A stretch of DNA of 64,000 bases from IMG/VR virus record IMGVR_UViG_3300024262_006558, positions 248,001 through 312,000 of that record, one strand, 5' to 3'. Under the pieces are notes generated by a model. That model was given only the letters and a program-made list of their open reading frames with translations, was not told where the DNA came from and made no database searches. The position numbers were made by a program, and so were the translations under genes. Numbering within the stretch: position 1 is the first letter of the stretch; each line of letters begins with the position of its first letter. This document shows positions 1 through 64,000 of this stretch, piece by piece.

Positions 1-102
1 GAACAAGCTACGAAAGTCTTGAATGATTACGGAAAACAATTTGAACCTAAGCCATTAACACAACAGGAAAGATGGGATAATTGGGCTATAGGTAAAGGGT
101 AA
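1..102 (+). CDS. 3' end of hypothetical protein (partial)
   Basis: Open frame from base 1 to TAA at 100-102, immediately followed by attC-like element 1. Confidence 0.6.
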   Translation, partial: EQATKVLNDYGKQFEPKPLTQQERWDNWAIGKG

Positions 103-104
103 TT

Positions 105-166
105 GCATATAACGAATTGTATATGAGGCGTGAGGAACGAATGACTGCATATACGCTGTTATATGC
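105..166 (+). repeat. attC-like palindromic recombination site 1
   Basis: GCATATAAC-gaatt-GTATATG...CATATAC-gct-GTTATATGC, directly after a stop codon. Confidence 0.7.
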
Positions 167-196
167 TTTTTTATTAACTAATTAAAACAGATTAAA

Positions 197-520
197 ATGA
201 TTATAGGATTAATACAAGGAAATAGAGTTGAATTAGGAGAAACTGATAACGGATATGTATACAAAAACAGTTTTGCGTTTGACAAAAAGACTGATGAAAT
301 ATGTTATATACCAGAGTTAGGGATTGAGGGAGATATAATTACAGAAGACACTTCTGTTTATAGATATTCCGACTTTTTAGAAATAGCTACTGATTATGTA
401 AAAAGAAATGGGTTAAGTAATACACCTCAAGATATGGCTGAACAATTATTTGAATGTGTTGATTGGCAACATCCAAGTACATTACTTGATGAATGGGAAA
501 TTCATTTAGAAGATGAGTAA
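197..520 (+). CDS. hypothetical protein (cassette 1), VDWQHPSTLLDEW motif
   Basis: ORF track; acidic phage-type small protein between two attC-like sites. Confidence 0.8.
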   Translation: MIIGLIQGNRVELGETDNGYVYKNSFAFDKKTDEICYIPELGIEGDIITEDTSVYRYSDFLEIATDYVKRNGLSNTPQDMAEQLFECVDWQHPSTLLDEWEIHLEDE

Positions 521-522
521 TT

Positions 523-587
523 GCATATAACGGTTAGTATATGAAATGTGGAGCAAAGCGGAATTTTTTATATACCGTGTTATGCTC
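523..587 (+). repeat. attC-like site 2
   Basis: GCATATAAC-ggtta-GTATATGAAA...TTTTATATAC-cgt-GTTATGCTC. Confidence 0.7.
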
Positions 588-604
588 TTTTAAATTAGAT
601 AATT

Positions 605-760
605 ATGATAAGTTTTAAATATTACAAGAATTACGGAATTGAATACTGCTTTGGTAGTGCAACTGTACAGGGATTTATGGGTAGACCTCTTAAAACTTTT
701 ACAGGTGGATGTATAAAGGCAGTAGAAAAAGCAGAAAAGTATATAGATAGCCTTAATTGA
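605..760 (+). CDS. 51-aa hypothetical protein (cassette 2)
   Basis: ATG at 605 to TGA at 760, MISFKYYKNYGIEYCFGSATVQGFMGRP...; below the ORF-track cutoff; fills the space between sites 2 and 3. Confidence 0.7.
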   Translation: MISFKYYKNYGIEYCFGSATVQGFMGRPLKTFTGGCIKAVEKAEKYIDSLN

Positions 761-830
761 GCATAACGGTTAGCGTATAGTGACGTGAAACGAAGTGAAA
801 TGCACTTATACGCCTTGTTGTGGTGAGTAC
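759..830 (+). repeat. attC-like site 3
   Basis: GAGCATAAC-ggtta-GCGTATAGTG...CACTTATACGC-ctt-GTTGTGGTGAGTAC, one extrahelical T. Confidence 0.7.
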
Positions 831-858
831 GGGTTATTAACCAATAAATTAAATTGAA

Positions 859-1080
859 ATGATACAAGACAAATTAGAAAATCAAATCCATAACGTAATT
901 ATGGAAACGGCAAGAGAACCTAAACTTATTGTAATGCACCCACAAACATGGGTTGACCTTGCAAAAGAAGTTACTGGCAAAGATGGGATGACAATAAATA
1001 GATACGACCCAAATATGAAGTACAGAGGGATTAAGGTGATTAGAAGTTTGGATTTGTTGGAGGGTGAGTTTGAAATGTAG
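859..1080 (+). CDS. hypothetical protein (cassette 3)
   Basis: ORF track; between sites 3 and 4. Confidence 0.75.
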   Translation: MIQDKLENQIHNVIMETAREPKLIVMHPQTWVDLAKEVTGKDGMTINRYDPNMKYRGIKVIRSLDLLEGEFEM

Positions 1081-1153
1081 TATTCACCACAACACGAAAA
1101 TAAAGATAAGCGTTAAGCGACCCGATAGGGTTATCTTTTATTTTCTGTTATCG
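1080..1153 (+). repeat. attC-like site 4
   Basis: GTATTCACCACAAC-acg-AAAATAAAGATAA...TTATCTTTTATTTT-ct-GTTATCG, one extra T in the stem. Confidence 0.65.
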
Positions 1154-1205
1154 GTACATAATATCCCCCGTACCGTATATATTGGTGAACTTAAATAAAA
1201 ACATC

Positions 1206-1472
1206 ATGGCAAAGCAAAACTTTAAAAAGAGATATAGAGATTTAGAGGTACAAGTATTCGCAACCCTTAGGGATGCGATTGAGAATAGTGAGTTTAAATC
1301 TGAACACTTAAGCGAAAAAGCTATTAAGGTAAATGTGTTTGATTATACAGAATTATCAATACTTAATGACCGCTTGGTATTATTAGACCATAAAGGTTTC
1401 CATTATTCAATTTATTCTGATTGTACGTTGGAAGATTTAATTGACATCATTAACAAATTGGAAGATGAATAA
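1206..1472 (+). CDS. hypothetical protein
   Basis: ORF track; start moved to the ATG downstream of the repeat. Confidence 0.75.
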   Translation: MAKQNFKKRYRDLEVQVFATLRDAIENSEFKSEHLSEKAIKVNVFDYTELSILNDRLVLLDHKGFHYSIYSDCTLEDLIDIINKLEDE

Positions 1473-2766
1473 ATATTCAAATACCGTAAAAATGTTAGGT
1501 GTAGATACTAGAAGCTCATTTCTTTTTGGGGATGCGTGCGACAATTTAATTAAGTGTAGCAGTAAAGAAATCCAACAAGAAGCAAAGGACGAAATTAGTC
1601 AGATACTAATCAAGCTAAAGCCCGTTGAAGGCGGTATAACTATTCAAATGGTTGACGCGCTTTTACATGGTATGATTACGGAACATGCACACAAAGATAC
1701 TTTGCCTTTAAAAGGGTTTAGTATAAAAGTACATAATTCCCCCGAAGCCGTATATATTGGTGAATCAAAAGAAAAGAATATGCACACTATAAGAAAAAGA
1801 ACGCCAGTATTTGAAACCGATGACTTTCAAGAAGTATTCAATACAGATTCTTACAATGTATTTGTGAAACCTGAATTTGAATCTAAATTCAAAAGCTCTT
1901 TATCTTATCCTGATATCGTACTAAGAAAGTATGACCACGAAAATGGAATGACTACAGTAGTGGCGGACTATCAAAACAAAATAGGAAGCAAGATGCTTGC
2001 AAGAGTAAGAACAGAAACAGTGTACAGAAACATTGAAGAAGCTCCAATAAAGCACACGGCAGTAGATAACATTAACCTGATGATTGTAAATGGTAATCGT
2101 TTAGAATTACCTCAGGATGTAAAGTTCAAAAACTACAATCAGATCAAAACGGTATTGGAGAACTCTGGAGGAAAATACAAGAAATTAGGATTTGAATTTA
2201 AAGGTGAAGCTCAAGAAATATTTGACCGTTTAGTTAATGGGGAAAAGGTTAATGACAAGAAGAAATTCCAATTCTTTGCGACTCCTGATACCTTAGCTAA
2301 AACAGTTGTGGATAAGGCTGACATTAAAGCAGGTGATAAAGTGTTGGAGCCGTCAGCAGGTGAAGCAGGTATAGCAAAACACATTCCTGAATCCGCAAGT
2401 TTAGATGTTGTCGAGTTCATGGAAGAGAATAGAAACTTCCTAATTAAAGAAGGGTACAATGTGATAGGGGAAGACTTCTTAAAAGTGGAGGGAGAGGAAG
2501 TATATGATAAGATTGTAGCTAATCCACCATTTACAAAGAATCAGGATATCAAGCATTTATATAATATGCTTAAGTTGTTAAAGTCAGGGGGGAGAGTTGT
2601 CTGCATTATGTCTACCAGTTGGGTAAAGGGTAGCTTGACTATTCACAAGGAGTTTAGAGATAAGCTAAAAGAATTAAAAGCGCAAGTTTCTGAGATAGAG
2701 CAGGGAGAGTTTAAATATAGTGGAACTAATATTGCCACTATGCTAGTAATAATTGATAAACCATAA
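1465..2766 (+). CDS. N6-adenine DNA methyltransferase domain protein with long N-terminal extension
   Basis: Motif I VLEPSAGEAGIA and motif IV IVANPPF in the C-terminal half. Confidence 0.85.
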   Translation: MNKYSNTVKMLGVDTRSSFLFGDACDNLIKCSSKEIQQEAKDEISQILIKLKPVEGGITIQMVDALLHGMITEHAHKDTLPLKGFSIKVHNSPEAVYIGESKEKNMHTIRKRTPVFETDDFQEVFNTDSYNVFVKPEFESKFKSSLSYPDIVLRKYDHENGMTTVVADYQNKIGSKMLARVRTETVYRNIEEAPIKHTAVDNINLMIVNGNRLELPQDVKFKNYNQIKTVLENSGGKYKKLGFEFKGEAQEIFDRLVNGEKVNDKKKFQFFATPDTLAKTVVDKADIKAGDKVLEPSAGEAGIAKHIPESASLDVVEFMEENRNFLIKEGYNVIGEDFLKVEGEEVYDKIVANPPFTKNQDIKHLYNMLKLLKSGGRVVCIMSTSWVKGSLTIHKEFRDKLKELKAQVSEIEQGEFKYSGTNIATMLVIIDKP

Positions 2767-2800
2767 AAAAAGGTGAGCTACATGGCTCACCTTTTTTGTT
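2766..2800 (+). terminator. intrinsic terminator (near-identical copy at ~10150-10182)
   Basis: AAAAGGTGAGC-tacatg-GCTCACCTTTTTT. Confidence 0.8.
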
Positions 2801-2889
2801 TAGCTGAAAGTACATAGTTTCCCCTTCGTAGTATATATTGGTGAATCGGACAAACAACAAGTTTGCCAGTAAACTAAAACAAATAGATC

Positions 2890-3111
2890 ATGAGCAAGAA
2901 AACATATAAAATCAATTACGGAGGTAAAGAAGAAACCATAACAGGCGTAAATCTTGAAACCGCTCTTTCGGATCATGGATTCAAAGATATTGTTATAGAG
3001 CCATCATGGAGAGGTAAGTCAAATGGAAAGTATATAGCTTTTTGTGGAGGTAGAACTAATCAAGTTCGATGTGAATGGGTTGAGAAGGTGAAAAGATTAG
3101 CAAGTACATAA
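2890..3111 (+). CDS. hypothetical protein
   Basis: ORF track; stop lies inside the next 36-bp repeat. Confidence 0.7.
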   Translation: MSKKTYKINYGGKEETITGVNLETALSDHGFKDIVIEPSWRGKSNGKYIAFCGGRTNQVRCEWVEKVKRLAST

Positions 3112-3170
3112 TATCCCCTCGGTCGTATATATTGGTGAATCTAAACAAAACAAATTAAAATATTAGTATT

Positions 3171-3461
3171 ATGGCAAAGACAGTTTTAAGAGTAGGAGGT
3201 AACGAAATCACGCACGTTTACTTTACAACAATAAATGGACAACATCAATATTTGACCAAAGCGGACAATGAAAGAATGTTAGATATATCTAATGAAGATG
3301 TTGAAATATACTATTCGGGCGAAGACCATGACGAGGTTTTGTCTTTAAAAGAAGATATTTCAAATTTGTTGACTGGTAACATTTCTTTAAAAGTGTTAAA
3401 ATTAAGAATTGCAATGCATAATGGTGTAATTAAAGATAAAGTATTAGAGATTAACGGATAG
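3171..3461 (+). CDS. hypothetical protein
   Basis: ORF track; TAG stop overlaps the first base of the repeat. Confidence 0.7.
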   Translation: MAKTVLRVGGNEITHVYFTTINGQHQYLTKADNERMLDISNEDVEIYYSGEDHDEVLSLKEDISNLLTGNISLKVLKLRIAMHNGVIKDKVLEING

Positions 3462-3512
3462 TACATAATATCCCCCGTCCCGTATATATTGGTGAATCTA
3501 AATAAAGAAACC

Positions 3513-4265
3513 ATGTTTAACATACAAGAACAAAGATATTTCGATGCAGGCATAATGCCTTTTACATTCCACCAAACGGAATCAGAAGAAAGCTACTCTT
3601 ACACCACTAAAGTAGAAGTGGGCAAGGAAGAGACCGTAGAGGTTACAATTACTCATTCTGAATTGAGAAAAGTAGTTGTAAAAGACACGGTAAGAAGAGT
3701 AAAATATTATGCTCCAGGAATGATTGTTAGCATTGTTGAGCTGTTAAAGTGTCCAGCTGGATCTGGATACAATCCATTGAGAAGCGGTAAGACGGAAGTA
3801 CACGTGGATACAGATATCGAAACAAAAAAGATAACAGGAAAAAGCGGTGGTTGGTATGGTCCTCATAAAATGTGCGATACATTTGAGGAAGCAATGGAAT
3901 ACGCTAAAGGATTCGTGAAAGAATTCAGCGAAATGGCGGAAGATGGATTTGTTGAAAAGTCTACTATATTCAAGGGTGATGAAGAAATAAACCGTCAACC
4001 TATAGAAGACGTATTTGGAATTGAAGTTGCGGACAAATGGGAAGCTGCTTGTATAAAAGCTAAGATGTCTAGAAAAGCGGAAGACAAGTATTTGGAAAAG
4101 CTTAGAGCTGTGTTTCATAATCACTTTGGAGAAACGAGACACTTCAAACATTATTGCTTTGAGTTCATGAGCTTCTTAAGAGATATAGACAAAAAGAAGG
4201 ATGACCTAACAGCATTCGAATTAAAACTAATCAGGAAACTATCAAAAGTTACTTGGAGACGGTAA
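3513..4265 (+). CDS. hypothetical protein
   Basis: ORF track; start moved to ATG at 3513. Confidence 0.8.
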   Translation: MFNIQEQRYFDAGIMPFTFHQTESEESYSYTTKVEVGKEETVEVTITHSELRKVVVKDTVRRVKYYAPGMIVSIVELLKCPAGSGYNPLRSGKTEVHVDTDIETKKITGKSGGWYGPHKMCDTFEEAMEYAKGFVKEFSEMAEDGFVEKSTIFKGDEEINRQPIEDVFGIEVADKWEAACIKAKMSRKAEDKYLEKLRAVFHNHFGETRHFKHYCFEFMSFLRDIDKKKDDLTAFELKLIRKLSKVTWRR

Positions 4266-4445
4266 AAATATTATTTTGGTTCAAGGAAAAGGGGACGTGC
4301 TTAGGCGCTGTCCCTTTTCTGATTAGCTGGTTCTCTGAGTTTTTCCGCATATTCGTAAACCTATAGTTTAGATCTTGGATCGGATCCAGAAGTACATAGT
4401 ATCCCCTCGGTCGTATATATTGGTGAACCAAAAAACAAATACATT

Positions 4446-4682
4446 ATGTTACATTTACATTCAGTAATCCTATTCTTGTTTAACAATCACGATTTCGTAA
4501 AAAACGTTTGGGGCGGTACTCATTTAGAAAATCATCTAGGTGGAAAGCTTGAAGGCTTTATCGAAAGACATGGAAACTTAGCGGGACTTGTAAGCTTCTT
4601 AGCGGAACTAGATGCGGAAAACCTTAAGCTAATAGAAGAGTACATCAAAACAAAGCACCCTTCTCATTACTATAAATCTTAA
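4446..4682 (+). CDS. hypothetical protein
   Basis: ORF track, downstream of a repeat. Confidence 0.7.
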   Translation: MLHLHSVILFLFNNHDFVKNVWGGTHLENHLGGKLEGFIERHGNLAGLVSFLAELDAENLKLIEEYIKTKHPSHYYKS

Positions 4683-4746
4683 ATAAAAAGGGGAAGTACA
4701 TAATTTCCCCTTCGTAGTATATATTGGTGAACCAAAAATAAAGAGC

Positions 4747-5112
4747 ATGAAAAAGTCAGAAGAAATCAAGTTAATGATTATCGAAAACTTCATTGACCAC
4801 TTTACTTCCAATGAGGAGGAGAGAGAGAAAATGAAGGCTACAGCCAAAGCTTATGTGGATGAAGACCACGTAAATGAAATTGAACAATCGGAACTGTTCC
4901 AAGAGGAAGAGGATGAAGAAATAAAAGCGGTAAGCAGAGCAGCTAATCTTCTATCTAATGATTACTTGGAGATACCAAGTATCTTAGAGAGGTTAAGCGA
5001 ATTAGAAGACCAGTCCGTAATGCTTGAAGGTTCTGTTGATGATATTATTGTATGGGAAAAGGTTGCGCATTCATTTACCGTTTCACAATTCTTAGAAGAA
5101 ATAGGGTACTAA
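4747..5112 (+). CDS. hypothetical acidic protein
   Basis: ORF track. Confidence 0.75.
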   Translation: MKKSEEIKLMIIENFIDHFTSNEEEREKMKATAKAYVDEDHVNEIEQSELFQEEEDEEIKAVSRAANLLSNDYLEIPSILERLSELEDQSVMLEGSVDDIIVWEKVAHSFTVSQFLEEIGY

Positions 5113-5180
5113 CTAAAAATGAGGGGGAAGTACATAATTTCCCCCTCATAGTATATATTGGTGAATCAAATAATTAACTC

Positions 5181-5636
5181 ATGGAAAGCACAATTCAAAT
5201 AAATAACAGATACGCTACAGGAACTTCTTATGCTTGCATAGATGAAGGAGAAAAGACTTTAGCTTTCACAAGCCTTGAAGATGCTGTTCAGTATTTCACC
5301 GATACATTAAAAGGTTTCTATTCAGAAAGAACGGGTGAATTTTCAAGATGGAACTATTGTTCTAAAAATGATCTTGATTGGCATGTACATACTCAAACCC
5401 TTGACTATGCAACTAACCTAGAAACGGTTAAAGCTTATTTAGATGAAAATGATGTTTATGAATGCAGCGGAGGTCTACCTCCAATGTATGAAATTAAAAT
5501 TAGTAAAGATTTCAAAGTAACAGTTAAAACGTTTATACACATGACTCTTCAAAGTCAAACGCTTACTTGGTTTTCGGAAGATGCTATTAAAGCGGCTATC
5601 ATTAAGAAAAGAAACCATATAGTAGAAAGTACATAA
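5181..5636 (+). CDS. hypothetical protein
   Basis: ORF track; stop inside the next repeat. Confidence 0.75.
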   Translation: MESTIQINNRYATGTSYACIDEGEKTLAFTSLEDAVQYFTDTLKGFYSERTGEFSRWNYCSKNDLDWHVHTQTLDYATNLETVKAYLDENDVYECSGGLPPMYEIKISKDFKVTVKTFIHMTLQSQTLTWFSEDAIKAAIIKKRNHIVEST

Positions 5637-5681
5637 TTTCCCCCTCATAGTATATATTGTTGAATTAAAAAAGAAGAGATT

Positions 5682-5885
5682 ATGAAAGTAGACATGTATG
5701 GTACGGAAGTAGAAATATTCTTTAATGAGTATGATTCTAAAACAAAGAAAAGAAAAGTTATTGACATGGAATTTACCTCTGCTCATAGAAGAGAGTTGGA
5801 TAACCAAATGGATAGTACAGACAGCGGCTGTTTCTTTAATGTAACAGTCGGAACTAAAACAATCACAGGACACTTTAGCTTTTAA
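5682..5885 (+). CDS. hypothetical protein
   Basis: ORF track. Confidence 0.7.
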   Translation: MKVDMYGTEVEIFFNEYDSKTKKRKVIDMEFTSAHRRELDNQMDSTDSGCFFNVTVGTKTITGHFSF

Positions 5886-5889
5886 AGAT

Positions 5890-6030
5890 ATGCCAAAAGA
5901 AAATCAAATCATACTATGCCCCGAATGTTTTAAGGGGCAAGTACAACCCGACTCTAAAGGAGAGGGGAAATGCAATCAATGTTCAACCGAGTTTGTGTAC
6001 AAAGCACCAACTACAGTAAAATTTAAGTAG
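5890..6030 (+). CDS. 46-aa zinc-ribbon peptide
   Basis: MPKENQIILCPECFKGQVQPDSKGEGKCNQCSTEF...; two CxxC motifs. Confidence 0.6.
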   Translation: MPKENQIILCPECFKGQVQPDSKGEGKCNQCSTEFVYKAPTTVKFK

Positions 6031-6096
6031 CACTCATAAGTAAAAGTACATAATATCCCCGACATCGTATATATTGGCAAACAAAACAAAAACAAT

Positions 6097-6483
6097 ATGA
6101 AAGATGTTAAATTCCTAGGAGTCGAGCTTAATTTCTTCGGCGACCTAACCAATTCAAAAATGGACTTCGGTTCACTAACTCTAACCAATGAAGGTAGAGA
6201 GTACAAATTAGATGTATGCCAAACCTATAGAACATTCGAAGGCGGTTTCACTAGCGTTAGGATAGACTTAGAAGAAGATAGAGAAACGTTAAATGATTGT
6301 AAGTATGACCTTACAGCGGTTGATCTAATGTCTTCTAGTATAGATGCAAACCTTTTCTTTGAATCAGAAGATACACCAGAGGATGGAACGTTCTTTGTAA
6401 AATTCATTAACAAGGATGGATCTGGATGCACAAAAGCAATCGATCTTAGTAATGAAACAGTAGATTGGAATGCTAACCACTAA
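6097..6483 (+). CDS. hypothetical protein
   Basis: ORF track. Confidence 0.75.
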   Translation: MKDVKFLGVELNFFGDLTNSKMDFGSLTLTNEGREYKLDVCQTYRTFEGGFTSVRIDLEEDRETLNDCKYDLTAVDLMSSSIDANLFFESEDTPEDGTFFVKFINKDGSGCTKAIDLSNETVDWNANH

Positions 6484-6634
6484 AACAAAGGGGAAGAAAT
6501 TCCCCTTTTTGTTTCTCTGAGTTTTTCCGCAACTTCGTATACCTACATATTTCTATGTATCCATATGTGAAAAGCTGAAAAGTACATAATGTCCCCACCG
6601 CCGTATATATTGGTGAATCAAAAAAAACATCATT

Positions 6635-6880
6635 ATGGAAAAGGCTTGTATATCAATTATCGTAAAAAAGAATTTTAAAAAGACGCAAGGTGGGAGTATT
6701 GACGTACAATACGATACGCAAATGGGTGAACTTAAAATTGTTGAAATTGGAGATGCAATTGCAAGTTTGAATAAGTCTGCTACCGTTACTATAGAGTATT
6801 CAGTATTCAGTGAAATTTCAGGAACTTGGTTAGTACTTAGAAGTTACTATGCAAATGAAAAAAGATTAGTTAAACACTAA
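6635..6880 (+). CDS. hypothetical protein
   Basis: ORF track. Confidence 0.7.
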   Translation: MEKACISIIVKKNFKKTQGGSIDVQYDTQMGELKIVEIGDAIASLNKSATVTIEYSVFSEISGTWLVLRSYYANEKRLVKH

Positions 6881-6937
6881 AAGTACATAATATCCCCACC
6901 ACCGTATATATTGATGAATCAAAAAACAAACATTATT

Positions 6938-7663
6938 ATGGAAAAGTTAAAATTTGGAAAAGGAAATGCGAAATTAGGTAAAAAGGTTATGACTTTCTCT
7001 TTGCCAGCAGGTTATTCTTGCCCTTTCGCAAAAGACTGTTTATCAAAAGCAGACAAAGATACTGGAACGTTAACCGATGGTAAACATACACAGTTTAGAT
7101 GTTTCAGCGCTTCTAGCGAATCTATTTATAAAAATACTCGCATAGCACGTTGGCACAATTACGATGCCTTAAAAGGGCTTAAAACGGAGCAAATGGCGGA
7201 GTTGATTAATGCTTCTATTCCAAAAAATACGGGCATGGTAAGAATACACGTTTCAGGAGACTTCTTTAATCAAGCTTACTTCGATGCTTGGATGTTAGTT
7301 GCAAATATTAATCCTGCAGTAGTATTCTATGCATACACTAAGAGCATTGGATATTGGGTAGAAAGATTAGGTTCAATTCCTGCTAACTTAAAATTAACTG
7401 CTTCATTCGGAGGTAAAAATGACAAGTTAATTGAAAAACATAACTTGAAATCTGCAAGAGTAGTATATTCTTATGCGGAGGCGGAAGAATTAGGCTTAGA
7501 AATTGACCATGACGATAGTCACGCATTCAAAACCGATTATAGTTTCGCGTTAATTATCCACGGTGGACAACCAAAAGGGTCTGCAGCTTCAAAAGCAAAG
7601 CAAGCTTTGAAAAAAGAAGGTTGGGAAGGTTACACTAAGAAAAACAAAAAGGCTGCAGCTTAG
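6938..7663 (+). CDS. GP88-like phage protein (radical-SAM-like fold)
   Basis: GNAKL, FSLPAGYSCPFAKDC...C, RIHVSGDF and FYAYTKS motifs typical of the gene-product-88 family. Confidence 0.75.
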   Translation: MEKLKFGKGNAKLGKKVMTFSLPAGYSCPFAKDCLSKADKDTGTLTDGKHTQFRCFSASSESIYKNTRIARWHNYDALKGLKTEQMAELINASIPKNTGMVRIHVSGDFFNQAYFDAWMLVANINPAVVFYAYTKSIGYWVERLGSIPANLKLTASFGGKNDKLIEKHNLKSARVVYSYAEAEELGLEIDHDDSHAFKTDYSFALIIHGGQPKGSAASKAKQALKKEGWEGYTKKNKKAAA

Positions 7664-7677
7664 TAGTCTTTATATAA

Positions 7678-7708
7678 AAAAAGGACCGATAAACTTCGGT
7701 CCTTTTTT
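7678..7708 (+). terminator. intrinsic terminator
   Basis: AAAAGGACCGA...TCGGTCCTTTTTT. Confidence 0.8.
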
Positions 7709-7740
7709 GTATCTCTCCCTATTAGTGCCTATATTTGTGT

Positions 7741-7926
7741 ATGGATTCAATAATAAAGAAAGATAAGCAAAACCCTCAAAGTGGTTTTACTTTGCAATTT
7801 GGTGGTAAGAATCAAAACAGCTCAATTCAAATAGAAAGATTATCAGATCCAAAAATAACAGTTTGTTATAATGGATCAAAAAAAACTCTCTCCCTTGAGG
7901 AGTTAGCAAAGTTATTAGATCTCTAA
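7741..7926 (+). CDS. hypothetical protein
   Basis: ORF track; ATG just after the TATATTTG element. Confidence 0.6.
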   Translation: MDSIIKKDKQNPQSGFTLQFGGKNQNSSIQIERLSDPKITVCYNGSKKTLSLEELAKLLDL

Positions 7927-8253
7927 TAATTTCCGCAACTTCGTAAACCTTATACTTAAGCTCTCCCTATGTGGAGGGCTTTTTTTGTTTAGCTGAAAAG
8001 TAAACTTTCCTATAAGTACATAATATCCCCACCACCGTATATATTGGTGAATTAAAACTAAAATCTTTATGAATAGATTAAAATTAATAAACCAGTTAAT
8101 GTCAAGAAAAAATGGAAGAAGAAATATTTCACTCATACGATACTGAATACATAAAAGAATGTATCGAAAACGAAAGCTGAAAAATAAAGTTTTCCTATAA
8201 GTACATAATATCCCCATCACCGTATATATTAGTGAACGAAAACAAAACACATC

Positions 8254-8709
8254 ATGAAAAAGTATAGAGTAAAACTTACAAGCGAAAGCAATCATAGACA
8301 AGACCAAAAGGTTATCGACCCAAAGAATCCCGAATCAGGATTTTATCTTGGAGATGTTTATTCAGAAACGCCATCACTTTATAGTAGAGGTGAAGCAGTT
8401 AAAAAAGCAAAAACTTTCAATGGTAAGATTGAAGTATACAACGGAGCGTATCAAATTGTAGATGTTATCAGTGTTGCTCATGTACCTTATGACTCTTTAC
8501 CCGATGTAGTTAAAGCTGAGTTTGAAAAGCATTCTCCTTCCTTCCAAGATACGGATGAAACATTAGGAGAGCAAATGTTTTCTGTAGATGCAATCAAAGA
8601 AGAGGTAATTGCAGAGTGTAAAACTGAATCTACTAGAGTAGAGTTGAGAGAATTGTATGAGATTCTTAATGATGGTAGTTTCTGTTATGTTTCATTTATA
8701 AAAGCTTAA
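8254..8709 (+). CDS. hypothetical protein
   Basis: ORF track. Confidence 0.75.
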   Translation: MKKYRVKLTSESNHRQDQKVIDPKNPESGFYLGDVYSETPSLYSRGEAVKKAKTFNGKIEVYNGAYQIVDVISVAHVPYDSLPDVVKAEFEKHSPSFQDTDETLGEQMFSVDAIKEEVIAECKTESTRVELRELYEILNDGSFCYVSFIKA

Positions 8710-8712
8710 GGT

Positions 8713-9003
8713 ATGAAAAAGATATATTTTAATTTGATGGAAGTGGGTAACCACGAATGTCCAAACATGGGAGTTGTTGAAACTCAAATAGATAAGGAAT
8801 TCAATATATCTGATGATAGTATTGATAGCAAAATAAAGCAGTGTATTCAATCTCACATGGATGCGGAAGTTGTTGATATGTCAAAGATTGATGTGATGCA
8901 AGCCCATCAAGCTTGTGGAGTTGAATTTGAAGTAACCATTGATAATGATGGTGAAATTCAAAAAATTAAAGTTGAAGTTGAACAAACCTGGTTATACTCA
9001 TGA
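8713..9003 (+). CDS. hypothetical protein
   Basis: ORF track. Confidence 0.7.
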   Translation: MKKIYFNLMEVGNHECPNMGVVETQIDKEFNISDDSIDSKIKQCIQSHMDAEVVDMSKIDVMQAHQACGVEFEVTIDNDGEIQKIKVEVEQTWLYS

Positions 9004-9200
9004 AAGCAAAATTAGTAAAAGTCTCCCTAATGACTAGAGTAGTTGTTGGGGATAACGCAACGGAAGAAGAAATCTTAGAAGCATCTAAGGCTCAACTAGT
9101 TGATAAGATTATGAATGAACTTGGAGACAATGTAGAAGAGGTCGAAGATGATGAAGAAATGCCTTATGGTCTAGGGTTAGGGGAGGATGAGGATTTATAA
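9000..9200 (+). CDS. hypothetical acidic protein
   Basis: ORF track; ATGA overlap with the previous gene. Confidence 0.7.
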   Translation: MKAKLVKVSLMTRVVVGDNATEEEILEASKAQLVDKIMNELGDNVEEVEDDEEMPYGLGLGEDEDL

Positions 9201-9266
9201 CTCTCCCCATGAGTACATAATATCCCCTCGAATGTATATATTGTTGAACTAAAAAGAAATATTATT

Positions 9267-10148
9267 ATGGGATGCGACATTCACATCATTGCCGAAGTAA
9301 AGGAGAACGGAGTCTGGAAAAAGAACACCAACAAAGTTTTCCTTAATCCTTATTACGAAATGTATAAGGGCATTAAGGTGACAGACCCAGCTCGATACAA
9401 AGAAATCAAAAAGGGTAACTGGATAGACCTTAAAAAGTTTATGGATGAGCCTTCAAGTGGTAGAAATTACAATTGGTTTGCCGTTCTAGCCGATGTTAGA
9501 AATGGTAGAGGGTTCGCTGGAATAAAAACGGGTGAAGGCTTTGATCCAATTGCAGATCCTAAAGGTTTTCCTAGTGATGCTTCAAGAGAAACAATGGAGT
9601 TTCTTGGGATGGTCATTGACGACAACATGACTATGGATGATTACAAAGAAAATGGTGGAGAAATCGACTTAGGCAATGGGGATTATAAATACGTTTACCC
9701 TCGTTTAAAAATCATTGACTGGGGCTGTAAGTATCTCGATGAAGAAGAAACGATTGCGGAAAATGTTGACTACCATAGTTACTCATATTTCACCGCAAAA
9801 GAATTAGCCGAGTTTGATTGGAAAGGTAAAATGACTATGCTTAGAGGAACTATATCTTTAGAGCAATATAAATCTTTGCAAGAAAAAGGAGGAGAGCCAA
9901 CAGAAGGTTGGTGCGGTGCTTCTTGGGGCAAAGGTTTTGTCACCGTAGATGAAGACCAAGCCGATAAGATTTTGAAAGATGGCGTGGAGGGTACAGAGTT
10001 TGAAGGTAAAACTATTAAAGTAAATTATCATTGGATGGATGGTTACCACAAAATGTTTGAGCATGAATTGAAAACAATTGTTGAGCCATTAAAAAAGCTC
10101 TCCATGAAATATGAAGATGCAAGAATAGTATTTGCATTTGACAATTAA
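9267..10148 (+). CDS. conserved phage hypothetical protein (MGCDIH...RNYNWFAVLADVRN type)
   Basis: N-terminal MGCDIH motif, recognised from memory as recurrent in large phages. Confidence 0.8.
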   Translation: MGCDIHIIAEVKENGVWKKNTNKVFLNPYYEMYKGIKVTDPARYKEIKKGNWIDLKKFMDEPSSGRNYNWFAVLADVRNGRGFAGIKTGEGFDPIADPKGFPSDASRETMEFLGMVIDDNMTMDDYKENGGEIDLGNGDYKYVYPRLKIIDWGCKYLDEEETIAENVDYHSYSYFTAKELAEFDWKGKMTMLRGTISLEQYKSLQEKGGEPTEGWCGASWGKGFVTVDEDQADKILKDGVEGTEFEGKTIKVNYHWMDGYHKMFEHELKTIVEPLKKLSMKYEDARIVFAFDN

Positions 10149-10244
10149 GAAAAGGTGAGCTGTATGGCTCACCTTTTTTGTTTAACTGAAAAGTACATAA
10201 TATCCCCCGCCTCGTATATATTGGTGAACTTAAATAAAAACATC

Positions 10245-10490
10245 ATGGCAGTAAGAATGGATATAAATGGATACTTAGGAATCACCTTCCACGATATTAA
10301 AACTGGAAAAGAAGTAGACCGTAAGACTGAAAAAGCTATTGCGGAAAAGCTACAAACTGGTGACTATGTAATTGGAATTGTTCAAAAACTGATATATGAC
10401 TTATCAGATTTCGAAAACCCTCCTTATGCGATTGAAATAGATTCCACTGATGGAGTTGAATTTGACTGGGATGTATTTGACGAACTGTAA
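10245..10490 (+). CDS. hypothetical protein
   Basis: Start moved to ATG at 10245; leader identical to that of the gene at 1206. Confidence 0.7.
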   Translation: MAVRMDINGYLGITFHDIKTGKEVDRKTEKAIAEKLQTGDYVIGIVQKLIYDLSDFENPPYAIEIDSTDGVEFDWDVFDEL

Positions 10491-10502
10491 AATTTAGAAA
10501 TC

Positions 10503-10718
10503 ATGAAAGCAATTCAAAGAGAAGATATGGAAGATGAAATGATTCCAGTAAAGAATGAAGAAACTGGAGATGAATCATACATGGAACTTAGAACTCCAGT
10601 AAGATCGGAACAGCATGAAGACTGGGAAGATCGAGCATTCTATAATACTAGACTGTTCTTAGAAGATGGGACTGTTGTGCTGGCTATGTCTGTGGATTTA
10701 GATTTCATAAACGATTAG
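10503..10718 (+). CDS. hypothetical protein
   Basis: ORF track; TAG overlaps the next repeat. Confidence 0.7.
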   Translation: MKAIQREDMEDEMIPVKNEETGDESYMELRTPVRSEQHEDWEDRAFYNTRLFLEDGTVVLAMSVDLDFIND

Positions 10719-10769
10719 TACATAATATCCCCCGCCCCGTATATATTATTGAATTTAAACGAAAAAATT

Positions 10770-11225
10770 ATGAATCCAATTATCATTCAAGCATTAGAAA
10801 AAGCAATAGAAGCAATTGATCTTAACGACAAATTTGGAGACGACAGCGATGCAAAAGAATCAGCAGAGATCGAAGCCGTAAGCTTACTACACGCAGCATT
10901 GGCGGAAGCTAAGAAAATACCACAGCCTATATTAGCTAGTGATGCCGATAACTATGACAGTATGAATGTTTTGGTGTCAAGCTTAAAAAGAGCTAGGCAA
11001 GAAAGATATGAAGACTTATTAGATCAAGGATTTACTGAAGAAGGTGCAAGGGTAGAATCTCATGAAAACATAGAGATGGAGTTCTATTACGAGAAAGGAT
11101 CGGGCTTATTTGCTGTGGAATCTGAAGCCGTTGAAACTAATACAATCATCTCTCCCTATACAGGTGGAGAAATCCTAGAAGATGAATTGTATTGCGAAAG
11201 AATGACTAAATTTAATAATCAATAA
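10770..11225 (+). CDS. hypothetical acidic protein
   Basis: ORF track. Confidence 0.75.
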   Translation: MNPIIIQALEKAIEAIDLNDKFGDDSDAKESAEIEAVSLLHAALAEAKKIPQPILASDADNYDSMNVLVSSLKRARQERYEDLLDQGFTEEGARVESHENIEMEFYYEKGSGLFAVESEAVETNTIISPYTGGEILEDELYCERMTKFNNQ

Positions 11226-11236
11226 ATATTATTACC

Positions 11237-11380
11237 ATGAAAAAAAAGGTTTTAAAAACTTGGGTCACCCCAATTATAAAAGAAGATTCAATACCTAAAA
11301 TAACTTTAGGTATTGGAAATGGAACTGGAAGAGGAAGTGGAAGCGGAAGAGGTAATGGAAACGGAAGAGGTAATAGTTAA
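11237..11380 (+). CDS. 47-aa peptide with RiPP-leader-like WxxP motif and Gly-rich tail
   Basis: MKKKVLKTWVTPIIKEDSIPKITLGIGNGTGRGSGSGRGNGNGRGNS. Confidence 0.65.
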   Translation: MKKKVLKTWVTPIIKEDSIPKITLGIGNGTGRGSGSGRGNGNGRGNS

Positions 11381-11434
11381 AAAGTACATAGTTTCCCCAC
11401 CACCGTATATATTGGTGAACTTAATTAAAGCATT

Positions 11435-11758
11435 ATGGAAAAGACATTTGACCAATTCGTAGAAGAGTATAAGCCCGAAACAAATAAGGTGCTTAGAAAA
11501 GAACATGACAGTAATATTGCCGATGGTGATGTTGCCCCTATATGTGGATTCATGTATGAAACTTATGGCGAAGAATTGGAAGTTGTTCGTGAAGCTTTGA
11601 AAAAGAATCCTAAAACGGTATGGACTGTATTGGATGGGGATGATGGAGAATTATTTATCAGTAGCGGTATGCAGTTTGTAAATCGCTTTGGGTATATTAT
11701 TACCGAAACCCCTTGCGAGTTAGGTAAATTTGGAATGAATATTAATTTAGAAGACTAA
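11435..11758 (+). CDS. conserved phage hypothetical protein
   Basis: ETYGEELEVV...VWT...VNRFGYIITE. Confidence 0.8.
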   Translation: MEKTFDQFVEEYKPETNKVLRKEHDSNIADGDVAPICGFMYETYGEELEVVREALKKNPKTVWTVLDGDDGELFISSGMQFVNRFGYIITETPCELGKFGMNINLED

Positions 11759-11763
11759 AAGTT

Positions 11764-12138
11764 ATGAGAACTAAAGTATTAGTATACGTAAAAGATGGTA
11801 TGATTCAAAGTGTTCATGCCAATGGCGGAGTAGAGGTTATTGTATTAGATGAAGAACAAGATTCAGCATCTAGCATAGAGCGACAAATGGTTCAAGAACA
11901 TACTATCGAGAAATTCGACCAGTTGGTTCAAGACTCTTGGAAAAGAACTTTAGAGAATGAGTTTAAATTCAATGATGAGGTAGAAGTAAGCCCTGATGGA
12001 GATGTTGTTACTCATGGGTTCTCAGGAAGAGTAATGGATGGTGTTCAAACCGATACAGATGGAAGTTTCTATGTGAACGTGAAAGACATGGATGATAATT
12101 GCTTTAGCGTTAACATTATGAATGTATCAATAGCATAA
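11764..12138 (+). CDS. hypothetical protein
   Basis: ORF track. Confidence 0.75.
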   Translation: MRTKVLVYVKDGMIQSVHANGGVEVIVLDEEQDSASSIERQMVQEHTIEKFDQLVQDSWKRTLENEFKFNDEVEVSPDGDVVTHGFSGRVMDGVQTDTDGSFYVNVKDMDDNCFSVNIMNVSIA

Positions 12139-12341
12139 AACTTTAAAGGAAAGACAGCAGGTGTGTTATAGCTCTCCCTATATAGGAAAGCGGTTTAAAA
12201 ATTACTCATATTCCTGCACGGACACAATGAAAGAAACGTAGGCGTAGCAATTGTGTGAACCTCCCCGTTGAGTTGACCTTTATTAAAAGTACATAATATC
12301 CCCCCGAACGTATATATTGGTGAACTAAAAAAGAAACAAAT

Positions 12342-12695
12342 ATGGGAGCAGAAACGTTTATGAATGTAGTACACGCAGTAACCGCAAAGGAAGCGTATCA
12401 ACAAGCAAAACAACAAGCTTGTTATGAACACGGTCATGGAGGTTATACGGGTACTATCGCAGAGAAGAGCGGTTATACTATGTCTAACAAGCCCGATGAA
12501 ATCGATGCAGACGATTGGGTAGAGATGATTGAGGGTTTCGATGAGGATGACACAGACCAAAAGCATTACTCTGAACTCAAAAAAGACTTCGGGGTATACG
12601 ATGACAAGTGGGGTGATGCTTTATGTATCGATTGCGGAAAAGTCGAAGGAAAGGATTATAATAAATACATATTATGCGGGTGGGCTTCTAGTTAA
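12342..12695 (+). CDS. conserved phage hypothetical protein
   Basis: GHGGYTGTIAEK motif. Confidence 0.8.
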   Translation: MGAETFMNVVHAVTAKEAYQQAKQQACYEHGHGGYTGTIAEKSGYTMSNKPDEIDADDWVEMIEGFDEDDTDQKHYSELKKDFGVYDDKWGDALCIDCGKVEGKDYNKYILCGWASS

Positions 12696-12716
12696 GCCAC
12701 CCATAAATTTATCACT

Positions 12717-13070
12717 ATGCAAGAATGTTTATTTGTAGTATTAAATAGCGCTAAGAATGGAACCATGATTTATCGAATGGTAGGATTCGATGAAGTGTAC
12801 TTCATTAATGAGAGAGAAGAATTGGCGGCTTTATTTACAGAGGATGGACGCTTAGTGAAGCAATGGAATAATATTTATGAGTTTCGTGAAGACTTCAGTA
12901 GAGATTGTTTCGAATCAGATGAGGATATGATGAGGGCTGAATATCAATTGAACATCAGCAAAAGAACATTAAACAAACCTTATGCGAAACTTGCTTCAGC
13001 TGAAGCCGTTGGAGAAAATCTCACCAAAGAATTGTGTATGAGAGCAATGAATCCAATATTTTATAATTAA
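12717..13070 (+). CDS. hypothetical protein
   Basis: ORF track. Confidence 0.7.
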   Translation: MQECLFVVLNSAKNGTMIYRMVGFDEVYFINEREELAALFTEDGRLVKQWNNIYEFREDFSRDCFESDEDMMRAEYQLNISKRTLNKPYAKLASAEAVGENLTKELCMRAMNPIFYN

Positions 13071-13252
13071 TATCAAAACCTAGGGTAAAAACCTTAGGTT
13101 TTTTTATGATCACATCTCTCGGAGAATTTCCGCAACTTCGTATACCTACATATTTCTATGTACTCATATGTGAAAAGCTGAAAAACAAAGTTTTCCTATA
13201 AGTACATAATATCCCCCGCCCCGTATATATTGGTGAACAAAACAAAAAGCAC

Positions 13253-13735
13253 ATGATAACTATAACATTAAATTTTCCAGAATACACAGATAGCTTTGAT
13301 GTTGAAGCTAATATTGTAGATGCTAGGAGATATGTAGCCCTTACTGAATTGGAAGTTTTTAAAGCAAGCTTTGAATGTAAGGTAATAATCTTCACACCTA
13401 AAAGTTATGTTAAGTATGTAGGCATTGAGGATATCGATAATGCAGCAAATGAAGTAATGGATTTTGTTAGAGACGTTGCAGGCATGGACAGCGATAGTGA
13501 TGAAGATGACGAGATGTACACTATAGTTCATGATATGATGCATGGAGGTTATGACGAAACAGAATTCGTTCCTTATTTCGAGACGGTAGAAGACGGTGTG
13601 CAGGTTATGCATGTATTGAAACAAAATTCAGCACCTAATATTTCAAAGTTAGAATTTGTGCAGGACTTACACTTTGACAGCCAAATACCTTATCATTTAA
13701 TAAAGGATGCTGTAGAAGAATTTCACGGATATTAA
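13253..13735 (+). CDS. hypothetical protein
   Basis: ORF track. Confidence 0.75.
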   Translation: MITITLNFPEYTDSFDVEANIVDARRYVALTELEVFKASFECKVIIFTPKSYVKYVGIEDIDNAANEVMDFVRDVAGMDSDSDEDDEMYTIVHDMMHGGYDETEFVPYFETVEDGVQVMHVLKQNSAPNISKLEFVQDLHFDSQIPYHLIKDAVEEFHGY

Positions 13736-13795
13736 AAATAAAGTACATAATATCCCCCGCTCCGTATATATTGGTGAACTAAAAACAAATATATT

Positions 13796-14080
13796 ATGGC
13801 AAAAATTGGAAACAAAGAGTATGATCTTTCAAATGAAAAAGAAAGAGAAGCTTACTGGGTAGCATACGCAAAGGAAAATTTTGTAGGTAAGAAAATAGTT
13901 TCGGCTAGATACCTAACGAAAAAAGAAGGTGAAGAAATGCACTGGTTTAGTAGACCAATAGTTTTCCAAATGGATGATGGTTCCTTAATGTTCCCATCTT
14001 GTGATGATGAGGGAAATGATGGAGGATCAATCTTTGGACAAAAGAAAAATGGCGAACATATTACTTGTCCAGTTCTTTAA
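13796..14080 (+). CDS. conserved phage hypothetical protein
   Basis: DDEGNDGG motif. Confidence 0.75.
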   Translation: MAKIGNKEYDLSNEKEREAYWVAYAKENFVGKKIVSARYLTKKEGEEMHWFSRPIVFQMDDGSLMFPSCDDEGNDGGSIFGQKKNGEHITCPVL

Positions 14081-14141
14081 AAAATAAAAAGGATCCAAGA
14101 ACTAACTTGGATCCATTATCAAACATTTAAATATTATTACC

Positions 14142-14651
14142 ATGGGATACACTCACTATTGGAAATTGCCGCAAGTAAGTAAATTAGACGCAGCTAAGTA
14201 TAACGCGTTTGTAAAAGATGTTAAAGAGCTGATGACAAACTTACCAGCTAATTCAGAAAGCGCAGGAGGTTATCATGAAGATGAGGACCTAGCTATCAGA
14301 GGAGGTCTTGGAGTTAAACTTCCAGAAATGAACTCACAGCATGTTTGGTTTAATGGAGACAATAACAAAAACATGGACCACGAGACTTTTGTCATCACAG
14401 CAGATGCAGGAGATGAAGAGGATTCTATGAGATGGTATAGAGGATTCCAGTTCTGTAAAACAGCTCGCAAGCCTTATGATTTATTAGTGTGCGCAGCGTT
14501 ACTCTCCCTAGAGCACCACTTCGGAAGAAGAGTTACTCAGGTTTCTAGTGACGGCGACTACAATGACTGGGAGCCAGCGATCAAATTCTACAGGGAGACT
14601 TTAAAAAGACCCGTTAAAAGATCAATCATTAATTATTTAAAGAAGGGATAA
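14142..14651 (+). CDS. conserved phage hypothetical protein (MGYTHYW type)
   Basis: MGYTHYW...HETF...FCKTARKPYD. Confidence 0.8.
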   Translation: MGYTHYWKLPQVSKLDAAKYNAFVKDVKELMTNLPANSESAGGYHEDEDLAIRGGLGVKLPEMNSQHVWFNGDNNKNMDHETFVITADAGDEEDSMRWYRGFQFCKTARKPYDLLVCAALLSLEHHFGRRVTQVSSDGDYNDWEPAIKFYRETLKRPVKRSIINYLKKG

Positions 14652-14668
14652 TTTAGTATCTTAGTCCC

Positions 14669-14869
14669 ATGAATAAAGATACGCATACAGAGACTCAATA
14701 CGTAGAGGAGTTTAGACGACTCCTCTACGATAACTATAGAGTTGACATCGATAAAGGGCCACTTAAGAAAAAGTACATAATTGCCCGCAAGTCGTATATA
14801 TTAGGCGAGAACGTTGAAGACGTAGTAGCTAATACGGCAGAGATGTTTAAGTTAATTCAAAGGAGGTGA
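14669..14869 (+). CDS. hypothetical protein containing a degenerate 36-bp repeat
   Basis: ORF track. Confidence 0.55.
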   Translation: MNKDTHTETQYVEEFRRLLYDNYRVDIDKGPLKKKYIIARKSYILGENVEDVVANTAEMFKLIQRR

Positions 14870-14876
14870 AGTAGGT

Positions 14877-15158
14877 ATGGATAAAACAGGAAATTTATTG
14901 GCAAAGTTATTCTCTACACATAGAGCGGACTTTAAAACTAATGAGAAATCATATCATTTCGCTTTAGGTTTTAGATTACAAAACAGCATTGACTCTTTAG
15001 ATAAATTAGAATTGGCTTACGGTTTTTCTTTATTAGAAACTTTAATCCAACAAGAAAAGTCTAAATCAGTTAAAAAGAAATTGACAGAGATAAAAACCGT
15101 GGGCATCTTCTCCCTATATAAGGAAGACTCTCCCCAGCATAAAACTATTGTTTCATAA
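14877..15158 (+). CDS. hypothetical protein
   Basis: ORF track. Confidence 0.55.
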   Translation: MDKTGNLLAKLFSTHRADFKTNEKSYHFALGFRLQNSIDSLDKLELAYGFSLLETLIQQEKSKSVKKKLTEIKTVGIFSLYKEDSPQHKTIVS

Positions 15159-15171
15159 AAAACTTATTATC

Positions 15172-15714
15172 ATGGGGTACCAAATAGAACTAAGAGGCGC
15201 CGAATTCAAAATCAAGAAAAGTAATGTTGATCAAGCGTTGCAGGCTTTGAAAGAATTCGTTAAGAATAAAAGAAACACTTTCATTGATGTGCCTGGTGTA
15301 GAGAATTCTAAGACTTTAGAAAAGGCTATGTTAAGTTGTAGATTTGTTTTAGACATCTCAACTGAGAAACAAAAACCTCTTCCTACTAAAGAAGAAATTT
15401 TGAAGGATGTTAGTTCAGCTTTGAAGATGGTTGAAGAAGATATGACCGTAGGATCAAATAAATCTATTGTTAAAGATTTATTAATTCAAGCGGAAGCAAA
15501 GTTGACGGCGAAACCAGAAGATATGATTTTAGTAACTGGAATCTCTTTTGAAGGTGAAAGTCAGGACGGATCAGAAGAGGCAATGTTTCAATCTATCGCT
15601 CCATTTGTTGAAGCCGATTCTTATATAGAGATGCAGGGCGAAGCAGGAGAAATTTGGAGATGGGTATTTGACGGGACAACCTGTGTAGAAAAAGTAGCAA
15701 ATTTAAATTTCTAA
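15172..15714 (+). CDS. conserved phage hypothetical protein
   Basis: IAPFVEADSYIEMQGEAGEIWRWVF. Confidence 0.75.
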   Translation: MGYQIELRGAEFKIKKSNVDQALQALKEFVKNKRNTFIDVPGVENSKTLEKAMLSCRFVLDISTEKQKPLPTKEEILKDVSSALKMVEEDMTVGSNKSIVKDLLIQAEAKLTAKPEDMILVTGISFEGESQDGSEEAMFQSIAPFVEADSYIEMQGEAGEIWRWVFDGTTCVEKVANLNF

Positions 15715-15716
15715 TT

Positions 15717-15860
15717 ATGGATCAGGAAATTATAGATTGGATCGAAGACGGTAATGCTGTGGAGATCAGGGACGGCGTATGGAAAGAACAAACTACTCAA
15801 TGGAGAAAAGAGTTCACCACTAAGGAATTAATTGACTTCTTCCATAGAGAATTTAGATAG
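15717..15860 (+). CDS. 47-aa hypothetical protein
   Basis: MDQEIIDWIEDGNAVEIRDGVWKEQTTQW...; TAG overlaps the next repeat. Confidence 0.65.
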   Translation: MDQEIIDWIEDGNAVEIRDGVWKEQTTQWRKEFTTKELIDFFHREFR

Positions 15861-15913
15861 TACATAATATCCCCCTGGTAGTATATATTGTTGAACTTAA
15901 ATTAAAAGAAATT

Positions 15914-16498
15914 ATGGCAGCACCTAAAAAAAGTTACGCAGTACAACCTTCCTGTTATTCAGATAGAAAGGCGGACTATAAAGAGCAAGAATATCTGAAC
16001 GAAGCATTCGAAACTATCTCTCATGAGGAAATGTATGAAGAGATCGATGGTAAAGAAAAGAAAGGTTTCGGAGGAACTTGTGGAAACATAGCCTGGGAGA
16101 TCAATTTTTCCAGACCTAAAAGAAAAGTTCTGGTAAACATCACTCCAGGAAAAGAAAATATGTTGGACAAAGGAGAAGAAGCTGTCAGATCTTATCAGGT
16201 AATCTCATCAGCATTCATGCTTTACAGAATGATCTGTATGTTTCCGAATCCTATTGTAGAGATGCAGGGATCAGAAGGGTACAAAGTCCCATGGTCGATC
16301 GCGCTTAAACATAAAGAAACAGGAGAGTTCTTTATTATTCGTGAATGGAAAGGTGGATTATCTTTTGCATCAGATGCCCATTCATTCAAAGATACACCTG
16401 CAAGCTTCACTAATGATGTACAGCGATTGTTGCAGCTGTTAGTTAGCGACAAGTCACCACATCCTTATGATGGAGTAACAGCAGGAGGTGTAGCATAA
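15914..16498 (+). CDS. hypothetical protein
   Basis: ORF track. Confidence 0.75.
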   Translation: MAAPKKSYAVQPSCYSDRKADYKEQEYLNEAFETISHEEMYEEIDGKEKKGFGGTCGNIAWEINFSRPKRKVLVNITPGKENMLDKGEEAVRSYQVISSAFMLYRMICMFPNPIVEMQGSEGYKVPWSIALKHKETGEFFIIREWKGGLSFASDAHSFKDTPASFTNDVQRLLQLLVSDKSPHPYDGVTAGGVA

Positions 16499-16500
16499 AC

Positions 16501-16538
16501 AAAAAAACCCTCATCTAATTAAAGATGAGGGTTTTTTA
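16501..16538. terminator. bidirectional intrinsic terminator
   Basis: AAAAAAACCCTCATCT...AGATGAGGGTTTTTT between convergent units. Confidence 0.8.
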
Positions 16539-16570
16539 TTTGCATACTACTATGGAAACTAACATGCTTG

Positions 16571-16671
16571 TGGGGGCGGAATAGATTCGAACTATCGACA
16601 CACTGGCTTTCACACCGAGCTGCTCTCAAGATCACGCCTCAAGGACGGATACCAAACTGAGCTACACCCCC
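16571..16671 (-). tRNA. non-canonical tRNA-like gene, copy 1 (Phe-like; D-loop hairpin insertion, 8-nt anticodon loop)
   Basis: Acceptor GGGGGTG/CGCCCCC, TAGCTCAGTTTGGT, GAGC, T-loop TTCGAAT; 23-nt insert in the D loop. Confidence 0.65.
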
Positions 16672-16697
16672 ATATAGAAAAAGCAAATTGCTTTTTG

Positions 16698-16797
16698 TGG
16701 GAACGGAATAGATTCGAACTATCGACACACTGGCTTTCACACCGAGCTGCTCTCAAGACTAACATCAAGTGTTAGCACCAGACTGAGCTACATTCCC
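16698..16797 (-). tRNA. non-canonical tRNA-like gene, copy 2
   Basis: Acceptor GGGAATG/CGTTCCC; same anticodon and T arms as copy 1; 22-nt D-loop hairpin. Confidence 0.65.
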
Positions 16798-16892
16798 ATG
16801 TAGTTAAAGATATAAAGGAAATTTGGAGAACTTGTTTTTTAATTTAAGATAATTTTTTAGAAGGAAGTCCAAGCATAGCCTTTAATCTTTTG

Positions 16893-16992
16893 TGGGAACG
16901 GAATAGATTCGAACTATCGACACACTGGCTTTCACACCGAGCTGCTCTCAAGACTAACATCAAGTGTTAGCACCAGACTGAGCTACATTCCC
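16893..16992 (-). tRNA. non-canonical tRNA-like gene, copy 3 (identical to copy 2)
   Basis: Direct 100-nt duplicate of 16698-16797. Confidence 0.65.
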
Positions 16993-17305
16993 ATATGTAA
17001 TAGGGGCTTATTTCGGATTTCATTCCGAGATAGATTCCCATATTAAGATTGTTGTTAAGAAGAAACCCTCTTGGTATCTTTATCCCTTATCAACAATACA
17101 AAAGTACTGTTTAAATATCATATTGTCAAGCATTAGATAGAAAAAAGTTTAAAAAGTTTTCTCTCCTCTGAGTTTTTCCGCAACTTCGTATACATAACCC
17201 TTTATCCATCAGACATTAAACTCAAAAAGCTGAAAAACAAAGTTTTCCTATAAGTACATAATATCCCCTCCACCGTATATATTGTCGAACGAAAAAGAAA
17301 CACTT

Positions 17306-18220
17306 ATGAAAATCTACTATAATCAATATAATATCGGTAAATCAAAGTATGTGGTAAAGCATCATGATGGTAAAAAAATCCATAAAGATGGAAGCAGGTT
17401 CTTTGATATTGCAATCTTTAGTAACAAAAAGAAACGCGACAGCTTTATAAAAGATCTGGAGGCGGATGGCTACACTCATAGAGATATGGCTATCAATACT
17501 TACTCTGGCTTAAAAAACAGAATTAAAGATTCTGATGTTGCTCGCTGGGTAATGACGTTCAATGAACCAGTAGTGATTAATAAGTTATCACGATATGGAA
17601 ATTGGAAAGAAAACGAAGATGGATCTAAATCTAAAAGCAAGAAAGCTAAAAAAACTTATAATGTATACTTACGCATTATCAATGGCAGCTTAACATATGC
17701 AGCAAGCAAAAAAGCTAGGTTTTGGAACTATGTAGAATTAGGTCTTCCTTTCTCTAAAATAGTAGACTTAAAACCACATATGTCAAAAACAGAAAAGATG
17801 TCCCCAGAAGAGTACAACAAAGCGGAATGTCAAAAGTTCATCAATAGATGTCATCCAAATATTTGGAATGAAATCAAAGAAGAATGTAAAATGTTCATAG
17901 AAACAGGGGACGAAGAACATCTTCCTAGCTTTATAAGATATAATGGCAAATGTAAGTTTGTTTCCATAAAAGGTAAAATGGGAGATTCTTATGCAGGGAA
18001 GCATACTATTGAAGCTTTGAAAAAAGCAATGGATGAGAATGGGGATTACAGAACATCATTTAGTGCTATGGCTCCACAAGGGAGAGATAGAAGTTTCTCT
18101 GTAGCAACTTCTAATGGAGAAACTAGGGCTTGGTTCTCATCGGAATTCCCTGGATGTGGAAATGGTGACTATTACTTACTAATAAATCCAACTACAGCAG
18201 TATTCTGTGAAAGAGATTAG
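17306..18220 (+). CDS. multidomain hypothetical phage protein
   Basis: N-terminal YNIGKSKYVVKHHDG...HKDGS.FFDIAIF; C-terminal SSEFPGCGNGDYYLLIN. Confidence 0.8.
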   Translation: MKIYYNQYNIGKSKYVVKHHDGKKIHKDGSRFFDIAIFSNKKKRDSFIKDLEADGYTHRDMAINTYSGLKNRIKDSDVARWVMTFNEPVVINKLSRYGNWKENEDGSKSKSKKAKKTYNVYLRIINGSLTYAASKKARFWNYVELGLPFSKIVDLKPHMSKTEKMSPEEYNKAECQKFINRCHPNIWNEIKEECKMFIETGDEEHLPSFIRYNGKCKFVSIKGKMGDSYAGKHTIEALKKAMDENGDYRTSFSAMAPQGRDRSFSVATSNGETRAWFSSEFPGCGNGDYYLLINPTTAVFCERD

Positions 18221-18270
18221 TACATAATATCCCCGCCACCGTATATATTGTCGAACGAAAAGAAAACAAC

Positions 18271-19095
18271 ATGAAAACATTAATTCAATTCAGAAAAACA
18301 AGAAAGGTAATTTCCCCAAGAGAATTAGAGAATATACTTGGCTTGAATGTTATCGATGAGGCAAACAAAGGAGTAAATGAGATCCTATTGTATGCAGGAA
18401 GATACTATATATTCATAACCGAAAACGGAGAATACTATACAGAGTTTTCTAATTGCTCACACTTACATCCTACTTTGGAAAGAGTAGAAGAAGCGTTGTG
18501 GGATGACTTTGCGAAATGGGAAGAAATAGATATTGATGAGATCGAAGAAGAGCTACACCAAAGAGCACGGGATCTTCTAGATAATACTGAGTTCCCTGCG
18601 CTGAGCTTGGATGAGGCAATCGCTGAAGGATTGACTAATCCATTCCATCACCAGCAAGCTTATTATCTTATGGATAAATTTGAACACCTTGCTAATGCAA
18701 TTGAGCCAGATGTAAAAAAAGAGTTCTCACCAGAAGAAGTGATACAATTTTCAAAAAATATGTCCCAACTTCTGTATGAAATGTACATAGAAAGTGAGTC
18801 CTCTAAAACGATACAATTCGAGTTCGATGAATTCTTAGAGCCAATCCCTGTAGAGTTTGTTGAAAAGACGTTGGATGACCCAATTTACATGGCTGCAATG
18901 AAAGCTGTAGTGTTTTATGAGCTGCTGTCAAATTTGAAAGATCCTGAAACTCAAAAGTTCTATACGGACAAAGAGGGAGCGTTAGCGTATAGGCCTGAAC
19001 TGAGAGATTATGATGCATCGTTTGATACATACATAAGAGATGTGTATGCTAGAGCATTAAAGTCAGGAGCTGAATCATATCCAGTAGAAAGTTAA
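18271..19095 (+). CDS. hypothetical acidic protein
   Basis: ORF track. Confidence 0.75.
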   Translation: MKTLIQFRKTRKVISPRELENILGLNVIDEANKGVNEILLYAGRYYIFITENGEYYTEFSNCSHLHPTLERVEEALWDDFAKWEEIDIDEIEEELHQRARDLLDNTEFPALSLDEAIAEGLTNPFHHQQAYYLMDKFEHLANAIEPDVKKEFSPEEVIQFSKNMSQLLYEMYIESESSKTIQFEFDEFLEPIPVEFVEKTLDDPIYMAAMKAVVFYELLSNLKDPETQKFYTDKEGALAYRPELRDYDASFDTYIRDVYARALKSGAESYPVES

Positions 19096-19187
19096 AAACA
19101 AAGAAGTACATAATGTCCCCGCCATGGTATATATTGGTGAAAGAAAGTTAAAGTAAAATAAATTGTTAAACAAAACCCAGAAAAATT

Positions 19188-19784
19188 ATGAAAAAGTTAT
19201 TAAGTATTTTATTTGCAATGTTATTATTCATTGCCCTACCTTCCTGCGAAAAAGAAGATGACACAAAACCTTCAAATGATCCTACAGTAACCGATGACGG
19301 AGGAGGAGTAACAACCACCGATCCAACGGTGACAGCCACCGTGCATTTTGTTCTTACCCATGAAGACAGCTGGAACGATCCCAATGCGTTAGGAGATTAC
19401 GGAACACCTTACGCTTACGTGAGCACAGATAGCTCAGCTTTAGAAGCAAGAGTCGCTGATCCTTATCTAAATAATAATGAGATAGTCTCAGTCTTTTCTC
19501 TAATTCAAAAACCCAATAACGATATAAGTCCCTGCGTTTTCACAAGCTCTACCACATATCAAAATACAAGCAATATAAGAGATAGGAAACTTACATCTAA
19601 AATAGGTCAGAAAATACATATAGTAATAGCTACTAGTACTTATCATCCAGAACTAGGCAAATCAATAAAGGTAGTCACACATAGAGGCAGCATTAAGATT
19701 AACAGCTATGGTATAGAGAGTATTAGCACAGAAAAAGGTGTCTTTGTATCTAGTTGCGCTAAAGCTATAGGTATAAAGTATTAA
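19188..19784 (+). CDS. lipoprotein
   Basis: MKKLLSILFAMLLFIALPS-C-EKEDD: signal peptide II with acidic residues after Cys, as in Bacteroidota surface lipoproteins. Confidence 0.75.
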   Translation: MKKLLSILFAMLLFIALPSCEKEDDTKPSNDPTVTDDGGGVTTTDPTVTATVHFVLTHEDSWNDPNALGDYGTPYAYVSTDSSALEARVADPYLNNNEIVSVFSLIQKPNNDISPCVFTSSTTYQNTSNIRDRKLTSKIGQKIHIVIATSTYHPELGKSIKVVTHRGSIKINSYGIESISTEKGVFVSSCAKAIGIKY

Positions 19785-19936
19785 CCACACAAGGAGATGA
19801 TATAGTCTGTAACCCAACAGGGTCCGAAAGCGGAATTCGGGTCTCCACTAAATAAATTTAAAGAAATGTTGCTAAATTGGAAACTTTTATTTTAATTGCA
19901 ACGTATACACAAACGGAAACTAAAACAAAAAAGCTT

Positions 19937-20515
19937 ATGAAAAATTCAACATTAGTAATTGCTGCACAAAATGGATGTCAAAAATCATTATCTAAGTTAT
20001 ACGCTCAATGCTATCCATTGCTAGTTAGAACTGTAAAAAGTAAAATGGGAGGTCGTAGAGACTCTCAACTTGTAGAAGACATAGCACAAGAGTCTATGAT
20101 CAAAGGGTTTCAAAGGATCAATGAATATAAGCCAAGCTTTAGCTTTAATACTTGGTTAGGGAGAATTGCATACAACCTAATGATTGACTTTACACGTAAG
20201 AATTCAAGAACATCGATTACCACTATAGACGGAGATGAGCGTGAAGATGAGAAGTTCTCCCTAACTAGCGTTCTTGCTAGTGAAGACTCTCTCCCTGACA
20301 TGATGATCATTGATGAAGAAACTAAAGCGAGGATCAACGCAATCATTAAGCACACTCTTAGTGAGGATATGCAAGAGGTTATTAAGATGAGATATTTCGA
20401 TGGATTATCTTATGAAGATATGAAGGATGAGCTTGATATCCCAATGGGGACTTTGAAAGCGCAGGTATTCAGAGCTCACAAAGCTTTAAAGAAATCAGCG
20501 CTAGCTGCAATCTAA
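19937..20515 (+). CDS. RNA polymerase ECF sigma-70 factor
   Basis: Region 2 VEDIAQESMIKGFQRINEYKPSFSFNTWLGRIAYNLMIDFTRK; region 4 MRYFDGLSYEDMKDELDIPMGTLKAQVFRA. Confidence 0.92.
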   Translation: MKNSTLVIAAQNGCQKSLSKLYAQCYPLLVRTVKSKMGGRRDSQLVEDIAQESMIKGFQRINEYKPSFSFNTWLGRIAYNLMIDFTRKNSRTSITTIDGDEREDEKFSLTSVLASEDSLPDMMIIDEETKARINAIIKHTLSEDMQEVIKMRYFDGLSYEDMKDELDIPMGTLKAQVFRAHKALKKSALAAI

Positions 20516-20784
20516 TGAATAGAAAAGAAACAAATATCCATATGGAACATTGCACATCAAGAGCATGTAAATATGGAGAGGAAAAAATCTGCCCTGCTGT
20601 GTCAAACAGAAAGGGTGGATCCTTTTCTTTTGAAGCAACTGCACATAAGACGGGAGAAAGCCCCGCTGCAGTATGGACCGATGGGCTAGGTCTTTCTAAT
20701 GACGACCTGCCTCACAAAAGCTATATCCTGATGCCAGGAAAAAGGTATAGAGTAACCGTAGAACAAATTGAAGATGAAGGATAA
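20515..20784 (+). CDS. hypothetical protein
   Basis: ORF track; translationally coupled to the sigma gene. Confidence 0.65.
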   Translation: MNRKETNIHMEHCTSRACKYGEEKICPAVSNRKGGSFSFEATAHKTGESPAAVWTDGLGLSNDDLPHKSYILMPGKRYRVTVEQIEDEG

Positions 20785-21112
20785 GATATTCAAAGTAAAC
20801 GCCGTCCTGGGAGAGAAAGGCTATAAACACTTCGGAATACATCCCTGCACTTGTTCCTTGTATGGTAGCAAAGAAGAAGATATTATAGAATTAGGAGTAG
20901 AAATAGCTGAAGATCAATCTCTCCCTGACAAGGATACTGGCACTGAAGAAGCTGACTACTGGGCCTGGCTGCCTGAAGGAAAAGACGGATTCTCCCTAAT
21001 GGTGTATCCTCAATACTTTCTATTGAACATGTGTTTCCCATATGGAATAAAATCTTCGGAAGAAGCTGGGCATGGAAAAGCATATAGAATTAATATCATA
21101 AAAGAATTGTAA
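20774..21112 (+). CDS. hypothetical protein
   Basis: ORF track. Confidence 0.7.
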   Translation: MKDKIFKVNAVLGEKGYKHFGIHPCTCSLYGSKEEDIIELGVEIAEDQSLPDKDTGTEEADYWAWLPEGKDGFSLMVYPQYFLLNMCFPYGIKSSEEAGHGKAYRINIIKEL

Positions 21113-21200
21113 TTTATTGAAACATATTTCATTTCTTTTCGTTAATATAAATCCAGGGGTTAAGAGCCCAACAATAAGTTCATAAGTTTAGTTTCCATTA

Positions 21201-21234
21201 AAAGCAAGTAACCTTTGTGGTTACTTGCTTTTTT
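21201..21234 (+). terminator. intrinsic terminator
   Basis: AAAGCAAGTAACC-tttgt-GGTTACTTGCTTTTTT. Confidence 0.85.
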
Positions 21235-21270
21235 ATTTCCTTTCTATCCAGTAATGTTTATATTTGTAAT

Positions 21271-21831
21271 ATGGATGTGAAGAAGTTCGAACAATTTTCA
21301 GACCTTGAATGGCAACGTCACTTCAGAGCTAATGAAGCTTCTGAAGAACTGATAGAAACTTATGCCTGCCAATTTAATGAGACTACCTGGAAAGTTATAT
21401 GCCAATACCAAAAATTAAGCGGAGACTTCATCACTACATTTAAATTTGAGCTTCCTATAAGAGATTTACTACAGCATCAGGTAGTACATCAGAATATCAT
21501 TGAAAATGATATAAACTTTTTTAAAGATTACATGTATCACATATGTAAACATCAGTATATTACTGAAGACTTTATCATAAGACATGATAATATAGTTAAC
21601 TGGCCAAGCGTATTTAGATACCAAGAACATCTATCTATCGTATTCATTAAGAGGACCTTCTCTAAATATTTTGGCAATAAAGAATTCCTGGACGGAAGCA
21701 GGGCTACTCAATACTTTTCTAGCCCCGTAGCTCTTAGGTGGCGTAAGAAATTGTCAGAAATAGTGTCACAGCACAACATTAAAACTTCTATAGTCCGCCA
21801 GGCTAGACATAGAATGTCATCCCATAAATAA
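21271..21831 (+). CDS. tryptophan-repeat family protein
   Basis: Repeats such as YQKLSGDFITTFK and HQYITEDFIIRHDNIVNW. Confidence 0.7.
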   Translation: MDVKKFEQFSDLEWQRHFRANEASEELIETYACQFNETTWKVICQYQKLSGDFITTFKFELPIRDLLQHQVVHQNIIENDINFFKDYMYHICKHQYITEDFIIRHDNIVNWPSVFRYQEHLSIVFIKRTFSKYFGNKEFLDGSRATQYFSSPVALRWRKKLSEIVSQHNIKTSIVRQARHRMSSHK

Positions 21832-21898
21832 TTTCCTTAATCCAGGAAACAAAATTCATTTTATTTCGTTAATTAAGTATTGAAACTCATTTAATACA

Positions 21899-22219
21899 AT
21901 GACAAAAAAAGAAAAAGAAAACTTAGCATTTATTTTGTTTGAATCTCATCCTGAGATGGCAACTATGAATGTGCTAAATAATTACCCAGACATAAAGAAA
22001 GCCTATAACAAACTAAAGGAACAAAGCAATAAAAAAGAATCCTCTTATGAAGCTGAAACCCAGAAGATGAAAGAAAACTATATGAATATAGGTAAAAAGT
22101 ATTCAGGTAGATTATTCTTTGGAGACTCTATGAGGTTTGATGTAGATGGAGACGGAAAAGAAAAAGCAGATAAAGATTGGCAAAAATTATATGGGACAAA
22201 ATATCCCACAAGCATTTAA
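21899..22219 (+). CDS. hypothetical protein
   Basis: ORF track, after a class II promoter. Confidence 0.7.
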   Translation: MTKKEKENLAFILFESHPEMATMNVLNNYPDIKKAYNKLKEQSNKKESSYEAETQKMKENYMNIGKKYSGRLFFGDSMRFDVDGDGKEKADKDWQKLYGTKYPTSI

Positions 22220-22239
22220 GTAATTGTAGGTTAGCAATA

Positions 22240-22660
22240 AATAAACGCGGAGCATTAAGGAAGGTACAACTTAATGAAAAGCTGAGGTCGGCGAATCAGC
22301 TGTTAACTTACATTTAAGGCTAAACATTGATCCATTGTGGGGCTACTCTTAATTGAGTACTAGTTTTCACATAAAGATACCAGTCGAAATACTGGATGTG
22401 TTGTTCCATGTGAGAAAGGAATGTTAGAGAGGTAACTTCTGGAAACGGACATAACACCTACAACACAAATGAGCAAGTATCCGTGAGGACTCGGACTGCA
22501 ATCCTAGTTAAAGCTAACATGCTTATAGTATGTTACTATACTAGCTTTCGACAGTTTCTCAGCAAGTAGTTGAAGGATAATCGGAGTAAAACTAGAAATA
22601 GATAATAGTCCGACTAAGAATAAACTACGTGACCGTACCAAGTAATGTTGACGGTGCTAA
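22240..22660 (+). ncRNA. large structured ncRNA candidate (GOLLD/ROOL-like)
   Basis: ORF-free ~420 nt with at least 8 stems plus a long-range pseudoknot, CTAGTTTT 22360-22367 / AAAACTAG 22588-22595. Confidence 0.65.
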
Positions 22661-22721
22661 ATAAATATAACTACATTGAAACATTTACTAAATTATTTCG
22701 TTAACTAAAATAAAAAACATT

Positions 22722-23195
22722 ATGACTAAATCAAAAAACTCTACTGAAGTAGCAAAGGCATCTTTAACTTTAACTCAAGCTGATGTGCCTGCTCAAATAG
22801 ACCTGCTGAAAAAACAACTACAAGAAATCCAAGGAGACGGAAAAACAAAAATCTCTACCGATGTCTCCTATAAAGGTAGTAAAATCAACAAAGTCTCTAC
22901 AGTAAAAGAACTGTTAGAAATATCAGCTTCAATACATGCTAGAGCTAAAGCATTTGAAGAAGAAACCGCCAGATATAAAATGGAAGGTAAATTAGATAAA
23001 TTCCAAACAGAAGGACACACTCCAGAACAATGGAAACTTATTATAGAAAAAGCAATCTTTGATAAAGTGAACAGTGTGCAAATAAGTAATATTAAAAAAG
23101 CTATCTCTGAACTAGAAGAATTCCTTAGCGATGAAGCTAAACTACAAAACAAACTGTCGCAAATTGTCAATATGGCTAACCAAAAAATAGCATAA
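22722..23195 (+). CDS. hypothetical coiled-coil protein
   Basis: ORF track, after a class II promoter. Confidence 0.75.
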   Translation: MTKSKNSTEVAKASLTLTQADVPAQIDLLKKQLQEIQGDGKTKISTDVSYKGSKINKVSTVKELLEISASIHARAKAFEEETARYKMEGKLDKFQTEGHTPEQWKLIIEKAIFDKVNSVQISNIKKAISELEEFLSDEAKLQNKLSQIVNMANQKIA

Positions 23196-23241
23196 CATAA
23201 AAGAGCCTTTCAATAGGCTCTTTTTTTTTACTCTCTCTACT

Positions 23242-23448
23242 ATGAAAAAAGAAATCTTGTTTGAACTTAATCGCTTTGGTGATAGAAAATATTATCTTGA
23301 TGATGAACTCCATAGAGAAGATGGCCCAGCCGTTGAATATTCTAATGGAGATAAAGAGTGGCGCCTGAATGGTAAAGAATTAACCGAAGAAGAGTTTAAT
23401 AAGAAGATAACCGAATTGAATGTGTCTAAAATACACGAGCTATGGTAA
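23242..23448 (+). CDS. HREDGPA-repeat protein, array gene 1 (1 unit)
   Basis: 22-aa WxLNGKxHRxDGPA repeat (MORN-variant-like) plus tail ELTEEEFNKKITELNVSKIHELW. Confidence 0.8.
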   Translation: MKKEILFELNRFGDRKYYLDDELHREDGPAVEYSNGDKEWRLNGKELTEEEFNKKITELNVSKIHELW

Positions 23449-23855
23449 AGCAAGAACCTATATGTAAAACAACTGCCTATGGAGATAAGCATTGGTATCT
23501 CAATGGAAAGCAACATCGTGAAGATGGTCCAGCCGTTGAATGGGCTGATGGAACTAAATTCTGGTACCTCAATGGAAAACGCCATAGAGAAGATGGCCCA
23601 GCCGTTGAATATGCATATGGAACTAAAGCTTGGTGGATTAATGGAGAACTACATAGATTAGGAGGACCATCAGTCACTGATGAAGATGGTAAGTTCTGGT
23701 ACCTCAATGGAAAACGCCATAGAGAAGATGGTCCAGCCGTTGAATATAACGATGGAACTAAAGAATGGTTTCTTAATGGTAAAAAATTAACCGAAGAAGA
23801 GTTTAATAAGAAGATAACCGAATTGAATGTGTCTAAAATACATGAGCTATGGTAG
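23442..23855 (+). CDS. HREDGPA-repeat protein, array gene 2 (4 units)
   Basis: Same repeat and tail; 7-nt overlap with gene 1. Confidence 0.85.
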   Translation: MVKQEPICKTTAYGDKHWYLNGKQHREDGPAVEWADGTKFWYLNGKRHREDGPAVEYAYGTKAWWINGELHRLGGPSVTDEDGKFWYLNGKRHREDGPAVEYNDGTKEWFLNGKKLTEEEFNKKITELNVSKIHELW

Positions 23856-24127
23856 AACAGGAACCTATATGTAAAACAACTTCCGATGGAACTAAAAACT
23901 GGTTTCTGAATGGAAAGCATCATCGTGAAGATGGGCCAGCCGTTGAATATACTAATGGAGATAATCACTGGTTCCTTCATGGAAAACGCCATAGAGAAGA
24001 TGGTCCAGCTGTTGAATTAGCAGGTGGATATAAATATTGGTTCCTTCATGGTAAAGAATTAACCGAAGAAGAATTTAATAAGAAGATAACCGAATTGAAT
24101 GTGTCTAAAATACATGAGCTATGGTAG
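23849..24127 (+). CDS. HREDGPA-repeat protein, array gene 3 (2 units)
   Basis: MVEQEPICKTT head, IHELW tail. Confidence 0.85.
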   Translation: MVEQEPICKTTSDGTKNWFLNGKHHREDGPAVEYTNGDNHWFLHGKRHREDGPAVELAGGYKYWFLHGKELTEEEFNKKITELNVSKIHELW

Positions 24128-24399
24128 AACAGGAACCTATATGTAAAACAACTTCCGATGGAGATAAATGTTGGTACCTGAATGGAAAAAGGCATAGAGA
24201 AGATGGTCCAGCTATTGAATATGCCGATGGAGACAAAGAATGGTGCCTGAATGGAAAACGCCATAGAGAAGATGGTCCAGCTGTTGAATTAGCAGGTGGA
24301 TATAAATATTGGTTCCTTCATGGTAAAGAATTAACCAAAAAAGAGTTTAATAAAAAGATCTCCGAATTGAATGTGTCTAAAATACACGAGCTATGGTAG
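24121..24399 (+). CDS. HREDGPA-repeat protein, array gene 4 (2 units)
   Basis: Same head, repeat and tail. Confidence 0.85.
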   Translation: MVEQEPICKTTSDGDKCWYLNGKRHREDGPAIEYADGDKEWCLNGKRHREDGPAVELAGGYKYWFLHGKELTKKEFNKKISELNVSKIHELW

Positions 24400-24671
24400 A
24401 ACAGGAACCTATATGTAAAACAACTGCCGATGGAGATAAGCATTGGTATCTGAATGGAAAGCATCATCGTGAAGATGGTCCAGCTATTGAAAGGGTTAAT
24501 GGATCTAAATACTGGTATCTGAATGGAAAGCATCATCGTGAAGATGGTCCAGCTATTGAATATGCCAATGGAGATAAATACTGGTTTCTCAATGGTAAAG
24601 AATTAACCGAAGAAGAATTTAATAAGAAGATAACCGAATTGAATGTGTCTAAAATACACGAGCTATGGTAG
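24393..24671 (+). CDS. HREDGPA-repeat protein, array gene 5 (2 units)
   Basis: Same head, repeat and tail. Confidence 0.85.
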   Translation: MVEQEPICKTTADGDKHWYLNGKHHREDGPAIERVNGSKYWYLNGKHHREDGPAIEYANGDKYWFLNGKELTEEEFNKKITELNVSKIHELW

Positions 24672-25009
24672 AACAGGAACCTATATGTAGATTATTTCCA
24701 GATGGAACTAAACAATGGTACCTAAATAGAAAGCTTCATCGTGAAGATGGGCCAGCCGTTGAATATACTAATGGAGATAAATGTTGGTTTATTAATGATA
24801 AACTTCATAGATTAGATGGCCCAGCTGTGGAGTCTATTGGAGATAAGCAATGGTGTTTAAATGGAAAAAGACATCGTGAAGATGGCCCAGCTGTTGAATG
24901 TTCTGATGGAGATAAATTTTGGTTTCTTAATGGTAAAAAATTAACCGAAGAAAAATACAATGAAGAGATCGCTAAATTGAATGCATCTAAAATACATGAG
25001 TTATGGTAG
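24665..25009 (+). CDS. HREDGPA-repeat protein, array gene 6 (3 units)
   Basis: Same head, repeat and tail. Confidence 0.85.
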   Translation: MVEQEPICRLFPDGTKQWYLNRKLHREDGPAVEYTNGDKCWFINDKLHRLDGPAVESIGDKQWCLNGKRHREDGPAVECSDGDKFWFLNGKKLTEEKYNEEIAKLNASKIHELW

Positions 25010-25488
25010 AACAAGAACCTATATGTAAAACATGTTCCAATGGAGATAAAGAATGGTATCTCAATGGAAAACTACATAGAGTAGATGAGCCAGCTATTGA
25101 ATCTGCCAATGGACATAAACTATGGTATCTCAATGGAAAGCAACATCGTGAAGATGGTCCAGCTTGTGAATATGCCAATGGAGATAAATCTTGGTACCTG
25201 AATGGAGAAAGGCATAGAGAAGATGGTCCAGCTATTGAATCTGCCAATGGAGATAAATCTTGGTTCCTTCATGGAAAACGCCATAGAGAAGATGGTCCAG
25301 CTATTGAATCTGCCAATGGACATAAACTATGGTATCTCAATGGAAAAAGGCATAGAGTAGATGGTCCAGCCTGTGAATGGAGCAATGGAGACAAAGAATG
25401 GTTCCTTCATGGGAAAGAGTTAAGCGAAGAAGAATTTAATAAGAAGATCTCCGAATTGAATGCATCTAAAATACACGAGCTATGGTAA
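25003..25488 (+). CDS. HREDGPA-repeat protein, array gene 7 (5 units)
   Basis: Same head, repeat and tail. Confidence 0.85.
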   Translation: MVEQEPICKTCSNGDKEWYLNGKLHRVDEPAIESANGHKLWYLNGKQHREDGPACEYANGDKSWYLNGERHREDGPAIESANGDKSWFLHGKRHREDGPAIESANGHKLWYLNGKRHRVDGPACEWSNGDKEWFLHGKELSEEEFNKKISELNASKIHELW

Positions 25489-25567
25489 AAAGCTGAAAAG
25501 TTAACTTTCCTAAAAAGTACATAATTTCCCTGATGTTGTATATATTGGTGAATTTAGAATATAGATT

Positions 25568-25864
25568 ATGAAAAAAAGATATACATTAGCAAAGCAGGCA
25601 AAAGTTGGAGAGACATGCACATGTCCAAGTTGCGGCACTCAGTTCGAGAAAACCAATTACCAACAAGCTTTCTGTAAATCTAAAGGCGGAACTATATGTA
25701 AAGATAAGTATTGGAATACAGTAACTCCAAACAAAAGAAATAACACTACAAGAATTTCGCCAGCGTCAGCAAGATGGATGGCTCAACAAGCCCAGGAAAG
25801 AGAAGACTTTGACCCTTATGACATGGAGCATCCATTTAGCTCGGAAGCTCTGGGACAATGGTAA
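25568..25864 (+). CDS. Cys-rich (zinc-binding) hypothetical protein
   Basis: CTCPSC...C...C; last + strand gene, preceded by a 36-bp repeat. Confidence 0.75.
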   Translation: MKKRYTLAKQAKVGETCTCPSCGTQFEKTNYQQAFCKSKGGTICKDKYWNTVTPNKRNNTTRISPASARWMAQQAQEREDFDPYDMEHPFSSEALGQW

Positions 25865-26972
25865 ACAAAAACTTCGGAATCACTACCATTCAACGCCTAG
25901 CGCTTAGCGGACGTAGATTCTAAGCTGGGCATGTGAATGATGTAGCGAAGCGGAATCATTCACGTAACGCGTAGCGTTACTTTGATTAATTATGCCCAGG
26001 CAATAACCGACCAGGTCGGTAATCTTTTTAACTCATCATATAATTAAATGTACGACATGGTATGTCGTACATTTAATAGAGCAGCAACATTATAATTTGC
26101 AACCCAATCTCTGAGAATTTCCGCAAGTTCGTAAACCTAACCCCTTAGCTATGTTAATGAATTTATGCCTGCGGGAATGTGGAGGAATTTTTGCTGGTTT
26201 GTAACAAAGCAGAAAAATGACGACACAAGACTAAAGGCATAAAGAAAAGACATAGCAGCTTGGTCCTGATCTGGATCAGGACAATAACTAGACCTATAAA
26301 AAACTCTTAGCAGCACTCCCATCTTTTTATATTTGTTATCCTCGATAACAAATAGCATTATCCCGACTAGGTCGGGTTTAAATAAACTTCCTAAGAGAAA
26401 GCAACGCTTTCGAAGAATACCTACACTGACCCTCTGAAAATTTCCGCAAACTCGTAAACGATTAACCCGCCACAATCCCCCACTTACCCCCACCCTACTC
26501 TCTGAAAATTTCCGCAAACTCGTAAACGATAAAACATACCAGTAACAACCAACGTTTCTCGTAGAATTTCCGCACTTTCGTAAACGCTATGCAGACACAA
26601 CTCTACATATAAATTTTTTACTTAAAAATAAAGTACATAATATCCCCAACAAAATAGAGATTATTTCGTTTATTAAGTATAGGGAGTTTGGACAAGAACA
26701 GACGCCGCCTTTTAACACGAGAACAAAGGCGGATCCAATAAACAAAAAAGGAGCTTGTCCCCTACCCTATTAAAACATTATGTATACACGCCCAACCGCA
26801 TACCCGCTTACGCGATTATACGGACAGGATTATACAGCCTAAAAAAAAAATTCTCATTATTGTAAATTATAAGTTTGATTATTGTCGCATTTAATCACAC
26901 TTGACTAGGAGTTAACGCAGTGAGAAAAAATTTGGCCCCCTTAATGGAGTGCCGAGCGGCTTCAGTTAGAGA

Positions 26973-26988
26973 TGTTCCACGTGGAACA
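26973..26988. promoter_or_regulatory. parS: parS centromere-like site
   Basis: TGTTCCACGTGGAACA, inside a perfect 24-bp palindrome at 26969-26992, in a long non-coding region. Confidence 0.8.
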
Positions 26989-28181
26989 TCTCGCTAAAGT
27001 CTAAGAATTTTAAAGTTTCCACTTTGGAAACCTGGGTTTTAAAGTTTTTTCGTTGGTTGAAAAACCATGAGGATTTCTGGTGGAAAATCTTGGGCAAATT
27101 GAGTCGCTTTTCTAGAACGCCCCCAGCCCACAAAATGTACTTTTACTCTCCTTCCCTCCAAAAAAACCAATTTTACCTCTTAAAAACCTTTTTTACACCA
27201 AACATACCGCCTAAGTCTCCCCCTAATATAAGCCATTCTAAGCCCCTATAATCTCCCTATTAATACATCATTAATAAGTCTTAAAAACCTCTCTAAAAAC
27301 CTCTTATATATGCACCTATTAACACGTCTATATACTGGGTTAAATCGGGTTAAAAAGTACTCTATTTCTTCATGTGAATAACCTACTCTTTTTACACACA
27401 TATTCACACATATTTTTACATACTTCCTCTCCCTAATTTGGACCTCTCCCTGTGTGGTAAAAAGCGATCAGATTTAGGGCATAAAACCGATGTTAAAAAA
27501 GGGGTTTTGGCGACCCCTTTTTACCATAGAATAACTACCATAATTAATGGCGTAAAAACCTCTAATAACCCTATCCTTTTACTGGGTGTGAAAACGCTCA
27601 AATCACACCTCTCCCTGCCCTATATAATACACCACAATAAACAGCCTATTAATAAGTCATTTTAAGCTCTTCTAAGCGACTCGATTATACATCTGGGGTA
27701 ATGAGTTATTATCTACATAAAAACGTTATTATACATGCTTATATCTAACCTCTCCCTATTCGTAGATTTAAGTCATATACAATTTTGTTGGGGTTTATTT
27801 GTAAGTAATATTTTTTATTAATATTTATTCATGTAACCCTTAATCAGAGGGGGGTTTAGGAAGCTTCAACATAGTTGAATGAAGACTACACTTTTAAACT
27901 ACGTTCCTCAATAGCACGGGTACTAATTACGAAGCATCTCTATAATACTTGGAGGTTCAATGCTAAGTCTGTTTCTATTTTTTCCAAAGGGGGTTGTTGA
28001 TGGGGCAGAGCCTAAACTCAATCGTACTGACTTGACTGACAGCAAGACGAAGGTTAATAAAACAATTCTCAAATCTCTTTCTAACGAAGGGGGTTTGGGG
28101 GTTGTTGTTTAAGACCTACCTCTTCTCACCAGCCTTACTTCCAGCAAATAATTTACTGTCTACAATAGGCATGTATATTAC

Positions 28182-28886
28182 TTATATAGTTCTCCTAGTA
28201 ATTTTGTAGTCTAGTTCACCTCTAAGTTTCTTCTGTTGGAATTCTTGTCTCTTCAAGTAATCTAATATAAAATCCTTAGTAGGGTCTGAAACATATCCTT
28301 CATTAACTAGACGCCAAGGAGATTGGTTATGTACATTTCTTATATACATATCCGCTCCAGCATCGAGTAGAGCTTTAATCATATCCAGTGAAGCTCTTCG
28401 TTCTAGCGCGGCATACAATACGGTCCAGGAAGATGGTGTTGATTGGTAGTTAGGATCTACTCCTAATTCCAACAACAGCTTTAGAGCTTTGGGGGAATTC
28501 TGAGTTGCGGCTTGTACAATTGGAGGGGCCCATTGTTTAGCAATACACCTATGTATATCTACTCCTATTCCGTGTAGGTATTTGATACAATCTACCGAAT
28601 CATAAACGGAGCATATTATAATTAAGCTTCTACTATCTTTGTCTAATTCATCTCTATGAATAGCTCCTACGTATATTAGTTTTTTAAGCGCTAGTGGTTT
28701 ATCGTCTCTAATACATTGTACAGCTATCTCCATAAAATCTATATCTGTTTTGAAGTCTTTGAAGAATTCATTGGACAGGAACTGGAAAGATAGATAGTAG
28801 TCTGACCAATTTATTTGGTCGGCATGTTCTATGAGCCACTCTTCTGTTTTTATAAAATTTCTTTGAGGTATTTCACTTAAGTACAT
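28182..28886 (-). CDS. ankyrin-repeat protein with N-terminal Trp module
   Basis: TEEWLIEHADQINW head; PPIVQAATQNSPKALKLLLELGVDPN. Confidence 0.85.
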   Translation of the reverse strand: MYLSEIPQRNFIKTEEWLIEHADQINWSDYYLSFQFLSNEFFKDFKTDIDFMEIAVQCIRDDKPLALKKLIYVGAIHRDELDKDSRSLIIICSVYDSVDCIKYLHGIGVDIHRCIAKQWAPPIVQAATQNSPKALKLLLELGVDPNYQSTPSSWTVLYAALERRASLDMIKALLDAGADMYIRNVHNQSPWRLVNEGYVSDPTKDFILDYLKRQEFQQKKLRGELDYKITRRTI

Positions 28887-29563
28887 AAAACTTTTTCTTT
28901 AAATTCTTCTTCTCTATGCCTTTCTCCATTCAGATACCAAGATTTATCTCCATTGGCACATTCAATAGCTGGACCATCTTCACGATGTTTTTCTCCATTC
29001 AGATACCAAGATTTATCTCCATTGGCACATTCAATAGCTGGACCATCTTCACGATGTTTTTCTCCATTCAGATACCAAGATTTAGATCCATTGGCATATT
29101 CAACGGCTGGACCATCTACTCTATGTCTTTCTCCATTCAGATACCATTCTTTTTGTCCATCGGCATATTCAACGGCTGGACCATCTACTCTATGTCTTTC
29201 TCCATTCAGATACCAATATTTAGATCCATCGGCATATTCAATGGCTGGACCATCTACTCTATGTCTTTCTCCATTGAGATACCAATATTTAGATCCATCG
29301 CTCCATTCAACGGCGGGTCCATCTTCTCTATGCCTTTCTCCATTAAAAAACCAATACTTATCTCCATCGGCATGTTCAATAGCTGGACCATCTTCTCTAT
29401 GCCTTTTTCCATTCAGGTACCAGTTAGTTATTTCATACTTAAACATATCTCCGAATTCTTTGGAGAAGATATCGGAATGGTATTCGAATTTATCCCAATC
29501 AATAGAGTCGGCATGTTCAATGCACCACTTTTCTCCTTTATCTATGTAATCATTGGCGATCAT
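28877..29563 (-). CDS. Trp module + HREDGPA repeats (7 full units)
   Basis: GEKWCIEHADSIDWDKF head, then 22-aa repeats. Confidence 0.85.
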   Translation of the reverse strand: MIANDYIDKGEKWCIEHADSIDWDKFEYHSDIFSKEFGDMFKYEITNWYLNGKRHREDGPAIEHADGDKYWFFNGERHREDGPAVEWSDGSKYWYLNGERHRVDGPAIEYADGSKYWYLNGERHRVDGPAVEYADGQKEWYLNGERHRVDGPAVEYANGSKSWYLNGEKHREDGPAIECANGDKSWYLNGEKHREDGPAIECANGDKSWYLNGERHREEEFKEKVLCT

Positions 29564-30215
29564 TGTATTTTTTTTCGGTTAATTCTTTTCCATTGAGATA
29601 CCATGATTTATCTCCATCGGCATATTCAATAGCTGGACCATCTTCTCTATGCCTTTTTCCATTGAGATACCATGATTTATCTCCATCGGCATATTCAATA
29701 GCTGGACCATCTTCTCTATGTAGATTTCCATTGAAATACCACTCTTTATGTCCATTGGCCCATTCAACGGCTGGCCCATCTAATCTATGCCTTTCTCCAT
29801 TAATCCACCATTCTTTATGTCCATTGGCAGATTCAATAGCTGGACCATCTTCACGATGATGCTTTCCATTCAGAAACCATTCTTTATATCCATTGACATA
29901 TTCAATAGCTGGTCCATCTAATCTATGCCTTTCTCCATTAATCCACCATTCTTTATGTCCATTGGCATATTCACAAGCTGGACCATCTACTCTATGCCTT
30001 TTTCCATTCAGGTACCATTCTTTGTCTCCATTGACTAATTCAACAGCTGGACCATTTTCTCTATGTAGTTCTCCTTTGGAGTTTTTCCATACAAACCTTA
30101 TAATTTCATATTTAAAGGTTTCAAAGAAATCTTTAGAGTAATAATTCATATCGCATTGGAATGAGTTCCAGTCGAATGAGTCGGCGTGCTTTATGATATA
30201 TTCTTCTGTTTGCAT
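29550..30215 (-). CDS. Trp module + HREDGPA repeats (7 units)
   Basis: TEEYIIKHADSFDW head. Confidence 0.85.
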   Translation of the reverse strand: MQTEEYIIKHADSFDWNSFQCDMNYYSKDFFETFKYEIIRFVWKNSKGELHRENGPAVELVNGDKEWYLNGKRHRVDGPACEYANGHKEWWINGERHRLDGPAIEYVNGYKEWFLNGKHHREDGPAIESANGHKEWWINGERHRLDGPAVEWANGHKEWYFNGNLHREDGPAIEYADGDKSWYLNGKRHREDGPAIEYADGDKSWYLNGKELTEKKYNDRQ

Positions 30216-30841
30216 TGAGTTCTTTGTTTAAAGTCTTCTTCGGTTACTCGTTTACCATTGAGATACCAGTGTTTAGATCCATTGTATTTAATTACAGCTG
30301 GTCCATCTTCTCTATGAAGTTCATCATTGATATACCAAAAATTATCTCCATTGGCATATTCACAGGCTGGACCATCTTCTCTATGTAGTTTTCCATTCAG
30401 GTACCAAAAATTATCTCCATTGGATTTAATTACAGCTGGCTCATCTACTCTATGCCTTTTCCCATTCAGATACCATTCTTTGTCTCCATCGCTCCATTCA
30501 CAGGCTGGACCATCTACTCTATGCCTTTTCCCATTCAGATACCATTCTTTGTCTCCATCGGCATATTCACAGGCTGGACCATCTACTCTATGCCTTTTTC
30601 CATTAATAAACCAATGCTTATCTCCATCGGCATATTCAATAGCTGGCCCATCTACCCTATGACATTTACCATTCAGATACCAATGTTTAATTTCACTTTT
30701 AAACTGTACAGCAAAGTCTGTTGAGAACTTATCTGCATGGTATTCGAATTTATCCCAATCAATCTTATCGGCATTATTAATACACCATTCTTCTCCTAGT
30801 ATAGTATAGTCTTCTGCATTAATATTATCCTGTGTATTCAT
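30191..30841 (-). CDS. Trp module + HREDGPA repeats (6 units)
   Basis: GEEWCINNADKIDW head. Confidence 0.85.
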   Translation of the reverse strand: MNTQDNINAEDYTILGEEWCINNADKIDWDKFEYHADKFSTDFAVQFKSEIKHWYLNGKCHRVDGPAIEYADGDKHWFINGKRHRVDGPACEYADGDKEWYLNGKRHRVDGPACEWSDGDKEWYLNGKRHRVDEPAVIKSNGDNFWYLNGKLHREDGPACEYANGDNFWYINDELHREDGPAVIKYNGSKHWYLNGKRVTEEDFKQRTQCKQKNIS

Positions 30842-30886
30842 TATATTCTCTATAGTAGTTGAAGTGTTATTCTCCTATGTAATATA

Positions 30887-31648
30887 TTAATTATCTATAG
30901 TTGAAGTTGTGTTTTCTAATTGGGGTTCTCCATGAATGTGCCAACGTTTATGTCCATCGACATATTCAACAGATGGACCATCTTCACGATGTCTTTTTCC
31001 ATTTAGCCACCAGGATTTAGTTCCATTGGCAGATTCAATGGCTGGACCATCTACTCTATGTCTTTCTCCATTGAGATACCAAGCTTTATCTCCATCGGCA
31101 TATTCAATGGCTGGACCATCTACTCTATGTCTTTCTCCATTGAGATACCAGTGATTATCTCCATTAGTATATTCAACGGCTGGCCCATCTTCACGATGTT
31201 TTTCTCCATTCAGATACCAAGCTTTATGTCCATCGCTCCATTCAACGGCGGGTCCATCTTCACGATGTTTTTCTCCATTCAGATACCAAGCTTTATCTCC
31301 ATCAGAACATTCAACGGCGGGTCCATCTAATCTATGCCTTTCTCCATTAAGAAACCATTCTTTATATCCATTGGCCCATTCAACGGCTGGCCCATCTTCT
31401 CTATGTCTTTCTCCATTCAGATACCATTCTTCATCTCCATCGCTCCATTCAACGGCGGGTCCATCTTCTCTATGAAGCTTTCCATTCAGATACCAGTTAG
31501 TTATTTCATATCTAAACATTTCACCGAATTCTTTGGAGAAGATATCGGCATGATATTCAAATACATCCCAATCAATATTATCTGCATTAGCGATACACCA
31601 TTTTTCTCCTTTAGTTATATGGAAATTGTTTTCTAAGTTAATAGCCAT
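30887..31648 (-). CDS. Trp module + HREDGPA repeats (8 units)
   Basis: GEKWCIANADNIDW head. Confidence 0.85.
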   Translation of the reverse strand: MAINLENNFHITKGEKWCIANADNIDWDVFEYHADIFSKEFGEMFRYEITNWYLNGKLHREDGPAVEWSDGDEEWYLNGERHREDGPAVEWANGYKEWFLNGERHRLDGPAVECSDGDKAWYLNGEKHREDGPAVEWSDGHKAWYLNGEKHREDGPAVEYTNGDNHWYLNGERHRVDGPAIEYADGDKAWYLNGERHRVDGPAIESANGTKSWWLNGKRHREDGPSVEYVDGHKRWHIHGEPQLENTTSTIDN

Positions 31649-31651
31649 AAT

Positions 31652-32374
31652 CTATTTTGTATTTTCTATATCATCTAGATTATCTATGGTTACGGTTATT
31701 TCTCTAAAGACTCTTTTGTTACTATAGTTAGTTTCTCTGGTTTCCAGTATTCTAGCGCTTGGATATTTACTGGTTAGTAATTTAGAAAGTGCTTCGAAGT
31801 TTTTATCTGATGCTATTGTTTGGTTATCATCATTAAAAGACAGGCCGACTTTTTCCAGGTCTACTTTCTTTTCTTCTATGGTCTTACCTTTATCTCTATA
31901 CGGATCGCATAGCATACCTGAAAGGGTAAGGTTTATTCTACCTGATTGTCCAATGGAGAATTCCTTTATATGTCCTAGTCCTTCTAAGTTCCACCACATC
32001 CAGATATCATCATAGATATTCTTTATTCTTTCTCTAGCGTCTTCGTTGGTTACTTTGTTGCCCAGTTGTTTTCTAAGATCCCTGTTCTCGATGTTCAGGG
32101 ATCTTATCTCTGAGTATCGTTCTTTATTTTGTTGGTCTAGTACCCCTTCATAACCTAAAGTCTTCTGTAATTCTAGAACATAGTGTTCCGAAAGGGATAA
32201 CTGAGTTGCTTTCATTCCTTCAGTAAGTTTACCCGCTTTCAGTTGAGAGTGAAGATGTCCTATGTTAAATTTAATGTCATTATAGGATTTCTCTATAGCT
32301 TTTAGAAGATCTCCTTTGGGATCTTCTACAAGCGTTGTGTCTTCTTTATCAAATGTTAATTGTCTATCTTTCAT
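31652..32374 (-). CDS. hypothetical coiled-coil phage protein
   Basis: ORF track. Confidence 0.75.
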   Translation of the reverse strand: MKDRQLTFDKEDTTLVEDPKGDLLKAIEKSYNDIKFNIGHLHSQLKAGKLTEGMKATQLSLSEHYVLELQKTLGYEGVLDQQNKERYSEIRSLNIENRDLRKQLGNKVTNEDARERIKNIYDDIWMWWNLEGLGHIKEFSIGQSGRINLTLSGMLCDPYRDKGKTIEEKKVDLEKVGLSFNDDNQTIASDKNFEALSKLLTSKYPSARILETRETNYSNKRVFREITVTIDNLDDIENTK

Positions 32375-32894
32375 TATATTTTTCTTCGGTTAATTGTTTA
32401 CCATTCAGATACCACTCTTTATTTCCATCGGCATTTTCAATAGCTGGACCATCTAATCTATGCCTTTCTCCGTTGAGATACCAATATTTAGATCCATTGG
32501 CAGATTCAACAGCTGGGCCATCTAATCTATGACATTTACCATTGATATACCAATATTTAGATCCATCGTTCCATTCAATAGCTGGCTCATCTACTCTATG
32601 CTTCTTTCCATTCAGGTACCAGTATTTATCTCCATTGTCCAATTCCATAGCTGGGCCATCTAATCTATGACATTTACCATTGATATACCAGTATTTAGAT
32701 CCATTGTCAGATTCAATAGCTGGACCATCTACTCTATGGAATTTACCATCTGGGTTTTTACAAACATAAACTAGTATTTCATCTTTAAAGTCATCGGCAA
32801 ATTCCTTTGAATAGGTATTCATATCGCATTGGAATGAGTCCCAATCGAAAGAGTCGGCGTGCTTTATGATATATTCTTCTGAATACTTTTCCAT
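32364..32894 (-). CDS. Trp module + HREDGPA repeats (5 units)
   Basis: SEEYIIKHADSFDW head. Confidence 0.85.
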   Translation of the reverse strand: MEKYSEEYIIKHADSFDWDSFQCDMNTYSKEFADDFKDEILVYVCKNPDGKFHRVDGPAIESDNGSKYWYINGKCHRLDGPAMELDNGDKYWYLNGKKHRVDEPAIEWNDGSKYWYINGKCHRLDGPAVESANGSKYWYLNGERHRLDGPAIENADGNKEWYLNGKQLTEEKYNER

Positions 32895-32902
32895 GAATAA
32901 AT

Positions 32903-33883
32903 TTATTTAAAATCTACTTTTCCATGAAAGTTCCAACCAGTTACAAGGCAATGATCATTGTAGGCTTTGTACTCATGTCCATCTGGAGAAGTAAACGTCA
33001 CCGTGTATGAGCAGACTTGTCCATCATGGTTGTGATATTCGTCAGTACTAGCTTCAAACTCCCACTCTTCAAGGGCGGACCAATCAACTTCAAATTCCTC
33101 ATTCCATTCACTTATAGTTTCTTTATCTAGAATCATATGATCTCCACAAGTATCATATAAAACTCCATTAAGTACTTTCCCATCAATTTCAAATGGGAAA
33201 GGAGGTTTCTTATCTTTTTTACCAAAAATTTTACACAGTAAAGATTCATCTTCCGCTAAACTGATAGCCTTTGGTAATTCATTCATACTAATCTCTATAC
33301 GAGTTTTTAGTATGTAGTTAGCTATACGTTTAAGCGTAGCTTTAGATTTCAATTTCTTCTTGCTATCATTGAGCCATTTTTCTAACTCGACTAAACCTTT
33401 CACAAAGTATTCTTTTTCGTAGTAAGTATGACCCCCATTTCCTGTAGAGAAAGAAAGGCCGCTAAAATAAAAGTCTAATTTTTCATAAGAAACAAAAACG
33501 CCTGTATGATACTCATTAGATCCGAGTAAATTTCTTTCATAAATCTTTTCATCTCTAAACGACTCCTTTTTAAAAACGAATTTCTCTGGGCTTTCTTCCC
33601 AAGCTTTAATAACTTTATTAGCTACTCTCTTAACTTTTTCGGATTCATCTTCAATCTTCTTTAATAATGAGTCAGCTATTTGTTGAACAGCTTCATCAAC
33701 GCCATCAGCGCTAGATATATTAGCTAATACTCCATCTAGATCAATTTCATCAATTCTAATTTTAATATTAGAGAGTTTAACGTTGTGATCAGAAAGGTTT
33801 TCAATCTTGAAATCTGGATTTAAATTGAAGTCTTTGTTTAGGTTCTTCACGAATCCTGATAATGTTATTTCTTTTGCGCTCAT
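32903..33883 (-). CDS. hypothetical protein
   Basis: ORF track. Confidence 0.75.
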   Translation of the reverse strand: MSAKEITLSGFVKNLNKDFNLNPDFKIENLSDHNVKLSNIKIRIDEIDLDGVLANISSADGVDEAVQQIADSLLKKIEDESEKVKRVANKVIKAWEESPEKFVFKKESFRDEKIYERNLLGSNEYHTGVFVSYEKLDFYFSGLSFSTGNGGHTYYEKEYFVKGLVELEKWLNDSKKKLKSKATLKRIANYILKTRIEISMNELPKAISLAEDESLLCKIFGKKDKKPPFPFEIDGKVLNGVLYDTCGDHMILDKETISEWNEEFEVDWSALEEWEFEASTDEYHNHDGQVCSYTVTFTSPDGHEYKAYNDHCLVTGWNFHGKVDFK

Positions 33884-33889
33884 ACCTTT

Positions 33890-34630
33890 TTAATTTGTTT
33901 TAGCAACTACTAATTTCTTTTCTATTTCTGGCTGTACGTAATCTTTATGTTCTCTTATGAAATTTGCCATTTCCTCTTTATAGAAGAAATCGCAAAACAT
34001 GACAGCATTCCTGTCGTGATCATCCACCGCATTAATATCAGCTCCAAGTTCTAGAAGCAGGTCAACAGTTTTTCTTTGATCACTACTTGCCGCCATCATA
34101 AAGGCGGTGCTACCAACATATTCTCTATAGTCTACTCCTAATATTTCTACTAGTATTTTGACTAACGTGTTATAGCCTTGCTCTGCTGACCACATAAACA
34201 TTTCACCTAACTCAAGGGTTTCTTTTGCTTTAACGAAGAAATCTTTTGAAAAGTTGCGTAACAGTGGGAACTTTTCATCTTTATACTTAAGTTTGTGCAT
34301 GTTTTCTAAATACCAAACTTCTTTTTCTTCCGAGTTCTTAAACTTTTGTTTCTTTGCTTTAGATAAAAACTTCTTTGTATTTTTAGAGATTTCTTCACCA
34401 TCAATGTACCATGTTTTTTGGTTATATCTCTTGTCAATTGTGGCTGGACCATCTTCTCTATGCAATAGACCTTCCTCATTTTTCCAAAATAGAATTTTAA
34501 TTTCGCTTTTAAATTCCTTAACAAACTTTTTTGAGAAGATATTCATACTGCACTCAAAATCATCCCAGTTAAATGAATCGGCGTTCTCTGTTATATATTC
34601 TTCGTTATATGTGTCTCTAAATTTGTCCAT
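33890..34630 (-). CDS. chimeric Trp module + HREDGPA unit + second Trp-like module + ankyrin repeats
   Basis: NEEYITENADSFNW; LHREDGPA; GSTAFMMAASSDQRKTVDLLLELGADINAVD. Confidence 0.85.
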   Translation of the reverse strand: MDKFRDTYNEEYITENADSFNWDDFECSMNIFSKKFVKEFKSEIKILFWKNEEGLLHREDGPATIDKRYNQKTWYIDGEEISKNTKKFLSKAKKQKFKNSEEKEVWYLENMHKLKYKDEKFPLLRNFSKDFFVKAKETLELGEMFMWSAEQGYNTLVKILVEILGVDYREYVGSTAFMMAASSDQRKTVDLLLELGADINAVDDHDRNAVMFCDFFYKEEMANFIREHKDYVQPEIEKKLVVAKTN

Positions 34631-34637
34631 CTATTAA

Positions 34638-36044
34638 TTACCATTTGTCTTTAGTAAAGTACTTTTTTAATGAGTCATATATGTATATAGACGCTTCTCC
34701 TGTAGATCCTGTTTCATAAGATCCTCTATAACTATAATCTATCAAACTACTAGACACAGTTTGAACCATTTTTGTAATTGGCGTTGGAATTAGTGGTATA
34801 TCCATTCCATATTTATTAAGAGCTTTAATGAAGAAATTTCGAGCTATTACTGATGCTACCAAATATTTTGTAGAGTGGCTTAGTTCCGCGCATTTATCTA
34901 AAGCTTTTTCAATAGTAATGTGTGATCTCTTACTAGGATTAGCTCCGTGTTTCATCAGAACTTTAAAAGAATCTTGACAATCTTGCATAATAGAACAAAT
35001 AATAGCTGTCACTTTTTTCTTGTTAAGAAAATTCATATTTGCTCCAAAGTTTGCTAAGATTTCCAATTTTTCTACATCACCTTTCATTACACATTCATGC
35101 ACTAATCTGTTACCATTACTAACAAAAGAGTTTGGGTTAGCTCCGTTTTTCATGAACAACACTAGCACTCTCTTATCGCTATGATCGATAGCTTCTTCTA
35201 TAAACCTATTAGCATTTGACCCTTTCTTCAATAAAGACTCCATCTTTTTAAGAACTTTAACTCTAGTGTTTTTCTCTTCTTTATCATTTAACAAAGTGAT
35301 TGAGTTTATTATATTGGATGGATCAGTTTTCAACAAATAAGATAGAATTATGTCAGGGTCAATCCCCATTTCTATTAATAAATCAAATTTACTCTCTTTA
35401 TTTTCAAAAGTTTCTTGAAGGTAATCTCTTATATATAGATCTGTGTTGGAAAAACATTTAGATAATAAAATCATCTTCTCATCAAAATCATCTCTTTTAA
35501 AGAGATGATCATGTTTCCAATAATAAAAAATAAATGAAGATTTTAAACTTTCACTTGTTATTTGAGAGATTAATGCTTTAAAAACATTAATTTCCTGACA
35601 GAATATTTCATATAAAATATCATTGTCAGTAACCAGTTGTAATGATATAAAAGAAAACGTTCCAAGTTTACTTAATGCTTTCTCCACATAATTAAATTTT
35701 CTTTTAACTAATAAGAAAATTAAAAATTTAGACCCAAAACTTTTAAGTTTACTGTCGTCAACTACTATACTTTCAACTTTTTGTATAATCTTATTTAGTA
35801 TGTAGTTAAATACTATATCTAATTTTTTGTCATCTTTATTATCTATACAGTGAAGAAGTACTTCAAGAGCTTCATCTAATGTAAGATTTGTAGGTTCAGC
35901 TGAAAATTCAAAGAAGTATTTAAATAAGAAAGGTTTAGGAAGTTTAAATCTTTCTTTTTCGCTCATAGACTCAATATCAATGAATTCCATGTATTCATTG
36001 GCTATTTCTTCGCTGTATGGTAGTTTAAGGTTTATAGTAGCCAT
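34638..36044 (-). CDS. ankyrin-repeat protein with LPYSEE-type head
   Basis: GNRLVHECVMKGDVEKLEILANFGANMN. Confidence 0.8.
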   Translation of the reverse strand: MATINLKLPYSEEIANEYMEFIDIESMSEKERFKLPKPFLFKYFFEFSAEPTNLTLDEALEVLLHCIDNKDDKKLDIVFNYILNKIIQKVESIVVDDSKLKSFGSKFLIFLLVKRKFNYVEKALSKLGTFSFISLQLVTDNDILYEIFCQEINVFKALISQITSESLKSSFIFYYWKHDHLFKRDDFDEKMILLSKCFSNTDLYIRDYLQETFENKESKFDLLIEMGIDPDIILSYLLKTDPSNIINSITLLNDKEEKNTRVKVLKKMESLLKKGSNANRFIEEAIDHSDKRVLVLFMKNGANPNSFVSNGNRLVHECVMKGDVEKLEILANFGANMNFLNKKKVTAIICSIMQDCQDSFKVLMKHGANPSKRSHITIEKALDKCAELSHSTKYLVASVIARNFFIKALNKYGMDIPLIPTPITKMVQTVSSSLIDYSYRGSYETGSTGEASIYIYDSLKKYFTKDKW

Positions 36045-36544
36045 TAGGAAAAAGGTTTATGTGTTTTTTCGAACATCATTGTTTTAATGCTCGTAATATG
36101 TTTTGAATTTAAACCACTAGAAAGATCGTCAATTGCAAGCATTGCGCTATTACCATCATCTTTACTTTCTAGTTCAGGATCAGCTCCGTTTTTAAGTAAG
36201 GCTTTAACTATTTCCACATGCTTGACTGAAATAGATGGACAGTACCATTGTCCAGATTTTACTATTAGCCTGCAAATAATTGATTCGTTATGTCTTGGAG
36301 CTGTAATATTTGGATCAACTCCTTTACTTAGAAAGTCTTTTATAGCCTCTACGTCCAACACATCAATCATTTTGTTAAATATTCTTCTTTGAGATACTAC
36401 TGGAATAGCGCTAATTATTTCTTTAGGGACTTTACTAATTAATTTATAGGACACATTGTCCCAATCAATGAATTCAGCGAATTCATTGAGAACTTCTTCA
36501 CTAAAGTCTATTATGATAGGTATTTTAAGATTAGATTCACTCAT
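36044..36544 (-). CDS. ankyrin-repeat protein with Trp head
   Basis: FSEEVLNEFAEFIDW; IVKALLKNGADPE. Confidence 0.8.
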   Translation of the reverse strand: MSESNLKIPIIIDFSEEVLNEFAEFIDWDNVSYKLISKVPKEIISAIPVVSQRRIFNKMIDVLDVEAIKDFLSKGVDPNITAPRHNESIICRLIVKSGQWYCPSISVKHVEIVKALLKNGADPELESKDDGNSAMLAIDDLSSGLNSKHITSIKTMMFEKTHKPFS

Positions 36545-37370
36545 GTCTAAGGAGTTTATAAACGTCTATTTTATCTAATACTTCTTGAAAGTAATTTCTT
36601 ATAACGTTTTCAGGTGTGCTATTATATTCTGAGGTCTCAAGACATCCCTCAGAATAATCAACTACACCAAGCTTTGTATCATCTTTAGGTTTTAACGTCT
36701 TTTGTTCTTCATTGTATTGTTCTATGTTTTTCATGCCATATTTTACTAGTAGAAAATAGATTTCTTCAAATTCTCGTCCAGGACTATACCATTGGTGATA
36801 AGAGTCCCCTTCACTATCTAGGTAATATGGATTAGCTCCATATTTAAGCATAGATTCTATTATTATGTATTCAATATGAGAGCCTTCATATCCTACTACA
36901 AGTTCATTAAAAACACTGCTTCCGTCCTCTAATATTAGATTAGGGTCAGCTCCATGTCTCAATAAAGTCTTAACAATGTGAAAATTTTTGGAGTCCACCG
37001 ATCTTTCTAAAGACGTAAAACCACAAAAATCTTCTCCTATGTTAGGGTTAGCCCCTTTTTTTAGAAGATGTTCAACAAAATCTATTTTATAATTCTCAAT
37101 ACATAATGGAAGCATCGCTGTATCATTTTCAAATATAGTATTTACGTCAAACTCAGATATTTCTAATATCTTCTTAAACTTTTTAAGAGAGCATGTGTAA
37201 TCTTCTTTAATAATATATAGGATGATTGACTTCCAGTCCATTTCAGTTTTGAAATCTTCTAGGAATCCAATAGAAAAACCTAAAAAATGCTGAACCCATT
37301 CTTTAGGGAAGAAATTTTGAGGTTTATCGGCATTCTTTATATACCATTTTTCTGAATATTTTTTTGGCAT
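36537..37370 (-). CDS. ankyrin-repeat protein with Trp-like head
   Basis: SEKWYIKNAD; VEHLLKKGANPN, VKTLLRHGADPN. Confidence 0.85.
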   Translation of the reverse strand: MPKKYSEKWYIKNADKPQNFFPKEWVQHFLGFSIGFLEDFKTEMDWKSIILYIIKEDYTCSLKKFKKILEISEFDVNTIFENDTAMLPLCIENYKIDFVEHLLKKGANPNIGEDFCGFTSLERSVDSKNFHIVKTLLRHGADPNLILEDGSSVFNELVVGYEGSHIEYIIIESMLKYGANPYYLDSEGDSYHQWYSPGREFEEIYFLLVKYGMKNIEQYNEEQKTLKPKDDTKLGVVDYSEGCLETSEYNSTPENVIRNYFQEVLDKIDVYKLLRHE

Positions 37371-37831
37371 TTTTGTCTATTTTCAAATTTAGTAAGATAA
37401 GATAAGCATCTTTTAAATTTCCTAAATGCTACTCTATTTTTTCTAGTATAACCTTTTCCAGATGCTATAACCACTTTTAATTTAAGTAACTTTCTTGATA
37501 AATTTAGATTTGTATAACTATCTTCATCAATAAGAAACTTAATAGCTTCTATGTTACCATGCATAATGGAAATAACCCAAGGAGTTTCTCCATTAGAATC
37601 ATAAAGATACTTAAATTCTAACAAAACAGCAACTCTTCTCATTTCTATTGATCTACTTTTACATTGACAAAGATAACAGAAATAGTTTATGAGATTTATT
37701 TCATCTTTAAAATGCAATATAAAATCAGTAGAGAAGTCTGGCAATCTGTGCCAGACTTCTTTTTCCCAATTAGTTATTAGATCAGCATTTCTAGTAGCCC
37801 ACTCTTCGGTTATTAACCTACCCATTCCCAT
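37337..37831 (-). CDS. Trp head + degenerate ankyrin repeat
   Basis: TEEWATRNADLITNW; GETPWVISIMHGNIEAIKFLID. Confidence 0.7.
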   Translation of the reverse strand: MGMGRLITEEWATRNADLITNWEKEVWHRLPDFSTDFILHFKDEINLINYFCYLCQCKSRSIEMRRVAVLLEFKYLYDSNGETPWVISIMHGNIEAIKFLIDEDSYTNLNLSRKLLKLKVVIASGKGYTRKNRVAFRKFKRCLSYLTKFENRQKCQKNIQKNGI

Positions 37832-38481
37832 TTATTATAGTCTTGATCTTTAGATTCTGAAGCTCCAGCTCCAGGAACAGCCCCTAAGTTAAGCAAATAT
37901 TCTTTTACTATTGTGTAAGGGTTAGCGTTATCATAAAGATAGTTTAATTCATTGTTATATAGATAATCTAATGGAGTCCAACCTTTATGACATTTATCAT
38001 TAATATTAGCACCAGCTTCAATAAGATAGCGATGTATATTATCTTCTATATGAGATTGCTCCAAAGAAATCATCAATGGAGATTTACCTGTTGATATACC
38101 TTTTGAGTTTGGATCCGCTCCGCATTGTATAAGCATGTCTAAGGAGTTTTTGAGACCGTGGTATGCGGCAGCACATAATGAAGGAGTTATTGTATTAAGA
38201 GGCTTCTTTCTTAGCCAATACCTAACATAATTAATATCCATTATAGTGCTTAGAGTATTTATCAAATGGATTTTTTCATTATGTATAGCCCATGAAAATA
38301 ATACACCTAAATTTAGTTCATTTTTAAAGTCATTTAAAAACTCAGCATCAAAACCAGATATCTCTTCAAAATATTCATACCATTCTTCTATTTGATCCGC
38401 ATTTTGCACAAACCATTCCTGTCCTGAAGATCTTCTACGAATCTTTCTGGATTCATAATTAAAATATCCACTAGCTTCCAT
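37813..38481 (-). CDS. ankyrin-repeat protein with Trp head
   Basis: QEWFVQNADQIEEW; GKSPLMISLEQ...LIEAGANIN. Confidence 0.85.
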   Translation of the reverse strand: MEASGYFNYESRKIRRRSSGQEWFVQNADQIEEWYEYFEEISGFDAEFLNDFKNELNLGVLFSWAIHNEKIHLINTLSTIMDINYVRYWLRKKPLNTITPSLCAAAYHGLKNSLDMLIQCGADPNSKGISTGKSPLMISLEQSHIEDNIHRYLIEAGANINDKCHKGWTPLDYLYNNELNYLYDNANPYTIVKEYLLNLGAVPGAGASESKDQDYNKWEWVG

Positions 38482-39613
38482 ATTCTTGTAGTAGTTCTGT
38501 GAGCTCGTAATTACGTTTACTTCTAGCATATTCTACTAACTTTAAACCATTAATAGTTCCTTTATTAGGATCAACTCCTAGCTTTAACATATCTTCAACA
38601 ACTTTTAGGTTGTTGTCGCAAATTGCTCTTTGTAGAATTTCACTATTTGAATATGACCCGTTTTTAGATAACATTTTAATTGCTTCTATTGGACCATTTG
38701 TTATTGCATGCTTAGCTAAAGAAATACCTTCATTGTTTTTTTTAGTTAAATCGGCACCTTTATCAATAGCAAATTTGAATAGGTCTAGATTTTTATTGTA
38801 AAGACCTATCCATATAAGTGATTTTTTATCTCTTAATACAGCATCAATTTTCCAAAAACCATTATCAATAATGTATCCTAACAGTTTCATCATATTTTTC
38901 TTTTGATTGTCTGGTACTGGCTTTATCATATTATTAGCGCACCATAAAACAGTTCTTTCAACAACTTTCTTCTCCATACATGAATTAATAAATTCTTCAT
39001 CTATAGAGTTTTTAAGATCATACATATACACCATAGATTTAATTAAAGGAACTGAAGGCGCGGCTTTATATCCTTTTTCTTTTATGAAGAATTTGATCAA
39101 CTCTACAGTTTTTATATATGAAAATCTATCACTATTTGAAATAACAATCGTCATTTGTAAGTTGGTAAGGTTTAAGCGTTTTAATAAACTTATCGCTATA
39201 TTAGATGAAACAACCGACATTACAAACGCTAAAGTAAACTTATCTATTTTTCTGCCTTCTAAAAATTTAACACATGATATTATATCCTCTTGCTTTAAAG
39301 CGTGTTTAAAAGCGTCTCTAACACCACCTACTTCAATTGAGCTATTTTTAAGACTAGCATCCTTAGTCTTTATGTCTAGAATGTTAAATATCATTCTAGC
39401 CGAATTGCCTCTATTATCATTTATGAGAGTAATATATAGCTGGCTAAGCATTTTAAATGTCAATCCAGTCTGATCCGTAATCAGACTGGATAGTAGATCA
39501 TCGGGAAGGGCAGAAATATCTTCACAACTCATTAAAGGAAGCTCAAGGAACTCAAAGAATTCCTTGGCTAACTCATTAGAGTATGGCACTTTTAACGTTA
39601 GGTAATTGGACAT
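38471..39613 (-). CDS. ankyrin-repeat protein with VPYSNE-type head
   Basis: FAIDKGADLTKKNNEGISLAKHAI; MLKLGVDPN. Confidence 0.8.
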   Translation of the reverse strand: MSNYLTLKVPYSNELAKEFFEFLELPLMSCEDISALPDDLLSSLITDQTGLTFKMLSQLYITLINDNRGNSARMIFNILDIKTKDASLKNSSIEVGGVRDAFKHALKQEDIISCVKFLEGRKIDKFTLAFVMSVVSSNIAISLLKRLNLTNLQMTIVISNSDRFSYIKTVELIKFFIKEKGYKAAPSVPLIKSMVYMYDLKNSIDEEFINSCMEKKVVERTVLWCANNMIKPVPDNQKKNMMKLLGYIIDNGFWKIDAVLRDKKSLIWIGLYNKNLDLFKFAIDKGADLTKKNNEGISLAKHAITNGPIEAIKMLSKNGSYSNSEILQRAICDNNLKVVEDMLKLGVDPNKGTINGLKLVEYARSKRNYELTELLQEYGS

Positions 39614-39614
39614 A

Positions 39615-41579
39615 TTACAATAAAGATTTTAGTTTTTCCATTGTCTTAGCAAGTTCAGACATTTCTTTTTTAATAGCTTCTTTATCTTTTTCTATAATAG
39701 CTTTGATATCGAATTTAGTCAACATTTCATTGTCTAGCCATTTGTCTACAGTTGTATACAAAGCTTCAACATCTCCTTTAAAATCACTTAACTTAATGGC
39801 ATGAAAATATTTTTCATCGTAATGATTTTTACCCTCCCATCTACTTCCTGTATGATGTGCATTGGTCTCAGACAGCACTAGGTAAGCTTCTCCGTTATCC
39901 ACGTAATCTGTTAAACAATCAACATTGTGTTGCAAGTCAAAAGAATAGTTAGTTACTTGAACCGTTCTAATTAGCATATTAGAACCTCCATGACTCAGTA
40001 AAAAAGAGGAATAGTTTGAATTATAATATCCTCCATATACCCTTTTTTTGTATTTTAAATTTATTTCTTTATTAATTAAAGATTTTTTGTTTATAATTAA
40101 TGTTCTATTTTCATCTGTTCCAACTATCTTTTTAGAATTTTTCTTAACCAATGCTTTAGTCATTTTAAGATCATCACTTTCATCTTCAAAGTGATGATTA
40201 ACAAACTCACGAGATAAAAATTTATCTATAGCATATATTCTTTGTTTTTTAATGTCAACATTTGATTCATCGTTTTTTAAAGACAAATCAAACAAATTCC
40301 TTAGACTTATATGTTCTGTAACATAACAACTAGTAACATATCCTTTATCATCCGTACCATTTTTATGAATATTATGAAATAATTTAAGAGTTGGGAAATC
40401 TGTAGTCAATGTCTCAACCCAATTCAACAAACTAATAAGCACAGGATACATTTCTTCTTCTGATTCTATAAACTCTGTTAGATATTGATTCTTTCTTTCA
40501 TATTTCCATTCAAGATTACTTAGTTGCTCTTTTCTTTCACTTTCATCTTTGCAATTTTTAAGTTGTTTATTTTCCTCTTTAGTAATAGATTGAGGTTTAG
40601 GCATTTCTTGACCTATAGTCTCTTGCCAATATTTAGACCATCCATGAAGGTGTGAATGTCTATTTCCGATCAATTTGTTAATTAACAAATACATAAATGA
40701 GTTCTCAGATGTTTTATCTACTAGCTCTTCATTTAATCCTTGTTCCTTTAAAAACTCATACCCTTCTTTACTGTCAAACTTAATACATGCTGAAAGTAAA
40801 TTACTAGCTACGGATAAATTCTCTGCTTTATTATCTTGACTTGTGTAAACATCATCAATTTTAACCATTCCAGTTAAAAATATAAATTTAAGAAAATCTA
40901 AGAAGTTTTCTTTTTCTAACCTGATACTGCTTGAAAAATGTTGGTTATTTCTTCTATTATTATCAGATGAGTAATGATAAATAAATTGGAGCACTAAACT
41001 TTGCACTGTGTCTTTAGACACTACTTTGTATAGTTTTCTCTCTTCTAATAGTTTATTGACTTTTTCATTTTCTATATTAAACTCTTCTTTATTAACTTTA
41101 GGTGAATATTCATTACCTATAACATCGCGTATATCATCAATCTTTTTTTGAATTTTGTCTATAGATTTTTCGTTTTCCTCGTTATACTTAACAAGAACCA
41201 TATCTTTATGTTTTAGGCTCAAAGGGTTATAAGGGAAAGATCTATAATCTTCATTTCTACGTGAATTTACATTATTTGATTCACTTCTTGTAAGATAATA
41301 TTTATTTAAAAAATGATACACAAAAGGTTTATACAACTCCATGTCTTCGTGGGTGTATATTTTTAACTGTTCTGGAGTTATAGATTCCAAGTATGATTTA
41401 TAGTAAAATTTTTCATCAGAATTTTTACATAATGTTTCGTTTTCAGAAACTCTAACATTAACATAAGATTGAGCAGTAGAAATTATTTTTTTTATATCTA
41501 AATCATAAACTTCACCCTCTTCATCAGTGAATTGTGTTAAATTTAATTCTATTGAAAATTTACTATCTACCTTTTTCAT
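39615..41579 (-). CDS. large hypothetical protein
   Basis: 654-aa ORF preceded by a class II promoter. Confidence 0.8.
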   Translation of the reverse strand: MKKVDSKFSIELNLTQFTDEEGEVYDLDIKKIISTAQSYVNVRVSENETLCKNSDEKFYYKSYLESITPEQLKIYTHEDMELYKPFVYHFLNKYYLTRSESNNVNSRRNEDYRSFPYNPLSLKHKDMVLVKYNEENEKSIDKIQKKIDDIRDVIGNEYSPKVNKEEFNIENEKVNKLLEERKLYKVVSKDTVQSLVLQFIYHYSSDNNRRNNQHFSSSIRLEKENFLDFLKFIFLTGMVKIDDVYTSQDNKAENLSVASNLLSACIKFDSKEGYEFLKEQGLNEELVDKTSENSFMYLLINKLIGNRHSHLHGWSKYWQETIGQEMPKPQSITKEENKQLKNCKDESERKEQLSNLEWKYERKNQYLTEFIESEEEMYPVLISLLNWVETLTTDFPTLKLFHNIHKNGTDDKGYVTSCYVTEHISLRNLFDLSLKNDESNVDIKKQRIYAIDKFLSREFVNHHFEDESDDLKMTKALVKKNSKKIVGTDENRTLIINKKSLINKEINLKYKKRVYGGYYNSNYSSFLLSHGGSNMLIRTVQVTNYSFDLQHNVDCLTDYVDNGEAYLVLSETNAHHTGSRWEGKNHYDEKYFHAIKLSDFKGDVEALYTTVDKWLDNEMLTKFDIKAIIEKDKEAIKKEMSELAKTMEKLKSLL

Positions 41580-41635
41580 ATGCTTCTCAATTTAGTTCCT
41601 TAACTATACAACGGATAAAACCTTAAAATGTTTCA

Positions 41636-42328
41636 TCAATCTATATCATATCCATAAACTTTATTGTGCATTACGGCTCCGTAACCCGATAATAGATTCA
41701 CTGTATCATCTTTTCCATCGTTATTACACTTTGAAGCATACCATAACACGCTTGCTCCAGAGTAACACTTGGCATTAACATCTGCTCCATGACATATAAG
41801 TAAATCGCATAGATCTGTTTTTCCAAGAAATGCTAAAAACATAAGAGGTGTGTTTCCCAATTTATGTTTTTTGTTAATGTCTACACCCAAATCGATTAAA
41901 TAATTAATCACACCATCATCATCGTTTTTTCTTTTAGCGGAATAGTAAATAGGTGACACTTCATTTTCATCACAAGCATTTTTATCTGCACCTTTATCGA
42001 TAAAATATTTAACCATGTCTAAGTCGGCATGGTTAGCAGCCCACATAAGAGGAGTGGTATCACCTTCTAATCTTATATCTATATCATAATCTAAAAAGTG
42101 AGAATCAAAAATAGTTTTAATTGTATAAAAATTATTGTTTTGAATAGCCCATACTATTAATTTGTTCATTCCAATTTCATCTTTAAATTGGCAAAAGAAA
42201 TCTTCAGAGAAATCGCAAATTACTTCCCAATAATAATCCCAGTCAACTATGTCATCAGCATTTTCAATATACCATTCTTCTCTGTAGTAGTCATCCTCAT
42301 TATCAGATTCTAAAATTTTTTCATTCAT
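41636..42328 (-). CDS. ankyrin-repeat protein with Trp head
   Basis: REEWYIENADDIVDW; GDTTPLMWAANHADLDMVKYFIDKGAD. Confidence 0.9.
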   Translation of the reverse strand: MNEKILESDNEDDYYREEWYIENADDIVDWDYYWEVICDFSEDFFCQFKDEIGMNKLIVWAIQNNNFYTIKTIFDSHFLDYDIDIRLEGDTTPLMWAANHADLDMVKYFIDKGADKNACDENEVSPIYYSAKRKNDDDGVINYLIDLGVDINKKHKLGNTPLMFLAFLGKTDLCDLLICHGADVNAKCYSGASVLWYASKCNNDGKDDTVNLLSGYGAVMHNKVYGYDID

Positions 42329-42329
42329 A

Positions 42330-42800
42330 TTAGCGTGATGTTAGTAGAGATGAAATGAACTTATCACCTTTTAATTCCGCGTAGTAAAAAGCGTTGTTGC
42401 CATTTTTATCAGTTTTAAATGGATCCGCTTTAAATTTAAGTAATAAATCAATAAAATCTGCATTATTAAATGCAATAGCAAAACATAACATTGGAGTTTT
42501 TAAACCATTTCTAAAATTTATTAAAATATTTGGATCAGCTTTATTAGCCAATAGGTCACAAGCAATAGAGTACCTATTGCTATTTAAAGCGTAAGCTAGA
42601 GATGAATTTCCATTATCGTCTATTTGGTTAACGTCCGCTCCATGTTTAATTAATAACTTCATAACGGCTGTTGTTCCTTTGTTAGCGCAATTCATGAGAG
42701 CCGTTCTAGAGTTGTTATCTTTATAGACTTGGTTGACATCAGCTCCAGCTTGTATTAATTTATTAGTTAATTTTACATTTAGCGACATATAATGAAACAT
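42330..42800 (-). CDS. ankyrin-repeat protein
   Basis: RTALMNCANKGTTAVMKLLIKHGADVN. Confidence 0.9.
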   Translation of the reverse strand: MFHYMSLNVKLTNKLIQAGADVNQVYKDNNSRTALMNCANKGTTAVMKLLIKHGADVNQIDDNGNSSLAYALNSNRYSIACDLLANKADPNILINFRNGLKTPMLCFAIAFNNADFIDLLLKFKADPFKTDKNGNNAFYYAELKGDKFISSLLTSR

Positions 42801-42827
42801 TGCTTATGAATTTCATCATATGTTTGA

Positions 42828-43142
42828 TTAAAATAAAACACTTCCTCTAGAGATAGTATGTTGATAAGCTCCCGACAACTCACTGCCAAAAACCTTCTTG
42901 GATTCAAGTATGTTGTTTATTAAAATTTCATACATTTGCTCTAAACAATCCTCTGGTGTGCCTGGAATATTTAAATAAAAGTCATACACTATAAAAAGTT
43001 GACTCATGGATAACTCATTTAAATTATCTAAAATAAGATTTTTTGGCACTCCCGTGATATCTTTAACTGATATCGAACCCCATTCAATAAGATGAGGGTA
43101 CTCAACAATAATGTCTAAAGAAAATGGAACGTTAATTTTCAT
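42828..43142 (-). CDS. small protein with VPFS-type Trp head
   Basis: KINVPFSLDIIVEYPHLIEW. Confidence 0.65.
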   Translation of the reverse strand: MKINVPFSLDIIVEYPHLIEWGSISVKDITGVPKNLILDNLNELSMSQLFIVYDFYLNIPGTPEDCLEQMYEILINNILESKKVFGSELSGAYQHTISRGSVLF

Positions 43143-43217
43143 ATTTTAATTTACCCATAATATTGTTTTTTATATTTCTCCTAGCACAAATATAAGAAAA
43201 ATAAATTATTTATTATT

Positions 43218-43940
43218 ATGAACTGGCTAAAAAAGATTTCTGAAAGTTTCTTTGCACAATTAATGATGATGCTAGGAGCGTTTGCTGTCCTTCTAGGTAT
43301 TGTTTTCTTTTGTTTAACCATTTATGCTAATAGCTTATCTGGAAGCATGAGAGGTGGTCATTCTCATGATTTCAAAGTAGAGTATGTAAATAATAAAGTT
43401 TATCTTGTGGATCATGACAATGAATCTAAGATATCTGTTATAAAGTCGGTTTACCAGGAGCCAGCATTTGAGCGTATTATTGGTCAAATGAATGAGATAA
43501 GAAAAAGATCAGAATCTCATGATAAAACCATGATTTTCTTTTTTCAACAACAATACATTTTCAATTTGCTACAAGCTTTTATGATACTTGTCACCACTAT
43601 TTTTATGCTAGTGGTAAGTAAATATGGATGGGACAACGTAGATAGATGGCTTCTTATAGCCTTCTTTGTTTGCGGTGGGTACGTTGCGTTCTTTAACGTA
43701 ATACCTCAATCCCTTAAAATTCAAGACAACATACACAACAATAAGAAGTATTATCTTATTTATGACAATGCTGAGAGTTCTATCATAACTTATTTAGCTA
43801 CTGGAGAGAACTCTGAAGGAGTGTTTATTAAACCTAATGACTATGTTCACAAATTGGATAAACAATTAAAGATGAACAATGATATTTCTTTTGATTTAGA
43901 TGATATACCTAAACAAGACTTTCAATTCGATAAGAAATAA
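43218..43940 (+). CDS. membrane protein (3 predicted TM segments), counter-oriented
   Basis: Hydrophobic stretches; the only credible + strand gene in the right arm. Confidence 0.75.
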   Translation: MNWLKKISESFFAQLMMMLGAFAVLLGIVFFCLTIYANSLSGSMRGGHSHDFKVEYVNNKVYLVDHDNESKISVIKSVYQEPAFERIIGQMNEIRKRSESHDKTMIFFFQQQYIFNLLQAFMILVTTIFMLVVSKYGWDNVDRWLLIAFFVCGGYVAFFNVIPQSLKIQDNIHNNKKYYLIYDNAESSIITYLATGENSEGVFIKPNDYVHKLDKQLKMNNDISFDLDDIPKQDFQFDKK

Positions 43941-43961
43941 TCATTTAATACTGGTTTAATA

Positions 43962-44306
43962 TCAAGCATAAAGAGAAATTCGATGACTACATTCTTCACA
44001 TCTATGATGTAAATCTTGTATAGAGTTTTCTAAATCAACCTTCATGTTTTGAAACCTATCTGGTAGATATGAAATATCAGGTTGATCAAATGGGGATTGA
44101 TGATTCATACCTCTATCTTTCATTTCTGCAGCTACTTGATCATGACGAATACCCATAGACTGGGGTTCTATCTGAACAATTGGCTCCATTCTTCCCGTCA
44201 TATTATGTTTCTTAATAAAATTGTGTCGGTGTTTATGTATCTCTCCATGTTCTCCTAAAAGATGCTTATTACAAAGCATTTTTGGAGGTATCATCCACAT
44301 TCTCAT
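43962..44306 (-). CDS. pyrimidine dimer DNA glycosylase / endonuclease V family
   Basis: MRMWMIPPKMLCNKHLLGEHGEIH, matching the DenV-like N-terminal motif. Confidence 0.8.
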   Translation of the reverse strand: MRMWMIPPKMLCNKHLLGEHGEIHKHRHNFIKKHNMTGRMEPIVQIEPQSMGIRHDQVAAEMKDRGMNHQSPFDQPDISYLPDRFQNMKVDLENSIQDLHHRCEECSHRISLYA

Positions 44307-44412
44307 ATATCTCGTTTAAGAGCGTCTCCATAACTTGGCAAACACCCTAAATTGCTGGCCATAATTCCAGCTTCAGAGGTTGGATCTATAGGGCAGTCTT
44401 TGCAAGGCTTTT

Positions 44413-45168
44413 TCATATTAAGTCTTTAAATGCTTCTTGGACTAACTGTGTATTTTCCATACCTTTCATTAAAGAATTTATCTTCAAACGAATTTCAAGT
44501 TCTGCAATGTTTTTCTTATTTTCCTCTATGTCACTTTTTACTTCATCTTCATGTTTTTTGTCTTGTTTCTTTAAATCAATAATCTCTGCAACAATTTCAA
44601 TCTGTTTATTTCTATCTGGAATAGTTTTTTCAGAGATCTCTAGCCCTTCCTTAATGGTTTTATTTTTTTCATACCATCCCCTAGATGTAAGAAAATCTTT
44701 TTCTTCATCAGTAAGTTTTTCTACTTTATATTCAATTGGATTACCTTTTAACGCGACAAGAGCATCTAACCCTTCTTTGTTATCCTTTAGCCAGGCTTCA
44801 TACAGAGGCTTACCTTCTTCGCTTTGTGCGATTTCTGTATCTGTCTTACCAAATGCTGGTATATTTTCTGAGGATCCAAGTAAATGACGTAAAAATGACA
44901 TGTGACTTAAGTTACCTCCACTTTTTGACAGCTCTTCTTCAATGCAATATACTCCTTCCAAGCATATTGTTTCATCATCAGGGAGGTGAGAGTATGATTT
45001 AGTAACTATCTTAACCTTCTTCTCAGTAATAAGAGAATCCAAAGCATCTTGAACTTCTTTATTTTGTTTTAACATGAATAGAGGTATTCCCTGGCCATGC
45101 TTTGCTGTAATATCCACAACGTTTTCATAAAGCTCTTCTTTAGTTACAGTTTTTTTCTTAGTAGCCAT
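44413..45168 (-). CDS. hypothetical protein
   Basis: ORF track. Confidence 0.75.
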   Translation of the reverse strand: MATKKKTVTKEELYENVVDITAKHGQGIPLFMLKQNKEVQDALDSLITEKKVKIVTKSYSHLPDDETICLEGVYCIEEELSKSGGNLSHMSFLRHLLGSSENIPAFGKTDTEIAQSEEGKPLYEAWLKDNKEGLDALVALKGNPIEYKVEKLTDEEKDFLTSRGWYEKNKTIKEGLEISEKTIPDRNKQIEIVAEIIDLKKQDKKHEDEVKSDIEENKKNIAELEIRLKINSLMKGMENTQLVQEAFKDLI

Positions 45169-45170
45169 AT

Positions 45171-45740
45171 CTATTTATCTTTTAATTTCTCATCAAATAA
45201 AAACCAGTGACCTTTATGTTCATGAAGATTGTATGGAGGATATTCACCTTCATCATCTTCTTCTCCATTGGGGTCACAATCCCAATCACTGCTGCATACT
45301 GATGTCTGATTCCATCCTACGGCAATTATATTATCATCATCTAAAGTCTTTTCAATTATATCGGCTTGTTCATTGAGAGAACTTTCAAATTCCATAGCTC
45401 TAAACGATTCAATCAACTCTACGAAGTTTTCTTTTTTAACTACTACTTTATCGTATGTAGACATCATAACTATTTGATGTTTTCTATCTATTGAATCTAA
45501 ATTTACTATATTCCATATTTCTTTTTGCTCTTGATCTGTAGCTCCATTTATTCTATGATACTTTTTACCTTCCTTATGGAGATGGGGATGTTTTTTAATC
45601 CAATCTGGAATATATTCAGGAAGATACTTTTCCTCCATATAACACCAGACGGCCATTGCTCCTCTCCATGAATTTTTAATTTCATCTTCATGGGCAACTA
45701 ATCCATCTTTACCAAAAAACGTAATTTCTGTATAGCTCAT
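45171..45740 (-). CDS. hypothetical phage protein
   Basis: ORF track. Confidence 0.75.
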   Translation of the reverse strand: MSYTEITFFGKDGLVAHEDEIKNSWRGAMAVWCYMEEKYLPEYIPDWIKKHPHLHKEGKKYHRINGATDQEQKEIWNIVNLDSIDRKHQIVMMSTYDKVVVKKENFVELIESFRAMEFESSLNEQADIIEKTLDDDNIIAVGWNQTSVCSSDWDCDPNGEEDDEGEYPPYNLHEHKGHWFLFDEKLKDK

Positions 45741-45774
45741 GTTTCTATAACGAATTTATATGTTATTTTGTTGC

Positions 45775-46389
45775 TTAATACTTTTTGTTTTTAATATGAG
45801 TCAAAAATTTTTGATATATTTCCATGTGCTTAAGTCGATGAGCTATGGTAAGTGCGCAGTCTTGTAACACATCAGTCTCAAGAGGGTCTGCTCCTTTTTC
45901 CAATAACAGATCAACAACTACTTCCAGGTTATTCTGAACGGCGTACATAAGCGCCGTTCTACCATCTTTATTCTTTTTATGAACATCTGCTCCACTTCTT
46001 ATGAGAAAGCTTACTAGGACGAAGTTTAAACCTCTTATAGCATGAGTAAGCGGTGTGTCTAGATCTTCATCAACGTTATTGATGTTTGCTCCGTGTTTAA
46101 TAAGAATTTTGGCTATTTCTGTATGACCATGATAGCATGCATCCATCAGAGCGGTTTGTTTGTAACCTCTTTTATCGAAAGCTTTATCTGGTTTAACTCC
46201 AGATTTAATTAATTTATCTGCAGTTTTTCCATACCCATGAACACAGGCCCAAGTCAACATAATTTCACCATCCAGATCAAACACAAAACTATCAAAAAAC
46301 TCTTGGGAGAAGTCTTTTATATTCTCATAATATTCAGACCAATTAGATACCCTATCAGCTTGTTCTATAAATTCTTCTTCAGTGTACAT
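45775..46389 (-). CDS. ankyrin-repeat protein with Trp head
   Basis: TEEEFIEQADRVSNW; GRTALMYAVQNNLEVVVDLLLEKGADP. Confidence 0.9.
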   Translation of the reverse strand: MYTEEEFIEQADRVSNWSEYYENIKDFSQEFFDSFVFDLDGEIMLTWACVHGYGKTADKLIKSGVKPDKAFDKRGYKQTALMDACYHGHTEIAKILIKHGANINNVDEDLDTPLTHAIRGLNFVLVSFLIRSGADVHKKNKDGRTALMYAVQNNLEVVVDLLLEKGADPLETDVLQDCALTIAHRLKHMEIYQKFLTHIKNKKY

Positions 46390-46423
46390 ATTGACAAATA
46401 TAGTTTTGTTATGCCAATAAAAC

Positions 46424-46458
46424 AAAAAAGACCTAAACTTTCGCTTAGGTCTTTTTTT
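46424..46458. terminator. intrinsic terminator (bidirectional)
   Basis: AAAAAAGACCTAA...TTAGGTCTTTTTTT. Confidence 0.7.
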
Positions 46459-46678
46459 ATTTTTCAGAAGAAACGTGGCACGCTTTTTATCGTTGCTCTT
46501 ATAGTTGTAGAAGGAAGCGCTATAATCCCCGTGTCCTTAAATAGATTTACACGTCTAACGTGAAACCAAAGCATTTTTTTTTTGCGCTTTACTTTAAGGG
46601 GTTATAGAATTATGAACCATAGCCTCTGATAAATTTCTAAAGTAAATATATATATTTTTTAGTAAAACATCAAGCATT

Positions 46679-46879
46679 TTACAATTTACATGAAAAGCAC
46701 AGGTCTTCTTTCCTAGCTTCATCTAACGTAATAGTATCAACATCACATCCAGATGCCACTAATTCAGATTGCTCTTTTTTCTCTTGTTTAGAAGGAGGGT
46801 TGTCAGCATCTATTACAGATAACATTCTAGATTTACCGCAAAGGCATTTAAACCTTCTTACTTTAATTTCGTCTTCCAT
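46679..46879 (-). CDS. small Cys-containing hypothetical protein
   Basis: ORF track, start moved to the internal ATG. Confidence 0.6.
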   Translation of the reverse strand: MEDEIKVRRFKCLCGKSRMLSVIDADNPPSKQEKKEQSELVASGCDVDTITLDEARKEDLCFSCKL

Positions 46880-46881
46880 AA

Positions 46882-47370
46882 TTATTTTATTAAAAAAAGC
46901 TTTGCGCATGCAATAGCATCTGATAAAGCTTCATGGTGATCAAGTTCTATTTTATGTTTACTACAACATTCATTTAATTTAGTTGACTTATAACCTTTGT
47001 CTTTAAACTTCTTCATAGTACATTCCCACTTCTCAGACAATTTCAATTCCGTATAGTCTAAACCATATAATTCCATTGTTGCTTTTAGAACACTACGATC
47101 AAACACTTCATTATGAGCAACTAATATATTTCCTTGAAGCCTTCTTTTGATCTCTGGATACAGCTCTTTGAAAGTTTTAGCGTTAGCTGTGTCTTTAGCA
47201 GTTAATCCATGAACCTTTGTATTGGCCCAAGAATATTTATTACCTGGAGGTTTAATTAAAGCTTGGTACTCATGAGCTATTACACCATCCTTTACCATAA
47301 CTATTCCTACTGAACAAGCGGAGTTACGCTTACCTGTAGCGGTTTCAAAATCAATAGCAACAAAGTTCAT
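46882..47370 (-). CDS. DEDDh 3'-5' exonuclease (DnaQ-like)
   Basis: AIDFETA, VAHNEVFDRSVL, HHEALSDA. Confidence 0.9.
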   Translation of the reverse strand: MNFVAIDFETATGKRNSACSVGIVMVKDGVIAHEYQALIKPPGNKYSWANTKVHGLTAKDTANAKTFKELYPEIKRRLQGNILVAHNEVFDRSVLKATMELYGLDYTELKLSEKWECTMKKFKDKGYKSTKLNECCSKHKIELDHHEALSDAIACAKLFLIK

Positions 47371-47386
47371 AATAATATTTTATTTG

Positions 47387-47531
47387 CAGAGAAGATAGGC
47401 CTCGAACCTACAAGGATTTAAAGAAATAATCTCCAACTATTCACGTTTATAGTTTGTCCACCGAGTTCCCCCACTCTATACGTTTCTTCAAGGGTACTGT
47501 CAGCGTGGTTGCCAAATTTCACCACTTCTCT
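47387..47531 (-). tRNA. tRNA-like gene with Leu/Ser-type D arm and enlarged central region; anticodon undefined
   Basis: Acceptor AGAGAAG/CTTCTCT, TGGTGAAATTTGGCAACCAC, T arm GTAGG-TTCGAGG-CCTAT; 145 nt long. Confidence 0.55.
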
Positions 47532-47538
47532 ATTTTTG

Positions 47539-47672
47539 CGTTCTCGGCAGGACTCGAACCTGCAACCCCCTGTTTGGAAATGTAGAAGGAAGACTTGAAC
47601 ATAGCCAATGGTCTTAGGTAATTGTCATGTCTAAACGATAGACAGGTGCTCTACCAGTTGAGCTACGAGAAC
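47539..47672 (-). tRNA. tRNA-Gly(UCC)-like gene interrupted by a 61-nt insertion in the anticodon loop
   Basis: GTTCTCG/CGAGAAC acceptor, GCTC/GAGC D stem, CCTGT-CT-[61 nt, 47579-47639]-TCC-AA-ACAGG, GCAGG-TTCGAGT-CCTGC. Confidence 0.75.
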
Positions 47673-47685
47673 ATAAATACTTAGC

Positions 47686-49761
47686 TTATGCTAAGTATTC
47701 TGAGTTAATTACATCGATATCGTAAGGCGTGATTTTACCTTCAGCGACTTCCCAAGAGAAGACGGTGTCGGCATCCTCTGCCTTGTCCACGAATTCGGTA
47801 CCTCTAGCTTCTGCATGAAGTCTGAATAACTGGTGCAATGTAGGTTTATTTTCCAAACTTAACATTGCTTCAAGCAAATCTGTAGTAGTTGCTTTGTTTG
47901 ACTCTAAATTAATAGGTCCAATGCTACCACTTCTCTCATTATGAGCAAGGTCACACCATACAGCTTCTCTTGTTTCTAAATCAAACACTACAGGAAGTGC
48001 TACTTTTGACTCTGAAGATAGATCAATCTTTTGATTAACAGTCTTAGCATCATATATCTCATTTGCATTTGGTTTAGACTTCATCATCCACCCAGCATAA
48101 CAAGATTCCATTTCACAATAACTAATATCAGAGAAAGAGTAAACATGCATCACAACATATCTAACTCCTTTTTCAAGAGCATCTTTAATACTGAAGTCAA
48201 CAAACTCTGCAGCTCCAGCTGGAGAAGGGGCTCTAGTTATATCTCCACCATGAACCGCTTGAACTTTATTACCTCTCAACCTAGTATAGCTTACTTGATC
48301 CACCATAGTGAAATCTTCTTTATGGAAAGATGCACTTAAATCAACATCTTGTCCAATCCAGTGGATAAACATTCTCACTGTATCTTTAGTGCCTAAATTC
48401 ATTCTAGTACCTCTAGCAACAGTGAACAATCCGCTAGAAGCATTTCTTTGCTGTAAAGGAAGTGGGCAAGACTTAAGTTTTGGATCTAAATATACCTTTC
48501 CAAGGTCCTCACCTTCAGAAAATTTAGTAACCAATACCTTTTCAATACCTTTTACCAACTTATTTACAGTTGCGTTACCGAAAGCTGGCAATTCATTTCT
48601 AAGAATTATAGCCTTAGCTACGCTTCCTTTAGGAAACACCACTCTTTTATCGATAGCAGATGAACCTTTTCTAGCATTGAAGTGTCCCAGTAACTGGAAC
48701 AACACTCTAGTTGATACTTTATTCGCTACAGAAAGAAAAGTTTCTATTGTTTTCGTTCTTGATCTCTCATGGAGTCTCAAGATATGATCCAATCTCCTTG
48801 CAAACTCACCTGGCCTATTAGATAACAGATCAAGTATTTCTGTGGCATTTCCATTATCAAGAGCGTTTTCAACTTTAGAGTTGAAAGTCTCAAGAGATTT
48901 GTTTTCTCTGATCTTTTGAGCAATTTCGAAAACTTTTGGTGCCTTAGTCTTGTACTCACCAACATGTAAACTATGGAATAATTTACCCCATTTGTTTTTA
49001 TGTCGATTAATATCATCTTCATTAATAACGTTTTCCAACGTTGAAACGAATAACTTTCTAGCACTTCTCGGCAAAGATCTAAACTTAGTATTCTGAGCAA
49101 GAGAAACGTCTCCATCAGAAAGGTAAGTTATAACCCTCAATACGTCTGTAGCCGTTTTAATGCAGCCAGTTATGTCTTGATTTTTTTCAAGAAGCTTACC
49201 TACAATAAGGCATAAATTCTCTTTGAATGGTATCTCTGTTGGATACTCTTGAGTATCATGTTTGTCAATAAACCATTCAACAATTGTTCTGTCTTCATCA
49301 GAGATAGAAGCATTTGATCCAACAAGTCTTGTAAAGACTTTATTGAAATCCTCCTCAGCTTTTAACTCTAGAGTCTTAAATGTTGTTTCTTCATAGGCAA
49401 ACTGTTTTGGCAAAGCCTCATAGTTTGGCTTCCAAGTACCATTTGACCAGTAATGCAAAATAGCATTACGATAAAGTTCTGCATCTTCCATCTCCATCAC
49501 TTGCTGAGGAAAATTTGGATAAAGAGGAACATACTTTTTATCTGCACCTTTCATCTCTTTCAAGACAGGTATTAGTTCATTATAAAGAGCTTCCGCAGCA
49601 TCTTCAGATAATGACTTAACAGCATTAAGTAAATCTTCAGACATAATATACCCTAACTGCATCAATGACGCATTAAGAGAAAGGGCAATTTGTTCATTAC
49701 CTTCATCTTGTGGATTTACAACTATTCCATTAAGTTTCTTTACAGATATTATAGTCTTCAT
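47686..49761 (-). CDS. TerD-domain-containing protein (Ter stress-response associated)
   Basis: C-terminal DVDLSASF...HGGDITRAP...AAEFVDF TerD fold; N-terminal LYPNFP...LHYW...RPGEFARRLDHILR. Confidence 0.75.
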   Translation of the reverse strand: MKTIISVKKLNGIVVNPQDEGNEQIALSLNASLMQLGYIMSEDLLNAVKSLSEDAAEALYNELIPVLKEMKGADKKYVPLYPNFPQQVMEMEDAELYRNAILHYWSNGTWKPNYEALPKQFAYEETTFKTLELKAEEDFNKVFTRLVGSNASISDEDRTIVEWFIDKHDTQEYPTEIPFKENLCLIVGKLLEKNQDITGCIKTATDVLRVITYLSDGDVSLAQNTKFRSLPRSARKLFVSTLENVINEDDINRHKNKWGKLFHSLHVGEYKTKAPKVFEIAQKIRENKSLETFNSKVENALDNGNATEILDLLSNRPGEFARRLDHILRLHERSRTKTIETFLSVANKVSTRVLFQLLGHFNARKGSSAIDKRVVFPKGSVAKAIILRNELPAFGNATVNKLVKGIEKVLVTKFSEGEDLGKVYLDPKLKSCPLPLQQRNASSGLFTVARGTRMNLGTKDTVRMFIHWIGQDVDLSASFHKEDFTMVDQVSYTRLRGNKVQAVHGGDITRAPSPAGAAEFVDFSIKDALEKGVRYVVMHVYSFSDISYCEMESCYAGWMMKSKPNANEIYDAKTVNQKIDLSSESKVALPVVFDLETREAVWCDLAHNERSGSIGPINLESNKATTTDLLEAMLSLENKPTLHQLFRLHAEARGTEFVDKAEDADTVFSWEVAEGKITPYDIDVINSEYLA

Positions 49762-49872
49762 ACTAATATTAAAATTTATGTTCAACCTTAGAAATATACT
49801 AACGTATTTCTATGTGATAATGTTGCAAATATAATGTAAAATTTAATTCAGGTCAAGTAAAAGAATAGATTT

Positions 49873-50475
49873 TTATAAATTCTTTTCCCATTCATGTTGA
49901 TCATCCATTTCTTTATCAATCATTTCAGTTGGAAATATTTGAGCAGGATGATTTAAGTTGTTATTGTCTATTATATATCTTCGCAGAAAAGAATGAGCTT
50001 TTAATACGTTACCAAGTCTTTCGTAATCGATTTCACATTCAAAGTTACCCATAAAATCTTCAGAATAAAACAACTGCAATTTAGCTATAGCTGTTGTTAT
50101 ATCAGAAAACCTATCAGCATTTTCGATAAAGAAATCTTCAATAAACTCAATAGCTTCAATGGATCCATGTTTTTCTAAATCTCTCCTACTGTTAAACACC
50201 TCATTGTGTTCTAATAAGAATTTTATAGCATAAAACTTAGCCGTTTTTCTATCATTAAACCTGTAAATGTGTTCAAACAACCATTCGTAAGAATCTTTAG
50301 GAAACATTTGCACATACTCTTTACCATTTACATAGAATAAACAATAACATCTATACGGAACCTCACTAAATATTATCTCATCATAATGAGTTAATATTAA
50401 AACATACATTTGTAGTCCACCGAAGTCTAGTTCAATATCACACTTACTTTTAATATCATCTGATGTAAATTCCAT
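49873..50475 (-). CDS. hypothetical protein with C-terminal Trp-like module
   Basis: EDFFIENADRF...FYSEDFMGNFECEIDY. Confidence 0.7.
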   Translation of the reverse strand: MEFTSDDIKSKCDIELDFGGLQMYVLILTHYDEIIFSEVPYRCYCLFYVNGKEYVQMFPKDSYEWLFEHIYRFNDRKTAKFYAIKFLLEHNEVFNSRRDLEKHGSIEAIEFIEDFFIENADRFSDITTAIAKLQLFYSEDFMGNFECEIDYERLGNVLKAHSFLRRYIIDNNNLNHPAQIFPTEMIDKEMDDQHEWEKNL

Positions 50476-50657
50476 ATTTAAACGCTAATTTTACCATCAT
50501 CCATCTTCATTGGGCCCAAGGAAGGTATATATCTTTTACTAGCACAAGAAAAAAGTAATAAAATCAATACAAAACTAATAACTAAAGTTTTCATTATTTG
50601 ATCTCTAACATTGCTTTCTCTCCAGAAAAAAGTGTATTTATTATTCATTTTTTGTTT

Positions 50658-52466
50658 TTAAAATGGTAAATCTTCTTCATCATCACCTCGATCTACCATG
50701 TCAGTGAAAAAAGGTTCTACATGCTCTTTTGGTTCATAGGCCTCAAAAGCATACAAAACTTGTTGAACTGGCCTGTGTAAACCTAAAGATTTCTCTTCTT
50801 TTTTGTATATGGAAATTGGAGCAGAATCTAATATTTTATTTATATCACTAACAACTTCTATGGGAGGGTTTATATTTGAATAACCTCTAAACTGTTTATA
50901 TTTAAAGAAGTTATTACCTTCACTATTTAACCCAACTCCCACTTCTAAAGTCCACCCTTTTTTATGAATTTCAACTTCTTCTTTACATAATTTTTCTAGG
51001 AGTATATCATCTTTCAATTTTATATGAAATATAGCACTTTGACCTGAATTAATAACATTAGAATATGATGTTACACAATGCTTCATTTTAGTCCCTTCTA
51101 ACACTAAACGATCTACATCATCTACCAATTCTATGTCGTACTTATCTGTAGATTGAATAACTCGGTACCAAGATTTAGATTTAATTTCACCTAATTCTTT
51201 CTTTTTATAAACAATAGAAACATTATCATGTTCTTGCTTTAACCTCTTTGGTGACTTGATCTTTAAATTAATCTTCATGCCTAATTCATAAGACATCCTT
51301 ACATAGTCTTTAACTAAATAATCTTGGTCTTCTAATCCTGGTATTAAATGATTATATAATTTTCTAAAAAAGATCATGTTATATGATGTATTTGTAAAAA
51401 TCAAATCATTACAAGCTGCTCTTTTTATTGCAGGAACATCAAGCGGTTGATTCTTATCAACTATAGGACTTCCTCCAATTGTAAGTCTATTTTTTCTCTG
51501 TTCATCATTTTTATATAGTATATGATTGGATAATAATCCGTATGATTTAATCTCTTCTAAGCTCATAATAGAAGTAAGAGAATCTACAAAGCTTTTTATC
51601 TTGTTTTCTTGATTATGTATGAACTGAGTTACTTTATTCAATTCATCTGGCTCTACAATATAAGCAATAATTAAAGCTAGGTCTGTGTTACACATTCCTA
51701 ATAGCTTCTTAGGAATGTTAACCTCATTTCCATTAACTTTTTTTAGTAGTTCAGCCATAGTTTTTGTGTTTTTAATTAATTTATTGGGTATTGGCTTATT
51801 GTATAAGCTTTTCATTAAAACGCTTGCAACTGGGCCTCCACTATAAATGTCGAGCAACTCTCCAAATAAATCACCTTTATTAGTTAATCCAGTTTTACTA
51901 CAAATTGTTTCATGATTCTTGAGAGATAGATATTGAGTTCTATAAGTACATCTCTGCTTATAGTTTTTCATTTTAAACCTAACTAAAGTAGAATCATTTT
52001 TCATATTAAATACAACTCTACCTTGCCACACTTTATCTAAAAAGTAATGCTCCGTTTTATTGTTATATCCAGTATAATGATACCACTCTTGGTATTGAAA
52101 CTTTTCCTCTCTTAAATCATATCTCAAGATCTTTTCCTCAAAAAAAGATCTTGAGATACTTGATTCACCATCAAACTTATTTTTGTTTAATATAGCTTTT
52201 TCTGAATTAAACCAATTATTTTCCCAATGTTCAAGTATCCAATACTCCCATCGATCTGTTTTTATATACTTGATTTTTTCAACATAACTATTTTCAGTTC
52301 TAAAGTCTTCATAATCACTTATACCAGTAGTGAACTTGTTAGATAAACAAGTTCTATTAAATATATCTAAAACAAGCCTTTTCTTACCAGTTTCTTTAGA
52401 AAATATTTTTCTGATATCATTGACATCAGATATTTCGATCTTATCTTCAGTATGTTCTTGAATCAT
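50658..52466 (-). CDS. PcfJ-like domain protein
   Basis: C-terminal LKQEHD...LVLEGTKMKHCVTSY...AIFHI...TLEV. Confidence 0.8.
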   Translation of the reverse strand: MIQEHTEDKIEISDVNDIRKIFSKETGKKRLVLDIFNRTCLSNKFTTGISDYEDFRTENSYVEKIKYIKTDRWEYWILEHWENNWFNSEKAILNKNKFDGESSISRSFFEEKILRYDLREEKFQYQEWYHYTGYNNKTEHYFLDKVWQGRVVFNMKNDSTLVRFKMKNYKQRCTYRTQYLSLKNHETICSKTGLTNKGDLFGELLDIYSGGPVASVLMKSLYNKPIPNKLIKNTKTMAELLKKVNGNEVNIPKKLLGMCNTDLALIIAYIVEPDELNKVTQFIHNQENKIKSFVDSLTSIMSLEEIKSYGLLSNHILYKNDEQRKNRLTIGGSPIVDKNQPLDVPAIKRAACNDLIFTNTSYNMIFFRKLYNHLIPGLEDQDYLVKDYVRMSYELGMKINLKIKSPKRLKQEHDNVSIVYKKKELGEIKSKSWYRVIQSTDKYDIELVDDVDRLVLEGTKMKHCVTSYSNVINSGQSAIFHIKLKDDILLEKLCKEEVEIHKKGWTLEVGVGLNSEGNNFFKYKQFRGYSNINPPIEVVSDINKILDSAPISIYKKEEKSLGLHRPVQQVLYAFEAYEPKEHVEPFFTDMVDRGDDEEDLPF

Positions 52467-53470
52467 GTTAAAATATCTATGATAAGCTTTATAAGTCCAG
52501 TTAGAATGCCTATACAGGCCCACAGTTTGTATAATCGTTTAATATAGTCTACTTTTTCGTCCTTTATGGTATCATCAAATTTAAAAATTAAACCCCCCAT
52601 AAAAGTATACAATAAAGCTCCTACAACTTTAACTGCAAAGAAAGTAATTAATAAATCATTAAATTTGGTACCATATATAAAATAGACCATTGAACTTACA
52701 ACGGATGGAATTGCAATACAATAACATAAAAACATTATTCCTGTAACTTTCCAGAATCTTTTTACATTTATATTATTATTGTTTTCTAATATTTCATAAT
52801 TTTCGGCAATTATTCTTTCATTTTCTTCCTCTATTTCCCTGCACTCTCTTGCTTGTGTTACTAGTTCTTCAGCTATTCTAGCCTCAAATTCTTGCATTAT
52901 TTCATACGTAGGAACATCCAATAAGCCTGAGAAGTCACCTTCAATCATTTTAGTTAATGTAATATTTCCTCCGTTCTTAGCATTTTTATAAACTATATTC
53001 ATCATGGAGCTAACATACTTATTGCCATAAATGGTTTTAATAATAACTAAAGCTTTAAACACTACCGAGCTGAACTCTTTTTTTGTGGAATTAAAACTTA
53101 TAAAATGTTCAATATCTTCAAGTATTAAACGATTTTTATTCCCTTTTTCTCTAAAGCATCTCAATGACTCCATCATTAAAGTGATCCCGCCTTTATCATA
53201 AGGATGGTTCATAAAATAATCACTTAAATAAGAAATTATTTTTTTATTTGCAATCCTTTCTTCATAAACTACTTGTTTCACTAATTCCAATGGAGCATTA
53301 AATAATATCCTAATGTCAAATTGTTCCCAATCTATAATGTCAAAATAGTCTTCTATAACATTATCTGTAATAGGTAAATTTACTTTAATGAATTCAGGTT
53401 CAGATTTTGGATTTTTATAATATACTTTTCTCGAATACATGTCTTGTGTTATTGATATTACATCCATCAT
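52463..53470 (-). CDS. Trp head + C-terminal membrane segments
   Basis: NLPITDNVIEDYFDIIDW; 3 hydrophobic helices at the C-terminus. Confidence 0.7.
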   Translation of the reverse strand: MMDVISITQDMYSRKVYYKNPKSEPEFIKVNLPITDNVIEDYFDIIDWEQFDIRILFNAPLELVKQVVYEERIANKKIISYLSDYFMNHPYDKGGITLMMESLRCFREKGNKNRLILEDIEHFISFNSTKKEFSSVVFKALVIIKTIYGNKYVSSMMNIVYKNAKNGGNITLTKMIEGDFSGLLDVPTYEIMQEFEARIAEELVTQARECREIEEENERIIAENYEILENNNNINVKRFWKVTGIMFLCYCIAIPSVVSSMVYFIYGTKFNDLLITFFAVKVVGALLYTFMGGLIFKFDDTIKDEKVDYIKRLYKLWACIGILTGLIKLIIDILT

Positions 53471-54345
53471 ATAGGCCAAGTTAAAATGAATGATATAATA
53501 TATAAAAACACATTAGATACTAAATTTGTAATAAAATCTATTCTATCATTATCCTCTATATTAAATTTTCTTTTTCTATAATAATCTTCATAGCAAAGAG
53601 CGCCGCAACCTACAAACTGAACTATGAAAAACAATTTCAAAGACATGTTTTCAGAAATTGGAGTATTAGACCAAGCATTAAGTGTAAAGAAAAAAAACAA
53701 GGGGACAATTACAGCATAAACAGAAAATGAAACCATAAAATGGTTAAGGTAGATGTTTTCTAAATGTTTTGAATTTTCTCTAACATTTAATTGAAGCATC
53801 TTTTTATGTTCAGAAATTCTACCTTCTTTAGTTTTCAAATTAGGATTTAAATTTTCAACATACCTCACTAATTCCCTATTATTGCTTCTAGTCGCTTCTT
53901 TGTGTATCTCAAACAAATACAATTTCTTTTTACCCTCATCTGGGTGTGAGTTCATTAAATCAGCTAATGCTGTAGATAATAAATTGAAGCTATCATCAGA
54001 GTAACCACCAACTCTCTTATAGAAATCTCTAAGTGAATATATAATTTTGTACATCCTTTTTGGGTGATCTCTTGCATCAGACATCAAACCTCTTAAAACT
54101 TCAGCACTTTTCTTATCCAACTCTGCTCGATCTTCAACATGATTCAAGAAAGTGTCAAAAATACGTATAACCATAAGACCATCCATGTCGGTGGTGTGCC
54201 TTGTTATCTTTCGTATTTTAGAAGCTTCATATGTAAGAAACCAAGAATAATCAAACGTTCTCCAATTGATAATGTCCATATATTCTATGACATTATCCTG
54301 GCTAGGATCAATTTGAACATCTAACAATTGTTTTTTAGTTGTCAT
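53467..54345 (-). CDS. Trp head + C-terminal membrane segments
   Basis: PSQDNVIEYMDIINW; hydrophobic C-terminus. Confidence 0.7.
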   Translation of the reverse strand: MTTKKQLLDVQIDPSQDNVIEYMDIINWRTFDYSWFLTYEASKIRKITRHTTDMDGLMVIRIFDTFLNHVEDRAELDKKSAEVLRGLMSDARDHPKRMYKIIYSLRDFYKRVGGYSDDSFNLLSTALADLMNSHPDEGKKKLYLFEIHKEATRSNNRELVRYVENLNPNLKTKEGRISEHKKMLQLNVRENSKHLENIYLNHFMVSFSVYAVIVPLFFFFTLNAWSNTPISENMSLKLFFIVQFVGCGALCYEDYYRKRKFNIEDNDRIDFITNLVSNVFLYIISFILTWPI

Positions 54346-54348
54346 TTC

Positions 54349-54711
54349 TTATTTTTTTAAGGCTTTATTATCAGAAGATGATCCATTCTTAATTTCGTTT
54401 ATTTGTAATTTAAACAGTTCAGTTCTCAGGCTATCATTTGTGAAATTAACAGTTGTCATACCACCATGATCACCTCCCACCCTAAATATTTTATAGTGTA
54501 TATCTCCATCATAAACTTCAAATAATTCAACATCATATCCTCTCCCATTCTCATGAAGAGTGAATTTTTCCGTAGTAATTACTCGGTCTACAAAAACACC
54601 TTTACCTATCTGCATGTCTATTGACATTTCCTGTTTAGAACTTGTATCATCGCATGATGTTAATAAAACAATTAACGATATGATCAATAAGTATATGTAT
54701 ATGTGTTTCAT
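54349..54711 (-). CDS. lipoprotein
   Basis: LIVLLTS-C-DDTSS lipobox. Confidence 0.75.
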   Translation of the reverse strand: MKHIYIYLLIISLIVLLTSCDDTSSKQEMSIDMQIGKGVFVDRVITTEKFTLHENGRGYDVELFEVYDGDIHYKIFRVGGDHGGMTTVNFTNDSLRTELFKLQINEIKNGSSSDNKALKK

Positions 54712-54783
54712 ATTAATTTTCTAATCTAACAATTTCTTTAGCTAACGTAATTAAGTTACCATATGTTTCATTCCAAGCTCCCA

Positions 54784-55221
54784 TTATTTTATAAGCTCTT
54801 CTACAGTTTCATCTATTTCTTCTATTGGAGTTAGTAAAACAACTCCAGGCATGTCTCTATAATAATAATAAGAAGACATTTCAATATTGAATATGTTCCA
54901 ATTAGCTTCTTGTATAATGGGTTTACCTGCCTTCAAATAATTAATGGACTTCATATCTTTAATTACTTTTAAATCATTTTGAAAAGATAGACATCCATAA
55001 TCATCTACTATTTCAAAGTGATAGTTTTTATGAGCATAGTATTTGGATTCAAATGATACAATAAATCCTGTCAATAAAAACACAGCAACACCTATTATAC
55101 TAAGCGCTCCAAACACATCAAAACCACTGCTGTTGTAATTATTACGGTAAAACCAAAGCCATGTTCCTGATAAGATCAGTAAAACAGTTACTTCTATTAA
55201 AATTAATGTTAATCTATCCAT
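54784..55221 (-). CDS. membrane protein
   Basis: Two N-terminal TM helices. Confidence 0.7.
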   Translation of the reverse strand: MDRLTLILIEVTVLLILSGTWLWFYRNNYNSSGFDVFGALSIIGVAVFLLTGFIVSFESKYYAHKNYHFEIVDDYGCLSFQNDLKVIKDMKSINYLKAGKPIIQEANWNIFNIEMSSYYYYRDMPGVVLLTPIEEIDETVEELIK

Positions 55222-55232
55222 TTTATTTTTGT

Positions 55233-56243
55233 TTAATTCATAAAACTATTACTGTTATCTGCGTCTTCATCTCCATAGTCATAATCATCTCGATAGTCAT
55301 AATCATCACAATGAATATCGTAGTAAGAAGTGTCATTTACAGACACTAATCCCTTAGTGGGGCTTGTATCAATTTCACGTTTACTTAGAGCATGTTGTAG
55401 CTCTTTTCTAACACCTCTTTTGTTAGCTATATCATCAATTATATTAATCATAGCCTCTATAGCAGGAGGTTCTATATCAGACACAACTTCTTTGACATTA
55501 TCCGTAACAAAATTCAAAAGCCAAAATAATGCGTCATTAGCTACTTCAGATCTATTGATTAAACTTTTAAAAATTGGTAACTCTGGATTATCCTTATGCT
55601 CATATCCTCCGACCACAGATAACAATTGAGGTTTCACTTGATCAGCTACAAATGAGTACATTGACGTGAAGTATTTTTTAAATGTTTCGTCCTCATATCT
55701 TGCACACATGGCTGATGCAGCTAAATATGTATTGTATCCCCAAGTAGCTCCATTCTCCAAGAAAAACTCTACCATCTCCACATTATTACATGCAATAGAA
55801 AATGATAACGGAGAAGCGTCTTGTCCACTATTAACTTTTTCTAAGAAATTGTATATTGGACGAGCATTGAGTTTCATATTATCACTATGAATCTTTTTAA
55901 TTATATCATTACTATGGTGAGAAATGCATAATATTATGACTAACTGAAGATTAGTAGCCTTCATTAAATCAGAAATATTTTTTACCGTAGCTGGATTATT
56001 TCCTAGAAGAGAGTTTAGTAAATCAATTCGATTATCTTCAAGAATAACTGTTCTATAAATATCGTACCTCTTTGCTTCGCTGACTAACAAGGAAACTTCT
56101 TTTATAGTGTCATCATCGAAAGCTTTAAAAGCTTTGACTTCTACTTTTTCCCAATCAATTACATCCATGTACTCGTTAGCGAATTCATTAGTAAGTTCCA
56201 TATGTATTGGAACTGTAGTATGTATTTTATTATCCCTAGGCAT
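55233..56243 (-). CDS. Trp head + ankyrin-like repeat protein
   Basis: LTNEFANEYMDVIDW; ASPLSFSIACNNVEMVEFFLENGA. Confidence 0.75.
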   Translation of the reverse strand: MPRDNKIHTTVPIHMELTNEFANEYMDVIDWEKVEVKAFKAFDDDTIKEVSLLVSEAKRYDIYRTVILEDNRIDLLNSLLGNNPATVKNISDLMKATNLQLVIILCISHHSNDIIKKIHSDNMKLNARPIYNFLEKVNSGQDASPLSFSIACNNVEMVEFFLENGATWGYNTYLAASAMCARYEDETFKKYFTSMYSFVADQVKPQLLSVVGGYEHKDNPELPIFKSLINRSEVANDALFWLLNFVTDNVKEVVSDIEPPAIEAMINIIDDIANKRGVRKELQHALSKREIDTSPTKGLVSVNDTSYYDIHCDDYDYRDDYDYGDEDADNSNSFMN

Positions 56244-56267
56244 ATAAACAAAGTTAAGACTTTAAAA

Positions 56268-56639
56268 TTATATTAACAACAATTTGTCGAAAGTATATAG
56301 TAAACATATAGCATGTATCATTTGATCAAAACCTATTGTCCACCAAAAAAGACCCAATTTATCATGTTTATAGAAATAAGAACTAGCTTTGCTAGTAGTG
56401 AAGTCTGTAACCAAATGCAGTAATCCATTAATCATACAGAATTGTAGCACAGTCAAATAACTAACGCTAATTTCGTATACATACCAAGCTCCAAATGAGC
56501 ATGCTGTAATAATAGAAGTATAAACTAAGATATGAGCCAACAGCCATTTAAGGCTGTGGCTCTTATTAACTCCCATCTCTCTAGTCTGACATAGAAAGTC
56601 TGCTATAAAATGTGCTATTATTAACCAAATGTATTGCAT
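56268..56639 (-). CDS. DUF3307 membrane protein
   Basis: IAHFIADFLCQT...LLAHILVY...HLVTDF...GFDQMIH. Confidence 0.85.
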   Translation of the reverse strand: MQYIWLIIAHFIADFLCQTREMGVNKSHSLKWLLAHILVYTSIITACSFGAWYVYEISVSYLTVLQFCMINGLLHLVTDFTTSKASSYFYKHDKLGLFWWTIGFDQMIHAICLLYTFDKLLLI

Positions 56640-56658
56640 ATTGTTATGGTTTCATTTA

Positions 56659-57255
56659 TCAAAGTTTACCGAAGAATGCAATATTTACTTCTTTTATGAA
56701 AGATTCATAACTATCTGATCCATGAACAGAATTCTCGGTCATAGAGTGGGCGTAGTTTGCTCTCAAAGTGTTAGGGTATCTATCTGGATCATTAACGGCT
56801 GCAACTGGTCCCATGAGGTCTCTAAATGCTTTTATAGCGCCTCCATCCTCTTTCTCCAGCACAAGAATATAACTTGGTCCAGAAGACAGAAAATCTACCA
56901 ATCCATCAAAGAAGTCTTTTCCCTCATGCTCTTTGTAAAATGATCTTGCTACTGATTCTACAAATAAAACTTTCTTAGCAGCAATTACATTTAAGCCTGC
57001 TATTTTAATGTCTCCAATGATGCTGTTTACTTGATTGCCTTTTACAGCGTTTGGTTTAAGTATCGCGAATGTGTACTTATCATCAGTTGATTCAAAGTTA
57101 TCATATTGTTTCTCGAAAGACTTTAAAGCGTTAATTGGAATATCTCTATTACAACTTATTGCTTCTTCAATATCAAAATTTTCTCCAAAATTAGATTCAA
57201 AATTCTCAATTAGATTTAGAATTTCATTGGATAACTCTTTTTTATTCTGTTTCAT
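56659..57255 (-). CDS. ndk: nucleoside diphosphate kinase with N-terminal extension
   Basis: TFAILKPNAV, FYKEHEGKDFF, SSGP, TLRANY, NSVHGSDS. Confidence 0.92.
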   Translation of the reverse strand: MKQNKKELSNEILNLIENFESNFGENFDIEEAISCNRDIPINALKSFEKQYDNFESTDDKYTFAILKPNAVKGNQVNSIIGDIKIAGLNVIAAKKVLFVESVARSFYKEHEGKDFFDGLVDFLSSGPSYILVLEKEDGGAIKAFRDLMGPVAAVNDPDRYPNTLRANYAHSMTENSVHGSDSYESFIKEVNIAFFGKL

Positions 57256-57439
57256 TTTTCTTCGGTTTAATTCTTAATGTAAATAACAATGCTATCACTT
57301 GAGCTATTAAAACTCCAATAGTAAAAGGTAGTATATGCCATAGAATAAATGGGTATAATAAAAAGTATATAAAATAACTAAAGCACATGTTAGGAAATCT
57401 ATTCTCCCAATACTTTTCCGTTTTAAAATATAATCTCAT
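57242..57439 (-). CDS. small membrane protein
   Basis: ORF track, hydrophobic. Confidence 0.6.
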   Translation of the reverse strand: MRLYFKTEKYWENRFPNMCFSYFIYFLLYPFILWHILPFTIGVLIAQVIALLFTLRIKPKKNETE

Positions 57440-57993
57440 TATTTATTACTACTTCTAATTTGGCTTTTTAAACTCTGTATTGTATTTCTTGAATCCATGA
57501 ACCATGAAGTTAAATTTAAAACTTTTTCAAAAGCTTTTTGATCTTCATGTGAAACTTTAAATGTTTTGAATGTTAAAGTCTCTATCCCTGGATCATCTGG
57601 ATCTTCATCATATAGTTCACTTGTAATTCTTGCTACAAGTATATCAACGCCATTTCTTATCTTTTCCTTTTTAAGAAAAGTTCTCCTGTTAGTAAATATG
57701 TTATACACTTCTCCACTAGTAATTTCTTGTATTGATGCTTTAACTTCTAATTCATCAATATTAACAGCTTCTATATTATTGTTTTTAAAAGAAAAATCCA
57801 AAACCAAGAAATGGCTTGAGTGATCTAATGGAACATCATCGGGTAAGTCTCGTCCATATAACATGCCCCTCATGTGCATGTTTCTATGTATCGTCTCACA
57901 CTCTCCAGTGAAATGGTAATAAATAACATCACCTATATCAAACCCAAAATTTCTAACGCCTAATTCTCTAGGTGAGTATAATAAATTTTCCAT
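57439..57993 (-). CDS. hypothetical protein
   Basis: ORF track; preceded by a TATATTTG element. Confidence 0.7.
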   Translation of the reverse strand: MENLLYSPRELGVRNFGFDIGDVIYYHFTGECETIHRNMHMRGMLYGRDLPDDVPLDHSSHFLVLDFSFKNNNIEAVNIDELEVKASIQEITSGEVYNIFTNRRTFLKKEKIRNGVDILVARITSELYDEDPDDPGIETLTFKTFKVSHEDQKAFEKVLNLTSWFMDSRNTIQSLKSQIRSSNK

Positions 57994-58036
57994 ATAGGCA
58001 AATATATGGAAACCATACTCTTAAAACAAATTAGTA

Positions 58037-58399
58037 TTATAAAATATTATAATCTTTGAGCATAGATCTAATCTGCATAGTTAAACACAAAGAAAGAAGC
58101 GCAGCTATTATAGCGCTTCCATAAGAAATTTCTCCAGTCTCTATAACAAAAATGTTTGATATAAAGTATCCTATTATAATGATAGTAGTTATCATGATAG
58201 ATATCATTGGAATAAAGAAAAACTTTCTAGTCCTTGACAACTCTTGTTCTAGCTGTTCTATTAAATCTAGATGTATCTGCATATATTGGTCTACATCTAC
58301 TTTAGCTTCTTTATAAGAAAAATAAAAACGCTTTCTAATTTTCGGTGTCTTCTTCGAAATCATCGAATTCTCTGGGGGGCCTTGGTGGTATGTATCCAT
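58037..58399 (-). CDS. membrane protein
   Basis: Two C-terminal TM helices. Confidence 0.65.
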   Translation of the reverse strand: MDTYHQGPPENSMISKKTPKIRKRFYFSYKEAKVDVDQYMQIHLDLIEQLEQELSRTRKFFFIPMISIMITTIIIIGYFISNIFVIETGEISYGSAIIAALLSLCLTMQIRSMLKDYNIL

Positions 58400-58610
58400 A
58401 CGCTCTTAGAATAATTTTGATTGCAAATGTAAATGGTATTAGCGAAATTAACGATAGGATTAAATAATCCTGTATAGTTTGTATATTTTCCTGTTCAAGA
58501 ACATTACTTATGAATAAGAGGGTGTTGACAATTATAACTAAGCCCATAAAGACTCTTGTGTACCTTCCATACACTTCATCTTTATACTTACCCCCTCTTT
58601 TATAACTCAT
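58335..58610 (-). CDS. membrane protein
   Basis: Two TM helices. Confidence 0.6.
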   Translation of the reverse strand: MSYKRGGKYKDEVYGRYTRVFMGLVIIVNTLLFISNVLEQENIQTIQDYLILSLISLIPFTFAIKIILRAYGYIPPRPPREFDDFEEDTEN

Positions 58611-58620
58611 TCTACATCAT

Positions 58621-59445
58621 TTATTCTTTTTTTGGAGTTACAGTTTTTACTTGTTCTACACCTTTCTCTTTTACAGAGAAATGGTCATCTATATTAACAA
58701 TTGATGTATATATAGAGAACGTTATCATAAGCGCTATTATACCCATAACCACCCTATATATAATTATCCGTCTTTTTACGCTTTTCTCAATTCTCTCTCT
58801 ATTATTTTGACCTTCTGCTTCCGTTAGGTCTCGAAGCTGGTCTAATAAATTTTGCAATGCTGGATTTGCTGCAACTTCACCTGCACCTGCACCTGCATCA
58901 ACTGCATATTCATCTTCAAAACCAACCTCATCTTCTAAACCAACCTCATCTTCTAAACTTTCTTTCTCTTGTTTATATGCAGCTAGACTTTGAAATTCGA
59001 AATTACTTACGATTTTATCTTTGTGTTTTTCTAAAAACTCGGTAGATAGATCTTGGCATAAAAAAATTGCACACCAATCTAACACATCTTGATATTCTTC
59101 AATAAAATCTTCACTAAGTTTTTGAGTCTCAGATATCAAGTCACCATCAAATAATTCTATATTCTTACTTATTATGCTTTCTTCTATATAATAATTTCTA
59201 CATATATCTTTATATGCTGCAATTACGGATTGATTATATATTCTAGCTTTAAAGTTATATAAGTCATCAACTGGATTTCGTGAAACATCTACCACTATTT
59301 TTCTGTAACACAAATCTGGATTTAGTGATTTTTGTGGAGTTGTAGATTCTTTCAGCTCAGCAATCGAATTACCTACCAGGCTAATTAAACTAATATATTC
59401 ATCAATTTTATCCTTAAACTCTTTTTCTGTCGTAATGGTTTTCAT
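58621..59445 (-). CDS. Trp-repeat protein with C-terminal TM anchor
   Basis: LSEDFIEEYQDVLDWCAIFLCQDLSTEFLEKHKDKI. Confidence 0.75.
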   Translation of the reverse strand: MKTITTEKEFKDKIDEYISLISLVGNSIAELKESTTPQKSLNPDLCYRKIVVDVSRNPVDDLYNFKARIYNQSVIAAYKDICRNYYIEESIISKNIELFDGDLISETQKLSEDFIEEYQDVLDWCAIFLCQDLSTEFLEKHKDKIVSNFEFQSLAAYKQEKESLEDEVGLEDEVGFEDEYAVDAGAGAGEVAANPALQNLLDQLRDLTEAEGQNNRERIEKSVKRRIIIYRVVMGIIALMITFSIYTSIVNIDDHFSVKEKGVEQVKTVTPKKE

Positions 59446-59469
59446 ATGATCAAATATAAATAAAAGTTA

Positions 59470-59700
59470 TTAATAAATCATAAATTCTGAAAACTCTTTT
59501 AAAAAATAATCTTCTTTTTGAGTTGTATCCAGTACTTCCCATACTAAATCGAATTTAAATTGTTGATAGAAGTTATGTGAAAAATTATCTGGATTCATAA
59601 AAAAAGAGAATGCATGCCAATCTACCTCATCAGCATGGTCAATTATTTCTTGTTCAGTTACAAGTTTATATTCATGATAGTTACTCCATTTTTTTACCAT
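59470..59700 (-). CDS. stand-alone Trp module protein
   Basis: TEQEIIDHADEVDW...FSHNFYQQFKFDLVW. Confidence 0.7.
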   Translation of the reverse strand: MVKKWSNYHEYKLVTEQEIIDHADEVDWHAFSFFMNPDNFSHNFYQQFKFDLVWEVLDTTQKEDYFLKEFSEFMIY

Positions 59701-60499
59701 CTAACAATCCATTTCTTATTTCATAATTATCTTTCATAATCTTCCATCTAGACCATTCTTTAGGCGTAATTGATACATCATGATCCATCAAGCATCTATA
59801 TTTAGACTCTTCTGAAACTTTTATGTTTCTAATAATGTTATCCCATGTTATTTTATCTGCAAACTCAATTAAAAAGTCTAGTGACATTGATTGCTTTAGA
59901 GATAAACTTGTCCAATCAAGTTCATTTGAGTAATCTTTCATAAACTGTTCAGAAATAACTCTGCTAAATGAAATTGTTTTAAAGAAACTTTTAAGGGAGC
60001 TAGACAGTTCTGGTTCGGACAATAAATAAGAATTATTATCTATTATAGCCCTCTGTCTTTCAATCAACTCTCTCATGAAATCTTCTTCATCACCTAAGTT
60101 GATTGACATATTATTAAGAATGTAAGCGGGAACTAAAGAGTCTATAAATTCTTTAGCAAAATTTAAGCTCATAGTTTTGTTTGCGCTTATTAATGACCAA
60201 TTGAGTTCCCCTCTAAAACTTTCAAAGAAATCTGAGCTGAACTTTTTTATATCCATGCTCATTGCTAAAGCTTCAAAATCTATCTTGTCAGCCCAGCATG
60301 TTGCTTCTTCTTCGGTTATGGTTGGGTAATTAAAAACTTTATCTTTAATCAATTTTTCTTTAAACGACATGCCTGAGTTTTCCCTCAGCCAGTCTTTTAT
60401 GAAGTTTAAATCTTCATCCCTATGATCTAAACTATAAGCTCTTCCTTGGGTTACAAGTTGAGAGGTATAGGCTTTTTTTACATCTTCTTTATTTGCCAT
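59681..60499 (-). CDS. tryptophan-repeat family protein
   Basis: Multiple LxW..IS...MSLxF repeats. Confidence 0.8.
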   Translation of the reverse strand: MANKEDVKKAYTSQLVTQGRAYSLDHRDEDLNFIKDWLRENSGMSFKEKLIKDKVFNYPTITEEEATCWADKIDFEALAMSMDIKKFSSDFFESFRGELNWSLISANKTMSLNFAKEFIDSLVPAYILNNMSINLGDEEDFMRELIERQRAIIDNNSYLLSEPELSSSLKSFFKTISFSRVISEQFMKDYSNELDWTSLSLKQSMSLDFLIEFADKITWDNIIRNIKVSEESKYRCLMDHDVSITPKEWSRWKIMKDNYEIRNGLLDGKKME

Positions 60500-60525
60500 T
60501 TACATTAATGTAATAAAACATATAC

Positions 60526-60999
60526 TTATTTTGTAGCTAGTTTGTATTTAAACTTCTCTTTAACTGATGGGGAAATTCTTTCATTATTCATAATAGATCT
60601 CCAACAAACTTCATCTTGATATTCTTCCACTAATTCATTAGTGATATATTTTGAATAACTTAACGCTGCAAAGTCCATTGTGTCAGCAAAATATCTAATG
60701 TTTTCCTGATTCTCTAAAAACTTCTTGCCTTGACTCATAGTTATAGACCAGTTAATTTTATCTTTGAATTGCTTGAAGAATTCTATATCACTATTTTTTT
60801 TAGAAAGCTCTATCCAAGATAAAGAGTCACGAAACTCTTCTATAAAGTCTAGAGATAAATCTTCACGCATTGATATAGCGTTCCAAAATATTGACTTTGT
60901 GTTTAATTTAAAATAATCAAATGAATATTTTTCAAAATCACAGTTTTTAGAAAACTCTAGCCAAAAACTTAAATTACTTTGATTCTTTTGTATCTTCAT
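60526..60999 (-). CDS. tryptophan-repeat family protein
   Basis: IFWNAISMREDLSLDFIEEFRDSLSWIELS. Confidence 0.8.
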   Translation of the reverse strand: MKIQKNQSNLSFWLEFSKNCDFEKYSFDYFKLNTKSIFWNAISMREDLSLDFIEEFRDSLSWIELSKKNSDIEFFKQFKDKINWSITMSQGKKFLENQENIRYFADTMDFAALSYSKYITNELVEEYQDEVCWRSIMNNERISPSVKEKFKYKLATK

Positions 61000-61330
61000 C
61001 TGGCTGAAATTTTATAAGAATAAACTCTAATTTTTGTTGTAATATAGAAAGCTCTGCATACGTAGCTTCAATAAGATCATCAACGTTTTCAGTAATATAA
61101 TTATCCCATTCAGAAACAACTTTTTCAACTCCATAATCATTTAACAAAAGCTCTAGATCTCTACTGGCTGTATACTTAATCAAAGATATAAGAAACATTT
61201 GTTTAGTCATGTCATGTATTAAATCTGGTTTAATACTTTTAGCTACAGATCTTAACGTGCTCATTGTTGAGCCATTGAATAAAGATGTTGCTAACTCATT
61301 TGATATGGGTCCAAATTCTTTAAGTTTCAT
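60974..61330 (-). CDS. hypothetical protein
   Basis: ORF track. Confidence 0.65.
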   Translation of the reverse strand: MKLKEFGPISNELATSLFNGSTMSTLRSVAKSIKPDLIHDMTKQMFLISLIKYTASRDLELLLNDYGVEKVVSEWDNYITENVDDLIEATYAELSILQQKLEFILIKFQPDEDTKESK

Positions 61331-62274
61331 TTCTTGTTATGTTTTAATTTTATCTTTTCTATGTTCTTAGTTCCTAGATAATCTATAGAGTCTCCACTTT
61401 TAGAATGGCTTCCTCCACTTCTTTCTAGTTGTAATTGCTCTAAAGATTCTGCGGCTTTAATTATCTCTGCATGATTAGCAGGTTTCTTATTAGAAGATGT
61501 AGGGATTAACTTCAATCTAGGCTCTGGAACATAAGAATCCTTTATAGTTTTTATTATATGATCAGGATAAGATTTAAACTCCTCTGAATTAAAACTGGAA
61601 TACTCTATATATACTCCTTTTCCTCTCCAAAAAGCATCCATAAAGAAATGAGTTAACTGATCCATGAAAACTAATTCCATACTCCAGCTTATTTCTATGC
61701 AGTCTTGTATTAACAATCCTAAATCATAACGATTCATTCTTAGGAACTTTTTAAATAGTTCAGCGTCCTCGCTCTCCATTATCTTTCCTAAGAACTTAGT
61801 GACTCTCTTTTGCTTATATTCAAATTCTTGAGTAGTTACTTCTTTAAATCTTTTCAAATACGACTTTTCTATAAGCCCGTTTTCTTTCAAGAAAGTATAC
61901 ACTGGAGTAAAATAAGATTTTCTATGTTGTGCAAACAGCAGCTCTTCACCACTTCTTCCAAACATAGAAAAATTATAGATAGTTTCACTATCCACAAGAT
62001 CTCCATTAAGCATTTCAATATAACAAACAGGAGTTCCGCTGTTAGCATTTATCAATACAAAAGAATTATATTTACCTAAAGCATGTCTAGCTGTATCAAT
62101 GTCTTCCCAGTGATTTTCCAAATATAATCCATACATTAGATAAGCTTCTAATGTTAATGGCTTTACTAATTGCAAATCATTTTCTTCTATCTCAAGAGCT
62201 ATTTGATAATCTTGATCCTGGACTAGTTCTATTTTATCAAAGAAGGATTCATTTTTATCTTGTTCTGAGATCAT
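61327..62274 (-). CDS. hypothetical protein
   Basis: ORF track. Confidence 0.7.
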   Translation of the reverse strand: MISEQDKNESFFDKIELVQDQDYQIALEIEENDLQLVKPLTLEAYLMYGLYLENHWEDIDTARHALGKYNSFVLINANSGTPVCYIEMLNGDLVDSETIYNFSMFGRSGEELLFAQHRKSYFTPVYTFLKENGLIEKSYLKRFKEVTTQEFEYKQKRVTKFLGKIMESEDAELFKKFLRMNRYDLGLLIQDCIEISWSMELVFMDQLTHFFMDAFWRGKGVYIEYSSFNSEEFKSYPDHIIKTIKDSYVPEPRLKLIPTSSNKKPANHAEIIKAAESLEQLQLERSGGSHSKSGDSIDYLGTKNIEKIKLKHNKK

Positions 62275-62284
62275 AAGAGTTTAT

Positions 62285-62602
62285 TTATATAATTTCTACA
62301 GACTTCCAAGTGTCAGTCACCTTCTTGCGGCATACTACAAATTCACGAAGAACGTTTTCAAATATCATGTAATGCACTAATGTATCATCATCATGATCCT
62401 CTTCTAGTATGCTAAAAAGATCTTTAACAACATCAGCTTTAGTAAATGTGCTATTCATAACAGAAGGAGCACTCAGATCATAACTATCTGTTATTACTGC
62501 TTCTTTTATTAATTTCAATTCAGCAATTGTAATAGTCTCTTTTTCTTTTTCAACCCCGTTAGCGTTAAACACTTTCGTAACTGTTGTAATTGGTCTTTTC
62601 AT
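62285..62602 (-). CDS. hypothetical protein
   Basis: ORF track. Confidence 0.65.
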   Translation of the reverse strand: MKRPITTVTKVFNANGVEKEKETITIAELKLIKEAVITDSYDLSAPSVMNSTFTKADVVKDLFSILEEDHDDDTLVHYMIFENVLREFVVCRKKVTDTWKSVEII

Positions 62603-63266
62603 CTTTGTTTATTTGATTTAACATGTAATCGATAAGTCTGTCAGCTTCATCTTCAAGATCTTTGAAGTTATACTCTGAATTTTGCTCGCATATCACTTCA
62701 ACAAACTTACTAAAAATATTTGAATTAAACCACATTATTTGGTTTAATTGCTTAATGTCTGGGTTTGAAATTAAACAAGATTTAATTGAAAAATATGTTA
62801 CAAGTAGCTCCTCTTCAGCTTCTATGAAATCCATCTCTTCTTGAGTTAAGTCTTCATTTATGGTATGAAACACTTCTCTATTCATTCTTTTAGGGTGCAT
62901 AGTGCTATGGCCTAATTCATGAAACATGAGTTGATAATACATTAAAGGGTTTGAAAAAAACCCTTTAGATAAAGTGTGTATCTTGTCATGTTTGGGATGA
63001 TATATAGGATCTTCATAATCTCCAGACATATAAATTATTTTAGGTTTGCCTGACCAATTATCTATTAAGTTTTCTAGAGTTTGATTGGGTTTAAAAGTTT
63101 CTTTACGTTTATTGCTAAATCTTAAAAATACACCGCAACTACCAGTTAAGTTCTTTTTAAACCAACTGAAAATAACTCTTATAAAATAAGGTGTCTTCAC
63201 AGTTTTTCTATGAAGACGTATTAATTGTAAAGTTATAGATATGTTAGGATCAAAATTATTTATCAT
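62565..63266 (-). CDS. zincin-like metallopeptidase (ArdC/MPTase-like HExxH)
   Basis: YYQLMFHELGHSTMHPKRMNR...EEELL. Confidence 0.7.
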   Translation of the reverse strand: MINNFDPNISITLQLIRLHRKTVKTPYFIRVIFSWFKKNLTGSCGVFLRFSNKRKETFKPNQTLENLIDNWSGKPKIIYMSGDYEDPIYHPKHDKIHTLSKGFFSNPLMYYQLMFHELGHSTMHPKRMNREVFHTINEDLTQEEMDFIEAEEELLVTYFSIKSCLISNPDIKQLNQIMWFNSNIFSKFVEVICEQNSEYNFKDLEDEADRLIDYMLNQINKDEKTNYNSYESV

Positions 63267-63846
63267 ATTTATTATTTAATTTATGACCTAAAACTGCCAC
63301 GAATATACACATAACCTCTACCGCTACAAAATCTCTAAAACCATTTCTTGCAGATATGTTTTTTGTATTTTTTATAACTCCTTCTGTAACATTTTGATTG
63401 CCGCTTGCATACTTGGTGATAACTTCAATATTATGTTCTCCATCAACGTTAACTACTTTAATCATTGCTTTTGCTAATACCTTTTTATCTAATCTTCCAT
63501 AAATAGATACATAGGCTTTAGCAAACTCTATATCTTCTTCTGGCCAAGGTTCAGCATATCCAGTAGTAGATATCCCATAGTCTGATTTCATTTTGTCAGA
63601 TATACCTTTAGACATTTCATCAGCAACCCTTTCACTTACACAATTTACCTCTTTTGCATGTAAATAATTTACACCTAAAATGTTTACTTTATGAGTTAAA
63701 TTGTATGCAGTAATACCTCCTTCAAAGAAACTTGATGATCCCGATATACTAGCAAACGCGTCCTGAAGTTTACCTGCAGTAATACTTTCCGCAACAGCTA
63801 CAGTAGCCCCTTCTAAAATTAATAACTTCTTTATGGAATCAATCAT
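63256..63846 (-). CDS. CinA C-terminal domain / nicotinamide-nucleotide amidohydrolase (PncC-like)
   Basis: VAVAESITAGKL, SGSSSFFEGGITAY, VSERVADEM, GISTTGYA. Confidence 0.88.
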   Translation of the reverse strand: MIDSIKKLLILEGATVAVAESITAGKLQDAFASISGSSSFFEGGITAYNLTHKVNILGVNYLHAKEVNCVSERVADEMSKGISDKMKSDYGISTTGYAEPWPEEDIEFAKAYVSIYGRLDKKVLAKAMIKVVNVDGEHNIEVITKYASGNQNVTEGVIKNTKNISARNGFRDFVAVEVMCIFVAVLGHKLNNKYDK

Positions 63847-64000
63847 CCTTTTCTTGTTTTAAGTCTCTCATAAGCCCTCTGTATGCTCCTATATTTGTTA
63901 ACAAGGAGAAAAGTCCAGTTCCTACAAACAGAAGACATATTATTTCAGGTCTAGCTGTTTTATTTTCTTGATCCATTTCATAATGAGACACGAAAGTTTT
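63839..64000 (-). CDS. 3' end of a membrane-anchored hypothetical protein (partial)
   Basis: Frame open from the window end to TGA at 63839-63841; IICLLFVGTGLFSLL. Confidence 0.5.
   Translation of the reverse strand, partial: KTFVSHYEMDQENKTARPEIICLLFVGTGLFSLLTNIGAYRGLMRDLKQEKDD

Follow-up and report, generated by a model that had tools for sequence, protein, structure and literature searches.

Whether four hairpin-forming repeats at the left edge of a Bacteroidota phage sequence mark a system of mobile gene cassettes, and if so how that system relates to integrons, was the question raised by this locus. The window analysed is a 64,000-nt stretch (positions 248,001 to 312,000 of IMG/VR record IMGVR_UViG_3300024262_006558) of a 494-kb jumbo phage contig, and the earlier note had described within its first 1,153 nt an integron-like attC array with a visible recombination footprint. 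All four imperfect palindromes were found where the note had placed them, each beginning at or next to a stop codon (TAA 100-102, TAA 518-520, TGA 758-760, and TAG 1078-1080). What the note had seen in the sequence was confirmed. Sites 1 to 3 (102-169, 520-590, and 756-828) proved to be homologous direct repeats forming one covarying hairpin family, while site 4 (1080-1153) belongs to a second, terminator-like type. The features of the region, with cassette boundaries inferred from junctions in other phages (see below), are as follows:

1..113 (+), the 3′ end of cassette unit 0, with the last 33 codons of an 82-aa ORF that starts left of the window, stop TAA 100-102, and the R″ box ATTGCATATAAC at 102-113; the crossover point is after AAC 111-113, and the upstream site and R′ partner GTTATATGC lie at 9558-9630 of L001 (sequence of the source phage).
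114..531 (+), cassette unit 1, with hairpin body 114-157 (spacer GAATT, L″ GTATATG, L′ CATATAC, spacer GCT), R′ 158-169, a 5′ leader, ORF 197-520 (107 aa), and R″ 520-531.
532..767 (+), cassette unit 2, with hairpin body 532-578, R′ 579-590, ORF 605-760 (51 aa, stop TGA inside R″), and R″ 756-767.
768..1093 (+), cassette unit 3, with hairpin body 768-816 (bulged T in the 3′ arm), R′ 817-830, ORF 859-1080 (73 aa), and R″ GTATTCACCACAAC at 1080-1093.
1094..1153 (+), type B resident site (site 4), a hairpin with a T-run that looks like an intrinsic terminator, conserved from AAC to GTTAT and serving as the landing site at the right end of the array, in the position of attI.
1156..1192 (+), promoter-like motif of the next resident gene (1206-1472), marking the end of the promoterless array.

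The sites were next examined by covariance modeling. A generic scan for AAC-hairpin-GTT structures gave equal counts on both strands and was too noisy, and was replaced by a covariance model built from related sites and by an nhmmer profile. Sites 1, 2, and 3 fit the model at E = 1.7e-9, 8.9e-12, and 7.1e-9, respectively, and nothing else in the 64-kb window matched. AAC and GTT were invariant in the 16 seed sites and in the roughly 100 model hits, with the remaining positions following GTTR rather than GTTRRRY. The inner stem was found to covary, with 7 of 11 pairs changed on both sides and 90.8% of cells paired compared with 76% in shuffles (0 of 500 shuffles reached this value). The spacers are 5 and 3 nt, with a conserved G.T at L-stem position 7 and, in some sites including 3 and 4, a bulged T in the predicted folds; no clear equivalent of the canonical extrahelical G and T was found, so whether unpaired bases mark the recombining strand as in attC is left undecided by these observations. 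Site 4 folds with z = −4.1, was flagged by a terminator scan at 1119-1132 (its function was not assayed), and is followed by the promoter motif, the core of which occurs 26 times on the + strand of the window against 0.18 expected, with the first copy at 1173 and none inside 1-1153. The type B element ends every array in the contig, where it is followed by resident sequence, and also occurs in two other contigs, eight contexts in all, with a compensatory change in the inner stem. Site 4 is not a cassette's own site but the resident, terminator-like landing site.

The pairing of the outer arms across each gene, rather than within each site, was also confirmed. Over 15 nt, complementarity was (i) 11/15 for 158-172 versus 517-531, with the first 9 contiguous; (ii) 13/15 for 579-593 versus 753-767; and (iii) 13/15 for 817-831 versus 1079-1093, where one mismatch is a G.T. 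The same pairs were recovered in an inverted repeat search, the last as a 15-nt repeat at 93%. Own-site pairing of sites 2 to 4 stops after GTTAT/ATAAC or GTT/AAC. The boxes are 12 to 15 nt long (R″ = ATT R N5 AAC, R′ = GTT N5 Y AGT), not 9 nt. Absence of this complementarity from further sites had been named in advance as grounds to reject the cassette reading; instead, the rule was found to hold in about 80 other phage loci. At least 5 of 6 variable bases matched in 34 of 56 adjacent site pairs, compared with 3.4% of random pairs and 4.8% of own-site pairs, and the exact reverse complement of GTT+6 was present downstream within 3 kb for 63 of 106 sites but upstream for only 2 of 105, with a direct copy for 2 of 106.

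To determine how widely the system is distributed, the flanks and related sequences were searched. Inspection of the upstream flank, which the earlier note had asked for, revealed that the array continues left of base 1 by one more cassette, as the note had expected, with further arrays 3.3 kb upstream; the contig, of which about 120 kb was examined, carries at least six such arrays. It also encodes a tail sheath gene. While blastn of window 1-8000 against cultured phages found nothing useful, short queries made of single sites identified Polaribacter phage P12002L and Cellulophaga phage phi13:2, and homologous sites were also found in about 70 uncultivated viral contigs and in Bacteroidota MAGs. 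A scan of L001 3000-11500 against Rfam 15 returned only chance-level matches (E > 2). Of 54 cassette ORFs surveyed, 17 are DNA methyltransferases of five families, whereas the cassette proteins of the window had no match in PHROGs or, in the cargo census, in Pfam. Homologues of the 107-aa cassette protein were traced to see this cassette in other contexts; in two contigs (L040 and L042) they sit in tightly packed operons without sites, which gave no evidence of mobility of this particular cassette. A second assembly of the same phage (L002), 99.94% identical to the source, showed no cassette difference.

Gain, loss, and reordering of cassettes among related genomes had been put forward beforehand as a test, and the outcome was positive. 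Near-identical genomes were found to differ by whole units, and cassette order changes. About 13 junctions fall directly after the AAC at the 5′ end of a site, not at G^TT in the right-hand box as the earlier note had proposed. Two contigs, L029 and L030, are 100% identical except for a 949-nt unit (hairpin + R′ + methylase gene + R″) inserted exactly after ...CCTAAC, and the sequences to the right of the junction share no homology. This indel excludes a G^TT crossover because the hairpin body travels with the downstream gene. Similarly, the near-identical stretch shared by contigs L017 and L020 starts after AAC; a unit of L016 has other neighbours in L021, with all junctions at AAC; and the L012/L018 and L027/L028 pairs show the same. 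Four Cellulophaga phages whose platform is 87 to 98% identical (97 to 98% among three of them) carry four different last cassettes, each joined at AAC| to that platform, while one cassette sits at another position in a relative and the order of two cassettes is swapped. The mobile unit is therefore hairpin + 5′ leader + gene + ...AAC, that is, site plus downstream gene and not gene plus downstream site. The footprint in the window alone is symmetrical and could not tell the two readings apart.

The strand and polarity of the sites were then compared with those of integrons. The gene-sense strand was more stable in 51 of 55 sites (p = 2e-9), and G.T pairs numbered 78 on the sense strand against 21 on the other. 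The sense strand reads AAC-G-NTTRG, like the published bottom strands of the aadA7 and PH101 attC sites. In phage TJE1, which has canonical polarity and served as a control, the bottom strand is antisense to the genes, whereas in P12002L the published bottom strand of attC1 is the sense strand. Thus, the folded strand that corresponds to the integron bottom strand is the gene-sense strand, and polarity is inverted.

A recombinase was sought but none was identified. No integrase was found among 42 window ORFs of at least 180 aa, in agreement with the earlier note, and no adjacent intI, attI, or Pc was present in the window, in the 10 kb upstream, at three other arrays of the contig, or in P12002L; the rest of the contig was not read. 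Among about 100 ORFs next to arrays in about 25 loci, the only recombinase found was one resolvase, although two of these surveys covered only the first 25 of 46 and of 37 families, such that a single-member hit could be missed. Lytic P12002L has no annotated integrase, and ten of its larger unannotated ORFs have no recombinase domain. In phi13:2, gp038 is a 428-aa integrase of the SAM_5 type that is not IntI-like, belongs to the ordinary Bacteroidota integrase family, and sits in an xis-int module; its position next to the array may be coincidental. When we examined whether this tyrosine recombinase marks arrays elsewhere, its relatives were ordinary prophage integrases with few or no sites upstream, a result that decides neither for nor against a link. 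Recombination by an integron integrase was not assayed here; in the published assay, P12002L_attC1, the one site of this architecture that has been examined, gave no verified attI1 × attC product with IntI1 (PMC9892861).

The explanation we favor, with moderate confidence, is that window 1-1153 is the right-hand part of a four-cassette array of promoterless mobile gene cassettes, situated between a resident phage gene that has its own promoter and that gene's terminator-like hairpin (type B), and presumably read through from that promoter. In this view, each cassette consists of an attC-like hairpin body, a 12- to 15-nt R′ box (GTT N5 Y AGT..), a short leader, one small ORF, and an R″ box (..ATT R N5 AAC) that overlaps the stop codon; as R′ and R″ of the same cassette are complementary, a free circular cassette would carry one fully paired hairpin site. 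Cassettes would be excised and inserted by site-specific recombination, with the crossover at or within the AAC at the 5′ arm of the hairpin on the gene-sense strand, which is the geometry of the integron attC bottom strand but with the genes in the opposite orientation. New cassettes would land between a resident ...AAC and the resident hairpin or platform. Our analyses show the sites, their covariation and cross-gene complementarity, the gain, loss, and reordering of cassettes with junctions at AAC|, the bias toward folding of the sense strand, the wide spread among Bacteroidota phages, and the methyltransferase-rich cargo. By contrast, a circular intermediate (no circle has been observed), a single-stranded folded substrate, and catalysis by a tyrosine recombinase that is not IntI, supplied by the host, by a co-resident element, or in temperate Cellulophaga phages perhaps by the adjacent xis-int module, are deduced. 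Several points stand against this model: (i) identical hairpin bodies carry different boxes on both sides, which a single crossover point does not explain; (ii) one cassette in the source phage (L001 4141-4719) has non-matching boxes; and (iii) the sense-strand bias would also fit an RNA role. The interpretation given in the earlier note is thus partly supported: a cassette array with a recombination footprint, in a phage linked to Bacteroidota and with a site family distinct from canonical attC, was upheld, while the position of the crossover, the composition of the cassette, the identity of the folded strand, and the role of site 4 were not.

Of the alternatives, structure-directed rearrangement without a recombinase survives best, although we consider it unlikely. 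Here, in single-stranded DNA at the replication fork, the R′/R″ stem and neighbouring hairpin would bring two ...TAAC ends together, and polymerase slippage, template switching between co-infecting genomes, or phage single-strand-annealing proteins and NinG would delete or transfer units at the 3- to 4-nt microhomology. Consistent with this, all junctions share (T)AAC, no recombinase was found near the arrays whereas Rad52, ERF, Sak, and RecT annealing proteins and NinG are common in these phages, the geometry predicts deletion of exactly the unit observed, and lytic P12002L carries arrays. However, slippage gives deletions only and not the reordering and new neighbours seen; nor does it explain why every gene acquired its own pair of complementary boxes, the invariant AAC/GTT, the fixed 5/3 spacers, or the conserved G.T positions, and about 13 junctions at one phosphodiester-scale position is unusually precise for microhomology. 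Less likely still, the hairpins may chiefly be RNA elements between cistrons (terminators, processing sites, or stabilisers), with the 5′ and 3′ ends of each cistron pairing and shuffling arising from ordinary homologous recombination in conserved linkers, as proposed for the promoter-early stem-loops (PeSL) of T4-type phages. The sense strand does fold better and is rich in G.U-compatible pairs, every site follows a stop codon and is co-oriented with the genes, type B looks like an intrinsic terminator, and hairpin bodies are conserved between otherwise unrelated phages. Nonetheless, the sequences to the right of AAC at the junctions are non-homologous, so homologous recombination in linkers cannot have made them, breakpoints are not spread through the conserved bodies, and no Rfam family matches in L001 3000-11500; an RNA role may coexist with the DNA rearrangements but does not account for them.

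An ordinary bacterial integron fragment picked up by the phage, with canonical attC sites served by a host IntI, is very unlikely. HattCI predicted a site of this type in P12002L, the region was published as a CALIN (PMC9892861), and AAC/GTT cores, L and R boxes, and cross-cassette complementarity are all present. Counter to this reading, polarity is inverted relative to the genes, the crossover is on the other box, IntI1 failed on P12002L_attC1, complete integrons are very rare in Bacteroidetes (PMC9024848), the family recurs in many phage lineages and in several arrays per genome (found in part with a variable-gap pattern scan), and our model does not detect the canonical attC sites of TJE1. 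The weakest reading is that each gene is a small transposon with terminal inverted repeats (GTT...AGTAC / GTATT...AAC), moved by a transposase; each gene is indeed flanked by 12- to 15-nt inverted repeats with conserved outer and inner triplets. This MITE-type or terminal-inverted-repeat reading was rejected because the unit boundaries do not coincide with the inverted repeats, as the mobile unit includes the upstream hairpin and is not bounded by the two repeats. In addition, the central 5 to 6 nt differ in every cassette yet stay complementary, which recognition by a transposase does not require, there are no target duplications, and no transposase was found among the ORFs surveyed in the window and next to arrays.

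A further possibility, which we hold only tentatively, is that Bacteroidota viruses share their own cassette-exchange system, either an ancient relative of the integron or a convergent invention, that uses sense-strand hairpins, places the site upstream of the gene, and inserts cassettes in front of terminators or of the xis-int module by means of a recombinase that is not IntI and has yet to be identified (a host enzyme, a helper element, or a new protein). Such a system would form a common pool of anti-restriction methylases and small, probably anti-defence, genes moving between unrelated phage lineages, from 40-kb siphoviruses to a 494-kb jumbo phage. Integrons are regarded as bacterial devices, and the few attC clusters seen in phages have been read as borrowed pieces. 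This case differs in that the site family is coherent and phage-wide, with several arrays per genome, demonstrable cassette turnover between near-identical phages, reversed polarity, and no IntI. If an enzyme is found, it would show how virulent and temperate phages of a major phylum trade accessory genes one at a time, give a handle on the origin of attC sites and cassettes, an old open question, and supply a ready list of small phage genes under rapid exchange, which are likely counter-defence factors, as the cargo census already suggests. The system could also serve as a single-gene insertion tool for Bacteroidota phages.

Of known systems, the closest are integron gene cassettes and attC sites, including the clusters of attC sites lacking an integrase (CALINs) reported in phages (Qi et al. 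2023, PMC9892861). Shared with these are imperfect palindromes with AAC...GTT cores, inner L boxes that resemble the R boxes, unpaired spacers of unequal length, structure conserved more than sequence, complementarity of the R boxes across each cassette, co-oriented promoterless one-gene cassettes, crossover at the AAC of the 5′ arm of the folding strand, and methyltransferase cargo. One member, P12002L_attC1, was already predicted by HattCI, but not by HattCI + INFERNAL; the IntegronFinder attC covariance model was not applied in the present study. The differences are that the folding strand is the gene-sense strand, such that the site lies upstream of its gene within the cassette; R boxes are 12 to 15 nt with conserved ATT/AGT ends and a fixed G.T; spacers are 5 and 3 nt; there is no IntI, attI, or Pc promoter; the landing site is a terminator-like hairpin or the start of an xis-int module; one genome carries several arrays; and IntI1 did not recombine the tested member. 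The published account lists only two sites in P12002L and does not describe the arrays, the footprint, or the inverted polarity.

More distant parallels were also considered. In the integration of CTX-phi and other elements that exploit Xer recombinases, a folded single-stranded hairpin is recombined by host tyrosine recombinases with no recombinase encoded by the element (Val et al. 2005), which is a precedent for arrays in lytic phages that lack an integrase; involvement of Xer was not examined here, and that case is a single integration of a whole phage genome at dif, without arrays of one-gene cassettes or AAC/GTT boxes. In the PeSL modules of hyperplastic regions of T4-type phages (Arbiol et al. 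2010), small accessory ORFs of large phages are likewise separated by repeated stem-loops and shuffled between relatives, but the shuffling is ascribed to homologous recombination between repeated promoter + stem-loop units, with no cross-gene complementarity and no fixed crossover nucleotide, whereas here the cassettes lack the promoter motif and the junctions join non-homologous sequence at one fixed position. Finally, in hairpin-guided single-strand transposition (IS200/IS605 TnpA, and REP elements with RAYT), sub-terminal hairpins are recognised in single-stranded DNA with strand specificity and a short conserved cleavage motif next to the hairpin; those systems need an HUH tyrosine transposase, no gene for which is seen here, and have left and right ends of fixed sequence, while the boxes here vary per cassette and stay complementary.

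The four hairpin sites were found at the positions assigned to them in the earlier note, and its observation of palindromic sites linked by complementarity across the intervening genes was confirmed. Sites 1 to 3 are copies of one element, here termed type A, which reads: stop codon, ATT R N5 AAC, a 5-nt spacer beginning with G, an inner stem (L''), a loop, the returning stem (L'), a 3-nt spacer and then GTT N5 Y. A covariance model was built from 16 such sites in several phages and found the three copies in the window and nothing else in the 64 kb. Site 4, termed type B, has the same AAC...GTT frame around a different hairpin, which is T-rich and looks like a terminator. The sites are as follows:

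102-169: site 1, type A (E-value 1.7e-9)
520-590: site 2, type A (E-value 8.9e-12)
756-828: site 3, type A (E-value 7.1e-9)
1080-1153: site 4, type B

The inner stem was found to covary, with seven of 11 pairs changing on both sides and 0 of 500 shuffles reaching the observed pairing. The cross-gene complementarity is real: positions 158-172 pair with 517-531, 579-593 with 753-767, and 817-831 with 1079-1093, while pairing within a site stops after 3 to 5 bases.

The genomic context of the array was examined next. The 107-aa cassette protein is encoded on JGI contig Ga0210003_1000004 (494,080 bp), in which window base 1 corresponds to about position 248,001 and which also encodes a phage tail sheath. 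The upstream flank, which had been named as a place to look for further sites, was found to hold one more cassette (82 aa), starting at a type A site at 9558-9630 of L001 (a stretch of the source phage); this site follows a 171-aa gene with its own promoter-like motif. Two further arrays lie at L001 3400-5130 and 5196-6190, each ending in a near-identical type B element, and a scan for type B found three more arrays in the same contig, at about 86-89 kb, 120-122 kb and 397 kb, on either strand and always co-oriented with the genes, as well as type B in two other contigs. In eight contexts type B is conserved exactly from AAC to GTTAT, with a compensatory change in its inner stem, while the sequence differs on both sides. 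A duplicated module (98.5% identical) at L001 5058-5203 and 6128-6260 consists of type B, a promoter motif embedded in a perfect 10-bp palindrome, and a short tail. The first copy is followed by a half-site whose R' box matches the next R'' box at 9 of 9 positions (5196-5225), and the second by an 'empty' R'-loop-R'' hairpin (6252-6280); a similar empty hairpin was detected at about 1455-1495 of L003 and in L020, two further stretches.

A palindromic promoter-like motif, CCGTATATATTGGTGAA, usually preceded by GTACATAnTnTCCCC, was found in 26 copies on the + strand of the window (1173-25552) against 0.18 expected. It precedes almost every other gene of the region, standing before nearly every + strand gene, but is absent from the cassette array. 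One of 32 window ORFs scanned is a sigma-70/ECF-type protein, which might read this motif. The array is therefore a run of promoterless genes between a promoter-bearing gene and a terminator-like hairpin. Just after the array (1441-2766) lies a gene for a 441-aa protein with a C-terminal DNA methyltransferase domain, which matches PHROG methyltransferase families at 1e-48 and Eco57I-type weakly, and which has a promoter-like motif inside its N-terminal half at 1748-1764. A near-identical strong intrinsic terminator (13-bp stem, GGTGAGC...GCTCACC, with A and T runs on either side) is repeated after two unrelated genes, at 2766-2797 and about 10150-10182. In addition, a repeated element of about 35 nt (TTGTTTCTCTGAnTTTTTCCGCAnCTGCGTAAACC) lies downstream of several terminators and upstream of the promoter motif (L001 about 25-60, 765-800, 6485-6520 and 7625-7665; window about 6500). 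The - strand of the window from about 26,000 to 64,000 is a block of accessory-looking genes, including eight ankyrin-repeat proteins (e.g., 34638-36044 and 38471-39613), four DUF6745 paralogues, a PcfJ-like protein (50658-52523), NDK and CinA, with GC content falling to 28-31% in parts.

To determine how general the system is, two hairpin bodies from the source phage were used as queries and found as exact 26-27-mers in 29 stretches of IMG/VR contigs ranging from 4 to 388 kb, while a slightly degenerate pattern found 73 stretches, with most of these contigs 30-42 kb long. Between most of these contigs the only nucleotide similarity is the roughly 47 nt from AAC to GTT. Cultured relatives also carry the sites, including Polaribacter phage P12002L, which has an array of at least six sites around its methylase genes, and Cellulophaga phage phi13:2. 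The body was likewise found in MAGs of Flavobacteriaceae, Saprospiraceae, Bacteroidales, Lentimicrobiaceae and Prolixibacteraceae, one being a prophage-like region in a 3.1-Mb contig. Some sites have long loops that contain the annotated start of an ORF or a whole small ORF (phi13:2 gp028 and gp031, P12002L_0057; stretches L050, 9301-9440 and 10285-10430, and L031, 1875-2085), and many are half-sites with only R'' and L'', which suggests either insertion into hairpin loops or misannotated start codons.

Absence of the cross-cassette complementarity from further sites had been set out in advance as grounds for rejecting the cassette reading; instead, the rule was found to hold throughout. At least 5 of 6 variable bases match in 34 of 56 adjacent pairs, compared with 3.4% for random pairs and 4.8% for a site's own two ends. 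In a larger set, the exact reverse complement of GTT+6 lies downstream within 3 kb for 63 of 106 sites (median distance 365 nt) and upstream for 2 of 105. The paired boxes are 12-15 nt long and carry a fixed asymmetry in which R' ends in AGT where R'' has ATT, giving a G.T on the sense strand. One cassette of the source phage, at L001 4141-4719, breaks the rule, as its R' is GTTATATGC but its R'' is GGTGCTAAC; its 5' leader is nearly identical to that of the 82-aa cassette at L001 9610-9660, which suggests a later exchange inside the cassette.

As the footprint in one genome is symmetrical, related genomes were compared to locate the crossover, a comparison that the earlier note had itself proposed with G^TT as the expected breakpoint. 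Stretches L029 and L030, which come from different samples, are 100% identical except for 949 nt in L029. The extra piece starts directly after ...GTGCCTAAC, ends with ...ACCTATAAC, and holds a hairpin body, R', a DNA methylase gene and R''; to the right of the left junction the two sequences share no similarity. A G^TT crossover would have left the other hairpin body in L030, so that reading is excluded for this event. The same position was found to recur in other pairs of stretches, including: (i) L017/L020, where the near-identical stretch (99.8% over 3.1 kb) begins after AAC; (ii) L016/L021, where a unit has different neighbors on both sides and a 100% identical block ends at AAC, giving four junctions; (iii) L012/L018; and (iv) the right end of a 100% identical block shared by a 176-kb and an 11-kb contig. 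The clearest case is the phi13:2 group of Cellulophaga phages (with phi18:3, phi19:3 and phi46:3 named by their integrase records), in which the roughly 5 kb between a conserved promoter region and a conserved platform is a mosaic. Four phages carry four different last cassettes, each joined directly after AAC to the same platform; one cassette sits at another position in a relative, with both junctions at AAC, and the order of two cassettes is swapped. The platform starts, at about 5711-5730 of L051-L054, with AAT followed by the perfect 10-nt palindrome GTTATATAAC, which is an R' and an R'' fused with no loop and looks like a simple double-stranded core site.

Overall, about 13 junctions were counted directly after AAC and none at G^TT among blocks of 94% identity or more. 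One older pair, L014/L024 at 92% identity, has the same R' and gene behind two different bodies, such that exchange on the GTT side may occur occasionally. The mobile unit is thus hairpin body, R', leader, ORF and R''...AAC, with type B staying behind as the resident site. In the window these units are:

114-531: mobile unit
532-767: mobile unit
768-1093: mobile unit

The strand preference of the sites was also investigated. With DNA energy parameters, the sense strand was found to fold better in 51 of 55 sites (Wilcoxon P = 2e-9), forming 78 G.T pairs compared with 21 on the other strand. In integrons it is established that the bottom strand folds and is cut in the AAC of its 5' arm, as reported by Bouvier 2005 and MacDonald 2006; here, the AAC crossover lies in the 5' arm of the sense strand. 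The published bottom strands of attC aadA7 and of the PH101 sites read ...AAC G CTTG..., like the sense strand here (AAC G NTTAG). In Tetrasphaera phage TJE1, whose attC sites IntI1 recombines, the bottom strand is antisense to the genes, while in P12002L the strand that Qi et al. list as the bottom strand of attC1 is the gene-sense strand. The two lines of evidence, crossover side and folding bias, agree that this is an attC-like site used in the opposite orientation relative to its gene. In this mirrored frame the landing site is at the downstream end of the array, which is where type B lies in the jumbo phage and where the platform lies in the Cellulophaga phages.

A recombinase was sought near the arrays, and no recombinase domain was detected among 42 window ORFs of at least 180 aa or next to three other arrays of the contig. 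About 100 ORFs of at least 170 aa in about 25 array loci gave one resolvase and no Phage_integrase in a check that covered only part of the families, so a single-member hit could be missed. The lytic phage P12002L has no annotated integrase, and ten of its larger ORFs carry no recombinase domain, although it does encode a Rad52-like annealing protein and NinG. In phi13:2 the platform is a small Xis-like gene followed by a 428-aa tyrosine recombinase on the same strand, which is where intI would lie in the mirrored layout. However, this protein belongs to the common Bacteroidota SAM_5 + Phage_integrase family of prophage integrases, and its relatives have few or no sites upstream; the association is a lead and not a result. 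Complete integrons are very rare in Bacteroidetes (PMC9024848), and IntI1 gave no verified product with P12002L_attC1 (PMC9892861). The enzyme that makes the crossover was thus not identified, which is the main gap in this account. While the arrays are confirmed and shown to be general, a non-IntI tyrosine recombinase acting in trans on a folded single strand is our inference, held with moderate confidence, for which Xer-dependent integration of CTX-phi is the precedent.

Other explanations were considered. Slippage or template switching across the three-way structure would delete exactly the observed unit at the TAAC microhomology and would also fit the lack of an enzyme; however, it cannot reorder cassettes and does not explain why every gene has its own complementary boxes. 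An RNA role fits the sense-strand bias and the look of type B and may coexist with recombination, but it cannot produce junctions between nonhomologous DNA. A canonical CALIN served by IntI is contradicted by the polarity, the crossover side and the IntI1 assay. A transposon with terminal inverted repeats is contradicted by the unit boundaries.

To examine the cargo, 54 distinct ORFs delimited by an R' and its exact R'' partner were collected. Of these, 17 are DNA methyltransferases (nine N6_N4, four MT-A70, two D12, one Dam and one C5), which make up nearly all of the ORFs longer than 180 aa, while the remaining ORFs are small and have no family match. The cassette proteins of the window's own array (82, 107, 51 and 73 aa) have no matches. 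Homologues of the 107-aa protein occur without sites in packed operons of other contigs; the gene therefore exists both as an ordinary gene and as a cassette.

The only related report found is that of Qi et al. 2023 (PMC9892861), which lists a CALIN with two predicted sites in P12002L: one is of this type and was inactive with IntI1, and the other is a reverse-oriented sequence next to the end of the array and was active. The extended arrays, the footprint, the AAC crossover, the inverted polarity and the spread among phages are not described in that report, and further literature searches found nothing, although most subscription journals fell outside their reach and a prior description elsewhere cannot be excluded. 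The integron-like interpretation in the earlier note is partly supported, being right in kind but wrong in polarity and in its G^TT crossover point. The system is not a member of the canonical integron family, as three defining features of that family were tested and were not found here, but it most likely works like an integron in mirror image.

What the first reader, a model, noticed from the sequence alone, without database searches (positions are those of the whole stretch)
1154..25552. 26 fixed-length 36-bp repeats partition the region into one-to-few-gene modules
Seen: GTACATAAT(A/T)TCCCC-N5-(C/A)GTATATATTGGTGAA recurs at constant length and in one orientation. Upstream genes often stop exactly at or inside the motif (TAG|TACAT at 3461, 10718, 15860, 18220; ...ST* at 3111 and 5636). 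The variable core is shared between distant copies (2810=4696; 3104=4392; 5130=5629; 6883=8016=11384). Flanks are also duplicated: the terminator plus GCTGAAA block at 2766 and 10150, the ~65-bp block at 6523 and 13125, and the leader CTTAAATAAAAACATCATGGCA at 1190 and 10229. Inference: a promoter that doubles as a recombination joint, so promoter-gene units can be inserted, deleted and swapped.
Basis: partly seen in the sequence, partly recalled or inferred. Interest (0 to 1): 0.75.

Follow-up and report, generated by a model that had tools for sequence, protein, structure and literature searches.

The report
Repeated early-promoter cassettes of a giant phage
The 36-base repeat is the shared promoter placed in front of dozens of small, mostly unknown genes in a 388-kb T4-related phage, and related phages differ by whole promoter-to-promoter units, as already described for the 'PeSL' cassettes of T4-like phages.

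Summary
There are 26 copies in the window (0 expected by chance) and 57 in the whole 388,594-bp phage record. All 57 lie in one 43-kb block, 55 of them on the + strand.

In 23 of the 26 window copies the next ATG starts 15-19 nt after the motif. The leaders are A-rich and have no Shine-Dalgarno sequence. The 3' half of the motif (TATATTGG) matches 5 of the 6 fixed bases of the Bacteroidota -7 promoter element.

The phage shows no RNA polymerase of its own. It has T4-type capsid and portal genes and three sigma factors. One of these, an ECF type, lies behind motif 19106.

Relatives from other samples carry their own lineage-specific versions of the motif. A 9.25-kb contig from a relative shares the same backbone of genes but differs by whole motif-headed modules. 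Nine of the 10 breakpoints fall on gene boundaries that carry the motif (P = 0.009). Within the genome, upstream box, variable core and leader are shared with different partner copies, while the ORFs themselves are unrelated.

My reading is that these are class-specific, probably early, promoter cassettes that also serve as homology patches for modular shuffling. They are a new member of the PeSL kind. Transcription starts and recombinant junctions were not observed directly.

The parts
1154..1189 (+). motif copy; heads the 88-aa ORF 1206-1472
   Evidence: terminator hairpin at 1119 upstream
1729..1764 (+). motif copy in frame inside the methyltransferase-like ORF 1441-2766; an internal ATG at 1780 follows it
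   Evidence: the relative L077 has a copy at the same place in its orthologue
2810..2845 (+). motif copy with a 44-nt hairpin leader; ORF 2890-3111
   Evidence: terminator at 2766-2797
3104..3139 (+). motif copy; ORF 3171-3461; the upstream ORF stops at motif positions 6-8
3461..3496 (+). motif copy; ORF 3513-4265; the upstream TAG uses G1 of the motif
   Evidence: orthologous module in L077 and L079
4392..4427 (+). motif copy; ORF 4446-4682
   Evidence: box A at 4342
4696..4731 (+). motif copy; ORF 4747-5112; the upstream flank pairs with TTCCCCTT across the 5' half of the motif
5130..5165 (+). motif copy; ORF 5181-5636; a 13-pair stem-loop at 5119-5149 overlaps the 5' half of the motif
5629..5664 (+). 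motif copy; ORFs 5682-5885 and 5890-6030
6046..6081 (+). motif copy; ORF 6097-6483
6582..6617 (+). motif copy; ORF 6635-6880; preceded by the terminator at 6487 and box A at 6524
   Evidence: orthologous module in L077
6883..6918 (+). motif copy; GP88-family ORF (to 7663) plus ORF 7735-7926
8016..8051 (+). motif copy; followed only by a 25-aa ORF; preceded by terminator 7958, box A 7930 and box B
8201..8236 (+). motif copy; ORFs 8254-8709, 8713-9003 and 9000-9200
9213..9248 (+). motif copy; ORF 9267-10148
10193..10228 (+). motif copy; ORFs 10245-10490 and 10503-10718; its leader is identical to that of copy 1154
   Evidence: terminator at 10150-10177
10718..10753 (+). motif copy; ORFs 10770-11225 and 11237-11380
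11384..11419 (+). motif copy; ORFs 11435-11758 and 11764-12138
12289..12324 (+). motif copy; ORFs 12342-12695 and 12717-13070
13202..13237 (+). motif copy; ORF 13253-13735; preceded by terminator 13075, box A 13127 and box B
13743..13778 (+). motif copy; heads about 7 ORFs, up to 15860
14773..14808 (+). degenerate copy (6 mismatches) inside a coding region
15860..15895 (+). motif copy; ORF 15914-16498
17254..17289 (+). motif copy; ORF 17306-18220; preceded by box A 17175 and box B
18220..18255 (+). motif copy; ORF 18271-19095
19106..19141 (+). motif copy with a 46-nt leader; heads ORF 19188-19784, the ECF sigma gene and about 12 more ORFs
25517..25552 (+). last motif copy; ORF 25568-25864; box B upstream
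26632..26648 (+). solo 5' half of the motif (AGTACATAATATCCCC) with no 3' half
4342..4361 (+). box A (TTTCCGCAnnTTCGTAAACC)
6524..6543 (+). box A
7930..7949 (+). box A
13127..13146 (+). box A
17175..17194 (+). box A
26118..26586 (+). four box A copies (26118, 26441, 26509, 26567) with no gene behind them, at the convergent end of the block
19877..20515 (+). ECF-type (SigW/RpoE-like) sigma factor gene inside the motif-driven block
1441..2766 (+). methyltransferase-like gene that is read through motif copy 1729

Best explanation
The repeat is the promoter of one temporal class of genes, most likely the early genes, in an uncultivated 388-kb phage of the T4 superfamily whose host is probably a member of the Bacteroidota.

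How it is read (inferred). The phage has no detectable RNA polymerase, so host core polymerase must read the motif. The sigma is most likely the host primary sigma, or possibly one of the three phage sigmas. The 3' block GTATATATTGG carries the -7 element: TATATTGG against the consensus TAHHTTTG. That places the start at about motif position 35-40, inside GAA/TCAAAA. The resulting leader is about 13-20 nt long, A-rich, and has no Shine-Dalgarno sequence. The 5' block AAGTACATAAT-TCCCC is an upstream recognition element that differs between phage lineages.

Layout (shown). Each copy heads a unit of one to a few small genes. About a third of the copies are composite cassettes made of a terminator hairpin, box A and sometimes box B, followed by the promoter. 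In the others the stop codon of the upstream gene lies in or next to the motif.

Recombination (inferred from comparison). There are about 57 near-identical copies of 36-48 bp, all in one orientation. The phage's general recombination system (a RecA/UvsX-like protein and SbcCD-like proteins) can cross over between them. Such crossovers would delete, insert or move promoter-to-promoter units and would keep the copies homogeneous. This is the PeSL mechanism described for T4-like phages.
For: Real and non-random:
- 26 copies in the window against 0 expected.
- 57 copies in the genome, all within 43 kb, 55 on one strand and 2 divergent at the left end.
- An independent assembly is identical over 20.7 kb.

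Promoter:
- The ATG lies 15-19 nt after 23 of the 26 window copies.
- 24 positions are invariant, in two blocks, and conservation extends into the leader.
- TATATTGG matches 5 of the 6 near-invariant -7 bases reported for Flavobacterium johnsoniae, with H at the two middle positions (PMC6847099).
- Genome-wide, only 22 of 503 starts have a Shine-Dalgarno-like sequence. Adenine peaks at -12 (0.67) and -3 (0.60), the Bacteroidota signature.
- There are no Pfam hits to Rpb1, Rpb2 or T7-type polymerase, and none of the 8 largest proteins is a polymerase.
- Three sigma factors are present. Two resemble the ~286-aa primary sigma of Bacteroidota.
- The genes behind the motif include ArdC, a methyltransferase-like gene and an ECF sigma. 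The rest have no Pfam match.
- A different short motif, cTATTTATA, sits 13-19 nt before the ATG of genes elsewhere in the genome, so the promoters fall into classes.
- Terminator-like hairpins are enriched (20 against 10.7 +/- 3.3), and 17 of 54 copies have one within 130 nt upstream.

Shuffling:
- Relative R1 (L044 and L077) has 20 copies of its own variant.
- L077 shares the backbone of modules -8139, -3245, methyltransferase, 3461, 5130, 6582, 6883 and 8016. It lacks or replaces modules -7096 to -3600, -2769 to 1154, 2810/3104, 4392/4696 and 5629/6046.
- The 1154 module lies elsewhere in R1.
- Nine of 10 breakpoints fall on the 19 motif-bearing boundaries out of 35, P = 0.0086.
- Upstream box, core and leader each have different best partner copies.
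- Of 93 ORFs in the block, only the repeat-protein array at 23242-25488 has paralogues.
- Position 27 is T in 56 of 56 copies here and C in 18 of 20 copies in R1. Cores differ at 2-6 of 6 positions between orthologous promoters.
- More distant relatives, L072 and L075, have 10 and 5 copies of still other versions in front of unrelated ORFs.
- There is no tyrosine or serine recombinase, but a RecA-like gene and an SbcC-like gene are present.
- The phage has T4-type gp23 and gp20.
- PeSLs are described in PMC2839356 and PMC4122927.
Against: - No transcript 5' ends were seen. No RNA run holds the phage.
- The upstream block does not contain the Bacteroidota -33 TTTG. It has an invariant CCCC in what would be the spacer, which the known host consensus does not explain.
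- The upstream block differs between relatives (GTACAT.., TTTTGG.., CTCTCC..). This fits a phage-specific factor as well as it fits the host sigma.
- The host phylum is inferred, not shown.
- Motif-bounded breakpoints are partly expected, because more than half of the gene boundaries carry the motif. The relatives are too diverged (47-76% amino-acid identity) to place crossovers to the base.
- One breakpoint (1472/1441) has no motif.
- The joints reported by read laying in the source run have full genome depth. They are explained by other genomic copies, not by recombinants.
- Only about a third of the copies have a stem-loop, which is a named component of PeSLs.
Confidence: 0.62

Rival explanations
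1. The motif is only a promoter. It is kept alike by selection for polymerase binding. Modules are gained and lost by ordinary illegitimate recombination or gene flux, and the motif plays no part as a recombination substrate.
For: More than half of the gene boundaries (19 of 35) carry the motif, so many breakpoints would fall there anyway. One breakpoint has no motif. No recombinant junction was seen below genome depth. Many phages have dozens of near-identical promoters with no claimed recombination role (own knowledge: T7, phiKZ, AR9; PMC5312081 is listed).
Against: Nine of 10 breakpoints fall on motif boundaries, P = 0.0086. Exact leaders of 22-34 nt and upstream boxes of 25-29 nt are shared between copies whose other side and whose ORFs are unrelated. 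Lineage-wide substitutions occur, such as position 27. There is a solo half-motif at 26632 of the kind reported as degraded PeSLs (PMC4122927).
Confidence: 0.22
2. The motif is read by host core polymerase carrying a phage-encoded sigma: one of the two RpoD-like sigmas, possibly delivered with the virion, or the ECF sigma. The 5' block would be the lineage-specific target of that sigma. On this reading the block could be delayed-early or middle rather than immediate-early.
For: The invariant 5' block GTACATAAT-TCCCC lacks the host -33 TTTG, and in relatives it is replaced by other, equally homogeneous sequences. The phage has three sigma genes. One RpoD-like gene lies in an operon behind a cTATTTATA site among structural genes. 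CGTATA at positions 21-26 equals the -10 consensus of the Bacillus SigW regulon (own knowledge), and the ECF sigma scores best against SigW models, though below their cut-off.
Against: ArdC and the methyltransferase are needed at once after entry, which argues for the host holoenzyme. The ECF sigma gene itself lies behind the motif, which would make a circular dependency. No AAC-type -35 lies at 16-17 nt upstream. In F. johnsoniae the -33 element is weak anyway, so a strong -7 element may be enough (PMC6847099). The L072 version does have TTTG 21 nt upstream of its -7-like element.
Confidence: 0.25
3. The composite unit of about 125-160 bp (box A, variable hairpin, box B, motif) is a selfish miniature mobile element that spreads on its own and happens to carry a promoter.
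For: Thirteen or more copies share 75-110 bp upstream of the motif at 68-78% identity. Box A is conserved in relatives. Two cassettes are 98% identical over 144 bp.
Against: There are no terminal inverted repeats, target-site duplications or transposase. All copies share one orientation and sit at a fixed distance before genes. About two thirds of the motif copies lack box A.
Confidence: 0.07
4. The motif is a site for a site-specific recombinase, so that the block is an integron-like cassette array.
For: The repeats bound the genes and all point one way, as in an integron array.
Against: The 388-kb record shows no tyrosine or serine recombinase. The motif is not an imperfect palindrome. A test for a hairpin around GTATATATT found no covariation. 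Each cassette carries its own promoter-like element.
Confidence: 0.03

Closest known systems
PeSL (promoter-early stem-loop) regulatory cassettes of T4-like phages (Arbiol et al. 2010, PMC2839356; Comeau et al. 2014, PMC4122927)
   Same: There are about 50 copies per genome, concentrated in a plastic region and placed immediately before ORFans. The upstream stop codon and the downstream start codon lie within the cassette. Promoter and terminator are combined. The sequence version differs between lineages. Degraded half copies occur. Insertions, deletions, replacements and moves between relatives lie next to the cassettes. The phage belongs to the T4 superfamily.
   Different: The promoter is not of the sigma-70 type; it has a Bacteroidota-like -7 element. 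There is no Shine-Dalgarno sequence. The motif is much more uniform, with 24 invariant positions. Only about a third of the copies have a stem-loop. An extra conserved box A is present. All copies lie in a single 43-kb block. Promoter activity, terminator activity and mini-circles were shown by experiment for PeSLs but not here.
Bacteroidota primary-sigma promoters (-33 TTTG / -7 TAnnTTTG; refined to TAHHTTTG in F. johnsoniae, PMC6847099)
   Same: TATATTGG matches T-12, A-11, T-8, T-7 and G-5, with H at -10 and -9. The leader and the translation signals fit the phylum.
   Different: There is G instead of T at -6. There is no TTTG at -33. GTAC and CCCC are invariant upstream.
Repeated class-specific promoters of large phages (T4 early promoters; early promoters of phiKZ and AR9 read by virion RNA polymerases, PMC5312081, PMC7598289)
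   Same: There are many near-identical promoters before early genes, more strongly conserved than host promoters.
   Different: No phage multisubunit or single-subunit RNA polymerase was detected here.
Integron attC gene cassettes
   Same: The array consists of short genes, each bounded by a repeat, all in one orientation.
   Different: There is no integrase. The repeat is not a folded palindromic site. Each unit carries its own promoter.

Membership tests
PeSL cassettes of T4-like phages | The phage belongs to the T4 superfamily | tested here: met
   Pfam Gp23 scores 213 bits and Portal_T4 scores 215 bits in the genome. A RecA/UvsX-like gene is present.
PeSL cassettes of T4-like phages | Repeated intergenic motif concentrated in a plastic region, placed directly before ORFans | tested here: met
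   All 57 copies lie in 43 kb. The ATG follows at 15-19 nt. Most products have no Pfam match. Relatives carry different ORFs.
PeSL cassettes of T4-like phages | The motif contains an early promoter matching the host primary-sigma consensus | tested here: inconclusive
   There is no sigma-70 match. Five of the 6 Bacteroidota -7 positions match, but the -33 TTTG is absent. Host and transcription start are not known.
PeSL cassettes of T4-like phages | A stem-loop or terminator is part of the cassette | tested here: inconclusive
   Seventeen of 54 copies have a terminator-like hairpin within 130 nt upstream. Two window copies have a stem-loop overlapping the 5' half of the motif. The remaining copies have none.
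PeSL cassettes of T4-like phages | Indels, replacements and moves between relatives lie at the cassettes | tested here: met
   In the comparison of G000 with L077 and L044, 9 of 10 breakpoints fall on motif-bearing boundaries, P = 0.0086. One module is relocated.
PeSL cassettes of T4-like phages | Recombination between neighbouring cassettes yields deletions and mini-circles | not testable with these tools
   Only assembled contigs of the source run could be laid on the window, and their joints are other genomic copies.
Bacteroidota primary-sigma promoter | -7 element TAHHTTTG about 5 nt before the transcription start | tested here: inconclusive
   TATATTGG is invariant at 6 of its 8 positions but has G at -6. 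No start was mapped.
ECF-sigma promoter | -35 element with AAC, followed 16-17 nt later by a CGT-type -10 element | tested here: not met
   CGTATA is present at positions 21-26, but the sequence 16-17 nt upstream is AAGTAC, with no AAC. In relatives that position holds unrelated sequence.
Integron cassette array | An integrase together with imperfect-palindrome attC sites | tested here: not met
   There are no Phage_integrase or Resolvase hits. The possible stem shows no covariation.
Promoters of phage-encoded RNA polymerases (T7-like, N4-like, phiKZ-like) | The genome encodes such a polymerase | tested here: not met
   PF00562, PF00623 and PF00940 give no hit, and PHROGs gives no polymerase among the 8 largest proteins. 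Very diverged polymerases could escape these models, and the PF00940 search had no positive control.

The most novel reading that the evidence does not exclude
The invariant 5' block (AAGTACATAAT-TCCCC) is not a host-sigma element. It is the target of a phage-encoded sigma resembling the primary sigma of Bacteroidota, or of another phage factor, and that factor has co-evolved with the whole promoter family. This would explain why each lineage of this phage group carries its own homogeneous version (GTACAT.., TTTTGG.., CTCTCC..). The cassettes would then be a private transcription code that is rewritten in all ~57 copies at once by recombination among them.
Probability: 0.2. Interest if true: 0.6.

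Novelty: new member of a known kind. Interest (0 to 1): 0.4.

Why it matters
It supplies the promoter consensus and the unit structure of a probable host-takeover region in an uncultivated giant phage of the T4 superfamily that probably infects Bacteroidota. Phage transcription signals in that phylum are poorly known.

It extends the PeSL model of modular shuffling far beyond the enterobacterial, Vibrio and Yersinia T4-likes in which it was described. Here the promoter is of a different type.

The very uniform motif is also a practical handle. It can be used to find and delimit early genes, including anti-defence genes such as ArdC, in related metagenomic phages, and to design reporter or in-vitro transcription tests.

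The finding is not a new principle.

Tried and rejected
1. A hairpin with the core (CACC) paired to GGTG around the GTATATATT loop was tested. The mean stem length was 1.46, against 1.56 in 5000 shuffles, so there is no covariation. Rejected.
2. Sigma-70 promoter: the consensus scan found 67 sites against 75 expected, and the motif does not match.
3. Phage-encoded RNA polymerase: no hits.
4. Known RNA families: nothing in the block reached the gathering score.
5. Near matches among known phages: none. Pattern scans of IMG/VR and of GTDB genomes gave only single chance matches. A protein-based scan of IMG/VR with the ECF sigma found nothing.
6. Read laying on the source run and three other runs. 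The contigs break at every motif. The joints have full genome depth and correspond to other genomic copies. The three other runs hold close relatives at 2-6x depth in pieces of 151-700 nt, which is too fragmentary to score indels.
7. Gene duplication as the source of the shared flanks: rejected, because the ORFs behind the shared leaders or boxes are unrelated.
8. Site-specific recombination: no recombinase.
9. Assembly artefact: rejected by an identical independent assembly.

Full report
**What is there**

All matches are on the + strand and all are at the stated coordinates. None of 100 shuffles gave a match.

The window is part of a 388,594-bp virus record. That record was cut from a 494,080-bp contig of a subsurface metagenome. 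With up to 6 mismatches the whole record holds 57 copies. All lie between genome positions 230,292 and 273,552. Fifty-five are on the + strand, and two are on the - strand at the left end, where transcription diverges.

An independent ENA assembly is identical over 20,753 bp of this repeat-rich region, so the arrangement is not an assembly artefact.

A position-by-position count of 56 copies shows 24 invariant positions in two blocks:
- positions 1-15, GTACATA(A/G)TnTCCCC
- positions 22-36, GTATATATT(G)(G)TGAA

Between the blocks lies a C-rich variable core at positions 16-21. Conservation also extends outward, to AA just before the motif and to TCAAAA..AAA after it.

**Position relative to genes**

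In 23 of the 26 window copies the first ATG that opens an ORF lies 15-19 nt after the motif. The other three have longer leaders of 31, 44 and 46 nt, and the 44-nt leader (copy 2810) carries a hairpin shared with other copies. The leaders are A-rich and lack a Shine-Dalgarno sequence.

The upstream ORF stops inside or directly at the motif in 16 of 52 copies, and within 2-20 nt in 14 more. In 18 copies the gap exceeds 60 nt. Those gaps hold a composite cassette made of a terminator hairpin with a T-run, a ~33-nt box A, a variable hairpin and sometimes an AGCTGAAAA..TTTCCTATAA box. Seventeen of 54 copies have a terminator-like hairpin within 130 nt upstream. In the window such hairpins are twice as frequent as in shuffled sequence.

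Copy 1729 is exceptional because it lies in frame inside a 441-aa methyltransferase-like gene. The orthologue in a relative has a copy at the same place. There the protein alignment is poor while the DNA motif is kept, so the constraint acts on the DNA.

**What kind of phage, and who transcribes**

The genome has T4-type major capsid (Gp23) and portal (gp20) genes, a RecA/UvsX-like gene and an SbcC-like gene. No RNA polymerase was found with Pfam Rpb1, Rpb2 or T7-type models, or among the eight largest proteins.

Three sigma factors are present:
- two of 261-287 aa that resemble the short primary sigma of Bacteroidota
- one ECF type at window 19877-20515, two genes behind motif 19106

Only 22 of 503 predicted starts have a Shine-Dalgarno-like sequence. 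Adenine peaks at -12 and -3. This is the pattern reported for Bacteroidetes (PMC6847099).

The same paper gives the -7 promoter element as TAHHTTTG, with T-12, A-11, T-8, T-7, T-6 and G-5 nearly invariant and a weak -33 element. The motif's TATATTGG matches five of those six bases. That match puts the start at about motif position 37. The motif does not match sigma-70.

Elsewhere in the genome a different short motif, cTATTTATA, lies 13-19 nt before about 35 start codons. So the 36-bp motif marks one promoter class.

The genes behind the motif include ArdC antirestriction, a methyltransferase-like gene, the ECF sigma and many small ORFs without a Pfam match. That content suggests early, host-takeover genes.

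None of this is a transcript map. No RNA run holds the phage.

**Relatives**

No other IMG/VR or GTDB record carries the motif. Metagenome contigs do.

*Relative R1.* From another sample, L044 (4.8 kb) and L077 (9.25 kb) carry 20 copies of a variant with GTATACATT. L077 is collinear with the window. The shared modules are those headed by -8139, -3245, the methyltransferase gene, 3461, 5130, 6582, 6883 and 8016, at 36-70% amino-acid identity. Between these shared modules the two phages differ by whole units:
- four G000-only modules (-7096 to -3600)
- five G000 modules (-2769 to 1154) against four unrelated ones in R1
- 2810 and 3104 absent from R1
- 4392 and 4696 against one unrelated module in R1
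- 5629 and 6046 absent from R1

The 1154 module sits elsewhere in R1, next to the ArdC region, and there the order of the ArdC module and its neighbour is swapped. Nine of the ten breakpoints fall on boundaries that carry the motif. Only 19 of the 35 boundaries in that interval do, giving a hypergeometric P of 0.0086.

*L079.* A closer relative (76% identity) keeps the 3104 and 3461 modules adjacent.

*L072 and L075.* In more distant relatives, found through ArdC, there are 10 and 5 copies of still other versions: TTTTGGATTwTCCCA..CCGTTATATAAGTGAATCAAAA and ..CTCTCCC..TCCCTTTCGTTATATAA... These stand before ORFs unrelated to those of G000. L072 also has a diverged box A. The L072 version has TTTG 21 nt before its -7-like element, which is the Bacteroidota spacing.

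**Signs of exchange within the genome**

For many copies the best-matching upstream flank, the variable core and the leader belong to three different partner copies. Copy 1154 is an example:
- it shares its terminator-type upstream flank with -4666 and -3600
- it shares its core with -10462 and -1226
- it shares an exact 22-nt leader with 10193, whose own upstream flank matches that of 2810

Of 93 ORFs in the block, only the repeat-protein array at 23242-25488 has paralogues. The shared pieces are therefore regulatory cassettes and not relics of gene duplication.

Position 27 is T in 56 of 56 copies here and C in 18 of 20 in R1. Orthologous promoters differ at 2-6 of the 6 core positions. Fourteen of the 20 R1 copies are closest to another R1 copy. 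The family therefore evolves in concert. This could come from gene conversion among copies or from selection by a changed recognition factor.

A solo 5' half-motif lies at 26632. It resembles the degraded half PeSLs reported near indels (PMC4122927).

No tyrosine or serine recombinase is present. Homologous recombination is therefore the likely mechanism.

**Comparison with what is known**

The closest described system is the PeSL cassette of T4-like phages (PMC2839356, PMC4122927). PeSLs number about 50 per genome. They sit before ORFans in hyperplastic regions and combine an early promoter with a stem-loop. They include the neighbouring stop and start codons, differ in sequence between lineages, and lie next to indels, replacements and moves.

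This phage is a distant T4 relative and meets most of these features. The differences are:
- the promoter type, which is Bacteroidota-like and not sigma-70
- the absence of a Shine-Dalgarno sequence
- the much stricter conservation
- a stem-loop in only about a third of the copies
- box A
- the concentration of all copies in one block

I file it as a new member of that kind.

**What remains open**
- which sigma reads the motif; the 5' block is lineage-specific and lacks TTTG
- the exact transcription start
- the function of box A
- whether crossovers really occur inside the motif

**Things that led nowhere**
- A hairpin model for the core was tested and rejected.
- The read laying joints are uninformative, because the contigs break at every copy.

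Noticed in passing
window 4342, 6524, 7930, 13127, 17175, 26118, 26441, 26509, 26567 (20 nt each): Box A (TTCTCTGAG-TTTTTCCGCAACTTCGTAAACC) has 19 copies in the genome, all on the + strand and all inside the motif block. Fifteen lie 49-86 nt before a motif and just after a terminator. Four stand with no gene behind them at the convergent end of the block, three of those in tandem at 58-68 nt spacing. Box A is conserved in relatives. Its function is unknown.
   Followed up: partly
window 16572-16671, 16699-16797, 16894-16992 (- strand): Three repeats of about 100 nt have a tRNA-like acceptor stem and T arm plus an insertion of about 28 nt. Rfam tRNA scores are 19.7-21.7 bits, below the gathering score of 29, and ARAGORN calls nothing. 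They lie in a 750-nt ORF-free gap, on the strand opposite to the early genes.
   Followed up: partly
window 23242-25488 (+) and about 28180-32370 (-): There are arrays of genes built from a 69-bp (23-aa) repeat (..WYLNGKxHREDGPA..), with faint DUF6745 hits. Seven tandem paralogues lie on the + strand, and the same repeat occurs in genes on the - strand. This is the only paralogous family in the block.
   Followed up: partly
window 1441-2766: A methyltransferase-like gene is read in frame through motif copy 1729. The orthologue in L077 does the same. The motif-encoded linker is poorly conserved as protein but kept as DNA. This suggests an internal promoter that would give a shorter product from ATG 1780.
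   Followed up: partly
L071:14256-14399 and 15322-15465 (window -4744..-4601 and -3678..-3535): Two cassettes are 98% identical over 144 bp. In them TCCCCATCACC and GGTGATGGGGA form a perfect 11-bp palindrome around GTATATATT. No ORF follows closely: the gap is 72 nt in one and there is no ORF at all after the other.
   Followed up: no
whole genome, mainly 0-210 kb; in the window at about 59455 (- strand): A second promoter-like class, cTATTTATA(a/t), lies 13-19 nt before about 35 start codons of large, partly structural genes. It is the reverse complement of the T4 late-promoter word TATAAATA (own knowledge).
   Followed up: partly
genome 9580-10437 (-) and 215581-216444 (+): Two phage sigma factors of 261-287 aa resemble the short primary sigma of Bacteroidota. 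The first lies downstream of a cTATTTATA site, among structural genes.
   Followed up: partly
genome record as a whole: IMG/VR labels the record a provirus. However, no integrase or resolvase is found, the composition is uniform (28-38% G+C), and the source contig is 494 kb. The label, and the trimming to 388 kb, may be wrong.
   Followed up: partly
genome 52456-56097 (-): The T4-type portal gene is 1213 aa long and carries an HNH-endonuclease-like segment at residues 236-300, upstream of the portal domain.
   Followed up: no
window 2846-2889; L071 (genome 236384, 236776); L077:175-222 and 8373-8435: Some modules have a long leader that starts with a hairpin directly after the motif (tcggacaaac..gtttgcc in G000, tcgggcgagc..gcccgcc in L077). 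The hairpin is shared between modules with unrelated ORFs, so it may be a portable 5'-UTR element.
   Followed up: no
window about 33000-64000: G+C falls from about 36% in the motif block to 28-31% in the leftward-transcribed genes beyond 33 kb. Most large proteins there have no PHROG or Pfam assignment.
   Followed up: no

What the first reader, a model, noticed from the sequence alone, without database searches (positions are those of the whole stretch)
16571..16992. Triplicated tRNA-like RNAs with a covarying extra hairpin in the D loop and an 8-nt anticodon loop
Seen: three ~100-nt minus-strand genes in an otherwise + strand region, with their own promoter (TACTTTTG at 17099-17106) and terminator. 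Acceptor stems covary (GGGGGTG/CGCCCCC vs GGGAATG/CGTTCCC). The D loop carries a 22-23-nt hairpin whose stem differs completely between copies (CGTC/GGCG vs CTAACA/TGTTAG) while the loop CTTGA is kept, so the structure appears to be under selection. The anticodon arm is identical in all three and is irregular: G-C-T-(C bulge)-G-G, loop TGTGAAAG, CCAGT, best read as Phe(GAA) plus one extra base. Inference: not pseudogenes but a new tRNA-mimic class, e.g. decoys for anticodon nucleases, frameshift-type tRNAs, or intron-containing precursors.
Basis: partly seen in the sequence, partly recalled or inferred. Interest (0 to 1): 0.82.

Follow-up and report, generated by a model that had tools for sequence, protein, structure and literature searches.

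The report
Five-armed tRNA-Phe-like RNAs in megaphage
A giant bacteriophage carries three tandem copies of a phenylalanine-tRNA-derived RNA with an extra hairpin in its D loop; related phages keep the same odd design under clear selection, so it is a real and apparently undescribed tRNA variant whose job is still unknown.

Summary
Three minus-strand tRNA-like genes (16893-16992, 16698-16797, 16571-16671) sit between a promoter-like site and an intrinsic terminator. ARAGORN misses them and Rfam's tRNA model scores them below threshold.

Relatives exist in three other phage contigs (L004, L020, L021) and in marine and sediment read sets. All are tRNA-Phe(GAA) derivatives with 19-23 extra nucleotides forming hairpin(s) in the D loop. 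The hairpin sequence, number and even insertion side differ, but pairing is kept.

The core is 96-97% identical where flanking genes are 65-72% identical, and helices covary (0 of 500 shuffles). These are not pseudogenes.

The bulged anticodon stem, 8-nt loop and extra C between the T and acceptor stems occur only in the window lineage. Distant members have canonical anticodon arms. Every member has some T-stem irregularity.

There is no BHB motif, group I core or known RNA family.

My best reading, which is inference: a tRNA-Phe mimic that keeps the Phe identity elements but is a poor ordinary decoder, acting as a decoy, sponge or non-ribosomal substrate. A tolerated or frameshifting elongator tRNA remains possible. 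It is a new variant of a known kind.

The parts
17099..17129 (-). Promoter-like site: TTGACA (17124-17129), a 17-nt spacer, then TACTTTTG (17099-17106).
   Evidence: Pattern match. The TAnnTTTG block aligns upstream of all four operons. The motif alone is not enriched in the window.
16993..17098 (-). Leader between the promoter and copy 1. It includes a roughly 54-nt segment (16997-17050) that relatives lack.
   Evidence: Alignment with L004. An X3 contig skips 16996-17051. The weak drum RNA hit here (25.2 bits against a gathering score of 43) is not conserved and is judged chance.
16893..16992 (-). tRNA-Phe-like copy 1 (100 nt). D-loop hairpin at 16953-16971 and bulged anticodon arm at 16924-16942.
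   Evidence: Model R1 gives 103.5 bits. Rfam tRNA gives 19.7 bits.
16798..16892 (-). Spacer 1 (95 nt). The blocks GGCTATG...CTTCCTTCTA and AAAAACAAG are conserved in L004 and in an X4 contig. It could hold a micro-ORF or processing signals.
   Evidence: Alignment A1 and the loose end of an X4 contig. It is absent from the L020 and L021 operons.
16698..16797 (-). tRNA-Phe-like copy 2, identical to copy 1. D-loop hairpin at 16758-16776 and anticodon arm at 16729-16747.
16672..16697 (-). Spacer 2 (26 nt).
16571..16671 (-). tRNA-Phe-like copy 3 (101 nt), with a different acceptor stem and a different D-loop hairpin (16631-16650). Anticodon arm at 16602-16620.
   Evidence: Model R1 gives 105.9 bits. 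Rfam tRNA gives 21.7 bits.
16502..16537 (-). Intrinsic terminator: a 15-pair stem followed by a T run. It is palindromic and also faces the convergent ORF 15914-16498.
   Evidence: An equivalent terminator follows the L004, L020 and L021 operons.

Best explanation
These are members of a conserved family of tRNA-Phe(GAA)-derived RNAs, specific to one phage clade, that carry a fifth arm. The arm is one or two small hairpins inserted in the D loop next to G18G19, at the corner of the L-shaped tRNA fold.

Shown. The operon is a self-contained unit with promoter, three copies and terminator, in a roughly 0.39-0.49 Mb phage whose window encodes a sigma-70-family factor, which points to a bacterial host. 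The cloverleaf helices and the extra hairpins are kept by compensatory change. The core evolves far more slowly than the neighbouring genes.

Inferred. The precursor is cut by RNase P and a 3' processing enzyme and receives CCA, since none is encoded. The RNA folds as an L with an extra arm at the elbow. Because G1-G3, the D arm, G18G19, U33-G34-A35-A36-A37 and A73 never vary, the RNA is probably still recognised as tRNA-Phe, most likely by PheRS. The parts read by EF-Tu and the ribosome are disturbed in every member: the T stem at pairs 49-51/63-65, the T/acceptor junction, the elbow and, in this lineage, the geometry of the anticodon stem-loop.

I therefore think it works as a highly expressed tRNA-Phe mimic and not as a normal elongator. 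It could be a decoy or sponge for a factor that targets tRNA-Phe, such as a host tRNA-directed defence nuclease or modifier. It could also be a Phe carrier kept away from the ribosome for a tRNA-dependent transferase. Which partner it serves is not known.
For: Real gene family:
- Relatives were found by pattern search (L004) and by covariance model (L020 and L021, 51-57 bits). Near-identical or related copies occur in four other read sets, including one RNA library.
- The promoter block and the terminator are conserved.

Selection:
- Core identity is 95.7% (W1 against L004a) and 97% (L020b against L021a), against 68-72% and 65% nucleotide identity in nearby genes.
- Across 8 distinct sequences, 95.8% of cells pair, 13 cells show changes on both sides, and 0 of 500 shuffles reach this. 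Slid controls give 33-46% paired.
- The 29-41 pair shows four different Watson-Crick types.

Extra arm selected for shape, not sequence:
- Three different 6-7-bp stems lie 3' of G19-U20 in the window and in the X10 relative.
- Two UUCG mini-hairpins with compensatory stems (CUUC/GAAG, CCC/GGG, UCC/GGA; CC/GG, UCU/AGA) lie 5' of G18 in L004, L020 and L021.

Phe identity kept: G34, A35, A36 and A73 are the universal Phe identity set (PMC9976931), and all are invariant here.

Decoding and EF-Tu parts disturbed:
- The window and L004 copies have an extra C between positions 65 and 66, a bulge in the anticodon stem and an 8-nt loop.
- L020a has a bulged U in the T stem.
- L020b and L021a have tandem U-U mismatches at 50-64 and 51-63.
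- Pairs 49-65, 50-64 and 51-63 set EF-Tu affinity (PMC3239215).

Three tandem copies behind one strong promoter fit a dosage-dependent role.
Against: - No experiment or read evidence shows processing, CCA addition, charging or exclusion from the ribosome.
- No partner protein (nuclease, transferase, phage PheRS) was identified in the window, and most of the genome could not be read.
- L020 and L021 members score as ordinary tRNAs apart from the insert (39-43 bits), so they could simply be working tRNAs.
- Long variable arms show that ribosomes tolerate some extra arms.
- Weak T stems are normal for tRNA-Phe bodies, because Phe itself binds EF-Tu well.
- G18G19 are kept, unlike in the staphylococcal non-proteinogenic tRNA-Gly.
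Confidence: 0.45

Rival explanations
1. They are working elongator tRNA-Phe molecules whose extra D-loop arm is tolerated on the ribosome. The arm might shield them from a host tRNA-cleaving defence or mark them for phage factors. In the window/L004 lineage, the 8-nt anticodon loop would make them SufJ-like +1 frameshift (quadruplet UUY-N) decoders for programmed recoding of phage genes.
For: L020 and L021 members pass Rfam's tRNA gathering score and have canonical GAA anticodon arms with U33 and A37. An insertion 5' of the anticodon that makes an 8-nt loop is exactly the SufJ architecture, and SufJ still binds the A site and causes +1 frameshifting (PMC4238358). Phage tRNAs that escape anticodon nucleases through anticodon-loop changes are documented (PMC10264068, PMC11464382).
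Against: Every member has a T-stem or junction defect, of three different kinds. The window lineage adds a stem bulge to the 8-nt loop. No hairpin-bearing D loop is known to me in a decoding tRNA. No split or frameshifted gene needing such a tRNA was seen in the window (ORF survey, not exhaustive). If the function is shared across the family, it cannot depend on the 8-nt loop.
Confidence: 0.27
2. They are precursors of an ordinary tRNA-Phe. The D-loop hairpin is an intervening sequence that is cut out and the halves rejoined, or left nicked, like the inserts in other tRNAs of this phage clade.
For: Removing the insert leaves a textbook D loop (AGUCUGGUGA, AGUUGGUUA). The same window holds a tRNA-Gly(UCC) with a 61-66-nt insert in its anticodon loop. 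L021 holds more insert-bearing tRNAs.
Against: The inserts are plain hairpins with no bulge-helix-bulge motif. They are far too short for group I introns, and no intron or ribozyme family matches. The phage encodes a sigma-70 factor, which points to a bacterial host. Contigs from an RNA library keep the hairpin and no joint skips it, though this is weak evidence because DNA carry-over is possible. Excision would not repair the anticodon arm or the extra C. UUCG tetraloops look chosen for stability rather than for removal.
Confidence: 0.08
3. The tRNA-like units are mainly processing punctuation. RNase P and 3' enzymes cut at them to release a functional spacer RNA or allow expression of a micro-ORF in spacer 1.
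For: Spacer 1 has blocks conserved between the window, L004 and an X4 contig, including AAGGCTATG...CTTCCTTCTA in a constant reading frame.
Against: The L020 and L021 operons have only 14-17-nt unconserved spacers. The tRNA-like cores are much more conserved than the spacers. Punctuation would not need Phe identity or an extra arm.
Confidence: 0.05
4. They are decaying tRNA pseudogenes or leftovers of duplication, with no function.
For: Standard tRNA finders reject them. One truncated copy exists in L021 (1628-1688) and one L004 copy has a G3-A70 mismatch.
Against: Cores are 96-97% identical against 65-72% in neighbouring genes. There are compensatory changes in all variable helices and in the inserts. 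The promoter and terminator are conserved.
Confidence: 0.02

Closest known systems
Bacterial tRNA-Phe(GAA) (Rfam RF00005 tRNA)
   Same: 7-bp acceptor stem, U8-A9, GCUC/GAGC D stem, G18G19, A26, U33-GAA-A37, a 5-nt variable loop GUGUC, a T loop UUCGAAU, and A73.
   Different: The D loop has 27-32 nt with one or two hairpins, instead of 7-11 nt. In the window lineage there is also a bulged anticodon stem, an 8-nt loop and an extra C between the T and acceptor stems. The window copies score below Rfam's gathering score and ARAGORN does not detect them.
+1 frameshift suppressor tRNA SufJ (PMC4238358)
   Same: The anticodon loop is expanded from 7 to 8 nt by an insertion 5' of the anticodon.
   Different: SufJ is a laboratory mutant of tRNA-Thr with an otherwise normal body. 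Here the change is natural and conserved, is combined with a stem bulge and a D-loop arm, and is absent from distant family members.
Non-proteinogenic tRNA-Gly of staphylococci and other tRNAs diverted to non-ribosomal transferases (discussed in PMC3239215, PMC2175331)
   Same: Extra gene copies of one isoacceptor that keep synthetase identity but have altered T-stem features relevant to EF-Tu.
   Different: Those tRNAs have no extra arm and replace G18G19. A partner transferase is known for them and none is known here.
Phage tRNAs that counter tRNA-targeting defences, such as T5 tRNA-Lys against PARIS, T5 tRNA-Tyr against retron/Septu PtuAB, and mycobacteriophage tRNAs (PMC11464382, PMC11555353, PMC10264068)
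   Same: Phage-encoded tRNA variants with altered anticodon stem-loops. Gene amplification of such loci is known (PMC13096335).
   Different: Those are otherwise canonical, decoding tRNAs. No defence system aimed at tRNA-Phe is linked here, and no D-loop arm has been described for them.
Archaeal pre-tRNAs with non-canonical introns in the D loop (PMC4090602, PMC3241643)
   Same: Extra sequence interrupts the D loop of an otherwise recognisable tRNA.
   Different: Those introns sit in bulge-helix-bulge motifs and are removed by EndA in archaea. Here the inserts are simple hairpins with UUCG or CUNGA loops in a phage that encodes a sigma-70 factor.

Membership tests
Canonical tRNA (Rfam RF00005 / ARAGORN) | Score at or above the curated gathering threshold, or detection by a standard tRNA finder. 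| tested here: not met
   Window copies score 19.7-21.7 bits against a gathering score of 29. ARAGORN finds 0 genes. The distant members in L020 and L021 do pass, at 39-43 bits.
Canonical tRNA (Rfam RF00005 / ARAGORN) | Cloverleaf helices (acceptor 7 bp, D 4 bp, T 5 bp plus a 7-nt T loop) supported by pairing and covariation. | tested here: met
   95.8-99% of cells pair, with compensatory changes in the acceptor, anticodon and T stems.
Canonical tRNA (Rfam RF00005 / ARAGORN) | D loop of about 7-11 nt, a 5-bp anticodon stem with a 7-nt loop, and no nucleotide between the T and acceptor stems. | tested here: not met
   The D loop is 32-33 nt with a hairpin. The anticodon stem has a bulge and the loop has 8 nt. 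There is an extra C after position 65.
tRNA-Phe identity | G34, A35, A36 and A73 (PMC9976931). | tested here: met
   All four are invariant in all eight distinct sequences.
tRNA-Phe identity | Aminoacylation by PheRS. | not testable with these tools
   This needs a charging assay. The insert lies next to position 20, at the corner of the L that E. coli PheRS reads (PMC9976931), so the outcome is uncertain.
+1 frameshift suppressor tRNA (SufJ type) | An 8-nt anticodon loop caused by an insertion 5' of the anticodon. | tested here: met
   The loop is UGUGAAAG, with U33-GAA-A37 at its 3' side, in the window, L004 and X10 copies. It is not present in L020 or L021.
+1 frameshift suppressor tRNA (SufJ type) | Quadruplet or +1 decoding, with target sites in genes. 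| not tested
   No split genes needing a +1 shift were noticed in the ORF survey, but no systematic search was done.
BHB-intron pre-tRNA (archaeal/eukaryal type) | Two 3-nt bulges separated by a 4-bp helix at the insert borders. | tested here: not met
   The inserts fold as plain hairpins with no bulges at the borders. The phage encodes a sigma-70 factor, which points to a bacterial host.
Group I intron in tRNA | A catalytic core of about 200 nt or more, normally placed in the anticodon loop. | tested here: not met
   The insert is 19-23 nt and lies in the D loop. There is no Rfam intron or ribozyme match.
Other tRNA-like RNAs (tmRNA, YrlA/Y RNA, viral TLS, drum) | A match to the family covariance model. 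| tested here: not met
   No such match was found at gathering or E-value thresholds. The drum hit in the leader (25.2 bits against 43) is absent from relatives.
Non-proteinogenic (transferase-dedicated) tRNA | Weakened EF-Tu determinants in the T stem. | tested here: inconclusive
   Every member has an irregularity: an extra C, a bulged U, or tandem U-U mismatches at 50-64 and 51-63. The effect on EF-Tu was not measured.
Non-proteinogenic (transferase-dedicated) tRNA | A cognate tRNA-dependent transferase encoded nearby or in the genome. | tested here: not met
   None was found among 64 window ORFs or the neighbours.

The most novel reading that the evidence does not exclude
The extra arm is a handle that makes these RNAs an orthogonal, phage-private tRNA-Phe system. 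They would be charged and then used either on the ribosome as natural quadruplet (+1 frameshift) decoders at UUY-N sites that gate phage gene expression, or by a phage enzyme as a dedicated Phe donor. Either way it would be the first natural five-armed tRNA with a function that depends on a D-loop hairpin.
Probability: 0.12. Interest if true: 0.9.

Novelty: new variant of a known kind. Interest (0 to 1): 0.66.

Why it matters
tRNA architecture is among the most conserved designs in biology, and I know of no functional tRNA reported with a hairpin in the D loop. Here the hairpin is kept by compensatory evolution in a lineage of very large phages, and it was even re-created on the other side of G18G19.

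This suggests that the corner of the tRNA can carry a selectable extra arm. It points to an unknown interaction between phage and host, such as defence evasion, sequestration of a tRNA-Phe-specific factor, or non-ribosomal use of Phe-tRNA.

It also shows that standard tRNA finders miss such genes, so phage tRNA inventories may be under-counted. The design could inform engineered orthogonal tRNAs and tRNA scaffolds.

Tried and rejected
- GenBank phages, blastn distant mode: no match.
- Six IMG/VR pattern scans returned only the window's own contig or chance hits, which model R1 rejected.
- The genome-contig scan gave six hits, all chance matches inside GC-rich coding sequence.
- The homologue of flanking gene 15914-16498 in TARA contigs (L016, L017) is followed by a convergent gene and not by the operon.
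- Loci L019 and L032-L037 carry homologues of the 312-aa neighbour but no family member.
- The L018 hit (34 bits) is a different odd tRNA-like gene, not clearly a member of this family.
- The weak drum RNA hit in the leader was dismissed. It is below threshold and absent in L004 and X3, and the drum literature shows no link to tRNAs.
- The R1 hit at 61559-61662 lies inside an ORF and is not tRNA-like.
- Stop-codon recoding was checked crudely and there is no clear signal.
- The idea that the D-loop hairpin is a second anticodon arm was rejected: the loop has 5 nt, has no U33 register, and is replaced by UUCG in relatives.
- The idea that the hairpin is a mobile mini-element was rejected, because it occurs nowhere else.
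- The neighbour protein 17282-18220 gave no informative family, structure or atlas hit.

Full report
WHAT IS IN THE SEQUENCE

On the minus strand, between the convergent ORF 15914-16498 and the divergent ORF 17282-18220 (both on the plus strand), lies a compact unit:
- a promoter-like site, TTGACA-N17-TACTTTTG, at 17099-17129;
- a 106-nt leader;
- three tRNA-like genes at 16893-16992, 16698-16797 and 16571-16671, separated by 95-nt and 26-nt spacers;
- an intrinsic terminator at 16502-16537.

Copies 1 and 2 are identical. Copy 3 differs only in acceptor-stem positions 4-5/68-69 (compensatory) and in the D-loop hairpin. The 3' 51 nt are identical in all three, against 0 expected by chance.

Each copy reads as follows:
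- acceptor GGGRRUG
- U8-A9
- D stem GCUC
- D loop AGUYUGGU + hairpin + CUUGA
- D stem GAGC
- A26
- anticodon arm G-C-U-(C)-G-G / UGUGAAAG / C-C-A-G-U
- variable loop GUGUC
- T arm GAUAG-UUCGAAU-CUAUU
- one extra C
- acceptor 3' strand
- A73, followed by CAA, so no CCA is encoded

ARAGORN reports no tRNA in the whole window. Rfam's tRNA model gives 19.7-21.7 bits, below its gathering score of 29, and absorbs a 27-nt insertion in the D loop and a 13-nt stretch where 11 are expected in the anticodon hairpin. The extra C between the T and acceptor stems is an additional irregularity. My register for it is supported by covariation at 4-69 and 5-68.

WHERE IT COMES FROM

The window is part of IMG/VR contig IMGVR_UViG_3300024262_006558 (388,594 bp) and of JGI contig Ga0210003_1000004 (494,080 bp). 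Both are identical to the window over the overlap. The best DNA run is a subsurface metagenome.

Among 64 ORFs, Pfam finds a sigma-70-family factor, ten ankyrin-repeat proteins, NDK, CinA, a DnaQ-like exonuclease and PcfJ. So this is a very large phage, and the sigma-70 factor points to a bacterial host. GenBank phages hold nothing similar.

RELATIVES

A pattern scan of JGI metagenomes found one true relative, L004 (Ga0114919_10031703), with three copies in the same promoter-copies-terminator layout. Its flanking genes are 70-83% identical in protein to window genes at 8.2-10.2 kb.

A covariance model built from these copies (R1) then found more distant members in contigs fetched through homologues of the 312-aa neighbour gene:
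- L020 1236-1328 and 1127-1218;
- L021 1703-1796, plus a truncated copy at 1628-1688.

These score 51-57 bits.

Contigs from four other public runs laid on the window also carry related copies. Among them are a sediment run with a near-identical copy 1 (X4) and a marine metatranscriptome (X10). The X10 contig spans copy 3, the spacer and part of copy 2.

Six IMG/VR scans, the species-genome collection and several further loci added nothing. The family looks rare and confined to one phage clade.

EVIDENCE FOR SELECTION

Outside the D loop, W1 and L004a are 95.7% identical. There are 3 differences: the bulge base, plus one compensatory T-stem pair. Homologous genes are only 68-72% identical in nucleotides. 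L020b and L021a are 97% identical, against 65% for the adjacent gene.

On eight distinct sequences:
- 95.8% of pair cells are standard pairs;
- 13 cells carry changes on both sides;
- none of 500 shuffles reaches these values, and slid controls give 33-46% pairing;
- pair 29-41 appears as U-A, G-C, A-U and C-G;
- U6-G67 and G27-U43 wobble pairs never change.

The TAnnTTTG block aligns upstream of all four operons, although the motif alone is not enriched in the window. Pseudogene decay is excluded.

THE EXTRA ARM

In the window the insert is a 7-bp hairpin 3' of G19-U20: GCUAACA/UGUUAGU in copies 1 and 2, and AUCCGUC/GGCG(U)GAU in copy 3.

I reconstructed the X10 relative from the listed differences. 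At least two differences were not shown, so the reconstruction is approximate. It has GCUUGU/ACAAGU with loop CUAGA. In X3 the indels in copy 2 cluster in the same hairpin.

In L004, L020 and L021 the insert sits on the other side of G18G19, after A14-G15. It consists of two UUCG mini-hairpins whose stems again change compensatorily: CUUC/GAAG, CCC/GGG and UCC/GGA for the first, CC/GG and UCU/AGA for the second.

Deleting the inserts leaves textbook D loops.

The two insertion sites, positions 16/17 and 20/20a, flank G18G19 at the outer corner of the L. From general tRNA knowledge this is the 'variable pocket'. Position 20 there is read by E. coli PheRS (PMC9976931). What is conserved is the presence of a small stable helix at the elbow, not its sequence, loop or exact site.

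The hairpin sequences occur nowhere else in the window or the loci, so they are not mobile mini-repeats.

WHAT IS LINEAGE-SPECIFIC

The bulged anticodon stem, the 8-nt loop and the extra C are shared by the window, L004 and X10. The bulge varies C/A, and pair U-A changes to G-C.

L020 and L021 have ordinary 5-bp/7-nt arms: GCCGU-GUGAAAA-GCGGU and GCAAA-UUGAAAC-CUUGU. They pass Rfam's tRNA threshold at 39-43 bits despite a 24-26-nt D-loop insert.

They have their own T-stem defects: a bulged U in L020a, and tandem U-U mismatches at 50-64 and 51-63 in L020b and L021a.

Across all members the invariant parts are G1-G3/C70-C72, U8-A9, the whole D stem, G18G19, A26, U33-G34-A35-A36-A37, the T loop and A73. 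This set includes the universal Phe identity elements G34, A35, A36 and A73 (PMC9976931).

The variable or damaged parts are the three T-stem pairs that tune EF-Tu affinity (PMC3239215), the T/acceptor junction and the anticodon-arm geometry.

INTERPRETATION

It is shown that this is a transcription-unit-like operon of tRNA-Phe-derived RNAs with a selected fifth arm. The rest is inference.

I favour a tRNA-Phe mimic that is still recognised through the Phe identity set, most likely by PheRS, but is not an ordinary elongator. It would be produced in high dose from three copies behind a strong promoter. It would serve either as a decoy or sponge for something that targets tRNA-Phe, or as a Phe carrier kept off the ribosome.

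Precedents for the components exist:
- phage tRNAs that neutralise tRNA-cleaving defences (PMC11464382, PMC11555353, PMC10264068), and amplification of such loci (PMC13096335);
- tRNAs diverted to non-ribosomal transferases, with weaker EF-Tu binding (PMC3239215, PMC2175331).

No partner was found in the window, so I give this reading about 0.45.

RIVALS

1. A working tRNA-Phe with a tolerated arm. In this lineage the 8-nt loop, made by an insertion 5' of the anticodon, is the SufJ design, which causes +1 frameshifting while still binding the A site (PMC4238358). This cannot be the family-wide function, and no gene needing it was seen. Probability about 0.27.
2. Intron-bearing precursors. Other tRNAs of these phages also carry inserts: tRNA-Gly(UCC) at 47538-47672 has 61-66 extra nt in its anticodon loop, and L021 has more. 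However, the D-loop inserts are simple hairpins with no bulge-helix-bulge motif. They are far too small for group I introns and match no ribozyme family. The RNA-library contigs keep them and no joint skips them, which is weak evidence. Probability about 0.08.
3. Punctuation for a spacer product. Spacer 1 has blocks conserved in L004 and X4, but the L020 and L021 spacers are short and unconserved. Probability about 0.05.
4. Pseudogenes. Probability about 0.02.

COMPARISON AND NOVELTY

The RNAs work like, and descend from, bacterial tRNA-Phe. The window copies fail the defining tests for a canonical tRNA: Rfam score, D-loop size, anticodon-arm geometry and an uninterrupted acceptor-T helix.

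They match no other Rfam family. Full-text searches found no description of hairpin-bearing D loops in phage or bacterial tRNAs.

I class this as a new variant of a known kind. Interest is moderate to high, because a conserved fifth arm on a tRNA body is unexpected and directly testable, but the function is unresolved.

Noticed in passing
window 47538-47672 (-): A well-formed tRNA-Gly(UCC) (Rfam 55.6 bits) is interrupted by a 61-66-nt insert in the anticodon loop, next to U33. The insert is too short for a group I intron and matches no ribozyme or intron family. ARAGORN finds the gene only in intron mode.
   Followed up: partly
window 47386-47531 (-): A second tRNA-like gene lies directly downstream of the tRNA-Gly. 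It has acceptor AGAGAAG/CUUCUCU, a class-II-type 3-bp D arm, a good T arm and about 50 extra nt in the middle. ARAGORN's call of Phe(GAA) with a 54-nt intron looks doubtful.
   Followed up: partly
L021 6739-6811, 7473-7573, 7760-7873 (+); L018 9858-9947 (+): Related phages carry further unusual tRNA genes. One has the anticodon loop CGAAAAG, which ARAGORN reads as Phe(AAA). One has a 52-nt insert in the anticodon region. The L018 gene has an anticodon/variable region that cannot be read. Insert-bearing tRNAs seem to be a trait of this phage clade.
   Followed up: partly
window 16798-16892 (-), spacer 1: The blocks AAGGCTATG-(6 nt)-CTTCCTTCTA and AAAAACAAG are conserved in L004 and in an X4 contig. 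They keep a possible 10-21-codon reading frame (M-x-x-L-P-S-K/T). This could be a micro-ORF, a small RNA or a processing signal.
   Followed up: partly
window 16997-17050 (-), leader: The leader has a roughly 54-nt segment absent from L004 and from an X3 contig. It contains AUGGGAAUCUAUC, which resembles the start of a copy, so it may be a remnant of a partial duplication. This segment produces the sub-threshold drum RNA hit.
   Followed up: partly
window 17225-17303, 8173-8260, 13173-13252, 6514-6581 (+): An intergenic element of about 80-90 nt is repeated upstream of several plus-strand genes at 89-93% identity. Many contigs from other metagenomes pile up on 17252-17295. It is probably a shared promoter or 5'-UTR module.
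   Followed up: no
window about 23300-25500 (+) and 28900-32650 (-): There is extensive repeated DNA at 76-90% identity, with a tandem period of about 272 bp in 23.3-25.5 kb. Inverted copies lie inside the run of 216-253-aa minus-strand ORFs. Ten window ORFs are ankyrin-repeat proteins and six match DUF6745.
   Followed up: no
L033 6738-7052 and L034 4194-4508: A ClpS (N-end-rule adaptor) homologue sits two genes upstream of a distant homologue of the 312-aa neighbour gene, in contigs that lack the tRNA-like operon. It is of interest only because Phe-tRNA feeds the N-end rule through L/F-transferase, and it is probably coincidental.
   Followed up: no
L016 4088-4265, L017 2668-2838: In the closest marine relative of ORF 15914-16498 (89% identical), the same terminator-like hairpin is followed by a convergent protein gene and not by the tRNA-like operon. 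So the operon's position is not fixed. In L004 it sits next to the homologue of window gene 8254-8709.
   Followed up: yes
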